In this document: positions 1-37,502 of the stretch, one piece after another
How positions within the stretch are numbered: position 1 is the stretch's first letter
Layout of the letters: each line of letters opens with the position of its first letter
IMG/VR virus record: IMGVR_UViG_3300001487_000052
Coordinates: 1-37,502 of that record
DNA length: 37,502 bases
Origin: a virus
Taxonomy: Duplodnaviria > Heunggongvirae > Uroviricota > Caudoviricetes
Reading direction: 5' to 3' (one strand)
Notes under the pieces: generated by a model
What the model was told of the DNA's origin: nothing
What the model saw: the letters and a program-made list of their open reading frames with translations, nothing else
Databases searched by the model: none
Translations under genes and position numbers: made by a program

Positions 1-520
1 AACGATAGATAAAGAGCGGAGTGTAAACGTAGCGATAAAAGAAAAAATAGAAAGAAAAGATAGGTAAGAGATATAGTGGAGAGACTGAATGAATGAGCGA
101 GCCAATGCGAGCGAGTGAATGAAGAAATGAAACGGATAATGAACCGAGCGAAACGAAGTGAAGCGAGGGAAATGTGTATCTCTTATAGTGAAGAGGGTTG
201 CCCACCTGACCAGTCGTTTCACTCCTGCCCAACCCTCATTCAAACATGAACAGAAGGAAATGATATCTAATACTCCCTTAAGGGTTTCTCTAAAAATATA
301 GCTTAGATATAGTGGAATGAAGGGCAAAAATTTTCTTGAGCAACCGACCGAAGGGAGGGGCGAGAGAATAATTTGATGACCGTAATGAAACAAGTAAATG
401 AATGAAAGGACGAACGAAACGGAGAGCGAAGTGTTTAACGTAGCTCTTAGTGTAGTGAGGAGTGTAGTGAATGATAAAGCTAGGATGTTAAGAGGAGAGT
501 GTAGTAAGGGGTTTTATCTT
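1..520 (+). other. Non-coding purine-skewed tract A with GNA-triloop / tandem G.A hairpins (putative structured ssDNA, origin-like); may extend left of the window
   Basis: No ORF >=60 aa in 1-805. Hairpin 144-168 CCGAGCGAAAC-GAA-GTGAAGCGAGG and hairpin 344-358 CCGACC-GAA-GGGAGG, which extends to about 328-374. Perfect 8-bp inverted repeat GAGGGTTG (193-200) / CAACCCTC (230-237). Recurrent words GAGTGTAGTGA, CGAACGAAAC, GAAGCGAG. Confidence 0.65.
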
Positions 521-611
521 TCTATTTAGAGGAGATCAAAAGAAGTGTCATCTTTTATTATATAGGTCCTATTACTAACGGATCCTCCTAAGTTTTAGTG
601 CTAAAAATGAC

Positions 612-744
612 AGCGACCAGTGAAAATGACTTAAAATTGATGATTTTTATCAAAATAGGGCAAATTTAGGGTGTTTTGAGGACATAGAAAGAGTATAGCG
701 ACCAGTTTTTAGGGGACTTTTGATATGAAACCCTTATATATGTA
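612..744 (+). promoter_or_regulatory. Regulatory cassette: two AGCGACCAG boxes plus TTTTGATATGAAACCCTTATATATGTA promoter
   Basis: Boxes at 612 and 697, CCTTATA at 732-738. The same architecture and spacing recur upstream of the portal gene (21358-21490). Confidence 0.6.
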
Positions 745-805
745 AAGGATAAAAATTCCTTTATTTTTCTAAACTGAACTCTGTATTAACTAAAATATTA
801 AAAAT

Positions 806-2854
806 ATGAATAAACAAACTATTATTGTACCAAAGGGAATTAGGTATATTAGTGAGTGGGATAAATTAGAGACTGGTAAAAGACTAAGAGATAAACTGCC
901 TCAGGATGCTCCCTACATAATGAACAAAACTATTACTGGATGTGGTTACACCGAGTATTGTATTACTAACTCATTTCCTACGATTATCTGTTCACCTCGA
1001 TTAGTTCTTTTAGAGAATAAAGAGGACCAGCATAAAGACATGGAAAATCTTCTGTATCTAAGAAACGAATATGATACTTTTGAATCTTTCGATAAAGATA
1101 TTTCTAAGGATGATGATAAGGGACTTCATACAGAACCAAAAGAAAAGAGTGAAGAAGAAAAGAAGAAGGCAGAAGAATATACTAAGTATTTAAAAAAGAA
1201 AATTCGAGATCATATTGAGCTTTGTTATTTTAAACTTCATAAAAGTCCAAAATTCCTTGTTACTTATGATTCTTTTAGGAGAATTAAAGAAGAGCTAGGA
1301 GAATCTATCAATACTTATCAAGTAGTCGTAGATGAATTTCAATCAATTTTTTGTGATAGTCGTTTCAAGTCTGATACAGAAAATAATTTCCTTTTGAATA
1401 TTCGAGGTCTTAAAAAAGTATGCTATTTATCAGCTACCCCTATGATCGACAAATATTTAGAGATGCTGGATGAATTTAAAGATCTCCCCTACTATGAACT
1501 TGATTGGGCTACTGAAGATCCTGGTAGAGTAATTAAACCCTACCTAAAAACTAAACTGATTACTCCGAAAAAAAGTTTGGTTGGTGAAGTATGTAAGATT
1601 GTAAATACTTACAAGGAAGGAAAATTTGAAAAGATAACACGAGCCTCGGAAGACGGATCATTTGAAGAGGTGTATAGTAAGGAAGCTGTTATCTATGTTA
1701 ATTCCGTAAAGAACATCTGTGATATTATTCGAAAGTGTGAGCTGACTCTAGAAAACACTAACGTTCTTTGTTCAGATGATCCGGAAAATGAAAAGAAGGT
1801 AAAATCTGCTTTCAAAAAGAGCGATACTACAATAACAAAGGATACTAAGTGCATTGGTAAAGTCCCAAAAGAGGGTGAACCCCACAAGATGTTTACCTTA
1901 TGTACTAGAACAGTTTATCTTGGGGCGGACTTTTATTCAACCAATGCTAGATCATTTATATTTAGTGATGCTAATGTAGATTGCCTTTCAGTTGACATTA
2001 CTCTCGATCTTCCCCAAATTCTAGGTCGTCAAAGGTTAGAAGAAAATCCTTGGAAGAATAGAGCAGAGCTTTACTATAAACTAAATACGAAAGAGATTAG
2101 TCAAGAAGAATTTAAAATATACCTAGACAAAAAAGAAGAGGCCACTAATAGACTGTTAAGTGCATTTGAAAAGGTTAGTAGAGAAGAACAGCACGAATTA
2201 GCACTAACCTATAGAAGAGATGCAAAACGGAGTAGCTATAGATATAATTTTGTAGCCGTTGATGAGCATTCTGGATCTGATCTTAAACCTATCTTTAATA
2301 ATCTAGTAATGATATCTGAAATGAGATCGTTCGACGTTCAACAGATAGATTATAAGGATAGATTTAGTGTTTTTACTACTCTAACAGAAAGCGCTTATGT
2401 AAATGATATAAATCAACACCTAGACCATATTTACTCTCTTACCTATTTATCTGATAAGTTTAAATATATTTGTTCACTAGATGATTCCACTATTTCATCT
2501 TGTTTGCCACATCTTCCAGAAATCTTTACTAACTACTATACCGTATTAGGTTCAGAGAGAATTAGAGCTTTGGGTTATAATATTACCGACATGAAAAGAG
2601 AATATGAGGGTGTGATAGGTAACCAAAATATTGATATTAAATCAATCATTCTCAGCTCGTTTAATGTTGGGGGAAGATACACTAAAACCTCTATTAAAGA
2701 AAAACTATCATCAATATACAGTTCATCTGGTTATTCTAAGACTCCTAAAGCAACAGACCTAGAGAACTACTTTGAGGTTAGTGTCTGTAGAATTCCCAAT
2801 AAAGAAACTGGTAAAAGAGATGCTGGATATGAAATTTTGAGTATTAAAGAGTAG
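806..2854 (+). CDS. SF2 (DExD/H-like) helicase-related protein with degenerate Walker A, copy 1
   Basis: 682 aa. Motif I-like TITGCGYT, motif II VVVDEFQ, motif III YLSATP, motif V TRTVYLGADF, motif VI PQILGRQR. Paralogue of 16577..18664. Confidence 0.75.
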   Translation: MNKQTIIVPKGIRYISEWDKLETGKRLRDKLPQDAPYIMNKTITGCGYTEYCITNSFPTIICSPRLVLLENKEDQHKDMENLLYLRNEYDTFESFDKDISKDDDKGLHTEPKEKSEEEKKKAEEYTKYLKKKIRDHIELCYFKLHKSPKFLVTYDSFRRIKEELGESINTYQVVVDEFQSIFCDSRFKSDTENNFLLNIRGLKKVCYLSATPMIDKYLEMLDEFKDLPYYELDWATEDPGRVIKPYLKTKLITPKKSLVGEVCKIVNTYKEGKFEKITRASEDGSFEEVYSKEAVIYVNSVKNICDIIRKCELTLENTNVLCSDDPENEKKVKSAFKKSDTTITKDTKCIGKVPKEGEPHKMFTLCTRTVYLGADFYSTNARSFIFSDANVDCLSVDITLDLPQILGRQRLEENPWKNRAELYYKLNTKEISQEEFKIYLDKKEEATNRLLSAFEKVSREEQHELALTYRRDAKRSSYRYNFVAVDEHSGSDLKPIFNNLVMISEMRSFDVQQIDYKDRFSVFTTLTESAYVNDINQHLDHIYSLTYLSDKFKYICSLDDSTISSCLPHLPEIFTNYYTVLGSERIRALGYNITDMKREYEGVIGNQNIDIKSIILSSFNVGGRYTKTSIKEKLSSIYSSSGYSKTPKATDLENYFEVSVCRIPNKETGKRDAGYEILSIKE

Positions 2855-2880
2855 GAGATAATATTTCTTCTACTCTTCTT
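2847..2880 (+). terminator. Intrinsic terminator after helicase-like gene 1
   Basis: AAGAGTAGGAGA / TCTTCTACTCTT stem followed by a T-rich run. Confidence 0.65.
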
Positions 2881-2916
2881 TCAAATCCTTCTTTCACACT
2901 CTCCACAAACTCAAAA

Positions 2917-2923
2917 CCTTATA
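2917..2923 (+). promoter_or_regulatory. CCTTATA phage promoter motif for the MoxR-VWA operon
   Basis: AAAACCTTATAAGAG, about 50 nt upstream of ATG 2973. The motif recurs at other transcription-unit starts. Confidence 0.55.
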
Positions 2924-2972
2924 AGAGAATATAAAATTAACAAAACATCAAAAAATACAAAAACATTAAAAA

Positions 2973-4848
2973 ATGGCAATTAAAAAGCAAGATTCAATTA
3001 ATGTGAGAATTTTCATGGCTCTCAAGGTTTCTGAGATGTCGAATGTTCCTGCTTTGATCATGTCTAACCCCGGTTTATAACTTAAGCCGCATATAGCAGT
3101 AATGTTATAATGAAAAGTGGGCAAATACGGTGAAGTCTGTGATGATAATACCGTGTTAACTAATGAAATTGCGCAAGGTTCATTAGTAGCGTAGAGCGTA
3201 GGAGGTGAATAAATATAATCCTCCCAAGAGTGTCCACCAGCCTCTAATAATAGGAGGTTGAAAATGTACGCCGAGCAATCATTAATTAAGAAGTGGTTGA
3301 GCTAGGGGATAAAAAGCCCTTAGGATAACAAAACTGGTTGGAAAGACAAGTACTATAGAGATGTACGCAAAACTCAGGAAAGACGAGAAGGGGAGACCTA
3401 TGGATGTTGTAGTTCTTCGTGGTAACTCTGAAAGTCCCGAAGCGATCCATGGCTATGAAACTGTCTCAACCGCACCTGTAAAACCTGGCGAACCTGTTAT
3501 TTCTTCTCATACTCGTCCTTCGTGGATGCAGAGGATTCTTGACAACTATGCGCAGGGTATCAGAACTATCTTGTTTTTGGATGAGCTCACGACGGCCAAT
3601 GAGTATGTACAGGCTGCTTTGTTGATGCTGATTTTTGACAGGAAGTGTGGTGTAGAGAGTTTGCCGCCGATTTCTCATTGTCTTATTGTGGCTGCGGGTA
3701 ACTATATGAACAACCTGACAACCTCTATGACTATGATTTCGCCGGTTCTCAATCGTTTCATGATTTTCAATGTAACTCCCTCTGTTGATGACCTTGGGGA
3801 TTTTCTCTGTAAGTATAAAGGAGCGATGACGAGTGGTAAGATTGTAGACCACTTAGACGAGGTAGAGAAGCAGTTGGAGGCTCTAGACAAACAGGAGCTT
3901 ACGATTAGTGAGACGAATTATAACAAGATCGGAGAGTATTTTGAGAAGTCCATTTCAGAGACTACCCGACTCTTGATGACGAAAGCTGGAAAAATTGATC
4001 TTTCTGTGACTAACCTGAAGGATCTTTATGGTGACGTTGATGATGACGATCCCAATCTTTACGGTTTTCCCACTTTCCGAACCTTGAATTATCTTCGTGA
4101 TATTAGTATTGCCTGTTATAAGTGTTTTGGAAAGCATGGTATTCAGTCCGATAATTTCCGCGCCATGATAAATGGGTTATGTGGTGTAGGTCTTACGAAA
4201 GAAACTAAGGGCTCACAGGTTATTATTAAAACCCATAAAATCGGCGCGGACTATCATGAATCGTTGACTAAGACCGCTGTTGAACTGGATAAATTAGCAA
4301 GCTCCAAACTCCCCGAATATATTGACTATTTTAACGGGATGATTAACACTGCGACTTCCACTGACCGTCCTGCAAAGACTCGTGGTAAATTCAGTACCCC
4401 CGAACTCCAAGCTTTCAAGAATAAGCTGGATGAGATGTGTAAGGATTCGGAGATGAAGAGTATAGAGAAGCCGTTAGAAGCTGATCTTGTTGCTAAGTTA
4501 GGGGATATCTTAAATGATTCTTCTAAGTTTATCCCGACCCTGAAGTATGATACTACTACTGACGGATCTGATCTGAATAAAGCTTTGGCTGATGCTGGAC
4601 TTACTGTAGAGGTTGCTGCTGGTTATGTTGCCACTTGGAATGACTTAACCAGAGCCTACAACATGATGCACAGATTCATTAACCTTGATCAGTGGAATTA
4701 TCCTACCTCAACTAAAGATATCGTCTCCACTCTCGGAAAACAACTGGGAAAGACGGGAATGAAGTTGAAGGCAATGAAGCGTATCATTCAGACTGCTACC
4801 CCGGGGAGTGGAAATCTTATTCCTGAAATTGAATCTATCGTATCGTAA
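2973..4848 (+). CDS. MoxR-like AAA+ ATPase, spliced: exon 1 2973-3074, exon 2 3337-4848 (537 aa)
   Basis: Joining the exons restores Walker A LIMSNPG|VGKTS in frame. Walker B ILFLDELTT, sensor VAAGN and SPVLNRF lie in exon 2. Adjacent to a VWA gene. The ORF-track start at 3361 misses the N-terminus. Confidence 0.88.
3075..3336 (+). ncRNA. Group I intron (262 nt, no internal ORF)
   Basis: 5' exon ends in U, paired U.G with IGS AAGCCG (P1), and the intron ends in G. P3 GTGGGCA/TGTCCAC, P4 ACGGT/ACCGT, P6 CTAATGAA/TTCATTAG, P7 G(A)GCGTA/TACGCC, P7.1 GGAGG/CCTCC, P8 CAGCCTC/GAGGTTG, P9 hairpins CAATCAT/GTGGTTG and CTAGGG/CCCTTAG. Confidence 0.9.
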
Positions 4849-6917
4849 TGAAACGGACAAAAGCTGAATTAGAACTCATTAAAAACTTCATAGACAATAC
4901 CTACTCGCGTTTTGGAATGAGGTTGTTGGTAAATGCTGATAAAGTATATGACCCAACAGACCCAAATTCCGCCTTAGGTTATTGTTTCAAGTATACGGAT
5001 CCTGTTCTTGGGAGTGTTGTATATAAGATTGAGTGCTCTAAGATTGGTATTGAACATACTGATTATAGAGTCTTAATGCATGAATACGGACACATCTACT
5101 TGGGACATCTTGAAGGAATACATGAGGACCTAGATGCTCAAATCTGCCTCACTCTCGATCAATATAGAGAGGAATTAATAGAGGAGATTAATCAGAAGTG
5201 CGGTATAGATTTTGCTGATAAACTTCTGGAGCGTATTATAGATGATCCGCAACTCAATCACAGTCTTCATAATATAGCTATGGACATGGAGGTTAATTCT
5301 AGTGTCTTATCTATAGAGGACCTTGATGAGATGGAGATGGATATAAGTTCTGTGATGCCTAAGTATGAAGAGGAAATGCTTAAGTACTTAGGGGATCATA
5401 CAGAGGACGAAGAGATTAAAAAGCAAATCCAAGACCAGCTAAACAAATACCAGTCTGAGTCTAAGATTAAGCTTATCCATCCTACACGTTATTGGTTAGA
5501 TGAGAATAATCCCTTCCCTGACAACCTGACTTATCCTGAATACCTCCTCCTTATCATCCAGCACCTTGATCAGTTTGTAAAGATGTTGGTTTCGATTAAG
5601 ATGGGAGGAAATGGTGACACTTCTCAGGTTTCACAACAGGATATTCAGGATGCTCTCAATAACATTCTCGATAAACTCCAAGGAAAATCAGAAGCATACA
5701 AGCAAGGATATCGAGATGCTATAAGAGATGCACAACAGAACGGTCAGGGTCAACAGCAAGGTCAGCCCCAGCAAGGACAAGGAAATCCGCAACAAGGAAT
5801 GGGAATGCCTGGTCAAAGTCAAGGTCAGGGTCAACCTACGCCTGGCGGAGGAGCTGGACAGGGGCAACCTCAACAGCAACAGGGAGGTGGTAGTGGTCAA
5901 GGTAATTCTCAAGACCAAGCCGACTATGAACAAGGATACCAAGACGCCCTAAGAGACATGGCCAATGCACAAAACGGTAATGGTCAAGGTCAGGGTCAAG
6001 GAGGTATGCAGAGTCTTTCGGATCTCATGAATGATATGGGTATGACTGATTCTGGAAGTAACGGAAATAGTCAACCTGGAAGTGGGCCTCAAGGATCTAG
6101 TCAACCTGGGGGATCTGGAAAGCCTACGAATGATGGTAGAACAGAGAATCCCTATAAAGGCATGAGAGAGGATCCCACCCAAAATCCCAACTATTCGAAA
6201 GACCATAGAACTGATTCTCGAGATGAAGCAGACAAAAAGCGTGAACTCGGACAGATTCATTCTAAAGGTGGTCTAGGTTGTGGATCTGGTGGTGGTCCTG
6301 GATATACGAGAGAGGTTGAGAAAGACTTGGATGATGTTGAGATGGCACTACAGGAGGTTATGCAAAATGTGAAGAAGAGAGTTGTTAAGATGGCTACTAC
6401 TAAGGACAATATGAAGAACTATAATCGTGGTATCATACGTACTGTTATAGCTCCGAGTTTTAGTAGGAAGATCACGATTTGCAATGAACCTAAAATTGTA
6501 TACCTCATTGACATTTCCGGATCTATGGACACCAGACTTATTGATAGATGCTTAGGAACTATCGCAAGAAGTATGAAAAAGCTCAGTCGTGGTCTTAAGT
6601 ATGATATCATTACCTGGAGCACATGTCTAGGGGAACACATTAGAGACATTGACCCAAGACACCCAATAACAAAGGTATCTGGGGGAGGTGGAACTAGCAT
6701 CGGACGTGGAATTCAATACTTTAAGGACAACTATGGACCTGAAGCTATTCTAGTCATTATATCCGATTTTGAAGACTATCTTGAAGAGTGGCATGCTGTA
6801 GAAAGTACTATGGATAACTACTCTATGTATGGCTTCAACTACGGAAACGGAAGCTGGTATGATAGTTCTAAAATTGACTGGAAAAATCTTAAGGTTCGCA
6901 AATTTAAGGACTATTAA
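4848..6917 (+). CDS. MoxR-associated metallopeptidase-like / VWA domain protein (DUF2201-type architecture)
   Basis: 689 aa. N-terminal HEYGH (HExxH), central Gln/Gly-rich linker, C-terminal MIDAS YLIDISGS, GGGGT and ISDFE. Translationally coupled to MoxR (TAATG). Confidence 0.85.
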   Translation: MKRTKAELELIKNFIDNTYSRFGMRLLVNADKVYDPTDPNSALGYCFKYTDPVLGSVVYKIECSKIGIEHTDYRVLMHEYGHIYLGHLEGIHEDLDAQICLTLDQYREELIEEINQKCGIDFADKLLERIIDDPQLNHSLHNIAMDMEVNSSVLSIEDLDEMEMDISSVMPKYEEEMLKYLGDHTEDEEIKKQIQDQLNKYQSESKIKLIHPTRYWLDENNPFPDNLTYPEYLLLIIQHLDQFVKMLVSIKMGGNGDTSQVSQQDIQDALNNILDKLQGKSEAYKQGYRDAIRDAQQNGQGQQQGQPQQGQGNPQQGMGMPGQSQGQGQPTPGGGAGQGQPQQQQGGGSGQGNSQDQADYEQGYQDALRDMANAQNGNGQGQGQGGMQSLSDLMNDMGMTDSGSNGNSQPGSGPQGSSQPGGSGKPTNDGRTENPYKGMREDPTQNPNYSKDHRTDSRDEADKKRELGQIHSKGGLGCGSGGGPGYTREVEKDLDDVEMALQEVMQNVKKRVVKMATTKDNMKNYNRGIIRTVIAPSFSRKITICNEPKIVYLIDISGSMDTRLIDRCLGTIARSMKKLSRGLKYDIITWSTCLGEHIRDIDPRHPITKVSGGGGTSIGRGIQYFKDNYGPEAILVIISDFEDYLEEWHAVESTMDNYSMYGFNYGNGSWYDSSKIDWKNLKVRKFKDY

Positions 6918-7474
6918 TGATTGAGAAGAGCAGAATACAAGAACTAATTAAAGTATTTTATCAACAGCCTTTCAAGATCTTCTATGTAAACTCGGTAGAT
7001 GGAGAAACATTTATAAAGCCCACAGGATTATTCATTAGCCTAGGACTTACAACATCGATGAGAACAATAGAAGGACTTAGGGATGTGATTTCCAATACAT
7101 ATCCGGAAAGTAATCCTCTTGTCGTGGAGCTTTCTAGTAAGTGTATGACAGGAGATCAATACCTGAATACTATAACAGACAATCAAAATCCACAACCCTA
7201 CGTCATTAGTGAGTTTCCAGAGGATTCATTTGATAAGACTATGGCGGAGAATGAGTTGGTGAAGCTTAGAGAGATGATCAGAGAAAACAAAAATACTACT
7301 CTCTTAGCCGCCACTCAAAAACTCCAAGAACTCATAGATAGACTAGGACAAGGTGATGGTTGGGAAACTCACAGAATCATAAAACTAGACTCCGATTACA
7401 AGATTTTTCATAAAGTTGCCAATTATAAAAGAGAGGGTAACTTGGAGCTTAGGATCGGAATTTATGTAAAGTAA
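6917..7474 (+). CDS. Hypothetical protein, third gene of the MoxR-VWA operon
   Basis: 185-aa ORF, TAATG-coupled, followed by a terminator. Confidence 0.75.
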   Translation: MIEKSRIQELIKVFYQQPFKIFYVNSVDGETFIKPTGLFISLGLTTSMRTIEGLRDVISNTYPESNPLVVELSSKCMTGDQYLNTITDNQNPQPYVISEFPEDSFDKTMAENELVKLREMIRENKNTTLLAATQKLQELIDRLGQGDGWETHRIIKLDSDYKIFHKVANYKREGNLELRIGIYVK

Positions 7475-7483
7475 AACAAACAA

Positions 7484-7523
7484 AAAAGAAATAATTGATA
7501 GTAAAATACCAGTTATTTCTTTT
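7484..7523 (+). terminator. Intrinsic terminator
   Basis: AAAAGAAATAATTG / CAGTTATTTCTTTT stem with a T tract. Confidence 0.65.
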
Positions 7524-7538
7524 ATTTATTTAAGGACT

Positions 7539-8168
7539 ATGAAAAATTGGATAAAAATATTAATCGCCTTAGTCCTTGGTTTTATTATAGGTTTGATAGT
7601 TATAAAACCCAAGACAACTATAGAAGAGGTAACTATAGAAAAACCTGTATATTACCAAGACTTAGTTACGATACATGACCTGGAAAACTTGGTGGAACAG
7701 AAAAACTTAGAAATCCGGGAGTTAAAGAATAGGGTCCAGGAGGTAAAAGAGGTTGTTATTATAGAGAAAGAACAAATACAAAAACTTCCTCCTGATTCTG
7801 GTGTAGTAAAACTTAGGGAATTTTTAAAGGGTTATACAGAAACCCCCTTAGATACATTCCCCACACTTACTTCAGATTCTCTAGTTCTTCTTGATAATGA
7901 AAACCTGAGAGATATAAATAGTGTCTTTATGGATTATTTCGGAGCTGTAGAAATTATGTTTGATCAAGAAGAAATTATATACAACGATTCAATAGTTATA
8001 GGAAGTCTTGATTCTATAATAGGAATTGAAACAGGGATAAAAGAAAACTTAGAGACAGCACTAACCCGAGAGAAGAAGAGAAAGAATATCTGGATGGGGG
8101 TTGGAATTGGTGCTACGATTACTACTTTAATATTAGGAGTGCTTAGTTATGGTAGAAGTGGTAATTAA
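7539..8168 (+). CDS. Membrane-anchored coiled-coil protein (spanin-like topology possible)
   Basis: Hydrophobic N-terminus (WIKILIALVLGFIIGLIVI), coiled coil, hydrophobic C-terminus (IWMGVGIGATITTLILGVL). Confidence 0.55.
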   Translation: MKNWIKILIALVLGFIIGLIVIKPKTTIEEVTIEKPVYYQDLVTIHDLENLVEQKNLEIRELKNRVQEVKEVVIIEKEQIQKLPPDSGVVKLREFLKGYTETPLDTFPTLTSDSLVLLDNENLRDINSVFMDYFGAVEIMFDQEEIIYNDSIVIGSLDSIIGIETGIKENLETALTREKKRKNIWMGVGIGATITTLILGVLSYGRSGN

Positions 8169-8553
8169 TTATGACGTAGAAAATAAGTTGTACAAGGCAT
8201 ATGAACCAAGTACCGACACATTATTCGTTACTTCAAGCTTAGGAGACACATTTAATAAACTAGAAGCCCATCTTTTACAATTTGGTCTCATTGCTGGTTC
8301 ATTACTGTCTGAGCAAAATATAACATACCACCTAGACTCCCCTACTTTTATAGCCATTGTTCAGAGTAATGCAAATCTTCTGAAACGACTAAATAATGCT
8401 CCTTCCGGTTTTATGGTTAGTTCTCAGAGACTTGGATTAGGAACAGGACAACAGGTGGGAGGTGACTGGAAAAAACGAGGACAACGAAAGAATAATGGTA
8501 CTTTTTCTAAATCAAATCTAGGAAATGCAAGTAAAAAATTTGGAGAGAAATGA
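8149..8553 (+). CDS. Hypothetical protein
   Basis: 134-aa ORF in an overlapping-gene operon. Confidence 0.7.
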   Translation: MVEVVINYDVENKLYKAYEPSTDTLFVTSSLGDTFNKLEAHLLQFGLIAGSLLSEQNITYHLDSPTFIAIVQSNANLLKRLNNAPSGFMVSSQRLGLGTGQQVGGDWKKRGQRKNNGTFSKSNLGNASKKFGEK

Positions 8554-8969
8554 TTAACTTATTTACTTCTTATGCTACAAAAGATAACTTAGAAAACCTA
8601 GTGTCTCATAGTTATCTTCCCGTTATCATACTAAGAAACATACGAAGCTCTAAACTCCTTTCTCCTTATTCTGATACTTCTATACATCTCAGAGAATTAT
8701 CACCATCCACAGAGCTATTTCATAAGTACCGTGATGGATTGATAGGAGTAGAAGAATACCATCATCAATACCTCTTGGAACTTATAGAGAGGAAATTATC
8801 TTTCTATGATATCCGAAAACGACTAATCTTCCTTAATAACCTAGTTTCAGCAGAGGGAGTAGTTCTTTTAGGATATGAAGAAGATCCTGAGAAATGCCAT
8901 AGAAGTGCTCTTGCTAGGTTTCTTAAGGAATTATGGAAACAGGAGATATACGAATGGAACGGAAATTAA
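8550..8969 (+). CDS. DUF488 family protein
   Basis: LSPSTELFHKY..EEYHHQYLLEL and VVLLGYEEDPEKCHR match the DUF488 LLCxE..CHR signature as I recall it. Confidence 0.7.
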   Translation: MINLFTSYATKDNLENLVSHSYLPVIILRNIRSSKLLSPYSDTSIHLRELSPSTELFHKYRDGLIGVEEYHHQYLLELIERKLSFYDIRKRLIFLNNLVSAEGVVLLGYEEDPEKCHRSALARFLKELWKQEIYEWNGN

Positions 8970-9232
8970 AAGAATGGTTAGATAAGGAAGGGGTTTGTTA
9001 TCTTGGACTTACTTATACGGAATGTTATGGTGGTCTTATATCAGTAACTTTCCTAACACAGTACGACCTAGACCTTTACTTAGACATGATAAAATATAAG
9101 TCGAGGTTTAATAAATCTGAGTTCCTAGTTATCCCCGAAACACTTACTGTAATTGTTAATGGAGGGGCAGCAAATGAAATTATACGAACTGTTAGAGGAG
9201 TTTATAATTCTCCAACTACCCTCTCAGCCTAG
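8933..9232 (+). CDS. Hypothetical protein (true start may be the second Met, MERKLKEW)
   Basis: ORF fills the operon gap. Confidence 0.6.
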   Translation: METGDIRMERKLKEWLDKEGVCYLGLTYTECYGGLISVTFLTQYDLDLYLDMIKYKSRFNKSEFLVIPETLTVIVNGGAANEIIRTVRGVYNSPTTLSA

Positions 9233-9590
9233 TCTTAAGTTTCGAGGGGACATAGCTTTAGGAAATTTTCAAATAGCTAGATTTTCTGACCTATATTGTG
9301 AGGTTATTTTCTTGACTACTGGAGAAAGTTTAAGATTAGAGAAAGAACTGGTACGCTTATGTTCTAGTTTTTATAAGTCCAGAGAAGAAGAAATAGTTAG
9401 AGCAGAAGATGTTGTTGGGTCTGAACTTTGGGAATTAGTGGTAGTTTGTTCTAGAATAATGATACAGAAAGATATAGATCCCACCCAACTTAAGAATACA
9501 GGAAAACTACGGAACTGGCTTAAAGAAAGATTTAAAATTTCCTTAGGTCCCGTTACATATTTTTCTAGAGATAATATAATAAAGATATGA
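9174..9590 (+). CDS. Hypothetical protein
   Basis: ORF-track 9153..9590; ATG at 9174 preferred; ATGA-coupled to RNase H. Confidence 0.65.
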   Translation: MKLYELLEEFIILQLPSQPSLKFRGDIALGNFQIARFSDLYCEVIFLTTGESLRLEKELVRLCSSFYKSREEEIVRAEDVVGSELWELVVVCSRIMIQKDIDPTQLKNTGKLRNWLKERFKISLGPVTYFSRDNIIKI

Positions 9591-10069
9591 AAAGATTGAC
9601 TATATATACAGATGGAAGTCACTTGAAACACACTTCAGGGAGACTAGGAATAGGGGGTGTACTTCTAGATGACTTCGATAATATTCTCTCCGAGTTTTCT
9701 GAAGAACTTAGTATAGAATGGCTTAGAGAGAAATATGGTACGTCTGATGTTAGTAATCCAACCTGTGAAATGTTAGCTAATCTGTATGCCCTAGTGAAAT
9801 TTAGAGATATAATAAAAGGATGTTCTAGTCTCACAATGAAAGCTGACTATGAGGGAGTACAGAAATGGAATACAGGGATATGGAAAGCTAGACTACCATA
9901 CATAAAAGCTATAAAAGATCAAACCACCGAAGAAATAGAAAGACAAGGATTAAAAGGGAAAATACACTTTGAATGGGTGAAAGGACATCAAAAGAAAAGC
10001 ATCCTAAGTCGAGATAGTAGGTGGAATGATTACGTAGATAAACTGGCTAAAGGTATTAAAGAAAAATGA
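9587..10069 (+). CDS. rnhA: Ribonuclease HI
   Basis: IYTDGS, NPTCEMLA, ADYEGV, EWVKGH and WNDYVDKLAK give the D-E-D-H-D catalytic set of type 1 RNase H. Confidence 0.9.
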   Translation: MKRLTIYTDGSHLKHTSGRLGIGGVLLDDFDNILSEFSEELSIEWLREKYGTSDVSNPTCEMLANLYALVKFRDIIKGCSSLTMKADYEGVQKWNTGIWKARLPYIKAIKDQTTEEIERQGLKGKIHFEWVKGHQKKSILSRDSRWNDYVDKLAKGIKEK

Positions 10070-10374
10070 AAAAAGAATGTTGTACCTGTTGTATAGATGG
10101 TACCTGGAGATATGAGGACTTGATTGGAGCGAAGGTGAGAGTTAAGAGTCTACCAGTATATAATCGACTAACCGCTATTTCTTCAGATATCGAACATACA
10201 ATAGAAGATTTGATATTCCAGATTAGTGAAACAGGAAAAACTATATGTATTGTCAGACTTAAAGGCTTAGATGCTGATTTTACCTTTAAAGATCTGGAAA
10301 TAACTAGTCTGAGAAGCCCAAAAACAATTTGTGATGATGAGACTATAACAGGAACAGTATTAGCAAATGGTTAA
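10066..10374 (+). CDS. Hypothetical protein
   Basis: 102-aa ORF, ATGA-coupled. Confidence 0.7.
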   Translation: MKKECCTCCIDGTWRYEDLIGAKVRVKSLPVYNRLTAISSDIEHTIEDLIFQISETGKTICIVRLKGLDADFTFKDLEITSLRSPKTICDDETITGTVLANG

Positions 10375-10543
10375 GAAAGTTAGAAAAGCAAGTCAGGCTA
10401 GACCTAGAACAGGTGGACTTGGAAAAAGACCAAATACTAGCCACGTAAAACAAGTCGCTAAACATGAGAAAGACCCCATGGCTGACAAAGTAATAGGATC
10501 TGAACTCGATAGTGATGATATTGATGTTATAATACTAAATTAA
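10367..10543 (+). CDS. Small hypothetical protein (58 aa), not in the ORF track
   Basis: MVKKVRKASQARPRTGGLGKRP...DIDVIILN; exactly fills the gap between its neighbours. Confidence 0.6.
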   Translation: MVKKVRKASQARPRTGGLGKRPNTSHVKQVAKHEKDPMADKVIGSELDSDDIDVIILN

Positions 10544-10550
10544 CAAGAAG

Positions 10551-10940
10551 ATGAACATAATAAACAAATTACAGGTGGTATTTAAACCAGGAGGAAAGCT
10601 TAGTTCTGATGATCTTAACTCCCTGGTAACAGCAATTAATACCCTCAACTACACAGTAAATAACATCCTAAAAAGCTACTGTGATATTAATCAGGAAACT
10701 GGTGTACAAAAGGCCTATACTCTAGGGGAAGCTATTAAACTCGTCCCGGAAGGTAGAAGAAGCTTTACTATGAAAATCAGGTTTATCGAAAATGCTGATA
10801 TTGTTGGTGCTAATATCTATAACATTAGATATGCTGAATACTACTACACCGGTCCTAAGGCTTTTGATAATAGAACCTGGGAAAATGAAGCAAACTGGAC
10901 TAAGAGCGTCCCTAACCTAATTGATGGAGGTACTTGGTAA
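10551..10940 (+). CDS. Hypothetical protein, possible virion/tail-fibre-associated
   Basis: N-terminal FKPGGKLSSDDLNSLVTAI resembles fibre-anchor motifs. Confidence 0.5.
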   Translation: MNIINKLQVVFKPGGKLSSDDLNSLVTAINTLNYTVNNILKSYCDINQETGVQKAYTLGEAIKLVPEGRRSFTMKIRFIENADIVGANIYNIRYAEYYYTGPKAFDNRTWENEANWTKSVPNLIDGGTW

Positions 10941-11185
10941 TGAAAGGAAGTAGCTATAAGGAAACAGAATGGAAGAATGGAGAAACGAGACTCAATGCTA
11001 AAAATATGAACAACATTGAGGCTGGCATAAAGACTCTCTTCGAAAATGCTATTGACCAAGATACAGTAGAAGTCGTATATGAAGCTCCCGCAGAACCTGA
11101 TAATAGTAAGCTGTATTTTGTAATAGATGATGAGAATGTTTTAACTAGACTTATTGTTTTCGGAAAGGAGATTATAGTAAGATGA
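10934..11185 (+). CDS. Hypothetical protein, possible tail-fibre/baseplate-associated
   Basis: YKETEWKNGETRLNAKNMNNIEAGI resembles the W..G....A..LN.IE.GI motif of phage fibre/baseplate proteins. Confidence 0.5.
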   Translation: MVMKGSSYKETEWKNGETRLNAKNMNNIEAGIKTLFENAIDQDTVEVVYEAPAEPDNSKLYFVIDDENVLTRLIVFGKEIIVR

Positions 11186-11748
11186 CTTGGGATATTGAAA
11201 CTTGTTATTATGAGTATCAAGAAGCAACATCCTATCTTCTCAAGTCTCTAGGAATAACACAACTAGATCACGTAAAAAATAGAGAAGTCCTTTATCCTTA
11301 TTACACTCAGATTATAAAATATCTAAACCGTGAATTGATGTGTAATACGGAGGACAATATAAAAGCTAAGGTCCAGAAAATAATTGAACTAATGGATGCT
11401 GGTTCTGAGAAAATCTGTACAACTAGAGCAAGAGAACTAGGTGAAGAAGTTGGAATTGAAGTGACCTCTGAATACTATGACCAGGATAGATTTGTATTTT
11501 CTTGGGCTGATCTTATGGGTACCTTAAGTCTCCGCTTAAAATTCCAGTATGCTTATCTTTGGAAACAGGAATATGATGATAGCTGTGGTTGTACTTGTGG
11601 TAAGGGACAAACTGAAGAAGACTATGAATCTTGGGTTTCTGGCGTATATCCGGAAGATTATGAATACGATAGAACAAACTATTACCGGACTAATACAAAT
11701 TGGGGAACCAGTGAAGATAGGATTTGTGACTGTTATAAGAAGAATTAA
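11182..11748 (+). CDS. Hypothetical protein with Cys-rich acidic C-terminus
   Basis: 188-aa ORF, ATGA-coupled, ends at a terminator. Confidence 0.7.
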   Translation: MTWDIETCYYEYQEATSYLLKSLGITQLDHVKNREVLYPYYTQIIKYLNRELMCNTEDNIKAKVQKIIELMDAGSEKICTTRARELGEEVGIEVTSEYYDQDRFVFSWADLMGTLSLRLKFQYAYLWKQEYDDSCGCTCGKGQTEEDYESWVSGVYPEDYEYDRTNYYRTNTNWGTSEDRICDCYKKN

Positions 11749-11752
11749 AAAG

Positions 11753-11788
11753 AAAGGTAGAAAGGATTATATTTCCAATCTACCTTTT
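11753..11788. terminator. Bidirectional terminator between convergent genes
   Basis: AAAGGTAGA / TCTACCTTTT stem with A and T flanks. Confidence 0.65.
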
Positions 11789-12046
11789 TATTATCACCTC
11801 TGCACCAGGTAACCCACTAAGACGATTAATTCTGTTGGCAAGGCTTTCTTTACATATTACAGTACTAAAGCCCATAAAAGTTTTTGTCATTACCTTAGGG
11901 GATAATCTTTTTCTAGGGACTTTCATCACCTTCTTAACATATTCTTTATAGTTGGTTTTGTCTTGTGTAGGAATGAAAGCATGAATCTTATATACTAGAT
12001 CTCCATTAGATAATGAAAATCTTAGCAATAATACTCTAGTTTTCAC
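11780..12046 (-). CDS. Small basic hypothetical protein (about 88 aa, GTG start)
   Basis: Part of track ORF 11780..12148. The GTG lies 3 nt downstream of a minus-strand CCTTATA. Confidence 0.5.
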   Translation of the reverse strand: MKTRVLLLRFSLSNGDLVYKIHAFIPTQDKTNYKEYVKKVMKVPRKRLSPKVMTKTFMGFSTVICKESLANRINRLSGLPGAEVIIKR

Positions 12047-12049
12047 ATG

Positions 12050-12069
12050 TATAAGGCTTTTCCTTATAA
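12050..12069. promoter_or_regulatory. Back-to-back CCTTATA promoter pair
   Basis: TATAAGG-cttttt-CCTTATA between divergent genes. Confidence 0.6.
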
Positions 12070-12074
12070 GTGTA

Positions 12075-12638
12075 ATGTACTTAGTTATTTTAGAAATTAC
12101 GTTAAATGAGAAAGGGAAAAAGCTAAGAGGAAAAACAGACACTCCCATAATCTATTACCTGAGTGAAGAGAAGGCCTTTAATATGGACGAAGCTTCAGAA
12201 GAAATTTTTAAGCAGATTGGTATAGATGTGGTGGATACTTTTAATCATCTTAAAACCATTCCTCTTCCTGGAAAACCTCTAGAAAATATTAAGACTGGAG
12301 ATTATGTTAGAGTATTAAAACTTGGAGATAGTACAGTTTCAATCATCCTAGGAACTACAAAAATTATAAAAACACTAGGAGATAACTCTGTAGAAACCTT
12401 AAATCCATTCATAATCTTCGATAACCAAGGAATTTGTATCCATAAGGGAACATGTGATTGTGTGGCCTACTATCTACAACAAACAGAAGAGAAAGACTTA
12501 GAGGAGGCAAAAAGGAAGGACTCTATAATACTTGCTAGGAATGAGGTGTCTTCATTTTTTATGAGAAAAGCCAATGTTGATAAGTTGGAGGGAGATGATG
12601 TTCTTTCTATATATGAGATTATAAAAAAAATATTATGA
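12075..12638 (+). CDS. Hypothetical protein, tandem paralogue 1 of 3
   Basis: Shares ITLNEKGKKL, IG..VVDTF..LKTI, GD.V, F...G.CI and YL..TE blocks with the next two ORFs. Confidence 0.75.
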   Translation: MYLVILEITLNEKGKKLRGKTDTPIIYYLSEEKAFNMDEASEEIFKQIGIDVVDTFNHLKTIPLPGKPLENIKTGDYVRVLKLGDSTVSIILGTTKIIKTLGDNSVETLNPFIIFDNQGICIHKGTCDCVAYYLQQTEEKDLEEAKRKDSIILARNEVSSFFMRKANVDKLEGDDVLSIYEIIKKIL

Positions 12639-13192
12639 TAATCCTAGAGACGTGTAAACAGTTTATAGTATTCATAAAAATCCTTCTTAATGGGGCGGGA
12701 CAAGAATTACTAGGGAGAAGCATTCATGTTATCTATACTGTCAGAAATTCCCCTGCTCTCGACATATCAGAAGTAGTTGATATAGTTTATGAAAAAGTAG
12801 GTCCCCAACTTGTAGATAACTTTGAAATAATAAAATCAATACCGAGGACATTTTATGTAAATCCTCAGAATCTAATAAAAGGGGACTACATCATCATCCA
12901 TAAACACTTCTACTCTTTTGACACAATGAGGTTTAGGGGAATAATAGAGGGTGTACAGAATAAACACATTACTGTTTGTGGCCACCAGTTTTCATTAGAT
13001 GGTGTTTGTATAGAATACGACCCTGGAATAATTTCTATATATCACCTAGAAGCACCAACGGATGAAGAGATGGAGGAATATATAGAGACGGCAAGAAGAG
13101 AAGAATTATTGAAGGAAATATCCGGGAAATTATCTCGTAGAACCTTAGGAACACTAGAAAAAGTAAATAAATTCTTAGACGAAAATGGATAG
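12635..13192 (+). CDS. Hypothetical protein, tandem paralogue 2 of 3
   Basis: ILLNGAGQEL, VGPQLVDNFEIIKSI, KGDYI, FSLDGVCI, HLEAPTDEE. Confidence 0.75.
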   Translation: MIILETCKQFIVFIKILLNGAGQELLGRSIHVIYTVRNSPALDISEVVDIVYEKVGPQLVDNFEIIKSIPRTFYVNPQNLIKGDYIIIHKHFYSFDTMRFRGIIEGVQNKHITVCGHQFSLDGVCIEYDPGIISIYHLEAPTDEEMEEYIETARREELLKEISGKLSRRTLGTLEKVNKFLDENG

Positions 13193-13790
13193 AGTATATA
13201 TAGTAAAAATTAAGCTTGGAGAAAAAGCTAAGAAACTTTGTTATAGAAATGAGGTTCTTGTTCCTATCTCATCCCAAGGTAGACTGGACTATTATGAGAT
13301 CCTAGACTCAGTAGGAAATCAGTATGGAGCGGATAATGTAGTGTCTCTAGAGGTCCTTCATACTATTTTTCCTGACTTCGAGTTCTTACAGTCCTTAAGC
13401 CCACATACATTAGTTGCTGTAAGAAAACTCCATGAGGTCCTTAAACACTCTACAAATCTTTATAATAATGAAAATGGGAGTGAGATTTTTGAGGTTAATG
13501 AGATTTTTGATAGAGAAAAAGAAGGGCGTAAAATAGTAAGAACAGATAGTTGGTCAGATTGTTGTTTTTATATGGATACTGGACTATCTGAACCCGGAGA
13601 AATTATTACAAGCCCCTATGAAATAAGTTTTTTAGATAAACCAACAGAAAGAGAGATACAGAACTTTAGAAACAGAAGAGATAAAAACATAAAAGTGGCT
13701 GATATAAAACGGTGGGTAAATAATACTGATGATATAGAAATAATTAATACGGTTTGGGATATAATAAATAAAAAAGAAGAAGGAAATTAA
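13185..13790 (+). CDS. Hypothetical protein, tandem paralogue 3 of 3 (more diverged)
   Basis: IKLGEKAKKL, YGADNVVSLEVLHTI, FLDKPTERE. Confidence 0.7.
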   Translation: MDRVYIVKIKLGEKAKKLCYRNEVLVPISSQGRLDYYEILDSVGNQYGADNVVSLEVLHTIFPDFEFLQSLSPHTLVAVRKLHEVLKHSTNLYNNENGSEIFEVNEIFDREKEGRKIVRTDSWSDCCFYMDTGLSEPGEIITSPYEISFLDKPTEREIQNFRNRRDKNIKVADIKRWVNNTDDIEIINTVWDIINKKEEGN

Positions 13791-14710
13791 TCCTTCTCTT
13801 TATTTTTGTTCTCCGAAATCATCTTTACGAGAGAACCATATTTTGCAATTAATTCATCCTTAGCCTCATCTCCCCACATAGTATGAACGAGAACCCCATG
13901 TTTGTGTAAGGAGATTATAAATGGATCTTCAGGGCGGACACGAATTCTCACGCTCTCTATCTTATTTATCATCTCTTTTTCAGGGGCCGCTATGAAGAAA
14001 TCATTACTGAGTTCCCCACTTCCACGATATTGTTTAGTAGTAATGTCTCCATGATTCCAATACTCCGGAAAGTATGCGTTAAATAAATCTCTACCTTGCC
14101 AGATATAATTAGCATTTTCGAAACATTGCTCAGGAGATATATTTCTAGCTATAAACGGGAATCTATGAATAAACTCAAATGCTGGGGTCTTTTTTATCGC
14201 CCTCGCATCCTCTCTTCCGTCTCGATTAAGAGAAATCCCCTGTATTTTCCAATAGTGCACAGAATAGTCAATAATATCTTTATGTACCAGGTTTTTCCTA
14301 GTTTCCAAAAGGATATTAATACTATTCTCTGGGATAGTACCTGTAAAATCCCTAAGATAACCTACAACAAGATTATATTTCACCAAGAGCTCTAAGAACC
14401 GAGGATAACTTATGAAAATTATATTATCCCCGAAGACCTCTATAGCCTTTGTGAGAAACCTTAGGGCCTCGATGTTAAAAGCTCTCTGTTTCTTAGTCTC
14501 CTGTTCCGCCTTAAAAATCCCTTCTATCATCTTTGCATTTGTCGTATTAACCAGGCCGAGTTGTTGTAGCGCCTCTAGCTCTGTACCCGCATTAGGAGGA
14601 ATTATAATGGACTGGAGATCACTTTCAAGTTCCTGCGCATAACTTAAACCGGCCTTAGATATCGACGTATGAATAACTTTAGCCGAAATACTTTTTGTAA
14701 TTCCAAACAT
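13787..14710 (-). CDS. Hypothetical phage protein
   Basis: 307-aa ORF with its own CCTTATA promoter; C-terminal DPFI..GVLVHTMWGDEA block. Confidence 0.75.
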   Translation of the reverse strand: MFGITKSISAKVIHTSISKAGLSYAQELESDLQSIIIPPNAGTELEALQQLGLVNTTNAKMIEGIFKAEQETKKQRAFNIEALRFLTKAIEVFGDNIIFISYPRFLELLVKYNLVVGYLRDFTGTIPENSINILLETRKNLVHKDIIDYSVHYWKIQGISLNRDGREDARAIKKTPAFEFIHRFPFIARNISPEQCFENANYIWQGRDLFNAYFPEYWNHGDITTKQYRGSGELSNDFFIAAPEKEMINKIESVRIRVRPEDPFIISLHKHGVLVHTMWGDEAKDELIAKYGSLVKMISENKNKEKD

Positions 14711-14727
14711 AATTTTTCTTCTTTCTA

Positions 14728-14750
14728 TATAAGGCGTTGAGATCCTTATA
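14728..14750. promoter_or_regulatory. Back-to-back CCTTATA promoter pair
   Basis: TATAAGG-cgttgagat-CCTTATA between divergent genes 14710(-) and 14757(+). Confidence 0.6.
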
Positions 14751-14756
14751 AATGAT

Positions 14757-15278
14757 ATGAAAAAGACATCGATTGTATTGATTATTGTAGCAGCTTTTAT
14801 TGCTATTATTGTTGGTATGTATTTCTCTTACAACAATAAAGAAGTATCCCTAAGAAATCAGTCAGACGCACAGATTGGAAAAATAGAAGGAGTATATGAT
14901 AAGATGTGGAAGGTGATACAACAAAAAGCACAAGTAACATCTGAATATAAAGACGCATTTAAAGAAATCTATCCAGAACTTATAGCCGGTCGTTATTCTG
15001 GGGAGTCTATGATGAAGTGGATCCAAGAAAGCAACCCCGAATTTGATGCTTCCCTGTATAAAGATCTGATGCAAAGTATAGAAATCCTTAGAACAGAATT
15101 CCAACACGCACAAGAAAAAGAACTCGACATAATAAGAGAACATAAGAATCTCTGTTCTACATACCCAGGAAAATGGTTTGTTTCTAAGAAGGAACCAATC
15201 GAATATACAATCATTTCCTCCACCAAGTCTAAAGAAACTATGGAAACCGGACTTGATGATGATATAAACGTTTTCTAA
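14757..15278 (+). CDS. LemA-like membrane-anchored helical protein
   Basis: Single N-terminal TM helix, helical body, C-terminal YPGKWFV similar to the LemA FP..F motif; paired with a downstream membrane protein. Confidence 0.5.
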   Translation: MKKTSIVLIIVAAFIAIIVGMYFSYNNKEVSLRNQSDAQIGKIEGVYDKMWKVIQQKAQVTSEYKDAFKEIYPELIAGRYSGESMMKWIQESNPEFDASLYKDLMQSIEILRTEFQHAQEKELDIIREHKNLCSTYPGKWFVSKKEPIEYTIISSTKSKETMETGLDDDINVF

Positions 15279-16363
15279 TGGAACTTCTCATTTACATAAT
15301 TCCCATCTTAGTGTCTCTTGGTTTTTTAGTGTTTAAAGCTAGGGAGACAGTTTGGTGGGAATACTTACTTTTAATTGGAGGTTCAGTTCTTCTCGCATTC
15401 CTCCTAAAACAAATCATCGTAAGTATTAAGACAAGTGACCTAGAATACCTTAGTGGGTATGTAACCCAAACAACCTACTATGAACCCTGGAATGAAGAGG
15501 TCGAGGTTACAAAGACTAGAACAAACAGTGAGGGAGAAGATGAGGTTTACACCGAAACTGAAACTAGATATCACAGCGCAGAATATTCTTACAGGACTAG
15601 TATGAAGCGAAGCGAGGTGTGGTGTTCTAGAGATTATCATGAGGCGCTGAAAAAACAGTTTCGAGTTGGTGGTGTGTTTAGAGATATGCATAGACACTAC
15701 CACACACAAGACGGAGATGCTTATGACTACTTCTGGGATGGGACTGACGAAACTATGAAGACTATAACTGAGGTTGGGACTTATAGGAACCCGATGAAAG
15801 GAAGTAGGTCGATCTTTAAATTGAGTCGAGAAGATAGCACACTCTTTAATTATCCGGTGCCAGAGAGAAGGGGAGATCAAAAGGTGGTTCTGGGAAATGC
15901 TAAGTACGACTCTAGGCCTATCCAAATCCTAAATGCAAAACTGGGAAAACAATATCAGGTTCATGTCTTCGTTCTCCTGTTCTATAATGCTGGTCCGGAG
16001 ATAGCAGAAAGACAAAAAGAATATTGGGAAGGAGGAAATAAAAATGAACTTGTGGTGTGCTTGGGAATGAAGAGAGATAGTATTCAGTGGTGTAGTCCGT
16101 TTTCTTGGAGTGAAAGCCCGGTAGTAGAAACGAGGATAAAATCATGGTGCCTAGAAAACCCAAGACTAGATATAAAAGAACTAGCGGGAGAATTAGAGAA
16201 GGAGATAAAAAAGGACTGGAAAAGAAGAGAGTTTAAGGATTTCAATTATATAGAGACTGAATTGGGAGGAGGAGATTACATTATTATCCTGGTCTTAGTT
16301 CTGGCTTATATAGTGGGAATCGGAATATGGATAACAAAAAATGAATACAGCAACTTGGATTAA
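15278..16363 (+). CDS. Membrane protein with soluble alpha/beta domain (TPM-like possible)
   Basis: Two N-terminal TM helices, one C-terminal TM helix, YWEGGNKNELVVCLG block; TAATG-coupled to the LemA-like gene. Confidence 0.55.
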   Translation: MELLIYIIPILVSLGFLVFKARETVWWEYLLLIGGSVLLAFLLKQIIVSIKTSDLEYLSGYVTQTTYYEPWNEEVEVTKTRTNSEGEDEVYTETETRYHSAEYSYRTSMKRSEVWCSRDYHEALKKQFRVGGVFRDMHRHYHTQDGDAYDYFWDGTDETMKTITEVGTYRNPMKGSRSIFKLSREDSTLFNYPVPERRGDQKVVLGNAKYDSRPIQILNAKLGKQYQVHVFVLLFYNAGPEIAERQKEYWEGGNKNELVVCLGMKRDSIQWCSPFSWSESPVVETRIKSWCLENPRLDIKELAGELEKEIKKDWKRREFKDFNYIETELGGGDYIIILVLVLAYIVGIGIWITKNEYSNLD

Positions 16364-16541
16364 TTTAATAGTTATATCCAGTCTTATATTGGCTGGGATC
16401 TTTTTTATGTTATTATTGTTAACTGTTTTTTATGAACCCGCCAAGAGAAAGACGACAAAGATTGCGATTTATGCTGTGGTTAGTCTAGTAGTGTGGTGGT
16501 TTATAATTGCAGGTATTGGTATGTTTTTTGTAGTAGAGTAA
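16341..16541 (+). CDS. Small two-TM membrane protein
   Basis: 66 aa; two hydrophobic segments separated by KRK. Confidence 0.6.
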   Translation: MNTATWINLIVISSLILAGIFFMLLLLTVFYEPAKRKTTKIAIYAVVSLVVWWFIIAGIGMFFVVE

Positions 16542-16544
16542 ATA

Positions 16545-16578
16545 AAAGAAGGGGATAGAAATTAATCTTCCCCTTTTT
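16545..16578. terminator. Bidirectional terminator
   Basis: AAGGGGA / TTCCCCTT stem with A and T flanks between convergent genes. Confidence 0.65.
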
Positions 16579-18664
16579 ATTTCTTTTTTATTATTTCAAA
16601 TCCATGTACCTTCTTTCCATCCTCCATAAACTGACAATCTCGTAATTCAAAGTAGTCATTCAGGTCAGATGCTTTTGGAGTCTTAGATATGTTGTGTGTA
16701 GTATAAAAATTAGCTAACATCTCTTTTATTTGCTTTTTCGAATACTTATCCCCTATGTTAAATAGAGATTTTATACCTTCTCCGTTTATAACTTCCGGAT
16801 TTATATATCTAATAATATTTGACTCTTTATAACCAAGGGCTCTAATTTTCTCAAACCCAAGTAAGTTTATGTAATTTTGGTATGATAGTGGAATTATAAC
16901 TTGTAGTGGAGAATTAGCGTACTGGATATAGATGGTTGGGTATTGAAAGTAAACATCACACAACAACTTCATTCTTCTTTCAAAATTATTATCTTTATCA
17001 AATTCAGAAACGAGATTATCATAAACACTACTCAATTCATTAACAGATAAAGTGTCATCCACAATATTGACAGACCCTATACTCTCTATTCCTCTTCTAA
17101 TAGTGATATCATCTTGGTACTCTTTTCTACTAACATCATAAGCTCTCTGATCTGCTACTTTAACTAGATAATTAAACATAGCCTTTCCAGTCCGACCCGA
17201 AACTCCAAGATAATCGTTTTTATATAGACTTTTAGCATCCGCAGCTTTTTCGGCCCACAATAGTTTACCCCTATCAGACATTTTACTATACTCCTCTAGT
17301 AGTTCTTGAGTTTTCTCCAACTTAACCTTTACCTTTTCATCATTTACTAGCTTCTTCTCATTTATTATTGCTCCCTTTTTTGTCTCAGCTTTATAGAGAA
17401 TTAATACTTCATTTCTAAACACATTCTCCTTTAGTCTCTGTCTTCCAAGTATTTGAGGGAGATCAAGAGAAATATCTACAGTAAGCGTTTGAATATTACA
17501 GTCAGAACAGACAACAGTAAAGGCTGAGGTAGAGTAGAAATCCGCTCCAAGATAGGTAGTTCTAGTACATAATGTGAACATTTTATGGGGCTGACCGTAA
17601 GTAGGTATATTTCCTATTTGATGTCCTATTTTCTTCAGCTTATTTATATTCGTTGAAGAGTCAGCACATATAATATTTGTTTCTTCTGGAGTTAAATTAC
17701 ATTTTCTGATAATATCACAAATGGATCTAATAGAATTGACAAATATTACTAGTTCTTTGGATTCCTTTAGTTCTCCATTAGAAAGAATTTTATTAGGGAA
17801 CCTGCCCTCTCTATAATCTGTGATAATTTCTCCAACCCTTTTATTAATATTCCTCACGGTTTCTCTCTGGATTCTTACATTCTCTACTCTAGAACTGCTC
17901 CAAATAAACTTAAAAAATCTAAGGTCTTTGAAATAATCTAGTTCAACTAAGTACTTTTCTAACATTGGAGTAGCAGATAGGTAAAGAACATTTTGACATT
18001 GTTTTAAATCCTCTACAAAATCTAATTCCACTGTAGCTTTAAATGATGCATCCATGAAAATTGATTGAAATTCATCTACTACAATACAATAGGAATTAGA
18101 GGAGTAGTATTCATTAAGAACATCTAAGACATGGTGTAAAGAGTCATAGGTAACAATAATTTTAAATGGATTGCTATGACTAATTCCATGTGATTCTACA
18201 TAAGAACGAAGTTGGTTTTTTATTGGAGCTAAATAATCTTTTCTCTCTTTCTTGTTTATGTTAATTAAATTTTCCTGTTCTTCTATTTCTGCAACATAGT
18301 TAGAGGAGGAAGAAGAGGGGAGTATATTATCAAATGGAGTTTTTAATTGTTCTTCTCCTCTATTACTGTCATAGTCTATATTATTTTCATAGTCATTTCT
18401 GAAATAATATACAGGTCTCATCTCTGGATTCTCTCCATTATTATGCTGTTCTTCTTTGTTTTCTAATAATTTTTTCCTTGGAGAACAAAGAACAAGTGGA
18501 ATAGAATTATTTAAACAGTATTCAGTAAATCCACATCCACAAATAGTTTTATCGAGAATTAAATGACCTAGAGGATATTCAAAATCATCCCATTCACTAA
18601 TATATTCAATATTCTCTGGTACATTAATAGGTATAACATTCATTTTCTTTTCTTCTTCATTCAT
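16577..18664 (-). CDS. SF2 helicase-related protein with degenerate Walker A, copy 2
   Basis: 695 aa. TICGCGFT, IVVDEFQ, YLSATP, TRTTYLGADF, PQILGRQR; C-terminal SKTPKASDL..YFE shared with copy 1. Confidence 0.75.
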   Translation of the reverse strand: MNEEEKKMNVIPINVPENIEYISEWDDFEYPLGHLILDKTICGCGFTEYCLNNSIPLVLCSPRKKLLENKEEQHNNGENPEMRPVYYFRNDYENNIDYDSNRGEEQLKTPFDNILPSSSSSNYVAEIEEQENLININKKERKDYLAPIKNQLRSYVESHGISHSNPFKIIVTYDSLHHVLDVLNEYYSSNSYCIVVDEFQSIFMDASFKATVELDFVEDLKQCQNVLYLSATPMLEKYLVELDYFKDLRFFKFIWSSSRVENVRIQRETVRNINKRVGEIITDYREGRFPNKILSNGELKESKELVIFVNSIRSICDIIRKCNLTPEETNIICADSSTNINKLKKIGHQIGNIPTYGQPHKMFTLCTRTTYLGADFYSTSAFTVVCSDCNIQTLTVDISLDLPQILGRQRLKENVFRNEVLILYKAETKKGAIINEKKLVNDEKVKVKLEKTQELLEEYSKMSDRGKLLWAEKAADAKSLYKNDYLGVSGRTGKAMFNYLVKVADQRAYDVSRKEYQDDITIRRGIESIGSVNIVDDTLSVNELSSVYDNLVSEFDKDNNFERRMKLLCDVYFQYPTIYIQYANSPLQVIIPLSYQNYINLLGFEKIRALGYKESNIIRYINPEVINGEGIKSLFNIGDKYSKKQIKEMLANFYTTHNISKTPKASDLNDYFELRDCQFMEDGKKVHGFEIIKKK

Positions 18665-18727
18665 AATTTAATTTGTTTTAGATGTATACTATTTCAAGTA
18701 TACGTTATAATCATTTTCTTATTTATT

Positions 18728-18779
18728 AGAAAGGGTACGCTGGTCTGGACTGGTACCCTTTCTTTATTCATCTATTAGG
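18728..18779 (-). promoter_or_regulatory. Promoter variant CCTAATA plus leader hairpin of helicase-like gene 2
   Basis: Minus strand reads AAAACCTAATAGATG, followed by an 11-bp stem AGAAAGGGTAC/GTACCCTTTCT (18728-18763). Confidence 0.5.
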
Positions 18780-18919
18780 TTTTAAAAGCTTCTAGAATGT
18801 GAAATCACTTTTTTGTTATCCGAATTTTCTAGATTTTCTAATTAGAGATATTTTTGGGTACATCACTATTTTTCTACCTCATTATAACAGGATCTCTCTT
18901 TCTAAGACCTTTAGGTCTC

Positions 18920-19370
18920 CTCGAGTGGTGGAAATTAGTGAGTGAGGAACGAACGAACGTTAAGATTTCCAAAAAATTTCGCTACGAGCGACGGATGGAT
19001 GCGAGAAGAAATTTTTAACGAAGAGTGACCTAAACGAAAAAGAGCGGGTTCAACTCGTTAATGTAACGTAATGATCGACGACGTAGGAGGAGAGAATGTA
19101 GTGGAGTAGAGTTGTGGCGCGCAGCGGGAAGGCGCTCTTTAGGGTATATGTCAAGCTAAAAGATTAAAGCGGAACGCTTAAAATACTTAGCTTGTTATTG
19201 GATCTCGCTTCGTCTTTCACTATTCGCTACGCTCATGTTTCGTTCGTTTCACTCACTACACTCGTTTCAGACTCGCTCGAAGGTTTCCATTCCACTAGGT
19301 CATTACATTCCCCGTTTCGTTCATTCTTCACTCCACTCCATTCCCTTTTCCACTCCAAACAAAAAAAATA
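18920..19370. other. Non-coding tract B with two oppositely oriented purine-rich hairpin arms and a central hairpin (origin-like)
   Basis: Plus strand is purine-rich at about 18925-19130 and minus strand is purine-rich at about 19200-19365. Hairpins at 18972-19016, 19075-19093 (TCGACGAC-GTA-GGAGGAGA) and 19224-19234 on the minus strand (GAGC-GTA-GCGA). Central AAGCTAA..AAGCG-GAA-CGCTT..TTAGCTT. Confidence 0.65.
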
Positions 19371-19379
19371 CGAAGACTT

Positions 19380-19841
19380 TTAATCCCCGTATTTAAGTTC
19401 ATAGTACAATTCTTCTGTTTTCTGGTTTATCTCTTCAATCATCAGGTCCATTTCTTCTATGCTAAAACCTGATTCTTCCACTTCAATTTCTTTTACTTCT
19501 CCTCCTCGTGTTATATGAATTACCTTTACCTCATCTTTATCTAGGCCCGGTATTTCTTTAGCGTAGGAGGGGATTTTCTTTCCTTCCTTTTCCAAACTAC
19601 CCTTTAAGATAGCCATATTGATTTGACGGCATGTTTCGCTAGACCCCGTTACAGTGATCTTAGTTTCTCCTTTCTCCGTCTTAAGAAAATCCCACACTAA
19701 TTTTCCATTTTCATCTCTCACTCCAAAATCATCATCCTCGTATTTCTTAACTTCGGTAGGTGAGACGTTAGAGATTATAGTTTCCAGTGCTTTATCCACT
19801 AGTTCTTTCTTACATGTACAAACAATTATAATATTTTTCAT
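19380..19841 (-). CDS. Hypothetical protein
   Basis: 153-aa ORF; CCTTATA at 19848-19854 on the minus strand immediately upstream. Confidence 0.75.
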   Translation of the reverse strand: MKNIIIVCTCKKELVDKALETIISNVSPTEVKKYEDDDFGVRDENGKLVWDFLKTEKGETKITVTGSSETCRQINMAILKGSLEKEGKKIPSYAKEIPGLDKDEVKVIHITRGGEVKEIEVEESGFSIEEMDLMIEEINQKTEELYYELKYGD

Positions 19842-19856
19842 AACACATATAAGGGT

Positions 19857-20204
19857 TTAGAGTTCATAATGGCCGGGGAGTATTTTTTCAGCTTCATTAT
19901 ATTCTTCAAACTTAGCTATATATTTCTCCCTTTCTTCCCAGCTAGGAGAATAGAAAATATCAGTATGAAATTGGTGAAGACTATTTCCTGTAGTATTCTC
20001 AAACATTACACCTATATTATCTTTTCACATCTTTTCTATTTGTTTTAGAGATGGTTTTTTCCTTTGTAATATGGGAACACAATACATTCCCCTATAACTA
20101 TCACCCCTCGACAAAATAGTTAAGCTTAATTCCATCTTCCCCTCTTTATATTCATACTTCTCCTGATCCCAACGTCGAAGTCCTCTATAAACAATGTACT
20201 TCAC
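19857..20204 (-). pseudogene. YIV(F/Y)-family paralogue interrupted by an in-frame TGA at 20025-20027 (or two small genes of 59 and 49 aa)
   Basis: GTG start MKYIVYRG...; the frame stays open for 56 codons after the TGA, up to TAA at 19857. Confidence 0.45.
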
Positions 20205-20385
20205 GGTAATAGTTTATTTTATAACCCTCTTTTAAGTTTATTTCCAGCCAATCTCTTCCTATTTCCATTATTCCTCTTCTACGTATCATAATAGCATAAT
20301 CCGGACTTGACCTAGTGATTATTATATATGGAGATGTGTTATTATTTTCATCGTTATATCTGAAAATTACATAATCAAACCTCAC
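20185..20385 (-). CDS. Small YIV(F/Y)-family protein
   Basis: MRFDYVIFRY...YYREV. Confidence 0.65.
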   Translation of the reverse strand: MRFDYVIFRYNDENNNTSPYIIITRSSPDYAIMIRRRGIMEIGRDWLEINLKEGYKINYYREVHCL

Positions 20386-20713
20386 GATAATATATAAGTT
20401 CTAGTTCTTTCCGTTTATTTTTAAGAATCCATTCTTTCCTGTATCTCACTATGTTTTCAGGGGCATCACAGAACCATTGAGGGGGATATCCTTGATTATA
20501 AAACATAGTGGTTAATAGAATAAATGAGGTTATAGATTCGCTTATTTTTGAAGATGTTATTAAGCTCTCTAGGATTTCTTTATTTGGGTGTTTTCTTCCT
20601 ATACTCTCCACAGCCGCAACAATACCGTCATGGGAGATAGAGATAAAACATGTGATGGTGTCTGATTCTGTATTCCTAAATCTGAAGACTATGTAATTAA
20701 GATTGGTAGACAT
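20375..20713 (-). CDS. Small YIV(F/Y)-family protein
   Basis: MSTNLNYIVFRF...YYREV. Confidence 0.7.
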   Translation of the reverse strand: MSTNLNYIVFRFRNTESDTITCFISISHDGIVAAVESIGRKHPNKEILESLITSSKISESITSFILLTTMFYNQGYPPQWFCDAPENIVRYRKEWILKNKRKELELIYYREV

Positions 20714-20975
20714 AGTTTAAGCTTATCTCCAGTTTCCTAATCAACTTCATTAATTCACTAGCACTACTACCCCTTAGCATTTCCATTGTATATTTTTTTA
20801 TCTTTTTATTATACCCCGGTCTTAAGTAATTTTTATGTAGGATAGTATTTATGATTTTCCTACTAACTCTCTTTTTCATCAGCCTAGGAATTTCAGCATT
20901 AAAGGTACTAGCGGTTTCTGGATGTAGTATAGTTAGTATTTTATGTCCGGATCTCTTAAAAACAATATACTTCAT
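20697..20975 (-). CDS. Small basic YIV(F/Y)-family protein
   Basis: MKYIVFKR... Confidence 0.7.
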   Translation of the reverse strand: MKYIVFKRSGHKILTILHPETASTFNAEIPRLMKKRVSRKIINTILHKNYLRPGYNKKIKKYTMEMLRGSSASELMKLIRKLEISLNYVYQS

Positions 20976-21328
20976 ACTCCTCCAATAAAAATAATTATCA
21001 TTTCAAACCCCCTAATAGTTCTTTCCATATCCCCTTTCCACCAATCTCTTTTATAGTTTTTTATCTTCTTTATTAATTTCCTATACTTTCTATCCCTAGA
21101 CTCCTCATTAAAAAGTCTTGTAGTTCTTATATGGGGATTAGTGGCAGTTATTTCTATATTTCTCAAGAAGTTTATCCCCAACCTTTTTCTTAATTGTAAA
21201 TTTGTATATCTAGAATGGGGGACAAAAAGAGTTATATCATTTGTTTCGAGGTTTAGGATGTTTAAATTAAGTCGTCTTCCGTAATAGTCTAAGGCAAGAT
21301 AATAAACGTATTTTTTATATCTTTTCAT
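20972..21328 (-). CDS. Small basic hypothetical protein, first gene of the array
   Basis: MKRYKKYVYY...; CCTTATT at 21338-21344 on the minus strand upstream. Confidence 0.7.
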   Translation of the reverse strand: MKRYKKYVYYLALDYYGRRLNLNILNLETNDITLFVPHSRYTNLQLRKRLGINFLRNIEITATNPHIRTTRLFNEESRDRKYRKLIKKIKNYKRDWWKGDMERTIRGFEMIIIFIGGV

Positions 21329-21337
21329 CTATACAAA

Positions 21338-21490
21338 AATAAGGACTTGAAAAAAGTAGCGACCAGTAAAAATATGCGTTTTTGAGTCATTTTTTCCGTT
21401 TTTAGCCTTTTCTGACCTCTTAAATTACCCCCAAAAACCTCAGCGACCACTTTTTTTGCAGTTTTTGATATGAAATCCTTATATATGTAG
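21338..21490. promoter_or_regulatory. Divergent control region: minus-strand CCTTATT, two AGCGACCA boxes, plus-strand TTTTGATATGAAATCCTTATATATGTA
   Basis: Boxes at 21358 and 21442, CCTTATA at 21477-21483; near-identical architecture to 612-744. Confidence 0.6.
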
Positions 21491-21559
21491 AGAGGAATGC
21501 TTTACTTTATTTTTTGCACTGGACTCTCTATTAACATAAACTTTTAAACGCAGGAAAAT

Positions 21560-23266
21560 ATGAAAAGAGAAAATGAGAACTTAATGCAGAAATTATTTGG
21601 GTCTTTTGCTTTAGGGTCTGGTCGTTTTGCGTTAAGATCAAATGTATATAATAATGGAGGAACACCAGGATATTCTCCTATAGGTGGAACTAGTCAATCT
21701 CGCATTTTTGATGGGATGGATAGAAAATCACCTCTCCTCGGAAATTATATGCCATCTTCTCGCTTATCATCCTATTACGAAAAACTAGCGGAACTTAAAG
21801 GATATCAGCTCTTAGACATATCGAAACTAGCTACTAATTTTTTTGCTGACTATATTATAAACTTCTTAGCCGATGAAAGTAATGGAGCTCAACTAGTTAC
21901 GATTATGGATGAATCTGGTAATAAAGACGAAACAAAGACAGAAAGAATTAATGATGTCTTAGTGAAGGATATTAAGATTTTTGACTTTATAAGAGACCAC
22001 ATTCAGGATTACGTTTTCTATGGTGGGTATTATAGTATGCTCAGAAATACTAGAGATGAATTAGGACATCTTAGGTTTAGAATTGAAGAACTTTATGATC
22101 CTATTTCCGTAGTTATCAAGAAGAAAAGAATCAAAGAAACAGATGAGATAGAAGAGGTTTTCTTAGCTAGGTCAGATGAAAATGTTATCTATGAAATTCC
22201 TAAGAAAGAGATGATCTATATTTCAAATACCGCACTTCGTCTTGTAAATGATCTCTCCCCGGATTGGAATGATAAGAATAAAAAGTCCTGGTTACATGAA
22301 AAACCGAAAGAAGGTGGAAAAGGAACAAGAGATAAGGTAACGAGAAAAGAATCATATCAAGCAGCAGAACCATTATTTTACAGTTCCATCATAAAACTAA
22401 AGGAACTAGTTATAAAAGAGCTGCTTGTATCCCTAATCTCTTTACGTGATCTTACTTCGGTTCAAATGTTCCTCTTACAATTTGATAAAGCTGTACCCCT
22501 AGAAACTGCTAATGAATTATGTGCTAGAGCTACAAAACTGGCTAATAACACTAATGAAATTTCTAGTTTCTTAACGTCTCAGTTTGATGTAGTCAGCTTT
22601 ATTGAAAACACCCTAACACAAAGCGCGAAGTTTATCCCAGACTATAATTCAACGTTGGGTAGTAAAAACAGTATGCTCCCCCTTGATAAACTCAGTGATA
22701 AACTTCTAGACATTATGCAAACTCTCGATCAGTGTAGAAATAATGTCCTTAGTCCTCTTGGTTTGCCTAGTACTATCTTAGATTCAACTTCTGGTTCTAA
22801 GTGGCAGGTCTTACAACAATCAGAGCGCGCTAATTCCAGGGTGGCTAGTTTTATGGCTGGTATTAAAGACTCAGTAACAAACTTAGTGTGTTCTGTCTAT
22901 GAAACACTATATGGAACTGAAATTGATCCTAGCCTTATTAAACTACATATTTCAGAAAAGACTAGTGTAGAGTATAATAACCAGATTAACCAGAGTGAGA
23001 GTATAAATGGATTGGTACAGGGAATCTCTAATATTATACAAACTTCCCTTCAGACCTTAGATTTTGCTTCCCCTCTTATTGATCCGGAGGCTTATCTTAC
23101 TTACATACACAACTTACTGAAAGATATAGACCCCAATACAGAAAACTTGATAACTGAGGAAACACTACAACAATATCTGCAACTAGTTCAAGCTAAGGTA
23201 AATAACTCCTTTGAACAACTTGGCGTAGATCCTAGTACTATCCAACAAACACCTGAACAAAGATGA
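21560..23266 (+). CDS. Portal protein (T4 gp20-like)
   Basis: 568 aa, first gene of the head module. The blocks DYVFYGGYY, MFLLQFDKAVP, FIPDY and NVLSPLGLP fall where gp20 has conserved blocks. Synteny portal-protease-scaffold-capsid. Confidence 0.65.
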   Translation: MKRENENLMQKLFGSFALGSGRFALRSNVYNNGGTPGYSPIGGTSQSRIFDGMDRKSPLLGNYMPSSRLSSYYEKLAELKGYQLLDISKLATNFFADYIINFLADESNGAQLVTIMDESGNKDETKTERINDVLVKDIKIFDFIRDHIQDYVFYGGYYSMLRNTRDELGHLRFRIEELYDPISVVIKKKRIKETDEIEEVFLARSDENVIYEIPKKEMIYISNTALRLVNDLSPDWNDKNKKSWLHEKPKEGGKGTRDKVTRKESYQAAEPLFYSSIIKLKELVIKELLVSLISLRDLTSVQMFLLQFDKAVPLETANELCARATKLANNTNEISSFLTSQFDVVSFIENTLTQSAKFIPDYNSTLGSKNSMLPLDKLSDKLLDIMQTLDQCRNNVLSPLGLPSTILDSTSGSKWQVLQQSERANSRVASFMAGIKDSVTNLVCSVYETLYGTEIDPSLIKLHISEKTSVEYNNQINQSESINGLVQGISNIIQTSLQTLDFASPLIDPEAYLTYIHNLLKDIDPNTENLITEETLQQYLQLVQAKVNNSFEQLGVDPSTIQQTPEQR

Positions 23267-23586
23267 TTATACTGAGGAATAAAAAATTTACTGAGCCGGG
23301 AATGGAACAACAACTTACCCCTAGAGAATTAATGCTGGAAAATTATAAGATGCAAAGACAGATTATGATAAACCAGAGAACTAGGGAAAAATTAGAAGCA
23401 GATAGGGCAAAAGCTAGAATGAGAGAGGTTCAGACCGCTCAAAGGATAGAACAGAAAAAGGATGAGCAAGAAAATCAGGGAAGAATAGAATCCCAGAAGA
23501 TGCAAAACGCTCAAGATTTACCCAGAAATGTTAATCTTTATAAGTCTAGGCCTAAAGCTGTAGATCCTATTTCCATGCCTAAATAA
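23263..23586 (+). CDS. Small head-module protein with N-terminal RNKKFT motif
   Basis: 107 aa, Gln/Met-rich helix. Confidence 0.7.
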   Translation: MIILRNKKFTEPGMEQQLTPRELMLENYKMQRQIMINQRTREKLEADRAKARMREVQTAQRIEQKKDEQENQGRIESQKMQNAQDLPRNVNLYKSRPKAVDPISMPK

Positions 23587-23594
23587 ATAAAATT

Positions 23595-23702
23595 ATGGAC
23601 GACGAAAGAATAAAAGAGAAGACTTTTACGGAAGGTGTAGAAGATTCTCAAGAAGTGTTTAAAGAGGAGAACAATTTTGATCCTCTTAAGATTAGACTAT
23701 AA
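23595..23702 (+). CDS. 35-aa acidic micro-ORF with KTFT motif (not in the track)
   Basis: MDDERIKEKTFTEGVEDSQEVFKEENNFDPLKIRL; fills the intergenic gap with an A-rich leader. Confidence 0.45.
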   Translation: MDDERIKEKTFTEGVEDSQEVFKEENNFDPLKIRL

Positions 23703-23729
23703 CAAACCAAAAGAAAGGAATAAACTACT

Positions 23730-24362
23730 ATGATTAATGGTAAAGAATTCGCTGAGAAAATGTTTAGCGATGTAAATAATGATAATACCCAGGAAAAGCT
23801 CTACAGTACTGGCTCTGAGGAACTGGATGCTATGTTAGAAAAGGCTTTTAGTGAGGGTTATGAAGCTGCCCAGAAAGAGTTTGCTAAGAAAGATGAGGGC
23901 AAACATACTGGTGCTAAAGTAGCTGGTGCCGCCGCTCTCGGTGCTGGTGCTGGTATCTATGGTGCTGAGAAACTTGGAAAAGGTGTTTCTAAGCTTGGTG
24001 CTAAAAAGATTGAAGGCGCTGCTGGTAAGAAAGCTATGGCTGCTATGGAAGGCGCTAGAAATGGTAAGGCTGCTCAGAAAGAACTCAGAGAAAAAGCCGA
24101 GAAGATGGAGAAGGCCGGTGAGAAAATGATTAAGACTGGTAATAAGATGCAGGAGCCCATGAAAGTAGTTCGTAATGCAAAGAAACAGGCCGTAGAAGCT
24201 GCTGAAAAGGGTAAAGGTGCTGTAGTTGAAACTGCTAATAAAGGTAAGAAGGCTGTTGTAGAAGCTGCCGGAAATACAAAGAAAGCTGTAGTTGAGACTG
24301 CTAAGAAGGCTATGAACAACAAAACTGTTAAGAGAGTTGTTAAGAAAGTAGTTAAGAAATAA
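23730..24362 (+). CDS. Putative internal head protein: acidic leader plus Lys/Ala-rich body
   Basis: KEFA, KMFS, KLYS, KAFS and KEFA in the first 52 aa; 11-aa repeats AVVE(T/A)A..K.K. Confidence 0.65.
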   Translation: MINGKEFAEKMFSDVNNDNTQEKLYSTGSEELDAMLEKAFSEGYEAAQKEFAKKDEGKHTGAKVAGAAALGAGAGIYGAEKLGKGVSKLGAKKIEGAAGKKAMAAMEGARNGKAAQKELREKAEKMEKAGEKMIKTGNKMQEPMKVVRNAKKQAVEAAEKGKGAVVETANKGKKAVVEAAGNTKKAVVETAKKAMNNKTVKRVVKKVVKK

Positions 24363-24451
24363 GTAATATGTCATTAATAAACCAGAAGTGACCTTAGAGT
24401 CTACCCTTTAATGTGGGCTTCTGGTTCTAAAAGATGTCTTAATATATCATA

Positions 24452-24494
24452 AGCCAGGACATTTAAAGATGTGAGATTCGATTCTACCCTGGCT
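24452..24494 (+). ncRNA. tRNA-like mini-element, copy 1 (7-bp stem, hairpin, T-loop arm), followed by a hairpin
   Basis: AGCCAGG/CCTGGCT; ACAT-TTAAAG-ATGT; AGA-TTCGAT-TCT; downstream AAAGCAC/GTGCTTT. Confidence 0.5.
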
Positions 24495-24554
24495 CTAAAT
24501 TAAAAGCACGAGAAAGAGTTGTGCTTTAAGAAAATTATAAATAATTAATTAAAT

Positions 24555-25391
24555 ATGATTATTGTTAGAAATACTACGTCTTTTTCTTATCCTGAAAACT
24601 ATATTATACTAGAGAAGGACTTTAGTATTTTGTCAAAAATCAGAGGTAAGTTGGCACATAAGATTACTACTTCCATAGTAAATGATATTAATATAATACC
24701 AGATTTAGTAGAGAATATAAGAACCCCAAAAAGAATTAAATTGGGAAAATCAGTAAGAACTGGATTATATAAAGCGGCTAAGAAGTCTGGAGCTAGAATA
24801 TCACCAATTAATGTTGGGGGTCCTGTTACAGTATCTAAAGATTTAGCACCGAATATATTAAGTTCAGCAAGAAGATATCCCAACTCTAGGAGAATTCTTA
24901 GAAAGTATCAAAAACGTGCACTAGAGAATAATGTTGGAAAATATCAAATAGTTCTAGGTCCTAGACCAAGTGGAGAGGCAGTAGCACATGAAATTGGACA
25001 CGTAATTAATCAAGAATCAAAGAATCCAATAGTCCGAAGAATATCTAGAATATCTGCAAACCCAGAAGTAAGGAAAAGACATGATATTGGATATGATTTA
25101 GTAGCAGGAGAAAATAATCCTGGAAATCATGGAAGGTCTGGTATAAAAAATCTGGTTAGGGATTTTATAGATAGCAAATCAATACTTTCAGATGAAAAAA
25201 GAGCGTCTAGGAATGGTATTAAACTATTAAAAAATCTTGGAGCTGATAAAGAAACTATTGCAGCTTCTAAAGCTAATATGGACACGGCTCAAGAAATATA
25301 TAGACGTAAAGGTAATGTAAATTGGAAGACTACTCTGAGAAACACAATCCAAACGAAAGATAAGCGAACTGGGGATATATTCTATGACTAA
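24555..25391 (+). CDS. Basic protein with zincin (HExxH) metallopeptidase motif
   Basis: AVAHEIGH plus downstream DEKRASRNG (candidate third zinc ligand); N-terminal TSFS and KDFS motifs. Confidence 0.6.
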   Translation: MIIVRNTTSFSYPENYIILEKDFSILSKIRGKLAHKITTSIVNDINIIPDLVENIRTPKRIKLGKSVRTGLYKAAKKSGARISPINVGGPVTVSKDLAPNILSSARRYPNSRRILRKYQKRALENNVGKYQIVLGPRPSGEAVAHEIGHVINQESKNPIVRRISRISANPEVRKRHDIGYDLVAGENNPGNHGRSGIKNLVRDFIDSKSILSDEKRASRNGIKLLKNLGADKETIAASKANMDTAQEIYRRKGNVNWKTTLRNTIQTKDKRTGDIFYD

Positions 25392-25851
25392 TGCTCTCTG
25401 CTTCGCATATAAAATAAAAAATCCTGCTCCAAGTTATTATGGGTTTGGAATCAATATAATAAATCAAGGATATGAAGTTTCTTTAATCGCTTATTTTCCT
25501 TCATTCCTTGGACTAAAACAGAAAACAATAAATAACAAGTGGAGAATTAAAGGAGAACCAAAGGAGGGTTATGTTCCAGTTTATATAGGTGATAAAGGTT
25601 GTATTATCACCCCTAATCACACACTTACTAGATACACAATAAGAAAAATAGAGCAAGTTTTATATAATGCTCTTAGTGATATTGTGGAAATTAAGTGTGA
25701 AAAGTCGGGGTGGTTTAAAAGGAAATACATAATCACCTACAATAACAAGACAATAATAAAAGAACAATATGGAAAATTAAATAAACATGAGATACTAAAA
25801 GAAATAATAAAAACAGACTTTTCAGAGTATTTCAGCGGTTTATTAGTCTAG
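25384..25851 (+). CDS. Hypothetical protein
   Basis: 155-aa ORF overlapping the upstream stop codon. Confidence 0.65.
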   Translation: MTNALCFAYKIKNPAPSYYGFGINIINQGYEVSLIAYFPSFLGLKQKTINNKWRIKGEPKEGYVPVYIGDKGCIITPNHTLTRYTIRKIEQVLYNALSDIVEIKCEKSGWFKRKYIITYNNKTIIKEQYGKLNKHEILKEIIKTDFSEYFSGLLV

Positions 25852-25893
25852 CCTGTACATTTTAAGATGTAGAATTCAATTTCAATACAGGCT
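25850..25893 (+). ncRNA. tRNA-like mini-element, copy 2
   Basis: AGCCTGT/ACAGGCT; ACAT-TTTAAG-ATGT; GAA-TTCAAT-TTC; compensatory changes relative to copy 1. Confidence 0.5.
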
Positions 25894-26016
25894 CTAAATT
25901 AAAAAGCACGAAACTCATTACAATAATTAGGGGGTGTATAATACTGCGCAACTTAAAAACATCCCCTATATATATTTTAACATTAACAACTGAGTTTCGC
26001 GAGCTAGTATATTGTA

Positions 26017-27276
26017 ATGAGCCTATTAACAGAAAGATTATTAAATGCACAATACCATAACCACGAAGAAGATTGTTGTTGTGGTGAAGAATGTTGCTGT
26101 CATGATCACGAAGAAAAAGAAATTGAACAGCAGCTTAGTGAGGAAGAAATAGAGAAGATAATTGAGGAGAAGTATAGTGAAAAGGATGAGAAGACGAAGG
26201 AGTTTATAAGAAAAGGCCTAAGAAAGTTTGGAGATAGATTTGATTATAGTAAGTCAATATATACTGGTTATTCAGGAGAGGCTATACTTATTTGTTTAAA
26301 ACACAGCTGTGAGTTCAGTAGGAAAGCCTCTCAATTGGTTCGTCCAAATTATTTAATGAATCCTTGTCCGGAGTGTGCTCATGAAGTTAGACACAAAATA
26401 ATGATACGACGAAACAAGGAGGGTATACCTAGAACTAATAGAACACTAGAATCTTTCCTAGTAGAATTAAAAGAACTAGGCTTAGAAGAAATATATGATC
26501 TATCCCACATAACTGACTATAAAAATGCCATTACTCCGGTTAAGATTATAAATAAGAGCTGTGGTCATGATTTTTATATATCTCCAAATAAATTGCTAGA
26601 AGGATATATAGATTGCCCTATCTGTGCTCATAAAAGGGGATCTAAGTCTAGGGGTATGGGCTTTGAGAGATTTAAAGAAAAAGCCATCTTAAAACACGGA
26701 CCTGATAGATATTTTTATGATTACGAAGAGAATAAGGATTTACTTAACAATCGACAGAAAGTAAAAATAAAATGTAATAAATGCGGACATGTTTTTTGGC
26801 AAGAAGTTTCTTCTCACTTATCTGGAAAGGGCTGCCCTAAGTGTTGTTTCTCAAAGGGGGAAGAAATAGTGGATGCTTATCTTAAGGAAAAAGAAATATT
26901 AATATTAGATAAAACCCCGATCTATGATGTTTCTTCAGTTAGAACATATATTATTCCTGACTTTAGAATTATGTTAGATAACCAAGAGATTTGGATAGAG
27001 TATAATGGGATTCAACATTATAAAGTATCTCTTAATTTTGGAGATAAAAAATCCTCCGCTCAAACTTTTCTTAGTCAGTATACTAGAGATAATGATGAAA
27101 GAGATTACTGTAGTAGAAATGGTATTATTCTAATTGAAATTCCATATACAATAAGTAAGAGGGAAGATATTTATGACTTCTTGGACAAAGTACTGTTCGA
27201 AAAAATAGATCAAAATAGTTTAGTAGACTATAAATCATTGTTTGTATTCCCAAAGGATGAAAACAATAGTACATAA
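26017..27276 (+). mobile_element. Free-standing homing endonuclease-like gene (DUF723-type Zn-finger repeats plus PD-(D/E)xK nuclease)
   Basis: Three repeats of the type EFI.K...FGDRFDYS...C..H....CPEC / CPIC / HLSGKGCPKC; C-terminal IPDF..IWIEYNGIQHY. Confidence 0.75.
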
Positions 27277-27299
27277 GAGTTAGAGGATTTATTGTCCTC

Positions 27300-28607
27300 G
27301 TGATTAACCTTAAAATGAATAATAATAGAATGAAATGTTTGTTAAAAATCTTGAATCTTAATGCTCCAGCATCAGACGGGTCCACAGTTCCTTATGATGT
27401 TTTGCAGTCATATATAGATTCAGAAGAATGTAAGAAAGCGTTGCGCGATAAAACGATGGTATCTTCTTTTACTCATCGTTGTCGAAATATTCAGTCCGTA
27501 TTTCCTGATAAGCCTGCACTTTTAAAGACTGTAGGCCGTGACGACGTATTTGGCATAGTAGATGAAGAGGCACCTACAATAACCCACTATATCACTAAAC
27601 TTGAAATCAAATCAGATGGATGGTTATATGGAGTTTGCGAAATTTTAGAGGAGGATGGATTAGATGATGTATCAATTCAAAACCTCCGGAGACTAAAGGG
27701 GTTGATTAAAAATGGAATAAAGATCGGTTGCTCGTGCATTATCTTGGGGAATTGGAAAACGCAGGGTAAGGGAACCGATACTCTAGTAAAACTTGTCCAA
27801 TTTAAGGGTGTTGACTTTACATTTAACGCGAGCTGGAAAAATGCCTGCTTAGTTGAAGCTTGGGAAGAGGATGAAGACGGAGAAAGAATTAAAACTTACT
27901 CTGAGAATACAGAAGATGTAGATAATAATAAACTTAAAGTAAAAACATTCTCTGATCTTTCTGGATTTGATTATAGTGGTCCCAAATCTTCTAAAATTAA
28001 TGGACAGTATACAATTCTTAAAGCTAAACAATTTTCTAGCATTGGAACCATAGAAACAGTTGAAGGTGATATTCCTGAAGTAAAGGAAACAGAGAAGACC
28101 TTTACTCAGCCTGAAACTAAAGAAGAAACACCAGAACAGAAAAACTTTACTGTAGCTGGTATTCGTGATCAGCTTAGAGAAAGAAAACTTGGCGTACGAT
28201 TAATGTTTAGACGAATGATTCTCTCATACAAACAAGTAGTTAAGTCTATGGGATCTAATATGAAACCAGAAGATGAGGCTATTTTGAAAAGTATGTTGAG
28301 TAGTGATGTTCTTTATGTTCTTAATAAAATTTCTGATGATGTTATTACTAAGAACAAACAAATCAACACCCTACTTGGAGCTAGTAGCATCTCAAAGAAC
28401 CTTCGTCTCGCTAGCCAGGAGTTACAGATGGTTTATAGAATGGCAGGTATTGAAGCCAGAAAGCAAGGATTTGTCTCGAAAATTAGATATCAACGTCTTT
28501 CTACTGCCTATAGTAAGTTTGTAGGTGCAGTGTTGGATGAGGTCTTTAAGAACACTGATAATATGCCTAAAGAAGAAGACGATAAAATAGAGGAGGAGGG
28601 AAAGTAA
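27300..28607 (+). CDS. Prohead (capsid maturation) protease with C-terminal extension
   Basis: ASDG, FTH, ITHYITKL, IGCSCIILG and GVDF correspond to T4 gp21/herpes-type serine protease blocks; position between portal and scaffold. The start may be an internal Met. Confidence 0.7.
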   Translation: MINLKMNNNRMKCLLKILNLNAPASDGSTVPYDVLQSYIDSEECKKALRDKTMVSSFTHRCRNIQSVFPDKPALLKTVGRDDVFGIVDEEAPTITHYITKLEIKSDGWLYGVCEILEEDGLDDVSIQNLRRLKGLIKNGIKIGCSCIILGNWKTQGKGTDTLVKLVQFKGVDFTFNASWKNACLVEAWEEDEDGERIKTYSENTEDVDNNKLKVKTFSDLSGFDYSGPKSSKINGQYTILKAKQFSSIGTIETVEGDIPEVKETEKTFTQPETKEETPEQKNFTVAGIRDQLRERKLGVRLMFRRMILSYKQVVKSMGSNMKPEDEAILKSMLSSDVLYVLNKISDDVITKNKQINTLLGASSISKNLRLASQELQMVYRMAGIEARKQGFVSKIRYQRLSTAYSKFVGAVLDEVFKNTDNMPKEEDDKIEEEGK

Positions 28608-29381
28608 ATGGAAAGACGTAAATTATTTTCTGATAATGTTCCTCCTAAGCCAAGACGTAAACTTTTTAGTGAGGAGCCAAAGGTAGTAAAAGAGAGTCAT
28701 TTTGATAATGATAGAGTACTTTGTTCTGATTGTGGACATTGTTTAAGTCCGGAAGAACTTAGTATTGGATATTGTAGATGCTGTGGTGCTGATGTTGATA
28801 CCAGACAAAAGAGGATTTCGTTATTTGAGGAAGATTTTCAAAAGGAATTTAGTAATACTTCTGACCCCCTCGAGATGAAACTTAGAGAGTTTTCTGGTAA
28901 AGAGATTAGCAAGGATCTATATGAAAAAGAATTTAGTGAAAACGAGAGAACTAATCTGGAAGAAAGAGGTTTTTCGACAATTCAGGAAGATGGTGGAGTT
29001 AAGATTTCTAATTCTGCCTTTACTGAATCTAGACTTTTTTCGACATTGGTAGTTTCGGTTACTAAAAAATATGAACTTATTCCAGAGATTATGAATGGTG
29101 GAGACAAGGCTGAGTATATAGATAAGCTGGAAGATATCTCACCAAAAGGAATTGCTATCCTTAAAAAACACTATGGTATAGAGAATGCTGATAATTGGAT
29201 AGAGGATTCTGGTATTATTCATGATCTTGGTATTGAATTTGGTGGATCTAGGATGACTGTTCCTGAATTCACAGAAAAGATTGAAGAACGTTATCCAGAT
29301 GCCCCCAGTGATATCGTAGAAAGATTAAAGAGTCTTGGTATTATTGAAGAGATGGGTGATAACAATATAGAAATAAAATAA
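28608..29381 (+). CDS. Head-module protein with CxxC..CxCC zinc-ribbon-like segment and many (K/R)xFS motifs
   Basis: RRKLFSD, RRKLFSE, KEFSN, REFSG, KEFSE, RGFST, RLFST. Confidence 0.65.
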   Translation: MERRKLFSDNVPPKPRRKLFSEEPKVVKESHFDNDRVLCSDCGHCLSPEELSIGYCRCCGADVDTRQKRISLFEEDFQKEFSNTSDPLEMKLREFSGKEISKDLYEKEFSENERTNLEERGFSTIQEDGGVKISNSAFTESRLFSTLVVSVTKKYELIPEIMNGGDKAEYIDKLEDISPKGIAILKKHYGIENADNWIEDSGIIHDLGIEFGGSRMTVPEFTEKIEERYPDAPSDIVERLKSLGIIEEMGDNNIEIK

Positions 29382-29407
29382 ACTTAATAAAAAGAAAGTA
29401 GATTAGT

Positions 29408-31624
29408 ATGGAAAATACAAGATTAATGTCCAGACTTTTTAGCGCTGTTAATGATGGTGATGAGGAACTTCTGAACCAAGTTGCTAATGACATTGAGACT
29501 GCTAAGAAGGATGGAAGTGTTGAGACCGATGAGCTCACTTATGTAGATTTGGGTGAAAATAAAGTCCTGATTACAGACAACGAAAATCAAGAGAGTACTA
29601 TTGCTGAAAGAGCTGAGGATGGAAACTATGATCTTTATCCAGCTGGAGTAGAAAATCCTACTGAACAGCCTGAAGGATTCCTCCACCCGGAAGGGGATGG
29701 TGTGACTCCTGGTGATCAAGAGGGTGCTCCAGATGAGAAAGTTGAAGATCACAATCCTGATGAGACTCCTGCTGCTACGGTTGAGGAGAACGCTGAAGGT
29801 TGCGCAGAGGATGAAACTTGCCCTGTATGCGGCGAGAAACATCCTTGTGAGTGCGAACAAAAGGCTGAAGAAAAGAAAGAGGGAGAGAAGAAATATAGCG
29901 AAAACGTTAATACAGTTATTGCACGTATTTTTTCAGACCAAGAATTCTGTGAGCGTCTCTTTAGCGAAGTAATCGAAAGTGAAGAAACTGCAAAAGTTGG
30001 CGACCTCAAGATAGAGAAGCTGCCGGAAGAGAAAAATGCAGTCGTTGTAACCGATGAAAATAGCGGAGACCAGGCCAAAGTAATTCTCGAAGCTAACGAA
30101 ATGGAAGTTCAGGAGATGGATGCTAAGAACTTTAGCGAGGAAGGTGAAGAGACTGCTAACGAAGAGGAATTCATGCCTCTCCATATCGTTGGCGTGCTTC
30201 CCCTAGAGCATAACTTGATTGATAGCACTGCCTATTCTCAGGAAGAGGCTAATGAACTTGTTGCCAGACTTCAAGAAATTGGTGTAGACGGTATTCAGGT
30301 CTTTGAAGATGAAGAAGCCGCTCGTGATTATGCCATTTCGCTGCTACAGGGTCTTGGTGCTGAAAGTTATGAAGAGCCCGAACAAGTTGAGTTCTCGGAG
30401 CATGATGTTTTCGTAACTGCCTATAATAGTGGTAATACTTATTTCATGGACAAGCTCTTTAGTGAGTCCTGCAATGAAATTGATGCCACTCAGACTGCTA
30501 TTGAAAACGTAATTTCCAAGGGTGAGGAAACTGAGACTGACACTGAAATTCTTACCCCGGTCGATAACGATACAGTTATTGTTGAAGATAAAGAAAACGG
30601 CCAGCTGACTAAGGTTGTTGTTGAGGATGATACTCTTGACTGCACTCCTATTTCTGAGGAAGAGGCTGAGGAACTTAAGACTTATTCTTGCAGCACTCAG
30701 TACATGCTTAGACTTTTCTCTGAGGAAGCCGACAGTGGAGACATTGAAAAGGCTATTGAGAATGATGAGCAGGTAGAGACTGACACTGAGATTATTACTC
30801 CGGTCAATGACAATATGGCTGTTATCGAAGACAAGGAAAACAATGAATACACTAAGGCAACTCTAACTGAAGAGGACATTGAAGTTGTTCCTATTAGTGA
30901 AGATGAGGCTGCTGAACTTACTGGTGAAAAGACCTACTCGAATGCCGCTGAAACCAAGTTCTTCAGTGCTAAGGAGGAAATGACTGACTATATGTGCCGT
31001 CTGTTCTCTGAGGAAGCTGACGAAAAGGAAATTGAAAAGGCTATCGAAGATGGTGAAACCGTTGAAACTGAAAAGGAAACCATTACTCCTATTGATGCTG
31101 AAACTGCCATTGTTGAAGACAAAGAAAACAATGAATACACTAAGGCTACTATGAATGAGGAGGAAATTGAGGTTGTTCCTATCAGTGAAGAGGACGCCAA
31201 GAAACTCATGAACATGGAAGAGGAAAAGAAAGAGGAGGAAGAAAAACCCGCCGAAGAGGAAGAGAAGAAAGAGAATGATGAAAAGAATTTCTCTGACAAT
31301 GTAATGGATAAATTCTTCGCTACCATTGCTGCTGGTGAGAATGCCCCTGAAATCGTTGAGGCCGTTTATGATGAGAACGGTAATCTTGTTCCTGTTAACA
31401 AAGAGGAAGAAGGTGTTCCTAGTGTAGAGGCTATTGAAGATGCTGCTTTGGCTGCTGTCCAGGCCATCAACAATGCTGCTACCGAGTCTGTAAACGCTGT
31501 TATGGAGGCTAAGAATACTCCCGCAGAAAATGAACAGGCTGAACTTCAAGAGGCTCAGTTTAGTGAAAAGAGCTTCTCTGAAACAAATAATGATACATTG
31601 ATCTCCTGGTTAAACAATAAATAA
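29408..31624 (+). CDS. Scaffold / prohead core protein
   Basis: 738 aa, extremely Glu-rich, internally repeated, directly upstream of the major capsid gene. Confidence 0.7.
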   Translation: MENTRLMSRLFSAVNDGDEELLNQVANDIETAKKDGSVETDELTYVDLGENKVLITDNENQESTIAERAEDGNYDLYPAGVENPTEQPEGFLHPEGDGVTPGDQEGAPDEKVEDHNPDETPAATVEENAEGCAEDETCPVCGEKHPCECEQKAEEKKEGEKKYSENVNTVIARIFSDQEFCERLFSEVIESEETAKVGDLKIEKLPEEKNAVVVTDENSGDQAKVILEANEMEVQEMDAKNFSEEGEETANEEEFMPLHIVGVLPLEHNLIDSTAYSQEEANELVARLQEIGVDGIQVFEDEEAARDYAISLLQGLGAESYEEPEQVEFSEHDVFVTAYNSGNTYFMDKLFSESCNEIDATQTAIENVISKGEETETDTEILTPVDNDTVIVEDKENGQLTKVVVEDDTLDCTPISEEEAEELKTYSCSTQYMLRLFSEEADSGDIEKAIENDEQVETDTEIITPVNDNMAVIEDKENNEYTKATLTEEDIEVVPISEDEAAELTGEKTYSNAAETKFFSAKEEMTDYMCRLFSEEADEKEIEKAIEDGETVETEKETITPIDAETAIVEDKENNEYTKATMNEEEIEVVPISEEDAKKLMNMEEEKKEEEEKPAEEEEKKENDEKNFSDNVMDKFFATIAAGENAPEIVEAVYDENGNLVPVNKEEEGVPSVEAIEDAALAAVQAINNAATESVNAVMEAKNTPAENEQAELQEAQFSEKSFSETNNDTLISWLNNK

Positions 31625-31670
31625 ATAATAAACCCAGGAAAAATAAACCTATAAAAAGAAAGTAAATTAT

Positions 31671-33131
31671 ATGACTAATTATCAATCCTACATGCAGAGC
31701 GAGAAAATGATGGACGCTCTTATGAACAGCTCGGTATCTCTTGATGATGCCAGAATTCGTGCTAATGAGTACGCTAAGATGTTTTCGAGAAATGAAGCTG
31801 ACTTCGGCTTCAATAATGGTGCCAACCTGCTTCAGAAGACCTTCTCGGGTTATGCTGAGACTCCTCTTCTGAGCACCCAGTACTTCAACGCTTCGGTCGC
31901 TTCCTATGTCAGCTCGTTTGCTGGCTTTATGTCGATTGAGCGCGACTTTGATCAGCCCAATGGTCTGTTCTACTGGTTCGACGTTCTCGGTGTTACTGAT
32001 ATGAGAAGCGTCATCCCGAACCTCGGTCCTGATAACTACCAGGATATCAACAGCATGGGTGGCTTTGAAGCTAATGTTACTGTCGTTGCTACTCAGAAAG
32101 CTTACAGTGCCCTTGTTGGCCGTAAGATCATCCCTGGTACTGTTCGCGTTAAAATTGTTCCCGCCGCTGCTGACAAGCGCGCCGCTTTTGAGCTCGTTGA
32201 TGACGGTCAGGGTAACCTCATGGCCAAGGCTGGTCTGATTGACGACGGTACTATCAATTACCTGAATGGTAAGGTTGAGTTCACCCTCGCCTCCGCTCTC
32301 GCCACTGCTACTGGTGCTACTATCGCCATCGTTGGTAAGGAAGATGTCACTGGTACTCCTTGCAACACTACTGGTGCTAGCAATGCCCATGCTAATGACA
32401 AGAGATTTGTTGCTAAGATGCAGCAGCTTGGTCTCCAGACTGTTCCTGACATGCTGGTTGCTGAGTACAATATCGCCGCTCTCGGTGCTATGAAGAAAGC
32501 TACTGGTGCTGACATGGCTTCGTTCCTGTTCACCAAACTTCGTGAGCTTTACACCAAGATGATTAACTACAAACTCGTTAATACTCTTCAGACTGGTTAC
32601 ACTGGAATTACTATGGATGAACTCGATATGAGTTATCTACAGTCTCAAAGTGGTGATAAGTTTACCTTCACAGACTATCGTTCGAGAGTTGACCTCTTTG
32701 ACGCTTATCTCGTTAACGTAGAAACTGCTCTCGCTCAGAAGGCTGTCAAGGGTGTCACCACCACCGCTTATGTTGCTGGTACTAATGCTGCCTCGCAATT
32801 CCAGAAGGGTGGAATTATTGGTAAGTTTAAGAGAAATGACAAGATGACTTACATCTCCGATCTTCTTGGTTGGTATGATGGTGTCCCCGTTCTCCGTAGC
32901 ACCGACGTTACCGAGGCTGAGGGTGAGGGTACCTTCTTCGCTCTCCACAAGACCGCTGATGGTCAGATGGCTCCTCTGGCTCGTGGTATCTATATGCCTT
33001 TGACCGATACTCCGACCATTGGTAACTACAACAACCCCACTCAGATGGCTTCTGGTATTTACTATCAGGAAGGTACTAAGTATCTTGCTCCTGAGCTCGT
33101 CCAGAAGGTCACCTTTAAGGTTGGTCTCTAA
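31671..33131 (+). CDS. Major capsid protein (T4 gp23-like HK97 fold)
   Basis: 486 aa. Order of blocks: AGFMSIERDFDQPNGLFYWF, LVAEYNIAAL..MKKATG, ELYTKMIN, YVAGTNAA, APLARGIYMPL. Strongly biased codon use; terminator follows. Confidence 0.85.
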   Translation: MTNYQSYMQSEKMMDALMNSSVSLDDARIRANEYAKMFSRNEADFGFNNGANLLQKTFSGYAETPLLSTQYFNASVASYVSSFAGFMSIERDFDQPNGLFYWFDVLGVTDMRSVIPNLGPDNYQDINSMGGFEANVTVVATQKAYSALVGRKIIPGTVRVKIVPAAADKRAAFELVDDGQGNLMAKAGLIDDGTINYLNGKVEFTLASALATATGATIAIVGKEDVTGTPCNTTGASNAHANDKRFVAKMQQLGLQTVPDMLVAEYNIAALGAMKKATGADMASFLFTKLRELYTKMINYKLVNTLQTGYTGITMDELDMSYLQSQSGDKFTFTDYRSRVDLFDAYLVNVETALAQKAVKGVTTTAYVAGTNAASQFQKGGIIGKFKRNDKMTYISDLLGWYDGVPVLRSTDVTEAEGEGTFFALHKTADGQMAPLARGIYMPLTDTPTIGNYNNPTQMASGIYYQEGTKYLAPELVQKVTFKVGL

Positions 33132-33147
33132 TCGTTAGTATAATTAT

Positions 33148-33186
33148 AAAACCCCTATTGCAATTAAAACCTGTAGTAGGGGTTTT
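33148..33186 (+). terminator. Intrinsic terminator after the capsid gene
   Basis: AAAACCCCTATTGCA / TGTAGTAGGGGTTTT stem followed by ATTT. Confidence 0.75.
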
Positions 33187-33205
33187 ATTTAATCTATTAC
33201 AAAAA

Positions 33206-33862
33206 ATGAGCAAAACAACTTTCACATTAAAGAGAAAATTATTTGCTGGTCCTGGTTTTATAGGTAGTATGTTTGGGGCTAAGAATTTTCAGAACATTGG
33301 AAGAATGGCAGCTGTAAATAAAGCTAAGCCAGGTACTTTTGGTGCTGGTAAATTTGTAGGTAATGCTCTCGCTGGTACTGCCAAAGCTGCTGGTTCTACT
33401 GCTCTTGTTGCTGGAGGTCTTGCTGTAGGTACTGGAGCTTTAGCCAAGAAAGGTATAGAAAAGGCTGGGGAACAGAGTGATGGAAGTAAATTGTTTTCTC
33501 AGACTAAAAAGGATAATATGGCAACTACTTATAGATTGAAGAGAAAGATATTCGCCGACTTTAAAAACATGTCTACGGAGAAGCTTGAAAAGATAGCTGC
33601 TCAAGGTGCTGGTGCTGGAAATACTATAGTTGCTGGAGCTAAACAGGAATTATCTAGTCGTACTCCTGCTCTCGCTACTCCTAAACCTAATCCTACCCCC
33701 AAACCTAATCCAAATGCTACTAAGCCGGGGATGATGAGTGTTATGAGAACTAAGTGGAATGGTATGAGTCGTATGGGAAAAGCTGGTGTTATAGGTGCTG
33801 GTGTTGTGGGTGCTGGTCTCATGGCTAAAGGTTTATTCGGAGGTAAAAAGAAAGATCAATAA
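33206..33862 (+). CDS. Two-module Gly/Ala/Lys-rich putative internal head protein
   Basis: Start reassigned to ATG 33206, since track start 33158 lies inside the terminator. Modules begin TFTLKRKLFA and MATTYRLKRKIFA. Confidence 0.7.
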   Translation: MSKTTFTLKRKLFAGPGFIGSMFGAKNFQNIGRMAAVNKAKPGTFGAGKFVGNALAGTAKAAGSTALVAGGLAVGTGALAKKGIEKAGEQSDGSKLFSQTKKDNMATTYRLKRKIFADFKNMSTEKLEKIAAQGAGAGNTIVAGAKQELSSRTPALATPKPNPTPKPNPNATKPGMMSVMRTKWNGMSRMGKAGVIGAGVVGAGLMAKGLFGGKKKDQ

Positions 33863-33864
33863 AG

Positions 33865-34938
33865 ATGAACGAAATAATATATCAAGGACTTAGATTAGTT
33901 TCGACCTGTAGATATTATAAAGTAGTAGAAGGGGATACTATCTCTCTGGTTGAAGATACAAAACTCTCTACTATAACTTTGACTTATACACCCGGAAGTA
34001 CGAGTTGGTCTGTGTCTGAGTTTCTTGGTATAGAGAAAGTCGGTAAAGATCAAGTACTAGAACCAACAAATCAGGGTGTAAGGTTTTCTAAGGTATATGT
34101 TTCTCTTAATGGATTGAGACTAGAAAAACTTGCCCACGGTTCTTACACCCTTAATATAATCATAGTGGGGGATAGTGAATCTAGAGTTATACAAGACTCA
34201 GTTCACACTACTATAGTTGTATCTCAGGATGATGCAAAGAATCAAGAATTTATAAACTATCTTTTCTATTCTGGTAATCTCTTATATCTACGACCTTCCG
34301 GACCAAGACCTAAGGAGTGGTGTATAAAGAATTTCCCGAAGATAATAGTAAAAGATAAAAGTTTAGACCTTGAATCTTCTTCTGATACTGTTTATGTGTT
34401 AAGAAGGAGATATGATGATTATGTGATTAGGGCTATAGACTATCAAAATCAATTTATCCTAGAGCTTCGTCGTATATTGGGTGACTATGGAATAGAGCTA
34501 GTACGATGGAATAAAGAGGCAACATTGAAAAAAACATCTTACATAGTCTATCAATTCAATCAGACGCCCTCAAGATTTACTCACCCAAAATATATAGACG
34601 AGGAAGATCATATAATGTCCCACCGTGTTCCTATAGAATTCACCTTAAGAACTCCGGATATGGTTATGTTTTTTGATTTTAAGAACAAGTACAATAACCT
34701 GGATATCTTAACTAATTTCTGTGAATTTAAGACCACTGATAAATACGGAGAGAGGTGGACGGCTGCTGTAAAATGGCAACAAATAACGGAGGACTTTAAT
34801 CATATATATCAACAAGACGATAACTCTAATTTCTCATATCAATGTCAATTCCGGTGTGAGCTTTATTTTTATGAAGTTCTTGATGGCAGGTATGAGTTTT
34901 TGAATGAAATAATAACCGAACTAGAACACAATGATTGA
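33865..34938 (+). CDS. Hypothetical virion protein (head-completion/neck or tail-terminator-like possible)
   Basis: 357 aa, beta-rich, located after the capsid gene; function inferred from position only. Confidence 0.45.
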   Translation: MNEIIYQGLRLVSTCRYYKVVEGDTISLVEDTKLSTITLTYTPGSTSWSVSEFLGIEKVGKDQVLEPTNQGVRFSKVYVSLNGLRLEKLAHGSYTLNIIIVGDSESRVIQDSVHTTIVVSQDDAKNQEFINYLFYSGNLLYLRPSGPRPKEWCIKNFPKIIVKDKSLDLESSSDTVYVLRRRYDDYVIRAIDYQNQFILELRRILGDYGIELVRWNKEATLKKTSYIVYQFNQTPSRFTHPKYIDEEDHIMSHRVPIEFTLRTPDMVMFFDFKNKYNNLDILTNFCEFKTTDKYGERWTAAVKWQQITEDFNHIYQQDDNSNFSYQCQFRCELYFYEVLDGRYEFLNEIITELEHND

Positions 34939-35299
34939 ATTTAGAAAAAAGTCCCTTATCCAAGATCTCATGTCAGAAGCTGTAGAGTACCTGAAGAAGG
35001 AGAAGGTGAGGTTTAATACAATCACCGAAGACCAGGCGGATCAGGTTTCTAGAGTTAATTCTAAAGCTATGGTTCTCAGGTCGTTTATTAGAAATGAGAA
35101 TGGCATGTATCAGATTAGTGTACAGGATAAGGAACTATATAAATACACACAGAAACTCATTAGGGATATATTTCAAATGAGGATCACAGACATAGATACC
35201 AAGAACAGAATTATAACCGCCGAAAGACCCGAGAAAGGAATTGTTCTTGATATTATAGAAATCTTAGGAATAAAATATAACCTTTCAGTAGTATTATGA
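34931..35299 (+). CDS. Hypothetical head-module protein
   Basis: 122 aa, starts MIEFRKK. Confidence 0.7.
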   Translation: MIEFRKKSLIQDLMSEAVEYLKKEKVRFNTITEDQADQVSRVNSKAMVLRSFIRNENGMYQISVQDKELYKYTQKLIRDIFQMRITDIDTKNRIITAERPEKGIVLDIIEILGIKYNLSVVL

Positions 35300-35841
35300 T
35301 AACATTCAGACAAAAAAATTTCTCGGAGTATGATGCTATGAGAAGTCTTTATGTTGAGTTAATGAAGTATTCCGACAAAAGAATGTTCAGTGTTATAGAC
35401 TCAGCACAACTTTTACCAATTCTGAAAGGTAATAACGTTGTAATAGAAAGATTTGTCATCAGTACATCTTTTGGGCACCATGATAAATATAGAATGTATA
35501 TAAAGATTGGTGCAAAAGCTAAACTCCCAGATGAGGTTAGATTACCCAGCCATGTATATGATAAAAGGCTGATAAACATTGGAATAAAGTTTGGAAGAAA
35601 GATATTCTCAAAGAAAGGTGGAAAGCCTGGAGGTGGAGATGGTGGAGATGGACTAAGTGTAGGTGCTAATCTCCCCATAGATATCTCGATTCCTGTAAAA
35701 GAATTATTAGGAGAGGCGTTAAAGTATGATAAGCCGGGAAGATCGTTAGTCCTGGAATTCAACACAATACAAGACGCTATTCATGCCATTAATATTCTTC
35801 CTTTTGGCATAAACTATAAAATCTATTTATTAGACGTATGA
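35296..35841 (+). CDS. Hypothetical head-module protein
   Basis: 181 aa; MITFRQKNFS and internal RKIFS followed by a Gly linker. Confidence 0.7.
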   Translation: MITFRQKNFSEYDAMRSLYVELMKYSDKRMFSVIDSAQLLPILKGNNVVIERFVISTSFGHHDKYRMYIKIGAKAKLPDEVRLPSHVYDKRLINIGIKFGRKIFSKKGGKPGGGDGGDGLSVGANLPIDISIPVKELLGEALKYDKPGRSLVLEFNTIQDAIHAINILPFGINYKIYLLDV

Positions 35842-36044
35842 TTATTAAACGATTCTCAAAGACTCTCAACACTAATTCTCCGGGTTTTATCAAGGGTAGA
35901 AAATATGACCAAGACTTTAATAGACTAGGAAGATTAGAGACCCAGAGACAGATAGGTGGGAATAATGAATTAGGACAAGAAATGAGAAAGCTTGGGAAGG
36001 AATTAAATGATGGGAGATTAGGAAAATGGCAAAGTACAGATTAA
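35838..36044 (+). CDS. Small head-module protein
   Basis: 68 aa, starts MIIKRFS. Confidence 0.65.
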   Translation: MIIKRFSKTLNTNSPGFIKGRKYDQDFNRLGRLETQRQIGGNNELGQEMRKLGKELNDGRLGKWQSTD

Positions 36045-36322
36045 AAAGAAAAACCTTTGGCGTTATAGAAGCTGCTGGAAATACACTAGGAAATACAGCA
36101 GGGGGTCTTATGAAGGGAGTTGGTTCTGCCGCTGACTCAAAGATAGGACGTTTTGCTGGTGGTGTTATTGGAGCAGGAACTATAGGAAAAACTTTAGGTA
36201 TGATGACTGGTATGCCTCTTCTTGGTACTGTAGGTGGTTATATAGCTGGTAAAGCTATCACCGGAGGAGTAGGAAAGGGTCTTAAAGATGCCGGTCAGAG
36301 CTTACAAGATAGGAGCGTGTAA
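36026..36322 (+). CDS. Gly/Ala-rich putative internal head protein
   Basis: MAKYRLKRKTFG followed by GxxxG-rich helices. Confidence 0.7.
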   Translation: MAKYRLKRKTFGVIEAAGNTLGNTAGGLMKGVGSAADSKIGRFAGGVIGAGTIGKTLGMMTGMPLLGTVGGYIAGKAITGGVGKGLKDAGQSLQDRSV

Positions 36323-36324
36323 TT

Positions 36325-37502
36325 ATGGTAGTGTTTAGAGAAAAGGTATTTGTTCTTCCTCTACTTGCGCGTGGTGGTGCTCTTCTTGCTAAAATTGGAG
36401 GTGGTTCAAAAGTTGCTGGAGCTATGAATGCTGCCTCTACCGGTTCTATGGTTGGTGGGCTGTTTCAGGGAGGAAAACAAATGAAACAAGCTGAACAATT
36501 AGCTGCGCAACAATCAAGAGACATGTTAAGACAGCAGACAATGCAAAAAAGAATGCAAGAACAATCCATAAAGGAGCAGCAAAGAATGGTAAATAAGGCC
36601 GTTAAAAGTGGAGCTCCTGTTAGTTTTAATATGCCACAACCACAACAGACAACTTTCTCTATAACCTTAAAACGAAAAACCTTTGCAAATCCGGTAGTAC
36701 AAGGTATTACTAAGATTGCGAATAAAGCTGCTACATCTAAAGCTTGGACTAAATTCAAGGGGTCTAAGACAGGAAGTAATATTCTCGGGTTTGGAAAAGA
36801 CCTTATTGAAGTTGGTAAAAAGAGGGGATCAGCACAGAAGATAGCTGATATGACTGCTATGGGTGCTACTATGGCTGGAGGAAGTTATCTTGTTGATAAA
36901 GCTATTCAGGCCGATGCTAAGAAGAGTGGTATCCCTATAGAATCCGAACAACCACAGGAGAAAAAGAAGTCTGGGGTTGTAAAGAAAGCTATTTTAGGTA
37001 CTGGCGCTGCGGCTGGAACTCTCTTACTTGCTAAGAAAGGGAAACTAAATACCCAAACATTTAAGAAGGGTGGTAAGATGTTGGGAGAAGGTTTTAAGAA
37101 TCAATTCCGACTCAAAGATCCTAATACTGGAAAGAAGAGTATCCTAGGTCCTGCTCTTACTATTGGATTCCCTGCTTTTACTGGTATTTCTTATCTTACA
37201 CAAAAGAAACAAATGAAAGACCAGATAGAACAGAGTGAAAGACAATACTCTAAGTCTGCTTTTGTTAGGAACTTAGGGAAAAGAATAGGTAATGCTGGTA
37301 AGAAAATTATAGATGCTCCTGCTGCTCTGATGGGTTTTGGAAAGAGTAATAGACAAGAATTATCTAACCAGTTCAAGAGTGTAGGTATTAATTCCGGAAA
37401 CCCAATAACAATGAAGGTATCTAAGATAGTGAATCCGAAGAATGCTCTCTTAGGAACCTTTGCTGGAATCGGTGTTGGGTCATTAGCACTTAAACCCTTT
37501 GA
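36325..37502 (+). CDS. Multi-module Gly/Ala/Lys-rich protein, truncated by the window end (not in the track)
   Basis: Open frame from ATG 36325 to the window edge: MVVFREKVFV..., TTFSITLKRKTFA..., ERQYSK... Confidence 0.75.
   Translation, partial: MVVFREKVFVLPLLARGGALLAKIGGGSKVAGAMNAASTGSMVGGLFQGGKQMKQAEQLAAQQSRDMLRQQTMQKRMQEQSIKEQQRMVNKAVKSGAPVSFNMPQPQQTTFSITLKRKTFANPVVQGITKIANKAATSKAWTKFKGSKTGSNILGFGKDLIEVGKKRGSAQKIADMTAMGATMAGGSYLVDKAIQADAKKSGIPIESEQPQEKKKSGVVKKAILGTGAAAGTLLLAKKGKLNTQTFKKGGKMLGEGFKNQFRLKDPNTGKKSILGPALTIGFPAFTGISYLTQKKQMKDQIEQSERQYSKSAFVRNLGKRIGNAGKKIIDAPAALMGFGKSNRQELSNQFKSVGINSGNPITMKVSKIVNPKNALLGTFAGIGVGSLALKPF

Follow-up and report, generated by a model that had tools for sequence, protein, structure and literature searches.

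A purine-rich leader of a helicase-like gene present in several copies in huge rumen phages

Gene 1 and its leader

The window, the whole stretch of 37,502 nucleotides analysed (IMG/VR record IMGVR_UViG_3300001487_000052), begins within a purine-rich non-coding tract that precedes gene 1. This tract is one copy of a repeated non-coding leader that accompanies the multiple copies of a helicase-like gene in the genomes of huge rumen phages. Four paralogous SF2-like genes are present in the same genome, each with a long non-coding leader. Leader A belongs to gene 1, leaders B and C to paralogues 2 and 3, and A' is the homologous leader before the fourth paralogue. The following features were distinguished (window coordinates; negative positions lie upstream of position 1):

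-80, outside the window, + strand: start box of leader A, TAACTTAGGAGCTTCCC, conserved
1..319, reaching back to -80, + strand: conserved purine-rich block of leader A, purine fraction 0.65-0.76
193..237, + strand: Watson-Crick hairpin with an 8-bp stem, situated in the sole pyrimidine-rich piece of leader A
320..464, + strand: variable block of leader A, including a hairpin at 344-358 and a stem at 328-374
412..447, + strand: copy 2 of a direct repeat within the leader (GAACGAAACG ... AGAGCGrAGTGT..AACGTAGC), copy 1 being at -6 to 34; from sequence reading and shared k-mers
450..526, + strand: conserved 3' block, 89% identical to A'; the word GTGTAGTrA occurs in it three times (450, 462, 499)
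613..763, + strand: promoter-proximal part with GCGACCAG boxes at 613 and 698, a promoter-like box GAAACCCTTATATATG at 727-742 and a 5'-UTR hairpin at 743-763
806..2854, + strand: gene 1, SF2 helicase-like protein of 682 aa, from conserved motifs and predicted fold
16577..18664, - strand: paralogue 2, SF2-like gene, 42% identity to gene 1
18665..19379, - strand: leader B of paralogue 2, purine arm and pyrimidine arm, covarying core at 19036-19142

The intergenic region comprises 929 nt, about 600 nt of which form the purine-rich tract. The tract is truncated by the contig end: its true start lies 80 nt before position 1, as seen in the upstream extension of the window (L008), and it ends near 526. 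A terminator of the upstream gene was located at L008 9053-9087, and the conserved box that marks the leader start follows immediately 3' of it. Purines account for 76% of positions 1-180, and the richest 150-nt segment of the 101.5-kb contig falls here (0.78; next 0.75). The genome-wide purine fraction is 0.55.

Short words of leader A are GTGTAGTGA, GAACGAAACG, CGTAGCGA and TATAGTGGA. Its repeats are 9-12-nt words in two to four copies each, together with a segment of about 45 nt that is present twice; an A-rich run is present at 38-63. In an iteron-type origin, an initiator binds several direct iterons of 17-22 bp, which are accompanied by an AT-rich unwinding element. The first purine block shows a 5-nt periodicity (z 5.1); leader B differs (6.25 nt). 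Positions 423-447 form a Watson-Crick hairpin (-4.4 kcal, z -2.1, DNA folding).

A coding tract was rejected, all three stop codons being present in every + frame. The - strand ORF at 1..393 was dismissed as a composition artefact, and a 44-aa ORF at 115-249 was ruled out because it is broken by a 1-nt indel in the sister copy A'. Rfam gave no match to the window at the gathering score; within 1-900, only chance-level hits appeared (E above 2). No tRNA was found in a scan of the tract. A similarity search against deposited phage genomes and an exact-pattern scan of IMG/VR yielded nothing, and positions 1-560 gave chance-size matches only in a nucleotide comparison with three related genomes. 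The exact-pattern scan of metagenomes was matched by L071 alone, which is the A' copy.

The protein encoded by gene 1 was assigned to SF2 according to two RecA-like domains and the motifs I, II (DExx), III (SAT) and VI (QxxGRxxR). DEFQ, SATP and QILGRQR are invariant. Motif I is the exception: it reads GCG(Y/F)T (GCGYT in gene 1) and lacks the Walker A lysine, which leaves the gene 1 protein possibly without any motor function. An AlphaFold2 model (mean pLDDT 85) was aligned with DEAH, DEAD, NS3 and RecQ cores over about 310-360 residues (Z 13-14.5, rmsd about 4), DEAH/DEAD RNA helicases being the top structural matches. The C-terminal 70 residues showed a weak likeness to winged-helix domains (Z 4.5-5.8). 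Sequence searches of Pfam, PHROGs, NCBIfam and PDB with gene 1 returned no family.

Related loci, 49 in number, were found on phage contigs of 27-401 kb. Among the 47 with a measurable upstream region, the non-coding stretch is 300-1500 nt long in most and shorter than 290 nt in six. A long leader before the SF2-like gene family has been kept across deep clades. Leader A shares the features of this cassette, being sense-oriented, directly 5' of gene 1 and equipped with the common purine words. The earlier note on this DNA had linked the tract to the adjacent SF2-like gene. This part of its proposal was supported: the tract is genuinely strand-asymmetric and non-coding and is linked to that gene, and a long leader precedes all four paralogues.

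Sister leader A' and the core of leaders B and C

The identity of A and A' amounts to 95% over window 1-212 and 91% over 1-319, whereas the adjoining genes are 66% identical at the amino acid level. This high identity could result from gene conversion instead of constraint. The alignment is a mosaic whose blocks are, in order, 94%, 33%, 91%, 52% and 89% identical. Where the sequences have diverged, the purine fraction has been kept (0.68-0.72; block 320..464, 0.68 versus 0.72). The stem at 193..237 is unaltered in A', while its loop carries substitutions and a 1-nt indel. The 5'-UTR hairpin at 743-763 was retained in A' through changes in both arms, and the boxes of 613..763 recur 5' of other genes. 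Conservation of the A-type leader was judged on two distinct copies.

It is improbable that the tract is a functionless dispersed repeat, in which gene conversion or recombination between cassettes created the similarity and the purine bias is mutational or hitch-hiking. Such a repeat would agree with the alternation of near-identical and unrelated blocks in A and A', with assembly breaks in the leaders and a raised DNA depth, and with the closest orthologous leaders (L004 and L023, genes 68-71% identical), from which the purine tract is missing. However, the long leader was retained across deep clades, the purine bias persists where identity is lost, the tract is found in RNA libraries of three studies, and the sister leaders contain an ancient covarying core.

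Words of leader A are common to leaders B and C, where they are paired with complementary pyrimidine arms that enclose a two-helix core. The GTGTAGTrA word occurs in both on the opposite strand, and from window position 447 onwards 15 nt are exactly complementary to leader C. Local alignments of leader A with the other leaders gave word-level matches only, of which that with the purine arm of B is the best (z 5.9). Leader B is a long hairpin (fold z -3.4 sense, -5.4 antisense).

The two-helix core is present in three deep protein clades. Its cells are paired to 97%, and 13 of the 14 pairs vary on both sides, which was matched by 0 of 500 shuffles; G-U intermediates are absent from the core helices. 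A covariance model (R1) was built in this analysis, comprising P1 (5-9 bp), CCTTCCCG..GCCAC, P2 (5 bp) and GAACC. R1 matches leaders B (85 bits) and C as well as eight relatives' loci, seven with E 6e-7 to 6e-22 and one, L063, marginally (E 0.61). No R1 core was detected at E up to 1 in window 1-805, L008, L004, L005 and L006. CTTCCC and GGATTGAAC are the only remnants of the core in leader A, and the canonical fold of this leader is not above shuffles (z +0.6, +0.5). Because leader A has neither a canonical fold nor the core, its kinship with B and C rests on words and linkage. Crude helices showed 878 G.U versus 786 A.C mismatches, an uninformative count dominated by chance helices.

Mini-hairpins in leader A and related leaders

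Three hairpins had been described in the earlier note, which proposed that the purine strand of 1-520 folds regularly by cGNAg triloops and tandem sheared G.A pairs:

95..114, + strand: hairpin 1, GC steps alternating with tandem G.A, loop CAAT
144..168, + strand: hairpin 2, cGAAg loop at 154-158, purine zipper
344..358, + strand: hairpin 3, heptamer CCGAAGG at 348-354, long stem 328-374, in the variable block

All three quoted strings are exact in the sequence. The claimed strand bias of cGNAg was also recovered, with seven occurrences on the + strand of window 1-520 and none on the - strand (2.5 expected from 2000 dinucleotide shuffles, P 0.0075). Leader A as a whole contains nine sense and no antisense copies (3.1 expected, P 0.002), and A' contains five (2.9 expected, P 0.15). 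The hairpins themselves exceed chance only marginally. Stems of at least six pairs, combining Watson-Crick and tandem G.A pairs, numbered two (0.9 in shuffles, P 0.23), and heptamers N-CGNAG-N' with Watson-Crick closure likewise two in leader A (0.7 expected, P 0.17). A permissive purine-purine score, a post hoc fit to the pairing rules of the earlier note, gave six hairpins versus 2.8 (P 0.03; summed score P 0.004). Measured against shuffles, the cGNAg count is in excess, but strictly defined hairpins are not clearly so. Nearest-neighbour DNA folding, in which sheared G.A pairs are unscored, yielded 0 kcal for 139-173 and -1.4 kcal (z +0.3) for 90-119; the proposed folds therefore depend wholly on the unscored non-canonical pairs.

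Hairpin 1 provides no conservation test because its sequence is identical in A'. Hairpin 2 carries the uncompensated changes C145T and G146A in A', L071 and the RNA contigs. Hairpin 3 and the 328-374 stem are absent from A', where they are replaced in the block of 52% identity, and a natural variant in DNA run X1 (G350A) has lost the loop G of hairpin 3. L023 has a partial counterpart of hairpin 3, into which GCGAAGC is inserted. Compensatory changes, by which relatives would have kept the fold, were not observed in the proposed stems of A' and the variants. The purine-rich stretch is real, yet there is no demonstrated field of special DNA hairpins.

The DNA mini-hairpin d(GCGNAGC) has two Watson-Crick pairs (G-C and the closing C-G) and a sheared G.A pair, and its folded single strand is unusually stable to heat and nucleases. 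The heptamer GCGNAGC occurs 52 times in 47 related leaders (2.5 expected), at a density of 1.7 per kb versus 0.08-0.18 per kb in the flanks. It is oriented sense in 20 and antisense in 32 cases. There are 52 of the triloop form but nine of the tetraloop form, four of the latter being GNRA (GCGNNAGC). GA..GA flanks surround 14 of the 52 heptamers, which often cap longer stems. Beyond GA..GA, neither a conserved flank nor a conserved -17 to +1 context was identified. CGTAGCG was counted 12 times sense and 0 times antisense. The mini-hairpin motif of the earlier note survives at the level of the family, where GNA-triloop heptamers are enriched 10-20-fold, but the window leader lacks the exact GCGNAGC on either strand. 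Leader A has the near-cognates ACGAAGT (153) and CCGAAGG (348) and the G.T-closed GCGGAGT (16) and GCGAAGT (426). A DNA-hairpin role is possible for leader A because related leaders are packed with the motif. The enrichment of GCGNAGC in a natural family of leaders would rank among the clearest genomic footprints of this DNA structure outside small single-stranded replicons and phage N4.

CCGAAGG is the heptamer of the RSF1010 ssiA mini-hairpin, and such a mini-hairpin is much less stable as RNA than as DNA (PMC13037366). Phage G4 oric and RSF1010 ssiA, the latter with the RepB' primase, use the heptamer class that is enriched in the leader family (PMC13037366). The ssiA heptamer is found at window 348-354, and the sheared G.A logic is shared, as in the GA..GA flanks. 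In contrast to these single hairpins of naturally single-stranded replicons with a known primase, the motif appears here in both orientations in a large double-stranded genome, and the near-cognates of the window leader are not conserved. The model of the earlier note, a purine single strand folded into a cGNAg and tandem sheared G.A field that serves as origin, priming or loading signal, has little probability. Against the sense-strand excess of cGNAg, the ssiA match, the family-wide enrichment on longer stems and the L023 counterpart stand the chance-level count of strict hairpins, the missing excess in A', the damage to hairpins 2 and 3 and the lack of an exact heptamer in leader A.

In N4, the early promoters are hairpins that supercoiling extrudes; they have 5-7 bp, a loop of 3 nt and a GC-rich heptamer, GCGGAGC (PMC4496689, PMC13037366). 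A GC-rich heptamer with a GNA loop between inverted repeats, a double-stranded DNA phage and strand-specific stability are common to N4 and the leader family (PMC4496689). In several relatives such hairpins lie 30-100 nt 5' of the start codon, GCTNCGC being the sense-strand sequence. An N4-type function of the hairpins, as single-stranded promoters read by an injected phage RNA polymerase, is nevertheless very improbable: none is located before gene 1, where a different promoter-like box is found, and no flank conserved beyond GA..GA surrounds the heptamer. An N4-type promoter also needs its hairpin on the template strand, at a fixed distance from the start, and a virion single-subunit RNA polymerase. 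PF00940 (T7-like RNA polymerase) was unmatched in four partial genomes, a search made uninformative by equally silent control genomes.

Transcription and possible function of the leader

Over about 22-309, the tract is covered by contigs of RNA libraries from three studies, at a depth near that of expressed genes in run X19. These data are assembled contigs without strand or ends. RNA cover across 20 kb of sequence is very uneven. The body of gene 1 has almost no RNA contigs in X19, and leader B has none in the same run, which, with contigs only, is not read as absence. Small word shares in further RNA runs were not counted as evidence. Leader A is probably transcribed.

It is possible, although less likely than not, that the element acts purely as RNA, a discrete or read-through transcript that works as a cis-regulatory leader or as a stable non-coding RNA, e.g. 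one that the SF2-like protein binds or remodels, or one that pairs in trans with the pyrimidine arms of the other leaders. The RNA contigs, the terminator followed by the conserved start box, the fixed orientation to the gene together with the sense-only CGTAGCG, and the purine bias of the diverged blocks are consistent with it. So are the DEAH/DEAD RNA helicases among the structural matches, the exact complement in leader C and the covarying core helices. However, leader A has no above-chance fold, and the core helices lack G-U intermediates. The loops of the family are GNA triloops rather than GNRA tetraloops, a mini-hairpin far less stable as RNA, and GCGNAGC occurs in both orientations. 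In addition, the promoter-like box of gene 1 itself is situated downstream of the tract. ROOL and GOLLD (Rfam) resemble the leaders in their several hundred non-coding nucleotides, the covarying helices (in the sister leaders) and the absence of coding capacity; they differ in that the window leader has no Rfam match, above-chance fold or core.

Positions 1-526, together with the 80 nt before them, are the purine-rich body of the leader in a leader plus SF2-like cassette. The leader is tentatively interpreted as a strand-specific cis platform for the cognate protein. This strand-asymmetric cis element of the cassette would likely be a loading or origin-type site, acting as DNA or RNA. The protein would contribute an SF2 motor and a winged-helix-like tail, and the repeated words are candidate recognition sites. 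Transcription over the purine tract could leave one strand exposed or hybridised and so allow loading of the protein. The most likely outcome would be local replication initiation or priming at several places of a genome of roughly 375 kb. Individual G.A hairpins, which are not conserved, are superfluous to the platform interpretation.

Comparable arrangements are HSV-1 UL9/oriS, phage P4 alpha/ori-crr and phage T5 D2. They also combine a helicase-fold protein and a C-terminal nucleic-acid-binding domain, which is predicted here, with an adjoining non-coding region of short repeated, hairpin-capable words (direct or inverted). HSV-1 UL9 (9hgi) was among the Foldseek matches of gene 1, and the origin-binding winged-helix domain of P4 (1ka8) was among the weak matches of its C-terminal domain. 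The structural likeness is generic for the SF2 core or weak (tail domain). Unlike these systems, the rumen phage proteins are without the Walker A lysine and are encoded by at least four diverged genes in one genome, the purine/pyrimidine asymmetry of the leader is strong, and its origin role is putative.

Transcription-primed origins are represented by the R-loops of T4 oriF and oriG, which are resolved by the SF2 helicase UvsW, and by RNA II of ColE1. A transcribed non-coding region beside replication functions is the common element. A purine-rich transcript would hybridise stably with the DNA and displace the purine strand. In the phage, by contrast, the leader promoter is deduced solely from the conserved box, and an R-loop or primer is hypothetical.

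More speculatively, and with low probability, the leader-plus-protein modules of huge rumen and gut phages may constitute a new multi-site, possibly transcription-activated initiation or priming system. Each strand-asymmetric leader, rich in GCGNAGC mini-hairpins and purine words, would be recognised by its own diverged SF2/winged-helix protein without the Walker A lysine. Extruded or displaced single-stranded DNA hairpins would serve as the signal, and the window leader would be a hairpin-poor, purine-only variant. For the start of replication in huge uncultured phages of several hundred kb, the leader with its unusual helicase-like module is a testable candidate.

The DNA depth over 1-667 is 537 at a baseline of 118 (4-5 times), which indicates multiple copies and suggests more cassettes than the four seen. 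Assemblies break within the leaders, which account for assembly breaks or false circularisation of such phages.

A repeated leader of helicase-like genes

The purine-rich tract is part of the non-coding, strand-asymmetric and repeated leader of a helicase-like gene cassette. The window covers the opening 37.5 kb of an IMG/VR phage contig of 101.5 kb (27% complete, CheckV); this contig starts within the tract, and the feature is truncated at window position 1. The upstream sequence is supplied by L008, an independent 154-kb assembly with an identical gene-1 protein (window = L008 minus 9195). Source samples containing the sequence were rumen and animal-gut metagenomes.

Features of leader A, the non-coding region upstream of gene 1, and of the paralogous loci (window coordinates unless stated otherwise)
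L008 9071: end of the 158-aa gene upstream of leader A, with a terminator-like hairpin and T-run at L008 9053-9087
929 nt up to the gene 1 start at 806: non-coding region between the 158-aa gene and gene 1
80 nt before position 1 to about 526: purine-rich tract, beginning at the box TAACTTAGGAGCTTCCC
727-742: promoter-like box GAAACCCTTATATATG of gene 1, downstream of the tract
743-763: apparent 5'-UTR hairpin of gene 1, downstream of the tract and directly after the GAAACCCTTATATATG box
16577-18664, minus strand: paralogue 2
18665-19379, minus strand: leader B, belonging to paralogue 2
Contig 68912-71005: paralogue 3, preceded by leader C
On the 154-kb assembly that carries gene 1: paralogue 4, 66% identical to gene 1, preceded by leader A'

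The purine fraction reaches 76% in 1-180. The most purine-rich 150-nt stretch of the contig lies there by a narrow margin (0.78 versus 0.75 in coding DNA), and all three stop codons are present in every frame of the tract. The first purine block (-80 to 176) has a 5-nt compositional periodicity (z 5.1 versus shuffle maxima of about 3), which is missing from leader B with its own signal at 6.25 nt. The hairpin at 743-763 (L073 7086-7107) is retained between leaders A and A' despite changes in both arms (TAAAGGA/TCCTTTA versus GTAGAGA/TCTCTAC). It resembles a conserved hairpin in the 5'-UTR of the cassette gene. A unit GCGACCA(G/C)T...TTTTGATATGAAACCCTTATATATG is repeated before several genes and in relatives (window 613-620, 698-705 and 727-742; contig 21442-21546 and 71013-71063). 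It is likely a phage-specific promoter with upstream boxes.

Gene 1 had no match in Pfam, PHROG, NCBIfam or PDB sequence searches. The SF2 motifs DEFQ, SATP and QILGRQR are kept in a 43-sequence alignment of its family, in which motif I is GCG(Y/F)T and lacks the lysine. An AlphaFold2 model (mean pLDDT 85) resembles the SF2 cores of DEAH/DEAD RNA helicases, NS3 and RecQ (Z 13-14.5), and Foldseek matched it to Hel308, Brr2, BLM and HSV UL9. The last 70 residues have a weak winged-helix likeness, to the RFX DNA-binding domain (Z 5.8) and the P4 origin-binding domain (Z 4.5), with further weak matches to MCM8, ORC and Cdt1. Besides the three additional paralogues in the same genome, three or four copies occur per related phage contig (27-401 kb). 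Just 3' of some paralogues, there are ORFs of about 330-350 aa whose kinship with the SF2-like protein is confined to its C-terminal part (G001 86941-87273, G002 72334-72831, G003 2193-3745).

Sister leaders and the covarying core

Leader A' precedes paralogue 4 in L073 and was also found in L071 and L072. Homology to leader A is mosaic and extends from the start box as far as the promoter box.

Identity between leaders A and A' (window coordinates)
-109 to -58: 94%
-58 to -6: 33%
-5 to 319: 91% (95% over 1-212)
320 to 464: 52%
465 to 526: 89%

Since the genes are only 66% identical, the high-identity blocks point to either constraint or homogenising conversion. In the diverged blocks, the purine fraction stays at 0.68-0.72, versus 0.55 genome-wide, which argues that strand composition itself matters.

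Among 47 measurable homologues, the upstream non-coding region is mostly 300-1500 nt long and falls below 290 nt in six. The tract has words of 8-12 nt in common with leaders B and C (GTGTAGTGA, GAACGAAACGG, CGTAGCGAA, TAGTGGAATG, GAAGCGAG), which are nearly restricted to leaders within the 101.5-kb contig. Leader B forms a long, imperfect hairpin in which an arm made of the purine words faces a pyrimidine-rich one (z -3.4 sense, -5.4 antisense). A conserved core within leader B consists of P1, CCTTCCCG..GCCAC, P2 with a variable insert, and GAACC. Across eight sequences, 97% of the cells are paired, and 13 of 14 pairs carry changes on both sides. This covariation was reached by none of 500 shuffles, while slid registers dropped to 35-57% paired. 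A covariance model matches the core in sense orientation only, 200-480 nt before the start codon; since three deep clades in the protein tree have it, the core is of ancient origin. The model did not find the core in the window's leader or in those of the nearest orthologues. Leader A thus represents the purine vocabulary without partner arms or core, and is related to its structured sister leaders through vocabulary and linkage.

An exact 15-nt complement, TTAGTGTAGTGAGGA, joins leader A (447-461) to leader C (contig about 68640-68654), where it lies in a pyrimidine arm that has no partner in cis; the shuffle maximum was 12. Shared ancestry or trans pairing may account for it. A tRNA-His gene lies directly upstream of leader C (L017 669-743; contig 68168-68242). 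Upstream of leader B (window 19380-21330, minus strand) and of leader A' (upstream genes of L071/L073) lie arrays of small genes of 50-120 aa, several with an MKYIVF-like start, which may be part of a variable cargo around the cassettes.

G.A hairpins and GCGNAGC mini-hairpins

An earlier note proposed a strand-specific field of hairpins with cGNAg triloops and tandem sheared G.A pairs, at 95-114, 144-168 and 344-358 (long stem 328-374). The three quoted strings match the sequence exactly, and the strand asymmetry is real: whole leader A contains nine cGNAg on the plus strand and none on the minus strand, versus 3.1 in dinucleotide shuffles (P 0.002). The hairpins themselves fared worse. Strict hairpins (Watson-Crick plus tandem G.A, at least 6 pairs) numbered 2 against 0.9 expected (P 0.23), and closed heptamers 2 against 0.7 (P 0.17). 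Under looser purine-purine scoring, fitted to the rules of that note, there were 6 hairpins versus 2.8 (P 0.03; summed score P 0.004). For the whole region, canonical folding did not rise above shuffle level on either strand (z +0.6, +0.5). For the proposed hairpins, nearest-neighbour DNA parameters, which leave sheared G.A pairs unscored, yielded 0 to -5 kcal. In leader A', the first hairpin is invariant and hence uninformative. The second is altered in one arm only (C145T and G146A), and the third, with its long stem, lies in the 52%-identity block and is lost. A variant in the DNA run X1, G350A, abolishes the loop G of the third hairpin, and leader A' has no cGNAg excess (5 versus 2.9, P 0.15). 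The sole positive sign comes from L023, a 71% orthologue, where ACCGACCGA is followed by GCGAAGC and GAGGGA; on paper, this segment can be drawn as the third hairpin with a mini-hairpin inserted at its tip. Of the whole picture, this particular field of G.A hairpins has the least support.

The mini-hairpin idea finds support at family level, but leader A lacks the exact GCGNAGC heptamer. Across the 47 leaders (30 kb), GCGNAGC occurs 52 times on either strand, versus 2.5 in dinucleotide shuffles (maximum 8). It is present in 30 leaders, at 1.7 per kb versus 0.08-0.18 per kb in flanking genes. The top enriched 7-mers against flanking DNA were GCTTCGC, CGTAGCG, TTCGCTC and TTCGTTC. GNA or TNC loops account for 52 of the 80 GC-xyz-GC heptamers, and the triloop form outnumbers GCGNNAGC by 52 to 9. 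Flanks of the GA..GA type surround 14 of the 52, and many sit at tips of longer inverted repeats; 20 are sense and 32 antisense. GCGNAGC corresponds to the DNA mini-hairpin of Hirao and colleagues, which is extraordinarily stable as DNA and far less so as RNA; known sites are the G4 complementary-strand origin, RSF1010 ssiA (CCGAAGG) and the N4 early promoter (GCGGAGC) (PMC13037366, PMC4496689). The ssiA heptamer is identical to window 348-354. The triloop preference, the occurrence in both orientations and a core without G-U intermediates suggest that the family mini-hairpins may act at the DNA level.

Transcription, copy number and possible role

Contigs of DNA and RNA runs were compared over window 1-20000. 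In X1, positions 1-667 had a depth of 537 and leader B one of 631, at a baseline of 118. Contig breaks fall at 720 and 19196, and a depth equal to the genome's own was seen for several variant contigs. This pattern fits a multi-copy element comprising at least A and A'. Leaders are also sites of breaks or false closure in other assemblies: leader A holds the start of the IMG/VR contig, and leader A' the end of L071. An 88-nt 'direct terminal repeat' of a 183-kb relative (G002 ends, L020/L021) lies inside its third leader.

Leader A is probably transcribed. RNA-library contigs from three studies, which carry neither strand nor ends, cover the tract at about 22-238 (X19), 77-215 (X20) and 114-309 (X18). 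The X19 cover there has a depth of 8 and A'-type letters. Elsewhere, X19 depth is 0-0.9 in the gene 1 body and 7-14 in expressed genes, with none in several bins; this uneven cover makes uniform DNA carry-over unlikely. Leader A would be a cis site acted on by its cognate SF2/winged-helix-like protein. A role in multi-site replication initiation or priming is the most coherent guess, and transcription through the purine tract could activate the site. An RNA-only role of the leader is nearly as likely. On the cis-site reading, the systems that may work most alike are UL9 with oriS, P4 alpha with ori, T5 D2 and the R-loop origins of T4.

Downstream of gene 1, RNA contigs from two studies join 3074 to 3337 and skip 262 nt (3075-3336). 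The join brings a 34-codon ORF (2973-3074) in frame with the ATPase ORF 3361-4848 and restores the Walker A motif NPGVGKTS. The last base of the exon is T, that of the skipped part G. The Rfam group I intron model RF00028 matches 3065-3275 with 32.5 bits (E 9e-7), under the gathering score of 50. The skipped part is probably a small group I intron that interrupts the P-loop coding sequence of the ATPase gene.

Follow-up and report, generated by a model that had tools for sequence, protein, structure and literature searches.

Repeated units of a lysine-less SF2 helicase-like gene and a non-coding tract as candidate origin-plus-initiator modules in large phages

In the phage DNA analysed here (the window, 37,502 nucleotides of a 101.5-kb contig), we find a repeated unit in which a gene for an SF2 helicase-like protein lies behind a long non-coding tract, and we tentatively read such units as cis-linked origin-plus-initiator modules, with a probability of roughly 0.4. 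Each unit would then have two halves. One would be a DNA element in which nested inverted repeats are combined with short motifs confined to one strand, with a phage promoter and a structured leader behind them. The other would be the gene for a DNA-acting protein in which a helical domain and, at the C-terminus, a winged-helix-like module follow the SF2 helicase core. The C-terminal module would recognise the repeats of the adjoining tract, the core would remodel or open the tract DNA, and the units would serve as segment-wise replication start sites, each with a private initiator. The source appears to be a huge uncultured rumen or gut phage with several such gene and element pairs.

The two genes in the window, copy 1 (806..2854, + strand, 682 aa) and copy 2 (16577..18664, − strand, 695 aa), are paralogues with 37% identity over their full length (BLASTP, E 5e-135). 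An earlier note on this DNA had described them as two SF2-like paralogues without the Walker A lysine. That description is confirmed, although the contig holds three copies rather than two, the third (contig 68912-71005) being 73% identical to copy 2. At 50% identity the family falls into at least 1682 clusters, yet nothing in Pfam, PHROG, NCBIfam or PADLOC matches it. Copies 1 and 2 both contain DEFQ, SATP and QILGRQR motifs and a common C-terminal SKTPKA(T/S)DL..YFE block. Motif I reads GCGYT in copy 1 (G45-C46-G47-Y48-T49, with K41 before it, from the ORF translation and the family alignment) and GCGFT in copy 2, and it follows the pattern [ND]K-x3-G-C-G-[FYML]-T in 40/40 diverse family members checked. 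Judging from this alignment, the Walker A lysine is absent across the whole family, while the same 40 members keep motifs II, III, V and VI intact and invariant, a pattern more in keeping with a changed activity than with a dead site. With an aromatic residue in place of the phosphate-loop lysine, and the DExx, SAT and arginine-finger motifs kept, the core may have an altered nucleotide chemistry, in which the invariant K41 just ahead of the loop could stand in for the lost lysine, or may clamp DNA independently of ATP. Brr2 is within the top Foldseek matches of the protein, and its C-terminal helicase cassette is likewise an SF2 fold whose nucleotide site has degenerated, but here only the lysine is lost and the remaining catalytic motifs are invariant. 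It is far-fetched, in our judgement, that these proteins are counter-defence decoys, that is, diversified and catalytically altered helicase look-alikes that titrate or block host helicase-based defences. The many diverged paralogues, the missing lysine and a location in variable islands would fit such a role, but the strict conservation of motifs II, III, V and VI, the conserved cis tract, the even spacing of copies described below and the lack of any PADLOC defence family similar to them speak against it.

An AlphaFold model (pLDDT 85) has a two-RecA SF2 helicase fold. RNA helicases of the DEAH and DEAD types head the structural matches (Prp2, Z 15.0, rmsd 4.1, 318 residues aligned; eIF4A, Z 14.2; DbpA, 13.8), with the DNA helicases BLM (13.8) and DinG (13.1) within about 1-2 Z of the best of them. 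The C-terminal 70 residues (about residues 611-680 in copy 1) have the order a1-b1-a2-a3-b2-b3, which is the winged-helix topology that the earlier note had suspected, and the top match is the RFX DNA-binding domain at Z 5.7, a value under the trust level. In an Atlas shape search this part weakly resembled the C-termini of P4/D5-type primase-helicases (TM 0.36-0.38), and the C-terminal region of NrS-1 was a weak PDB match. The P4 alpha/D5-type proteins likewise place a winged-helix-type module behind a helicase, but they are SF3 helicases fused to primases, and at these structural scores homology cannot be claimed.

Among viral structures in BFVD, one close relative is followed by at least 10 helicases of herpesviruses and giant viruses that are named as origin-binding, all in the top 31, and the HSV-1 OBP ranks 20 among the PDB structure matches. 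The analogy to UL9 drawn previously therefore stands in a modest form, on these structures and on the winged-helix topology, but not as family membership: the protein has no sequence match to PF02399 (Herpes_ori_bp) and cannot be tied to known origin binders by homology, which counts against reading the units as origins. T5 D2, a phage relative of UL9, demonstrates that such helicases exist in phages, and both UL9 and T5 D2 carry the Walker A lysine, the T5 D2 K405E mutant being inactive (PMC3632103). The absence here of a lysine that D2 needs is a further point against. As in those proteins, an SF2 core is followed by a C-terminal part predicted to bind DNA, the candidate target contains inverted repeats, and proteins named as origin-binding feature prominently in the viral structure models closest to this one. 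The initiator reading may thus be likened to UL9 with oriS and oriL, except that UL9 is a single gene with several origins, whereas here the gene is repeated, with 3 to 7 or more copies in a genome and a separate element beside each.

A non-coding tract of 400-1000 nt lies upstream of nearly every copy, and the upstream gap is at least 350 nt at 68/76 related loci with a locatable gene. In a 367-kb relative (93% complete) the family has seven copies and is the largest paralogous family, and the grouping of its proteins into {c1,c3,c5}, {c2,c7} and {c4,c6} recurs exactly in the similarities of the tracts, which means that a tract is duplicated along with its gene. This co-duplication, the long upstream gaps and the differing positions of the copies support the earlier proposal of a repeated cis-element-plus-protein unit, and either of the roles suggested for it, initiating replication or spreading, may apply. 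The 367-kb relative also contains an orphan tract without a gene.

Tract 1 (1..805, + strand) is rich in purines on the strand of the gene, and its identity to orthologous tracts, about 78%, equals that of the coding sequence. It is cut off because the window begins at contig base 1; orthologous tracts extend at least 250 nt further upstream. An 8-bp inverted repeat, GAGGGTTG ... CAACCCTC (193..237, +), is kept in 6/6 orthologous tracts reaching there, and its invariance leaves no variation for a pairing test. Positions 1-720 do not fold more stably than shuffled sequences (z +1.5 sense, +0.9 antisense), and of the two tracts in the window only tract 2 (18665..19379, − strand; z −1.7) shows real pairing. 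A hairpin field, claimed previously for each copy, is thus not supported for copy 1. Tract 2 is 72% identical to tract 3 over 563 nt, and its conserved core (18872..19147, −) contains two nested inverted repeats, an outer one of 9 bp (19133-19141 with 19037-19045) and an inner one of 6 bp (19109-19114 with 19051-19056), which are present in the tracts of copies 2 and 3 and show many compensatory changes. Across 14 relatives the outer and inner arms occur in 6 and 4 haplotypes, respectively, with 204 Watson-Crick pairs, no G-U pair and 6 mismatches; pairing is 97%, compared with a shuffle maximum of 78% and 15-40% in slid registers, and 10 pairs covary. Such covariation without wobble pairs indicates pairing at the DNA level rather than in RNA. 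The motif CGTAGCGA occurs at 28..35 (+) in tract 1 and from 18986 and 19231 (−) in tract 2, and 5/5 copies in the 101.5-kb contig fall within the three tracts, in the sense orientation of the gene; it is absent from relatives' tracts. Neither iterons nor a clear AT-rich unwinding element could be demonstrated in the tracts, which, like the missing structure of tract 1, weighs against an origin.

The genes are also flanked by transcription signals. A motif search of the contig located the promoter-like YCCTWATAKATGWA at 731..744 (+) for copy 1 and with its first base at 18779 (−) for copy 2. Three of the five matches in 101.5 kb are upstream of helicase-like genes, and the motif is also found upstream of the genes at 21560 and contig 71118, where it is again combined with a GCGACCAGT box; two such boxes (613-621 and 698-706, +) lie upstream of the copy 1 motif. 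Leader hairpins follow at 742..764 (+, z −3.1) and 18728-18763 (−, z −4.3), the former with compensatory changes among orthologues (AAAGGA/TCCTTT vs AGAGAA/TTCTCT). The 5' leader of copy 1 contains a 16-nt box, AACTGAACTCTGTATT (772..787, +), of which a variant with three mismatches is upstream of the gene at 21560. The corresponding box in the 367-kb relative, AACTGRAYTCTRTATT, occurs eight times, at the seven helicase-like genes (47-67 nt upstream in 7/7) and at the orphan tract. Terminator-like hairpins end both genes (2850..2874, +, −9.8 kcal/mol, z −3.0; and, with a U-run, 16549..16575, −, −12.9 kcal/mol, z −3.5). The common layout of promoter, leader hairpin, gene and terminator noted before is therefore present at both copies, but the promoter is not particular to them.

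These signals bear on two other explanations. The protein could be a self-regulating transcription or chromosome-organising factor, the tract being its own complex promoter, operator and 5' leader, with the 16-nt box and leader hairpins serving autoregulation and the paralogues controlling different genome segments; the small subunit of the poxvirus early transcription factor is likewise of SF2 type. Consistent with this, the proximal 110-250 nt of every tract comprise the promoter-like motif, covarying leader hairpins and the 16-nt box, which is conserved 34-67 nt upstream of the start codon; the promoter class is common to two other genes; 4/7 tracts in the 367-kb relative are divergent promoter regions; and the confinement of CGTAGCGA to the tracts of one phage is expected of a genome-specific trans factor. 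However, a conserved distal part of 300-800 nt, whose nested inverted repeats pair by Watson-Crick rules only, would be left unexplained, as would the even spacing and the invariance of catalytic motifs II, III and VI, and we consider this explanation unlikely. Less likely again is that the tract yields a large structured RNA which the SF2 protein binds or remodels as an RNA helicase or chaperone. The ranking of RNA helicases in the structural search, the covarying leader hairpins (some of them closed by G-U pairs and with UNCG-like loops) and an RNA-library contig that covers part of tract 1 (position 216) agree with it. On the other hand, DNA helicases score nearly as well, no G-U pair occurs in the long-range core helices, the tract folds equally well as sense or antisense strand and has no Rfam match, and the known promoter would not transcribe the distal tract because the promoter-like motif lies downstream of it.

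The arrangement of copies supplies a different kind of evidence. In the 367-kb relative the seven copies alternate in strand and are evenly spaced (gap CV 0.18 vs 0.83 random, P ~1e-4), and it is these regular intervals of about 55 kb in a genome of about 370 kb that we read as segment-wise replication start sites. However, the copies of the 101.5-kb contig (at 0.8, 17 and 69 kb) are unevenly spaced, as are those of its closest relative, which counts against this. Four of the seven tracts in the 367-kb relative sit at divergent gene junctions. Once the gene-strand effect is removed, GC skew keeps a small component that points outwards from the closest tract (beta 0.016, t 3.8); among circular shifts, 1.5% are equally extreme. 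This residual flip at the tracts is weak and tiny beside the gene-strand effect (0.016 vs 0.215), and it comes from one genome. An origin role is thus favoured by the SF2 fold with its invariant motifs, the winged-helix topology and the origin-binding helicases in BFVD, by covarying repeats, co-duplication and even spacing, and by the divergent junctions, the residual skew, the P4/D5 likeness and the fusion of the C-terminal module to a GIY-YIG-type domain described below; the small skew effect and the sub-threshold winged-helix match detract from it. Several dispersed cis elements, each adjoining a paralogous initiator-like gene, also recall archaeal chromosomes with multiple origins: the initiators cdc6-1, cdc6-3 and whiP are encoded at Sulfolobus oriC1-3, with a like arrangement in Haloferax, and such units, whose elements have inverted repeats, are thought to be captured mobile elements (PMC1868953, PMC4595724). 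The archaeal initiators, however, are cellular AAA+ Orc1/Cdc6 or Cdt1-like proteins, whereas the protein here is SF2 and viral, and the origin activity is putative.

Position also varies. The genes around the orthologues (72-84% identity) differ in every relative, and in a relative collinear over 21.5 to 97.6 kb the units are at other places, always within islands made up of small, unrelated ORFs. Origins need not move relative to conserved genes in this way, and the finding counts against an origin role. It is what would be expected if tract and gene were a selfish cassette that recombination or homing spreads both inside a phage and among its relatives, with the inverted repeats as recognition or recombination sites and an adjoining nuclease-like protein as a possible helper. 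Directly downstream of some copies are ORFs in which a T5orf172/MUG113 (GIY-YIG-type) domain is fused to the same C-terminal module, a fusion that makes sense for a DNA-targeting module. The size of the paralogous family, the orphan tract and other homing-type elements (a group I intron in the phage, a LAGLIDADG ORF in a relative) also fit. In contrast, no nuclease, transposase, integrase or HUH domain was found in the helicase-like protein, in agreement, for the last three, with the earlier note; the window has no T5orf172 partner; neither target-site duplications nor defined unit ends were found; every copy is intact with invariant motifs; and even spacing on alternating strands argues for selection on position. 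We doubt that selfish spread is the main explanation, although mobility and origin function are not exclusive of each other. Free-standing homing endonuclease cassettes and the plastic, PeSL-type regions of T4-like phages are similar in several respects: islands of rapidly exchanged small genes, positions that vary between close relatives, repeated promoter-plus-hairpin modules and, here at some copies, adjoining GIY-YIG-type ORFs. They differ in that our units encode a 680-residue helicase fold without a nuclease domain and have a cis element hundreds of bases long.

Inversion of the segment between copies 1 and 2, raised previously, has no support in the contigs compared and is unlikely because the two proteins share so little identity. 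The 13.7 kb between them do not consist of accessory genes only, as had been supposed, but include a MoxR-like ATPase gene with the group I intron, a VWA protein gene and genes for two virion-type proteins.

The two helicase-like genes of the window, copy 1 (806-2854, + strand, 682 aa) and copy 2 (16577-18664, - strand, 695 aa), are full-length paralogues (37% identity, E 5e-135), and a third copy at 68912-71005(+) of the 101.5-kb contig is 73% identical to copy 2. The earlier note had read in the window pair a set of SF2 helicase motifs without the Walker A lysine, and this reading proved correct and extends to the whole family when 40 diverse members are aligned. In all 40, motif I takes the form [ND]-K-x-x-[TCP]-G-C-G-[F/Y/M/L/A]-T, with G45, C46, G47 and T49 (copy 1 numbering) invariant and the lysine of GxGK[ST] absent, its position always being occupied by a hydrophobic residue (F, Y, M, L or A). 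A different lysine, K41, is invariant and lies immediately before the loop, four residues ahead of G45. Among the same members, D176 of motif II (DEFQ) is invariant and E177 is at least 90% conserved; S209, A210 and P212 of motif III (SATP) are invariant and T211 is at least 90% conserved; the motif V residues are invariant, as are Q404, G407, R408, Q409 and R410 of motif VI (QxxGRxxR). This pattern of residues suggests a nucleotide site that has been rebuilt, not decayed. The invariant loss of the lysine, with all other catalytic motifs kept, is a biochemical puzzle, and this form of motif I may reveal an alternative way to build an SF2 nucleotide site.

The family is very large: more than 5240 proteins of the 90% collection match it, as do at least 1682 clusters of the 50% collection, 401 with an E value under 1e-30. 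Even so, the helicase-like proteins found no match in Pfam, PHROGs, NCBIfam or PADLOC, and none of these libraries has an entry for the family. No description of it was found in full-text literature searches or in the jumbo-phage papers queried. Neither phmmer nor a profile built from 40 sequences found a meaningful match among the sequences of solved structures in the PDB, and the DEAD family (PF00270) was touched by just 8 of the 40 members, at E 0.007 or weaker. An AlphaFold model made from the 40 members (pLDDT 85, pTM 0.79) does contain the SF2 fold, with two tandem RecA-like domains. Foldseek related this model to Hjm, Hel308, Brr2, WRN and BLM at E values of about 1e-9, and in VIA-align the best match was Prp2 (Z 15.0, rmsd 4.1, 318 residues aligned), followed by eIF4A (Z 14.2), DbpA (13.8), BLM (13.8) and DinG (13.1); no single SF2 subfamily is prominent in the PDB comparison. 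Among viral models (BFVD), one close relative without a name comes first, and the hits behind it include many proteins of herpesviruses and giant viruses that are named replication origin-binding protein (E 1e-12 to 1e-9); generic SF2 helicases in the PDB score similarly. A language-model search returned ResIII/DEAD families, one of them with a 19% share of Herpes_ori_bp. The Herpes_ori_bp family itself (PF02399) had no match in the Pfam scan at E 0.01, nor did its profile match anything in the whole contig at E 10.

The C-terminal part of the protein, about residues 515-680, appears to be a DNA-targeting module. Modelled alone (pLDDT 92), its last ~70 residues follow the winged-helix order of elements, a1-b1-a2-a3-b2-wing-b3 (DSSP: H184-191, E197-199, H200-214, H222-227, E229-237, E244-253). 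The winged helix that the earlier note had suspected is thus seen in the predicted topology, the best solved match being RFX-DBD with a Z of just 5.7 (rmsd 3.0, 68 of 76 residues), below the level trusted alone. The next matches, to RFX5, Nse1-Nse3-Nse4 and NrS-1 (Z 4.8-5.1), likewise fall below that level, and Foldseek of the module returned nothing at E 0.001. That the module is portable and targets DNA is supported independently by relatives, in which ORFs directly downstream of some copies join an N-terminal T5orf172/MUG113 domain (PF13455, 24.2 bits, over its cut-off) to the last ~160 residues of the helicase-like protein. Examples lie at 86251-87279 of the closest relative, G002 (L119:6251-7279), and at 130983-132026 of a 367-kb relative, G001 (L102:10983-12026). 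The fused C-terminal part matches the helicase-like gene beside it at up to 75% identity, and whole clusters of such fusions are found in the Atlas; this contig has none. The T5orf172 domain is a member of the GIY-YIG clan, and these ORFs are candidates for homing-type nucleases or for competitors at the same DNA sites.

Each of the three genes is preceded by a long non-coding tract. Tract 1 (1-805) measures 805 nt, being cut off at the contig start, tract 2 (18665-19379) 715 nt and tract 3 534 nt; they are three of the four largest non-coding gaps of the contig. Upstream of tract 2, with one small gene in between, is a further ORF-free gap of 533 nt (19842-20374). Tract 1 is rich in purines and is conserved among orthologues like coding sequence (~78%). 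The earlier note had described it as a hairpin field, a description that standard pairing does not support, as the tract folds no better than shuffles. Purine richness was also considered as a general property of the tracts and was dropped, as the tracts of relatives do not have it.

Tracts 2 and 3, however, have a core of ~250 nt in common with 12 further relatives included in the comparison; in tract 2 it takes up the 276 bp at 18872-19147. In this core RNAalifold finds a 9-bp and a 6-bp long-range helix, one nested in the other, in which 10 of the 15 pairs show double compensatory changes. The arms occur as six and four haplotypes, for each of which the opposite arm has the exactly matching sequence, and the pairs comprise 204 Watson-Crick combinations, no G-U and 6 mismatches. 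Pairing reaches 97%; 1000 shuffles gave no more than 78%, and sliding the register gave 15-40%. Both strands fold equally well. The lack of wobble pairs and the equal folding of the two strands argue for pairing at the level of DNA, or for symmetric recognition by a protein, and not for RNA. An RNA leader is improbable as an account of the unit. Nor did Rfam 15, run over the whole window at E 1, report anything in the tracts, its matches being a group I intron (3065-3275) and a chance snoRNA. A decoy we consider the least probable reading of the unit.

Within the tracts, repeats are of short motif families only (12-31 nt at 71-100% identity), together with the 8-mer CGTAGCGA, whose five occurrences in the contig all lie in tracts and on the gene-sense strand; no regular iteron array, of 17-22 bp direct repeats beside an AT-rich unwinding region, was seen in them. 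In public runs, tract 2 has strain variants with insertions of 15-39 nt of a purine-rich motif (GAATGA/GTGAAGG type) at 18938-18954, which indicates that the motif array expands and contracts. At ~45-50% protein identity the tracts have diverged beyond recognition, save for the promoter and leader boxes. A blastn comparison of the three tracts with the loci of 80 distant relatives found nothing alignable, and when viral contigs were scanned for exact copies of a 26-nt stretch from the core of tracts 2 and 3, none matched.

The proximal part of each tract is an expression signal of a special class, made up of a promoter-like motif and a leader hairpin, with a 16-nt box, AACTGRAYTCTRTATT, in the leader of copy 1. 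The promoter-like motif YCCTWATAKATGWA has five matches in 101.5 kb, namely the three copies and the genes at 21560 and at 71118 of the contig. The leader hairpin varies in sequence and keeps its pairing among orthologues. When the proximal 300 nt of 21 sequences were aligned, RNAalifold gave no consensus structure because loop lengths differ, and the leader and box hairpins were for this reason judged by eye. The 16-nt box occurs eight times in G001: every one of the seven helicase-like genes has it 47-67 nt ahead of its start, and the eighth box lies in an orphan tract. Terminator-like hairpins lie 3' of copies 1 and 2. Such signals would suit a regulator that controls its own expression, a reading that we hold to be unlikely.

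Several further observations concern these signals. The copy-1 promoter module (GCGACCA box, TGATATGAAAYCCTTATATATGTA and hairpin) also occurs at 21433-21559 and at 71010-71117 of the contig (L003:3572-3679), each time before an unrelated gene, and at 21476 it includes a variant of the 16-nt leader box with three mismatches; this shared module probably marks one temporal promoter class of the phage. The orphan tract (G001 27128-28153; L097:7128-8153) carries the 16-nt box with no helicase-like gene behind it and is conserved in several related genomes (L020:64-196, L022:892-1024, L038:889-1021, L056:896-1028 and L058:66-198). It is preceded by tRNA-like hairpins, in which ARAGORN calls no tRNA. 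In relatives, an AT-rich stretch lies between a GC hairpin and the promoter; the GC hairpin was rejected as an intrinsic terminator, there being no co-directional upstream gene in four of seven cases. Contigs of two true RNA libraries have low depth over the helicase genes and tracts, although contigs cannot rank expression.

The earlier note had proposed that gene and cis element form a repeated unit, and their co-occurrence at variable loci supports this. Of the 76 related loci in which the gene was locatable, 68 have a gap of at least 350 nt, and up to ~1290 nt, in front of it. The units are dispersed, with three in this contig and seven in G001 (367 kb, 93% complete), whose seven full copies make this the largest paralogous family of that genome. 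In G001 the similarity clusters of the genes are mirrored exactly by those of the tracts, which indicates that gene and tract duplicate together, and the tracts are conserved at least as well as the genes (for example, 86% nucleotide against 79% protein identity). Furthermore, G002 is collinear with our contig over 21.5-97.6 kb, yet just one unit is positionally equivalent; its other units lie several genes away, or at loci that hold unrelated ORFs in this contig, and each unit sits in an island of small genes that are not homologous between the two. Similarly, in six relatives the copy-1 orthologues (72-84% identity) lie among different neighbours each time. The units move, which speaks against a fixed-site picture.

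This mobility raises the reading of the unit as a selfish cassette, which would be a type of mobile element without a recognisable recombinase. As the earlier note had stated, no transposase, integrase or HUH domain is found, and no nuclease domain either, whether in the helicase-like proteins or in those ORFs of the window that were scanned. Its suggestion that the segment between copies 1 and 2 might invert found no support in contigs of four public runs covering 1-20000, which contain no strand-changing joint between the two copies. A selfish cassette is an unlikely reading, and it is compatible with an origin, as it is for archaeal origins.

The distribution of the units within G001 is even, with a gap CV of 0.18 against a random mean of 0.83 (P ~1e-4). 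The copies alternate in strand, and four of the seven stand first in a block of genes, at a divergent junction. Raw (cumulative) GC skew merely follows gene strand; once gene strand is regressed out, a small component directed away from the nearest tract remains in this single genome (beta 0.016, t 3.8), so that the residual skew flips at the tracts; 1.5% of circular shifts are as extreme. Its direction is weakly indicative of bidirectional replication from the tracts.

Taken together, the findings are consistent with a protein that acts on DNA and is linked in cis to a DNA element of its own. The reading that we rank first, with a probability of roughly 0.4, is that the units are origins with their initiators; it draws on the structural affinity to SF2 origin binders, the winged-helix-type end module, the DNA-type inverted repeats, the even spacing and the residual skew. 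The likeness to archaeal origins with adjacent initiators is one of arrangement only, in that several dispersed cis elements each have an adjacent paralogous gene. More tentatively still, gut and rumen Bacteroidota phages of ~370 kb might have seven to nine replication origins at regular spacing, each fired by a paralogue encoded in cis; these paralogues would form a new family of SF2 initiators with a nucleotide site rebuilt to lack the Walker A lysine, and the modules would also be movable cassettes. If true, such a virus would possess a multi-origin genome resembling those of archaea or eukaryotes. Dispersed modules of initiator and site would make it directly testable how phage genomes of 350-400 kb replicate.

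With regard to the genome itself, the window covers the first 37.5 kb of the 101.5-kb contig. CheckV puts the completeness of the contig at 27%, and relatives reach 367-401 kb, so that the window is a fragment of a huge phage. The contigs come from bovine and animal-gut metagenomes, that is, from rumen or gut samples, and the host is probably Prevotella or another member of the Bacteroidales. Most genes lack a family assignment. A second paralogous family, of six members, is present in G001 (13858, 66501, 71917, 235591, 244205 and 293238) and has no Pfam or PHROG match; its members often lie within a few kb of helicase-like units, and one ends exactly at the start of tract 6.

Right after copy 1, the stretch 3361-6917 encodes a MoxR-like ATPase and then a protein with a VWA domain (PF05762), which together make a classic chaperone-like pair. 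Near the copy-1 orthologues of relatives there are non-orthologous MoxR/VWA pairs in other orientations. The MoxR-like AAA+ ATPase gene (2973-4848) is split within its Walker A (P-loop) codons by a group I intron of 262 nt (3075-3336), which has no ORF and scores 32.5 bits in Rfam, below the gathering score. Joining 3074 to 3337 restores a single frame of 537 residues (...SNPG|VGKTS...). A DNA-type run contains an intron-less relative, and two RNA-seq (metatranscriptome) runs have contigs with the exact splice joint, whose flanks in one of the runs are the same as in the window.

Follow-up and report, generated by a model that had tools for sequence, protein, structure and literature searches.

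A MoxR-like AAA+ ATPase gene lies on the + strand of the window (the whole stretch of DNA that was analysed, 37,502 nt), which comes from a rumen jumbo phage of ~375 kb. The gene is divided by an ORF-less 262-nt intron of group I (3075..3336, + strand). Exon 1 (2973..3074) has 34 codons and ends with ATG TCT AAC CCC GGT, the ...MSNPG of which is the first half of the Walker A motif. Exon 2 (3337..4848) begins with GTT GGA AAG ACA AGT (VGKTS...) and encodes the rest of the AAA+ domain and a helical C-terminal part of ~330 aa. The gene of a VWA-domain partner (4848..6917, + strand) follows and overlaps the stop of the ATPase gene.

When 3075..3336 is taken out, a 537-aa ORF appears with ...LIMSNPG/VGKTSTIEMY... 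across the junction (the slash marks the splice point here and below). In the unspliced frame a TAA at 3078-3080 leaves a peptide of 35 aa, and on the + strand 3075-3336 holds no ORF of at least 30 aa. The preliminary description had placed the borders at 3074 and 3337, with the P-loop rebuilt by removal of 262 nt, and had called the intron ORF-less and the unspliced peptide 35 aa long. All of this is confirmed, and the borders are base-exact, since intron-less alleles have their gap at exactly 3075..3336. It had also expected gene callers to output a protein devoid of Walker A; database calls from intron-bearing alleles indeed begin with MYAKLRK, have 495-499 aa and lack the motif. Many public calls in this gene family are fragments of 482-499 aa without the P-loop, which would pass as inactive ATPases, whereas the correct product has 537 aa.

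The spliced product has the Walker A sequence SNPGVGKTS, and P19, G20, G22 and K23 together with D102 and E103 of Walker B are invariant among 45 homologues. With the AAA_5 profile (cut-off 22) the scores are 22.3 for P0001, 21.7 for P0003 and 31.3 for P0017, which is 43% identical; the bpMoxR profile gives 19.8, under its cut-off of 27. The Pfam search with exon 2 alone and the PDB sequence search with P0001 returned no match. The predicted model of the ATPase has a pLDDT of 86, and the fold search ranks MCM AAA+ cores first, with the MoxR-type 2r44 (TMt 0.44) and NorQ 9qhd (TMt 0.46) also in the top 50; the predicted fold thus groups with MCM and MoxR/NorQ cores alike, the two being unseparated. 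The product of 4848..6917 matches PF05762 VWA_CoxE with 35.3 bits (cut-off 26.4), and the ATPase–VWA gene pair is kept in all relatives. The AAA_5 score at threshold, the VWA_CoxE neighbour and a fold that fits MoxR/NorQ as well as MCM cores support the assignment of the host gene to MoxR-like AAA+ ATPases, with the intron inside its Walker A motif, as initially described.

Fold of the intron

The 5′ splice site lies after U3074, and the last base, G3336, is the omega G, as defined by the gap in DNA alleles, the RF00028 alignment, covariation and the RNA joint. P1 (3071-3077/3083-3089), read from the sequence and the RF00028 alignment, has the U3074.G3086 wobble at the splice site and is retained in the relatives L002 and L004. 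A short P10 between its loop, 3078-3082, and GUU 3337-3339 is conceivable; as just 2-3 pairs are possible, P10 was dropped as a claimed element. The P2 hairpin (3090..3112) with its GUAA tetraloop (3099-3102) is given by the MFE fold and the RF00028 alignment, its variation being too small for covariation. P3 (3117-3123/3231-3237), which shows covariation, encloses P4 (3127-3131/3150-3154), P5 (3135-3137/3144-3146), P6 (3155-3167/3179-3190) and P7.1 (3201-3205/3220-3224). P7 (3194, bulged A3195, 3196-3199/3268-3272) forms the pseudoknot, and P8 (3238-3242/3256-3260), P9 (3276-3282/3293-3299) and P9.1 (3302-3308/3317-3323) complete the fold; P4, P5 and these last three come from the covariation alignment.

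This alignment covers 11 related phage introns and the 55 pairs of P3-P9.1, including the P3/P7 pseudoknot. The partners are paired in 94.7% of its cells, compared with 34-41% when they are slid, and 38 of the 55 pairs show compensatory change; none of 500 shuffles reached the observed covariation. P6, P7.1 and P7 are 100% paired; 10 of 11 pairs of P6 and all five of P7.1 have undergone compensatory change, and two pairs of P7 covary. The P7 pair G3196-C3271, next to bulged A3195, is invariant in all 11 introns and is presumed, by analogy with established group I architecture, to be the guanosine-binding pair. With a z of -5.7 the MFE fold is far past chance.

The covariance-model search proposed in the preliminary description gave a significant match under the curated threshold. 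RF00028 gives a full-length match to the intron (E 1.4e-6 for a search of 501 nt, 1e-4 for the whole window), but the score, 32.5 bits, is below the gathering score of 50, so that Rfam at its gathering threshold returns no match in the window and the intron surfaces only by E-value. The record has another intron that stays under the RF00028 cut-off, with 40.6 bits. This significant match, covariation of the core helices, the U.G at the 5′ splice site and the terminal G uphold the assignment to group I. Between P7 and P3′ one covarying hairpin, P7.1, is seen and no second one; on the basis of this hairpin we tentatively regard the intron as of a P7.1-bearing, phage IA-like type.

Alleles with and without the intron

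Intron-less alleles, a search for which had been proposed at the outset, were found. They align to 2857-3074 and from 3337 onward, lack exactly 3075..3336 and encode the same junction. One of them, L001, is 100% identical to the window over 2857-3074; its sample type is doubtful, and the proof of intron-less DNA is taken instead from metagenome contigs of 90-102 kb, namely a 90-kb bovine contig with L185-L187 and one of 102 kb with L189. A single 90% protein cluster joins contiguous 537-aa and shortened 495-aa forms, both on contigs of >100 kb. Rumen samples frequently contain strains without it. An alignment query retrieved 55 more distant IMG/VR relatives, all of them free of the intron; the search for related loci with a single ATPase protein as query gave no match.

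Next to the insertion site, at 3339..3354 (+ strand), 6-7 synonymous differences set the alleles with the intron apart from those that lack it; this block is a putative co-conversion or homing-site tract. All of L185-L187 and L189 show these differences from the window. L185-L187 have no further difference across 2900-3549, while L189 is identical over 2900-3338 and has extra differences from 3366 on. The intron-plus allele L002, only ~88% identical overall, has the tract of the window, whereas intron-less alleles of 94-97% identity do not. Between alleles the intron is 94.7, 86.7 and 86.0% identical, compared with 73.6, 73.3 and 68.9% for exon 2. Every difference between the alleles at the junction is synonymous, and the exons are accordingly under purifying selection.

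The stronger conservation of the intron than of the exon and the 3339-3354 block point to mobility at the DNA level, although structural constraint could partly account for the former. We suggest that the intron is moving now, or moved recently, from one co-infecting phage's allele to another's; close alleles differ in whether they have it, and a putative co-conversion tract lies at the insertion site. The locus in the window, intron included, has no endonuclease gene, and the intron must therefore rely on an endonuclease supplied in trans, on plain recombination or on reverse splicing. Related introns in other genes carry LAGLIDADG ORFs. The search for alleles with an endonuclease, also proposed earlier, succeeded in part: the relative L004 has a free-standing ORF (L004 1671-2564) that resembles homing endonucleases; it is not within the intron but precedes exon 1 by 48 nt and is ~150 nt away from the insertion site. 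We conjecture that such a free-standing gene might provide the cut in trans. The window ORF 26017-27276 was considered as the same enzyme and rejected, the local match to the L004 ORF being weak (E 3e-4).

An immobile intron, which splices and is inherited vertically, is an unlikely alternative. Patchiness would then reflect occasional precise loss, when an allele recombined with that of an intron-less relative or with a copy already spliced, and 3339-3354 would reflect selection for exon bases that help the ribozyme (P10 or other contacts) and not co-conversion. The missing endonuclease gene agrees with this, as does the single copy of the intron family that model R1 finds over the 101.5-kb record. 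So does the retention of the first exon-2 base, G, and of the second codon, GGA, in all four intron-plus alleles. Yet P10 takes at most 3 bases and the block spans 16 nt; nor would vertical descent lead one to expect an intron at 94.7% identity beside an exon at 73.6%, the sharing of the tract by the distant L002 and not by the closer intron-less alleles, or the homing-endonuclease-like ORF adjoining exon 1 in L004. We therefore prefer the reading with a mobile intron.

Excision from RNA

The evidence for splicing comes from assembled contigs, not raw reads, of two metatranscriptome runs (X2 and X16) of one sample. In X2 a 360-nt contig consists of 3045-3074 joined to 3337-3666 with no mismatch and has the window-type tract at 3339-3354; hence, it does not derive from any known intron-less allele. 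In X16 a 2179-nt contig from a different strain background shows the 3074-to-3337 joint, again with the window-type tract. The DNA run X1 of the same sample (depth ~118) contains only the intron-bearing form and no such joint. The contigs show precise excision and exon ligation in RNA, and the joint CCCGGT-GTTGGA, on whose presence in RNA, together with a covariance-model hit, the preliminary description had staked its reading, is there. RNA libraries may carry DNA, and unspliced (3045-3105) and spliced contigs occur together in one RNA run. A joint contig of the sheep metatranscriptome X19 was set aside, as its 11 differences in 3337-3900 are those of the intron-less L001. Some stretches of the intron have no RNA cover in some runs.

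Based on the standard group I pathway, we suggest the following course of splicing, which would need no protein. The intron is presumably transcribed within the mRNA of the MoxR-like ATPase, and the RNA would then adopt the core of helices P1-P9.1. At the P7 site (G3196-C3271, by bulged A3195) a free guanosine would bind and attack after U3074, held in the U.G wobble of P1. Next, the terminal G3336 would occupy the guanosine site, and the 5′ exon would attack after G3336, joining CCCGGU to GUUGGA with the restoration of SNPGVGKTS. If splicing failed, translation would end after 35 residues. The excised intron appears to circularise by the attack of G3336 between U3075 and U3076: in X2 record 24, an 83-nt contig of depth 6, 3336 is joined to 3076, as expected of an intron circle. 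We regard this as a probable circle junction, with the reservation that a single contig may be an artefact of reverse transcription or assembly.

It had been claimed that splicing gates the ATPase. This is true only trivially, inasmuch as the P-loop depends on splicing; regulation is unsupported. A regulated switch, in which the intron delays or conditions the ATPase in response to GTP level, translation or a phage or host factor and has been recruited for gene control instead of being a neutral parasite, seems to us improbable. The co-occurrence of unspliced and spliced contigs would fit it, as would the stop codon that the frame meets 4 nt into the intron, where ribosomes would terminate near P1, and the P-loop position, which makes the product strictly dependent on splicing. 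However, near-identical phages do without the intron, which is thus dispensable, the unspliced signal may be DNA or ordinary precursor, and beyond the standard core there is no sensor element or extra domain. Least credible of all is an intron that stays unspliced in this allele, the gene being dead or giving only the Walker-A-less 495-aa product from ATG 3361 and the joined RNA coming from co-occurring intron-less strains: rumen samples often hold such strains, the X19 contig is demonstrably of their type and contigs cannot quantify splicing, but the X2 contig equals the window at every base over its 360 nt, tract specific to intron-plus alleles included, the joined form is missing from the same-sample DNA, no core pair is disrupted, nor is the G-binding pair, and the exons are under purifying selection.

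Hence, we are confident that 3075..3336 is an active group I intron with no ORF of its own, which is spliced from the ATPase mRNA; it has P7.1, is tentatively placed with the phage IA-like type, and is probably mobile or recently was. Exact boundaries, covariation, an in vivo junction, a probable circle, sister alleles with and without the intron and a short conversion tract make it an unusually complete computational case. ORF-less group I introns would accordingly be active, and probably still moving, among huge rumen phages.

Related introns and known systems

The group I introns of T4 (td, nrdB, sunY), SPO1 and Twort belong to subgroup IA2, interrupt conserved motifs of essential enzymes, have a P7.1 extension and meet a stop soon after the 5′ splice site. 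The intron in the window shares the site in a conserved motif, P7.1 and the early stop. It differs in having just one hairpin (P7.1) between P7 and P3′ and in the class of its host gene.

Closer counterparts are found in gut jumbo (‘Jug’) and crAss-like phages, where the article texts already report group I introns in large numbers (PMC12880540; Yutin et al. 2021, PMC7886860). As described there, they are small (~206 nt on average), often ORF-less and break up essential genes of large Bacteroidales-type gut phages; metatranscriptome reads across the junctions confirm that they splice, and gene callers return the split genes as fragments. The hosts named are terL, nrdD, DNA polymerase, MCP, primase and ATP_43b, the last being among the typical ones (Yutin et al. 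2021, PMC7886860). The window presents the same picture of a small ORF-less group I intron in a huge gut phage, its 101.5-kb record representing 27% of a comparable genome, whereas the Jug-type orthologues of its ATPase gene are intron-free. This case leaves the known principles of group I introns unchanged.

A MoxR host had been put forward as new. The word ‘MoxR’ does not occur in the text of the Jug-phage paper (PMC12880540), supplementary tables aside, where a MoxR-like host may be listed, and the literature search for group I introns together with MoxR gave nothing relevant. The novelty is modest all the same, since kin introns already split Walker A of ATP_43b, DnaB-like and RecD-like proteins.

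Collaborative (trans) homing by an ORF-less intron and a free-standing endonuclease is described for psbA of cyanophage S-PM2 (reviewed in PMC3984707). Alike here are the ORF-less intron at a conserved site, the free-standing endonuclease-like gene ~150 nt away in L004 and a co-conversion-like tract; unlike S-PM2, the window has no free-standing endonuclease at its own locus, and the L004 protein is a candidate cutter only.

The ribozyme core of the window is ~75-76% identical in nucleotides to that of the intron in the ATP_43b-type ATPase gene (gp44/gp42) of the crAss-like phage cr6_1 (NC_055894), and both introns end in GATAACAAAAYTG. The cr6_1 intron likewise splits an AAA+ Walker A (...GTKGTG/KTVMAK) after a GGT codon. 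It differs in carrying a LAGLIDADG endonuclease gene, in its splice point G/K, two codons beyond the G/VGK of the window, and in ATPase family and phage order (Crassvirales). Introns of the same family, with 69-72% identity, split Walker A exactly at G/K in the cr118_1 DnaB-like helicase (GISGSG/KSS) and in the RecD-like helicase of Bacillus phage PJN02 (GGGGMG/KSW), the latter with a LAGLIDADG gene; these hosts have P-loop folds unrelated to our ATPase (RecA-like and SF1 helicases).

The Walker A hosts of this lineage thus include a MoxR-like AAA+ ATPase, crAss ATP_43b, DnaB-like and RecD-like helicases and others, and the usual insertion point is after a glycine GGT codon and before AAR ACN (G/K[TS]). 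A universal P-loop rule for the family was rejected, as relatives also occur in DNA polymerase, primase-polymerase, terL, ribonucleotide-reductase-like and structural genes. We tentatively suggest, as a possibility that we rate somewhat below even, that the lineage preferentially settles in the Walker A DNA of unrelated P-loop NTPases and spreads between non-homologous genes via its guide sequence and/or LAGLIDADG endonucleases that recognise the near-universal P-loop coding string. That one intron lineage is repeatedly found in Walker A could account for the way in which such introns jump between unrelated genes. P-loop inteins are well known, and a lineage of introns that settles in P-loops would, if this is true, be their counterpart at the RNA level.

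Intron boundaries, fold and host gene

The gene of a MoxR-like AAA+ ATPase is split on the + strand into exon 1 (2973..3074), ending in ATG TCT AAC CCC GGT, and exon 2 (3337..4848), beginning with GTT GGA AAG ACA AGT, by an intron of 262 nt (3075..3336; 5' end TTATAAC, 3' end AAAACTG). With the exons joined a 537-aa protein is obtained (...LIMSNPG|VGKTSTIEMY...) and the P-loop is rebuilt, as claimed in the preliminary description. Without splicing, 35 residues are followed by the stop TAA at 3078-3080, and the + strand of the intron contains no ORF of 30 aa or more; both the short product and the ORF-less state had been read correctly. Exon 2 is in frame with a long ORF, whose start is placed by gene callers at ATG 3361. 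Its homologues are either contiguous (523-540 aa, with ...MSNPG-VGKT... read through) or truncated (495-499 aa, with the N-terminus MYAKLRK), the latter being the Walker-A-less gene calls that had been predicted. The public IMG call for the ATPase within 3361-4848 (P0133) has 482 aa, fewer than the 495-aa ORF from ATG 3361, and the public annotation is therefore without the entire P-loop and more.

Intron-less alleles, proposed earlier as a check, are present at the DNA level: the related loci L185-L187, on a 90-kb contig from a bovine metagenome, and L189, on a 102-kb contig, run through the same junction without a break. Another locus, L001, which derives from sample DNA or RNA, aligns to the window over 2857-3074, where it is 100% identical, and then directly from 3337 onwards, so that the gap is exactly 3075..3336. 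The 90% cluster of its protein includes 537-aa forms (contigs of up to 156 kb) and 495-aa forms (contigs of up to 154 kb). L002/L003, L004 and L005 have the intron at the identical site.

The 3075..3336 element is a group I intron. Rfam at gathering thresholds reports no match; with E-value reporting, the group I model RF00028 aligns over its full length to 3065..3275 with E = 1.4e-6 when 501 nt are searched and 1e-4 for the whole window, so the model match looked for is there, but its 32.5 bits are below the cut-off of 50. For the minimum-energy fold, z is -5.7. Taken by itself, the intron DNA has counterparts at 69-76% identity among the introns of crAss-like cr6_1, cr118_1, cr131_1 and cr7_1, Staphylococcus phages, Bacillus phage PJN02, a Leptolyngbya phage and Clostridioides phages. 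Covariation was scored over 11 aligned introns on a structure drawn up from the window sequence, comprising P3, P4, P5, P6, P7 (pseudoknot), P7.1, P8, P9 and P9.1. Across the alignment 94.7% of the cells are paired, against 34-41% after a shift of the partners by 1-3 columns; compensatory changes occur in 38 of the 55 pairs, and 0 of 500 shuffles match the observed level. P3, P4, P6, P7, P7.1, P8 and P9, named from the sequence at first reading, thus belong to a structure backed by covariation. P7 contains a putative guanosine-binding site, made up of G3194, a bulge at A3195 and the pair G3196-C3271, which is invariant; known group I introns have this site in the same layout. In P1, 3071-3077 pairs with 3083-3089 and U3074 faces G3086, while the last intron base is G3336, in line with the U.G splice pair and terminal G described before. 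P2 forms a hairpin capped by a GUAA loop. P10 is not claimed, as 2-3 pairs at most are available.

We consider 'MoxR-like AAA+ ATPase' a reasonable label for the host gene, strict MoxR membership not being settled, because the Walker A and Walker B residues are invariant across 45 homologues, the AAA_5 profile matches (just at threshold), one 39%-identical homologue bears the nr name 'MoxR-like ATPase', and the next gene encodes a VWA_CoxE protein, the usual MoxR partner. The structure model, which is confident (pLDDT 86), matches MCM AAA+ cores best, and also MoxR-type 2r44 and NorQ (NorQD complex). The VWA gene (4848..6917) differs from L001 by several indels of 12-30 nt in its Gln/Gly-rich low-complexity middle (5742-6100), and elsewhere by point changes only.

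Splice junctions in metatranscriptomes

Six metatranscriptome runs contain part of the stretch. Three of them, X2, X16 and X19 (sheep), were compared with the DNA run X1, which comes from the same sample as two of these three. Each RNA run has one contig with the 3074-to-3337 joint (skipping 262 nt, TT..TG). No X1 contig has it, and the intron-bearing form is covered in X1 at a depth of ~118. The X2 joint contig (360 nt) has 0 mismatches to the window, including the intron-plus-specific bases at 3339-3354, and hence is the window's own allele, spliced. The X16 joint contig (2179 nt) combines an L189-like background (differences at 3427, 3428, 3468, 3534 and 3659) with the window-type tract, and is a second intron-plus strain, spliced; X16 also contains a variant intron contig. 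The CCCGGT-GTTGGA junction, on which the preliminary description had staked its claim, is therefore present in RNA, in X2 and X16, the evidence being assembled contigs from one sample. The X19 joint contig was rejected as splicing evidence: its 11 differing positions agree with the intron-less L001 allele, and it stems from an intron-less phage, as transcript (or DNA).

X2 also has a contig spanning the unspliced 5' splice site (3045-3105). In a further X2 contig of 83 nt (record 24), 3284-3336 is joined directly to 3076-3105, the last intron base to the second. This one short contig is suggestive of an intron circle lacking U3075, with the terminal G attacking after U3075; group I ribozymes are known to form truncated circles in a side reaction.

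Probable mobility of the intron

L185-L187 match the window at every base of 2900-3338 and 3355-3549, and all 7 differing sites lie within 3339-3354. The tract reads GTA GGC AAA ACG TCT ACA in L185-L187 versus GTT GGA AAG ACA AGT ACT in the window, every difference being synonymous, the AGT/TCT serine switch among them. L189 has 6 of the 7 changes and L001 has 3 in the same 16 nt. The intron-plus L002 is only ~88% identical to the window overall, yet has the window's tract. Homing driven by an endonuclease is expected to leave co-converted flanking markers as its trace (PMC3984707). Between alleles the intron is more conserved than exon 2 (94.7/86.7/86.0% vs 73.6/73.3/68.9%), and its presence is patchy within one 90% protein cluster. 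We suggest that the conversion tract, the excess of intron over exon conservation and the patchy distribution are evidence that the intron moves. It is present in none of 55 more distant IMG/VR relatives, most of them on 250-400 kb contigs.

The window's intron is without an endonuclease gene; its relatives in other genes bear LAGLIDADG genes. L004 has an extra 297-aa ORF (L004 1671-2564), absent from the window, with homing-endonuclease PHROG matches (phrog_559, 9084, 7140; E 1.5e-23 to 4e-11). It sits between an upstream helicase-like gene and exon 1, ends 48 nt short of exon 1 and is about 150 nt away from the site of intron insertion. A homing-endonuclease-like ORF beside an ORF-less intron is arranged as in collaborative homing (PMC3984707), and the L004 protein is a candidate for cutting this site. 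The window itself has a free-standing endonuclease-like ORF at 26017..27276 (+) (419 aa; phrog_559, E 8e-49; Pfam DUF4379 treble-clef zinc finger); its resemblance to the L004 ORF is only weak (E 3e-4).

Walker A sites and comparison with known phage introns

The source record, a virus fragment of 101.5 kb in IMG/VR, has a completeness rating of 27%, from which a genome of ~375 kb follows; runs containing it are from bovine and sheep gut samples. Outside the window, at 52215-52370 (+) of the record (L016 1501-1656), there is a second group I intron (RF00028, 40.6 bits, E 2.4e-10), preceded by a 166-aa ORF ending ...VIMDAPLDK. It belongs to another family, as the model of the 3075..3336 family does not match it.

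The closest relatives of the window's intron likewise lie inside Walker A: in an ATPase of cr6_1 (GTKGTG|KTV), a DnaB-like helicase of cr118_1 (GISGSG|KSS) and a RecD-like helicase of PJN02 (GGGGMG|KSW). An IMG/VR scan for the conserved 3' end of the family gave at least 110 copies. Among the matches listed, the 3' exon opens with a lysine codon in 44, with K[TS] in 14 and with KVGKTT in 5, and a clean [AG]xxxxG|K[ST] junction was rebuilt for at least 7. Many other copies listed are in polymerase, reductase-like and structural genes, and hence occupation of Walker A by this family appears to be a tendency, not a rule. Further recurrent 3' exons among these matches are KEQAASITIAKIEE, KPWYLFPGSIV and EEPLPNGGSCLLGSF. 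In X1 and X19, loose ends at 3333-3337 run from the intron 3' end into other exons (KTIAAKLLCN, KTRILLLK); in these rumen samples, sister introns too therefore precede the K-T of P-loop-like sequences.

The finding is real and its first interpretation right. Its main practical value is the correct annotation of a gene stored in databases as P-loop-less fragments, and the main scientific lead is one intron lineage recurrently using Walker A sites. Our literature search found no paper linking group I introns with MoxR. The intron itself is new and well documented, and its type of element is already known to abound in comparable phages: the 'Jug' jumbo gut phages have 2513 group I introns in 139 genomes (mean ~206 nt), 37 of 76 being confirmed by metatranscriptome junction reads (PMC12880540).

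Follow-up and report, generated by a model that had tools for sequence, protein, structure and literature searches.

A short recurrent RNA fold that imitates the top half of a tRNA lies between head genes of uncultivated huge phages

What are the short, tRNA-like sequences that stand on either side of a two-gene cassette among the head genes of a huge phage? An earlier note on this DNA had pointed to two such copies, and had suggested that they are tRNA mimics and that, as direct repeats, they could mediate gain or loss of the cassette. The window analysed (37,502 nucleotides) makes up the opening 37.5 kb of a record of 101.5 kb in IMG/VR, from an uncultivated huge phage; the record has a G+C content of 35%, a CheckV completeness of 27% and one tRNA gene, for His. 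A blastn search with positions 23700-26100 found no match among deposited phage genomes; the relatives used for comparison are designated by L numbers. Our analysis indicates that both repeats are genuine members of a hitherto undescribed family of folded RNAs, 45-55 bases long, whose shape mimics the upper half of a tRNA.

The earlier note had described two copies with the same fold and different sequence, and their coordinates, sequence and fold are all as claimed (Table 1). Folded alone, each has the same three-way junction as its minimum-energy structure, made up of a 7-bp closing stem (P1), a 5-bp stem with a 4-nt loop (P2), one unpaired purine, a 3-bp stem (P3) and two or three unpaired bases. 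The strands are AGCCAGG/CCUGGCU (P1), ACAUU-UAAA-GAUGU (P2) and AGA-UUCGAU-UCU (P3) in element 1, and AGCCUGU/ACAGGCU, ACAUU-UUAA-GAUGU and GAA-UUCAAU-UUC in element 2. Folding energies are -13.6 and -10.6 kcal/mol, respectively, with z -3.1 in both cases, and at most one of 200 shuffles (0-1) folds as well. Two compensatory pairs had been noticed in the closing stem; both are there, and the small hairpin P3 supplies two more. The copies also have an 18-nt tail in common, CTAAATTAAAA(A)GCACGA, and a degenerate pattern for the element is expected to match the window by chance only 0.15 times. The bracketing arrangement likewise holds, with two open reading frames between the copies. The TAG stop of the second overlaps the first two bases of element 2, and an A/U-rich leader runs from the hairpin behind element 1, which does not pass a terminator-like scan, to the ATG of the first. 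Three things came to light beyond the earlier note: a third copy, a fourth copy outside the window, and an HNH gene right after copy 2.

Table 1. Features of the locus; positions are those of the window except in the last line
Feature	Position	Strand	Basis
Upstream gene, small Gly/Ala/Lys-rich head 'cargo' protein	23730-24362	+	ORF list
Element 0, degenerate third copy	24380-24427	+	Covariance model R2, filters off
Element 1 (copy 1)	24452-24494	+	Fold and covariance model R2
Element 1 trailer CUAAAUUAAAAG and hairpin AAAGCAC...GUGCUUU (24503-24527)	24495-24527	+	Fold of 24440-24535
Cassette gene 1, 278 aa, AHEIGH (HExxH) motif	24555-25391	+	Translation
Cassette gene 2, 155 aa	25384-25851	+	ORF list
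Element 2 (copy 2)	25850-25893	+	Fold and covariance model R2
Element 2 trailer CUAAAUUAAAAAGCACGA and conserved structured leader of the HNH gene	25894-26016	+	Five-relative alignment, consensus fold
Free-standing HNH/treble-clef homing-endonuclease gene	26017-27276	+	phrog_559, 8.3e-49; PF14311, 1.9e-08
First gene of the conserved head block	27300-28607	+	Slot table
Fourth copy, outside the window, between two co-directional genes	55538-55586 of the genome		Covariance model

Elements 1 and 2 score 69.9 and 65 bits with covariance model R2. The degenerate element 0, which lies 24 nt upstream of element 1, reaches 19.9 bits (E 0.0093, filters off); its closing stem has 9 bp, its UUUAAU loop is carried by an imperfect CCC/G(U)GGG stem, and CUAAAA comes next. 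It shares 94.6% identity with L025:4989-5044, and its orthologue in that relative (L025:4990-5057) is recovered by the covariance model at E 2.9e-07. Element 1 is 100% identical over 47 nt to L025:5942-5988, between flanks that are unrelated, and element 2 has orthologues at L025:6823-6866 and L028:467-510. Two other structural ideas were tried and dropped. A pseudoknot of UUCGAU or the P2 loop with the trailer, sought by eye, is not general, since an AUCGAA trailer is found only in L025 copy 1; and the conserved cores of hammerhead and other self-cleaving ribozymes are absent, with no Rfam match.

How widespread is this fold? A covariance-model search of relatives, as the earlier note had advised, uncovered many further copies and covariation in homologues. 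The first model, built from three copies (copies 1 and 2 and the single copy of L004, a relative 91-97% identical to the window), was searched against the loci of portal-gene relatives and picked up copies with different stems. A second model, from 16 copies, produced 41 matches across the loci of 20 relatives; 40 lie on the coding strand. Additional copies were found in L025, L028, L055, L074, L076, L084 and L085. The total comes to more than 45 copies, spread over about 25 contigs of related huge phages, and almost every copy has the coding-strand orientation. In the 41-match alignment pairing is kept in 95.1% of cells, 14 of the 15 pairs show changes on both sides, with two to six pair types per pair, and the covariation score reaches 0.94, where shuffles give 0.24 and slid partners 0.06-0.12; these figures are generous, the alignment having been fitted to the model and many of the sequences being related. 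The first P2 pair is always R-U (20 G-U, 19 A-U), which can pair only on the coding strand, so that the structure must be a feature of the RNA. A model-free descriptor scan of about 400 kb agrees in direction, with 19 sense hits and one antisense.

Members of the family are 43-55 nt long, with a closing stem of 7-9 bp (7 bp in most copies) and a P2 hairpin whose loop varies from 4 to more than 10 nt and has no conserved sequence. The UUCRAU loop, a 13-nt spacing described below and a C-U-A-A trailer are fixed while the stems vary freely. The junction is the minimum-energy fold in only about 19 of 43 unique copies. Rfam 15 has no model for the family and we found no published description of it; in the window no Rfam family reaches its gathering score, and at E values up to 10 nothing tRNA-like appears on 24400-25960. 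Exact-pattern scans of IMG/VR were sparing: one pattern gave a single chance match inside a coding region of a giant-virus contig, another matched L004 only, and CTACTCTTCGATGAG yielded one true new copy (L055) among 17 other contigs.

Are the elements tRNA mimics? The earlier note had stated that they have no D arm and are not normal tRNAs, which agrees with the failure of ARAGORN and Rfam to find a tRNA. ARAGORN finds no tRNA gene in the window, and neither it nor the Rfam tRNA model detects a cloverleaf. (ARAGORN's loose mitochondrial mode called 2322 'genes' and was uninformative.) No nucleotides separate P1 from P2, leaving neither a D arm nor a 7-nt anticodon loop. It also counts against mimicry that the T-like arm has 3 pairs and a 6-nt UUCRAU loop throughout, where a tRNA has 5 and 7, and that there is no D-loop with which to form the elbow. 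What the elements do have is a 7-bp acceptor-like stem, a discriminator and a T-loop-like sequence 13 nt before a position 74 equivalent. The distance from this loop to a C is exactly 13 nt in about 33 of the 45 copies; in about 8, which include copy 1, it is 12 nt. The 13-nt distance holds however it is split among P3, linker, P1 and discriminator. In 38 of the 45 copies the C belongs to CUAA. The element fails every formal test for a tRNA, but its reading as a tRNA mimic gains from the sense-strand covariation, from the distance between loop and C74, and from the true tRNAs that occupy the same slots in related phages.

The true tRNA genes of these phages (those of L013, L038, L039, L008 and L006 were checked) have much in common with the elements. 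They share an acceptor-like stem of about 7 bp and UUCRA in the loop, and in 22 of 23 the same 13 nt (positions 61-73) lead up to C74. The genes do not encode CCA, and their trailers are CUA, CUU or CAA. This unusual, uniform C74-without-CCA trailer suggests one particular maturation route for the phage tRNAs. The elements differ from them in having no D arm or 7-nt anticodon loop, in their shortened T arm and in being missed by tRNA finders. The two types of sequence also share genomic slots. Two records, L009 and L013, are free of elements, and each has a true tRNA in an element slot: L009 has a tRNA-Asp (trailer G-CUAAG) between a small head gene and the homologue of the 27300 gene, and L013 a tRNA-Arg (trailer A-CUAG) just upstream of the portal gene. 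Elements fill these slots in L010, L014, L017, L020, L021 and L023. Where a relative lacks the HNH gene, the sequence directly upstream of the 27300 homologue is an element or a true tRNA (elements in L010, L020, L021, L023 and L014, the tRNA-Asp in L009). A sister group of 365-400 kb gut huge phages has true tRNAs, in the sense orientation, between its small head genes (L086 617-689 and 1046-1120, with the same arrangement in L089-L117). Its tRNA-Gln and tRNA-Pro begin 1 and 8 nt, respectively, after small head-gene stops, and the tRNA-Gln ends 30 nt before the next start.

The elements fill short spacers between head genes of uncultivated huge gut and rumen phages, typically beginning 2-46 nt after a stop codon and ending 17-36 nt before the next start, with an A/U-rich leader in between that has no Shine-Dalgarno sequence. 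The commonest upstream neighbour in relatives, next to 17 of about 40 elements, is a member of the paralogue family of the small cargo gene at 23730, whose product in the window has no Pfam or PHROG match. On the downstream side there is often the portal gene, the 27300 homologue, a gene of 620-630 aa or an HNH gene. Further downstream, the core genes (homologues of 28608, 29408 and 31671) are separated by gaps of 0-80 nt, mostly below 50, with no element between them. One relative is complete, at 353 kb; it has only three copies, all within 9 kb of the head module, and six tRNAs elsewhere, which argues against general operon punctuation. Regions upstream of elements are the ends of coding regions, and in a scan for promoter- and terminator-like sites none coincides with an element. 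An intrinsic terminator was likewise rejected, the CUAA trailer being followed by A-rich sequence with no U tract.

Some other features of these spacers are of note. The window has a 107-nt direct repeat (72% identity): one copy (697-803) immediately precedes the 806-2854 gene and the other (21442-21548) the portal gene, a position before the portal gene that is filled in other relatives by an element or a tRNA. Small head genes of relatives are also separated by another recurrent motif, a hairpin that contains 7-10 consecutive G (CCCTTT...ATAAAA...CATACAGGGGGGG), seen in L004 (about 415-460), L005 (about 14500-14560) and spacers of L011, L012 and L023. The 6.6-kb IMG/VR contig L017 starts 1 nt inside the closing stem of an element (1-50); this start is probably an assembly break at a repeat, and was not counted as an RNA end because assemblies break at repeats.

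What, then, do the elements do? We lean, with confidence only a little better than even, towards a cis-acting signal for mRNA punctuation or stability that is read by host RNase P/Z-type enzymes and serves secondarily as a substrate for recombination. The elements would be transcribed in sense within the polycistronic message of the head genes. Each could be regarded as a stripped-down tRNA in which P1 plays the acceptor stem, the variable hairpin replaces the D and anticodon arms, and the 3-bp arm with its T-loop-like UUCRAU is followed by a tRNA-style 3' trailer of discriminator, C and UAA. We infer that host tRNA-end-processing enzymes bind this structure like a pre-tRNA, the candidates being RNase Z or an equivalent at the 3' side and possibly RNase P at the 5' side. 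RNase Z is reported to recognise a substrate by its acceptor stem and T-arm, with neither D-arm nor anticodon loop required, and to cleave after the discriminator (PMC7479834). No RNase Z-like (Lactamase_B_2) gene was found in the three genomes searched (G000, G001 and G002), so the nuclease would have to come from the host. Relatives do encode a protein of the PolyA_pol/CCA-adding family, which may also be involved. Cutting would separate the message for the upstream small head-cargo protein from that of the downstream gene; one product would keep a folded cap, and the other would have a short A/U-rich leader free of structure. What the comparison shows directly is the fold with its covariation and strand specificity, the position between genes, the tRNA-like spacing and trailer, the slots shared with true tRNAs and the indel junctions inside elements; the cleavage, the enzymes and any effect on expression are deduced.

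Documented tRNA mimics that shape mRNA ends are the t-elements of plant mitochondria, whose ends have been mapped (Forner et al. 2007, PMC1920247). Like t-elements and the tRNAs of mitochondrial punctuation, the phage elements are non-canonical tRNA-like folds with a T-arm motif, set in longer transcripts at gene borders and interchangeable in position with true tRNAs; in mitochondria such structures direct RNase P/Z cuts that create mRNA ends. An acceptor-like stem plus a T-arm-like hairpin at an mRNA gene border is what we see here too, in sense spacers and with a covarying fold. The differences are that t-elements have mapped ends, a cloverleaf-like shape and the full T-arm GGTTCRANYCC (PMC1920247), whereas the phage element, in a bacteriophage setting, has no D arm and has a T stem of 3 bp with a loop of 6 nt; it carries only NNN-TTCRAT-NNN, the closest approach to the full motif being TGGTTCGATCCA in L021 and L020.

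Structured intergenic RNA that punctuates long phage transcripts and leaves protective 3' folds has another precedent in the RNase III hairpins of T7. Those sites between genes are long irregular duplexes with no tRNA features and no link to tRNA genes.

A plainer explanation, which we regard as unlikely but take seriously, is that the elements are generic mRNA stabilisers or insulators: the junction would block exonucleases or keep the A/U-rich start unpaired, no tRNA enzyme would take part, and the likeness to tRNA would reflect descent from tRNA genes. Plain hairpins do fill the same slots in other relatives, so that any stable fold may suffice. The elements fold far more stably than shuffles (-15.4 against -6.8 kcal/mol), and they end 17-36 nt before starts that have no Shine-Dalgarno sequence. 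A generic stabiliser leaves unexplained, however, why UUCRAU, the 13-nt ruler and the C-U-A-A trailer should stay fixed amid freely changing stems, and why true tRNAs should substitute for the element.

Alternatively, the element could be an operator for a phage RNA-binding protein that tunes head-gene translation, with the loop and CUAA as recognition sites. The confinement of copies to the head module in the complete relative would suit such a role, as would conserved single-stranded motifs that adjoin start regions, but no candidate RNA-binding protein was identified, and a specific operator should not readily be exchangeable for ordinary tRNAs of several identities (Asp, Arg, Gln, Pro). 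We consider an operator very unlikely.

Do the elements act as DNA rather than RNA? The earlier note's proposal that these direct repeats mediate cassette gain or loss is backed by three independent indels with junctions inside elements. L006 has genes of 112 and 154 aa between two elements where L005 has a single hybrid element, and the two alignments that define this indel overlap by 33 nt inside the element. The L025/L004 indel also ends in elements: L025 reads copy-1 type, 268-aa gene, copy-2 type, HNH gene, and L004 has a copy-1 body joined to the copy-2 downstream region, again a hybrid. In the third case elements 0 and 1, neighbours in the window, are separated by two genes in L025. The copy-1 type and the copy-2 type are both preserved in the window and L025 alike, indicating that the bracket is old and not a fresh target duplication.

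Under the punctuation reading recombination would be a by-product, because several similar copies close together offer homology by which genes between them could be added or deleted; the 24555-25851 cassette would be one such unit. A primary role at the DNA level, as a recombination or homing site (an HNH target or an attC-like folded site) that moves cassettes, strikes us as very doubtful. It would account for the three indels that end inside elements, for tandem 'empty' element pairs, which do exist, and for the HNH gene, which follows an element directly in the window and, in divergent versions in the same slot, in L004, L005, L006 and L025. On the other hand, most elements of distant relatives have no nearby HNH gene or cassette polymorphism, the invariant G-U/A-U pair and strict sense bias point to RNA, the cassettes contain no recombinase (Pfam, PHROG), and recombination between repeats needs no dedicated site.

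The same junctions invite comparison with the PeSL cassettes of T4-type phages, which consist of a sigma-70-like early promoter and a terminator stem-loop (Arbiol et al. 2010, PMC2839356). Both are short repeated regulatory motifs set between non-essential genes, which are added, removed or exchanged when one copy recombines with another; here the junctions of indels or replacements fall within the motif in L006/L005, L025/L004 and L025/window. The phage element differs in having no promoter and no U-tract, in forming a three-way junction with a T-loop and in belonging to the head (presumably late) module.

Could the element, once excised, be the end product, namely a stable small RNA resembling a mini-tRNA, possibly with a CCA tail, that works in trans, for instance by decoying tRNA-targeting host defences? 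Both of its borders resemble tRNA processing sites, relatives encode the CCA-adding family enzyme, and plant t-elements accumulate as small RNAs with a non-encoded C (PMC1920247). We nevertheless give this little credence, since the variable hairpin has no conserved loop to confer specificity, and the copies are few and keep to particular gene borders. Its most explicit form, in which host RNase P and RNase Z would excise the element and a phage nucleotidyltransferase complete its CCA, yielding free trans-acting mini-tRNAs of 45-55 nt that might serve during virion building as decoys for a host defence that cleaves or senses tRNA, is also quite improbable. Finally, that these are decaying tRNA pseudogenes with no present function, for which the tRNA resemblance and the true tRNAs in the same places might speak, is scarcely credible given compensatory changes in 14 of 15 pairs across genomes whose portal proteins share 58-87% identity with that of the window, a uniform truncated architecture and 100% identity of copy 1 in the window and L025 despite flanks that are unrelated.

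If tRNA-end enzymes do cut at these elements, huge gut and rumen phages would be using a mitochondrial type of 'tRNA punctuation' to split and stabilise their head messages, and would have evolved for it a minimal substrate of about 45 nt. Such a use would account for the many phage tRNA genes found within structural operons, would define the in vivo requirements of bacterial RNase P/Z and would supply a small, transferable part for processing or insulation. Exchangeable cassettes in a conserved head module are also bordered by the element, which marks their limits and so gives a handle on the shuffling of accessory virion proteins.

The genes of the cassette are themselves obscure. The 278-aa protein with its zincin-type AHEIGH motif, a cassette cargo inside the head module, has no match in Pfam, PHROG or PDB sequences. 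The 155-aa protein has weak matches only (PF25693, E 0.003; phrog_34902, E 2e-4) and just two homologue clusters, and its AF2 model (pLDDT 60) is too poor for a structure search. Its gene is the only one common to the cassettes of the window, L006 and L025. The N-terminal domain of about 110 aa is a separate upstream gene in L006 (15262-15597) and occurs as a fused tandem repeat in the 268-aa protein P0002. An IS200/IS605-type single-stranded DNA transposon was considered and rejected, the 155-aa protein having no HUH motif and no Y1_Tnp match.

The HNH gene is inserted between element 2 and the conserved head gene, and its leader is conserved (window 25909-26016; L004 1061-1159; L025 6880-6983). 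In this leader an outer stem, AACTCA/TGAGTT, encloses a nested inner stem, GGGGGTG/CATCCCC, and an invariant loop, GTGTATAATAYTGCGCAACTTAAAAA (in RNA form GUGUAUAAUAYUGCGCAACUUAAAAA). Among five relatives 7 of the 22 predicted pairs keep pairing through double changes. The leader could be a hairpin-held promoter or a regulatory RNA of the mobile gene.
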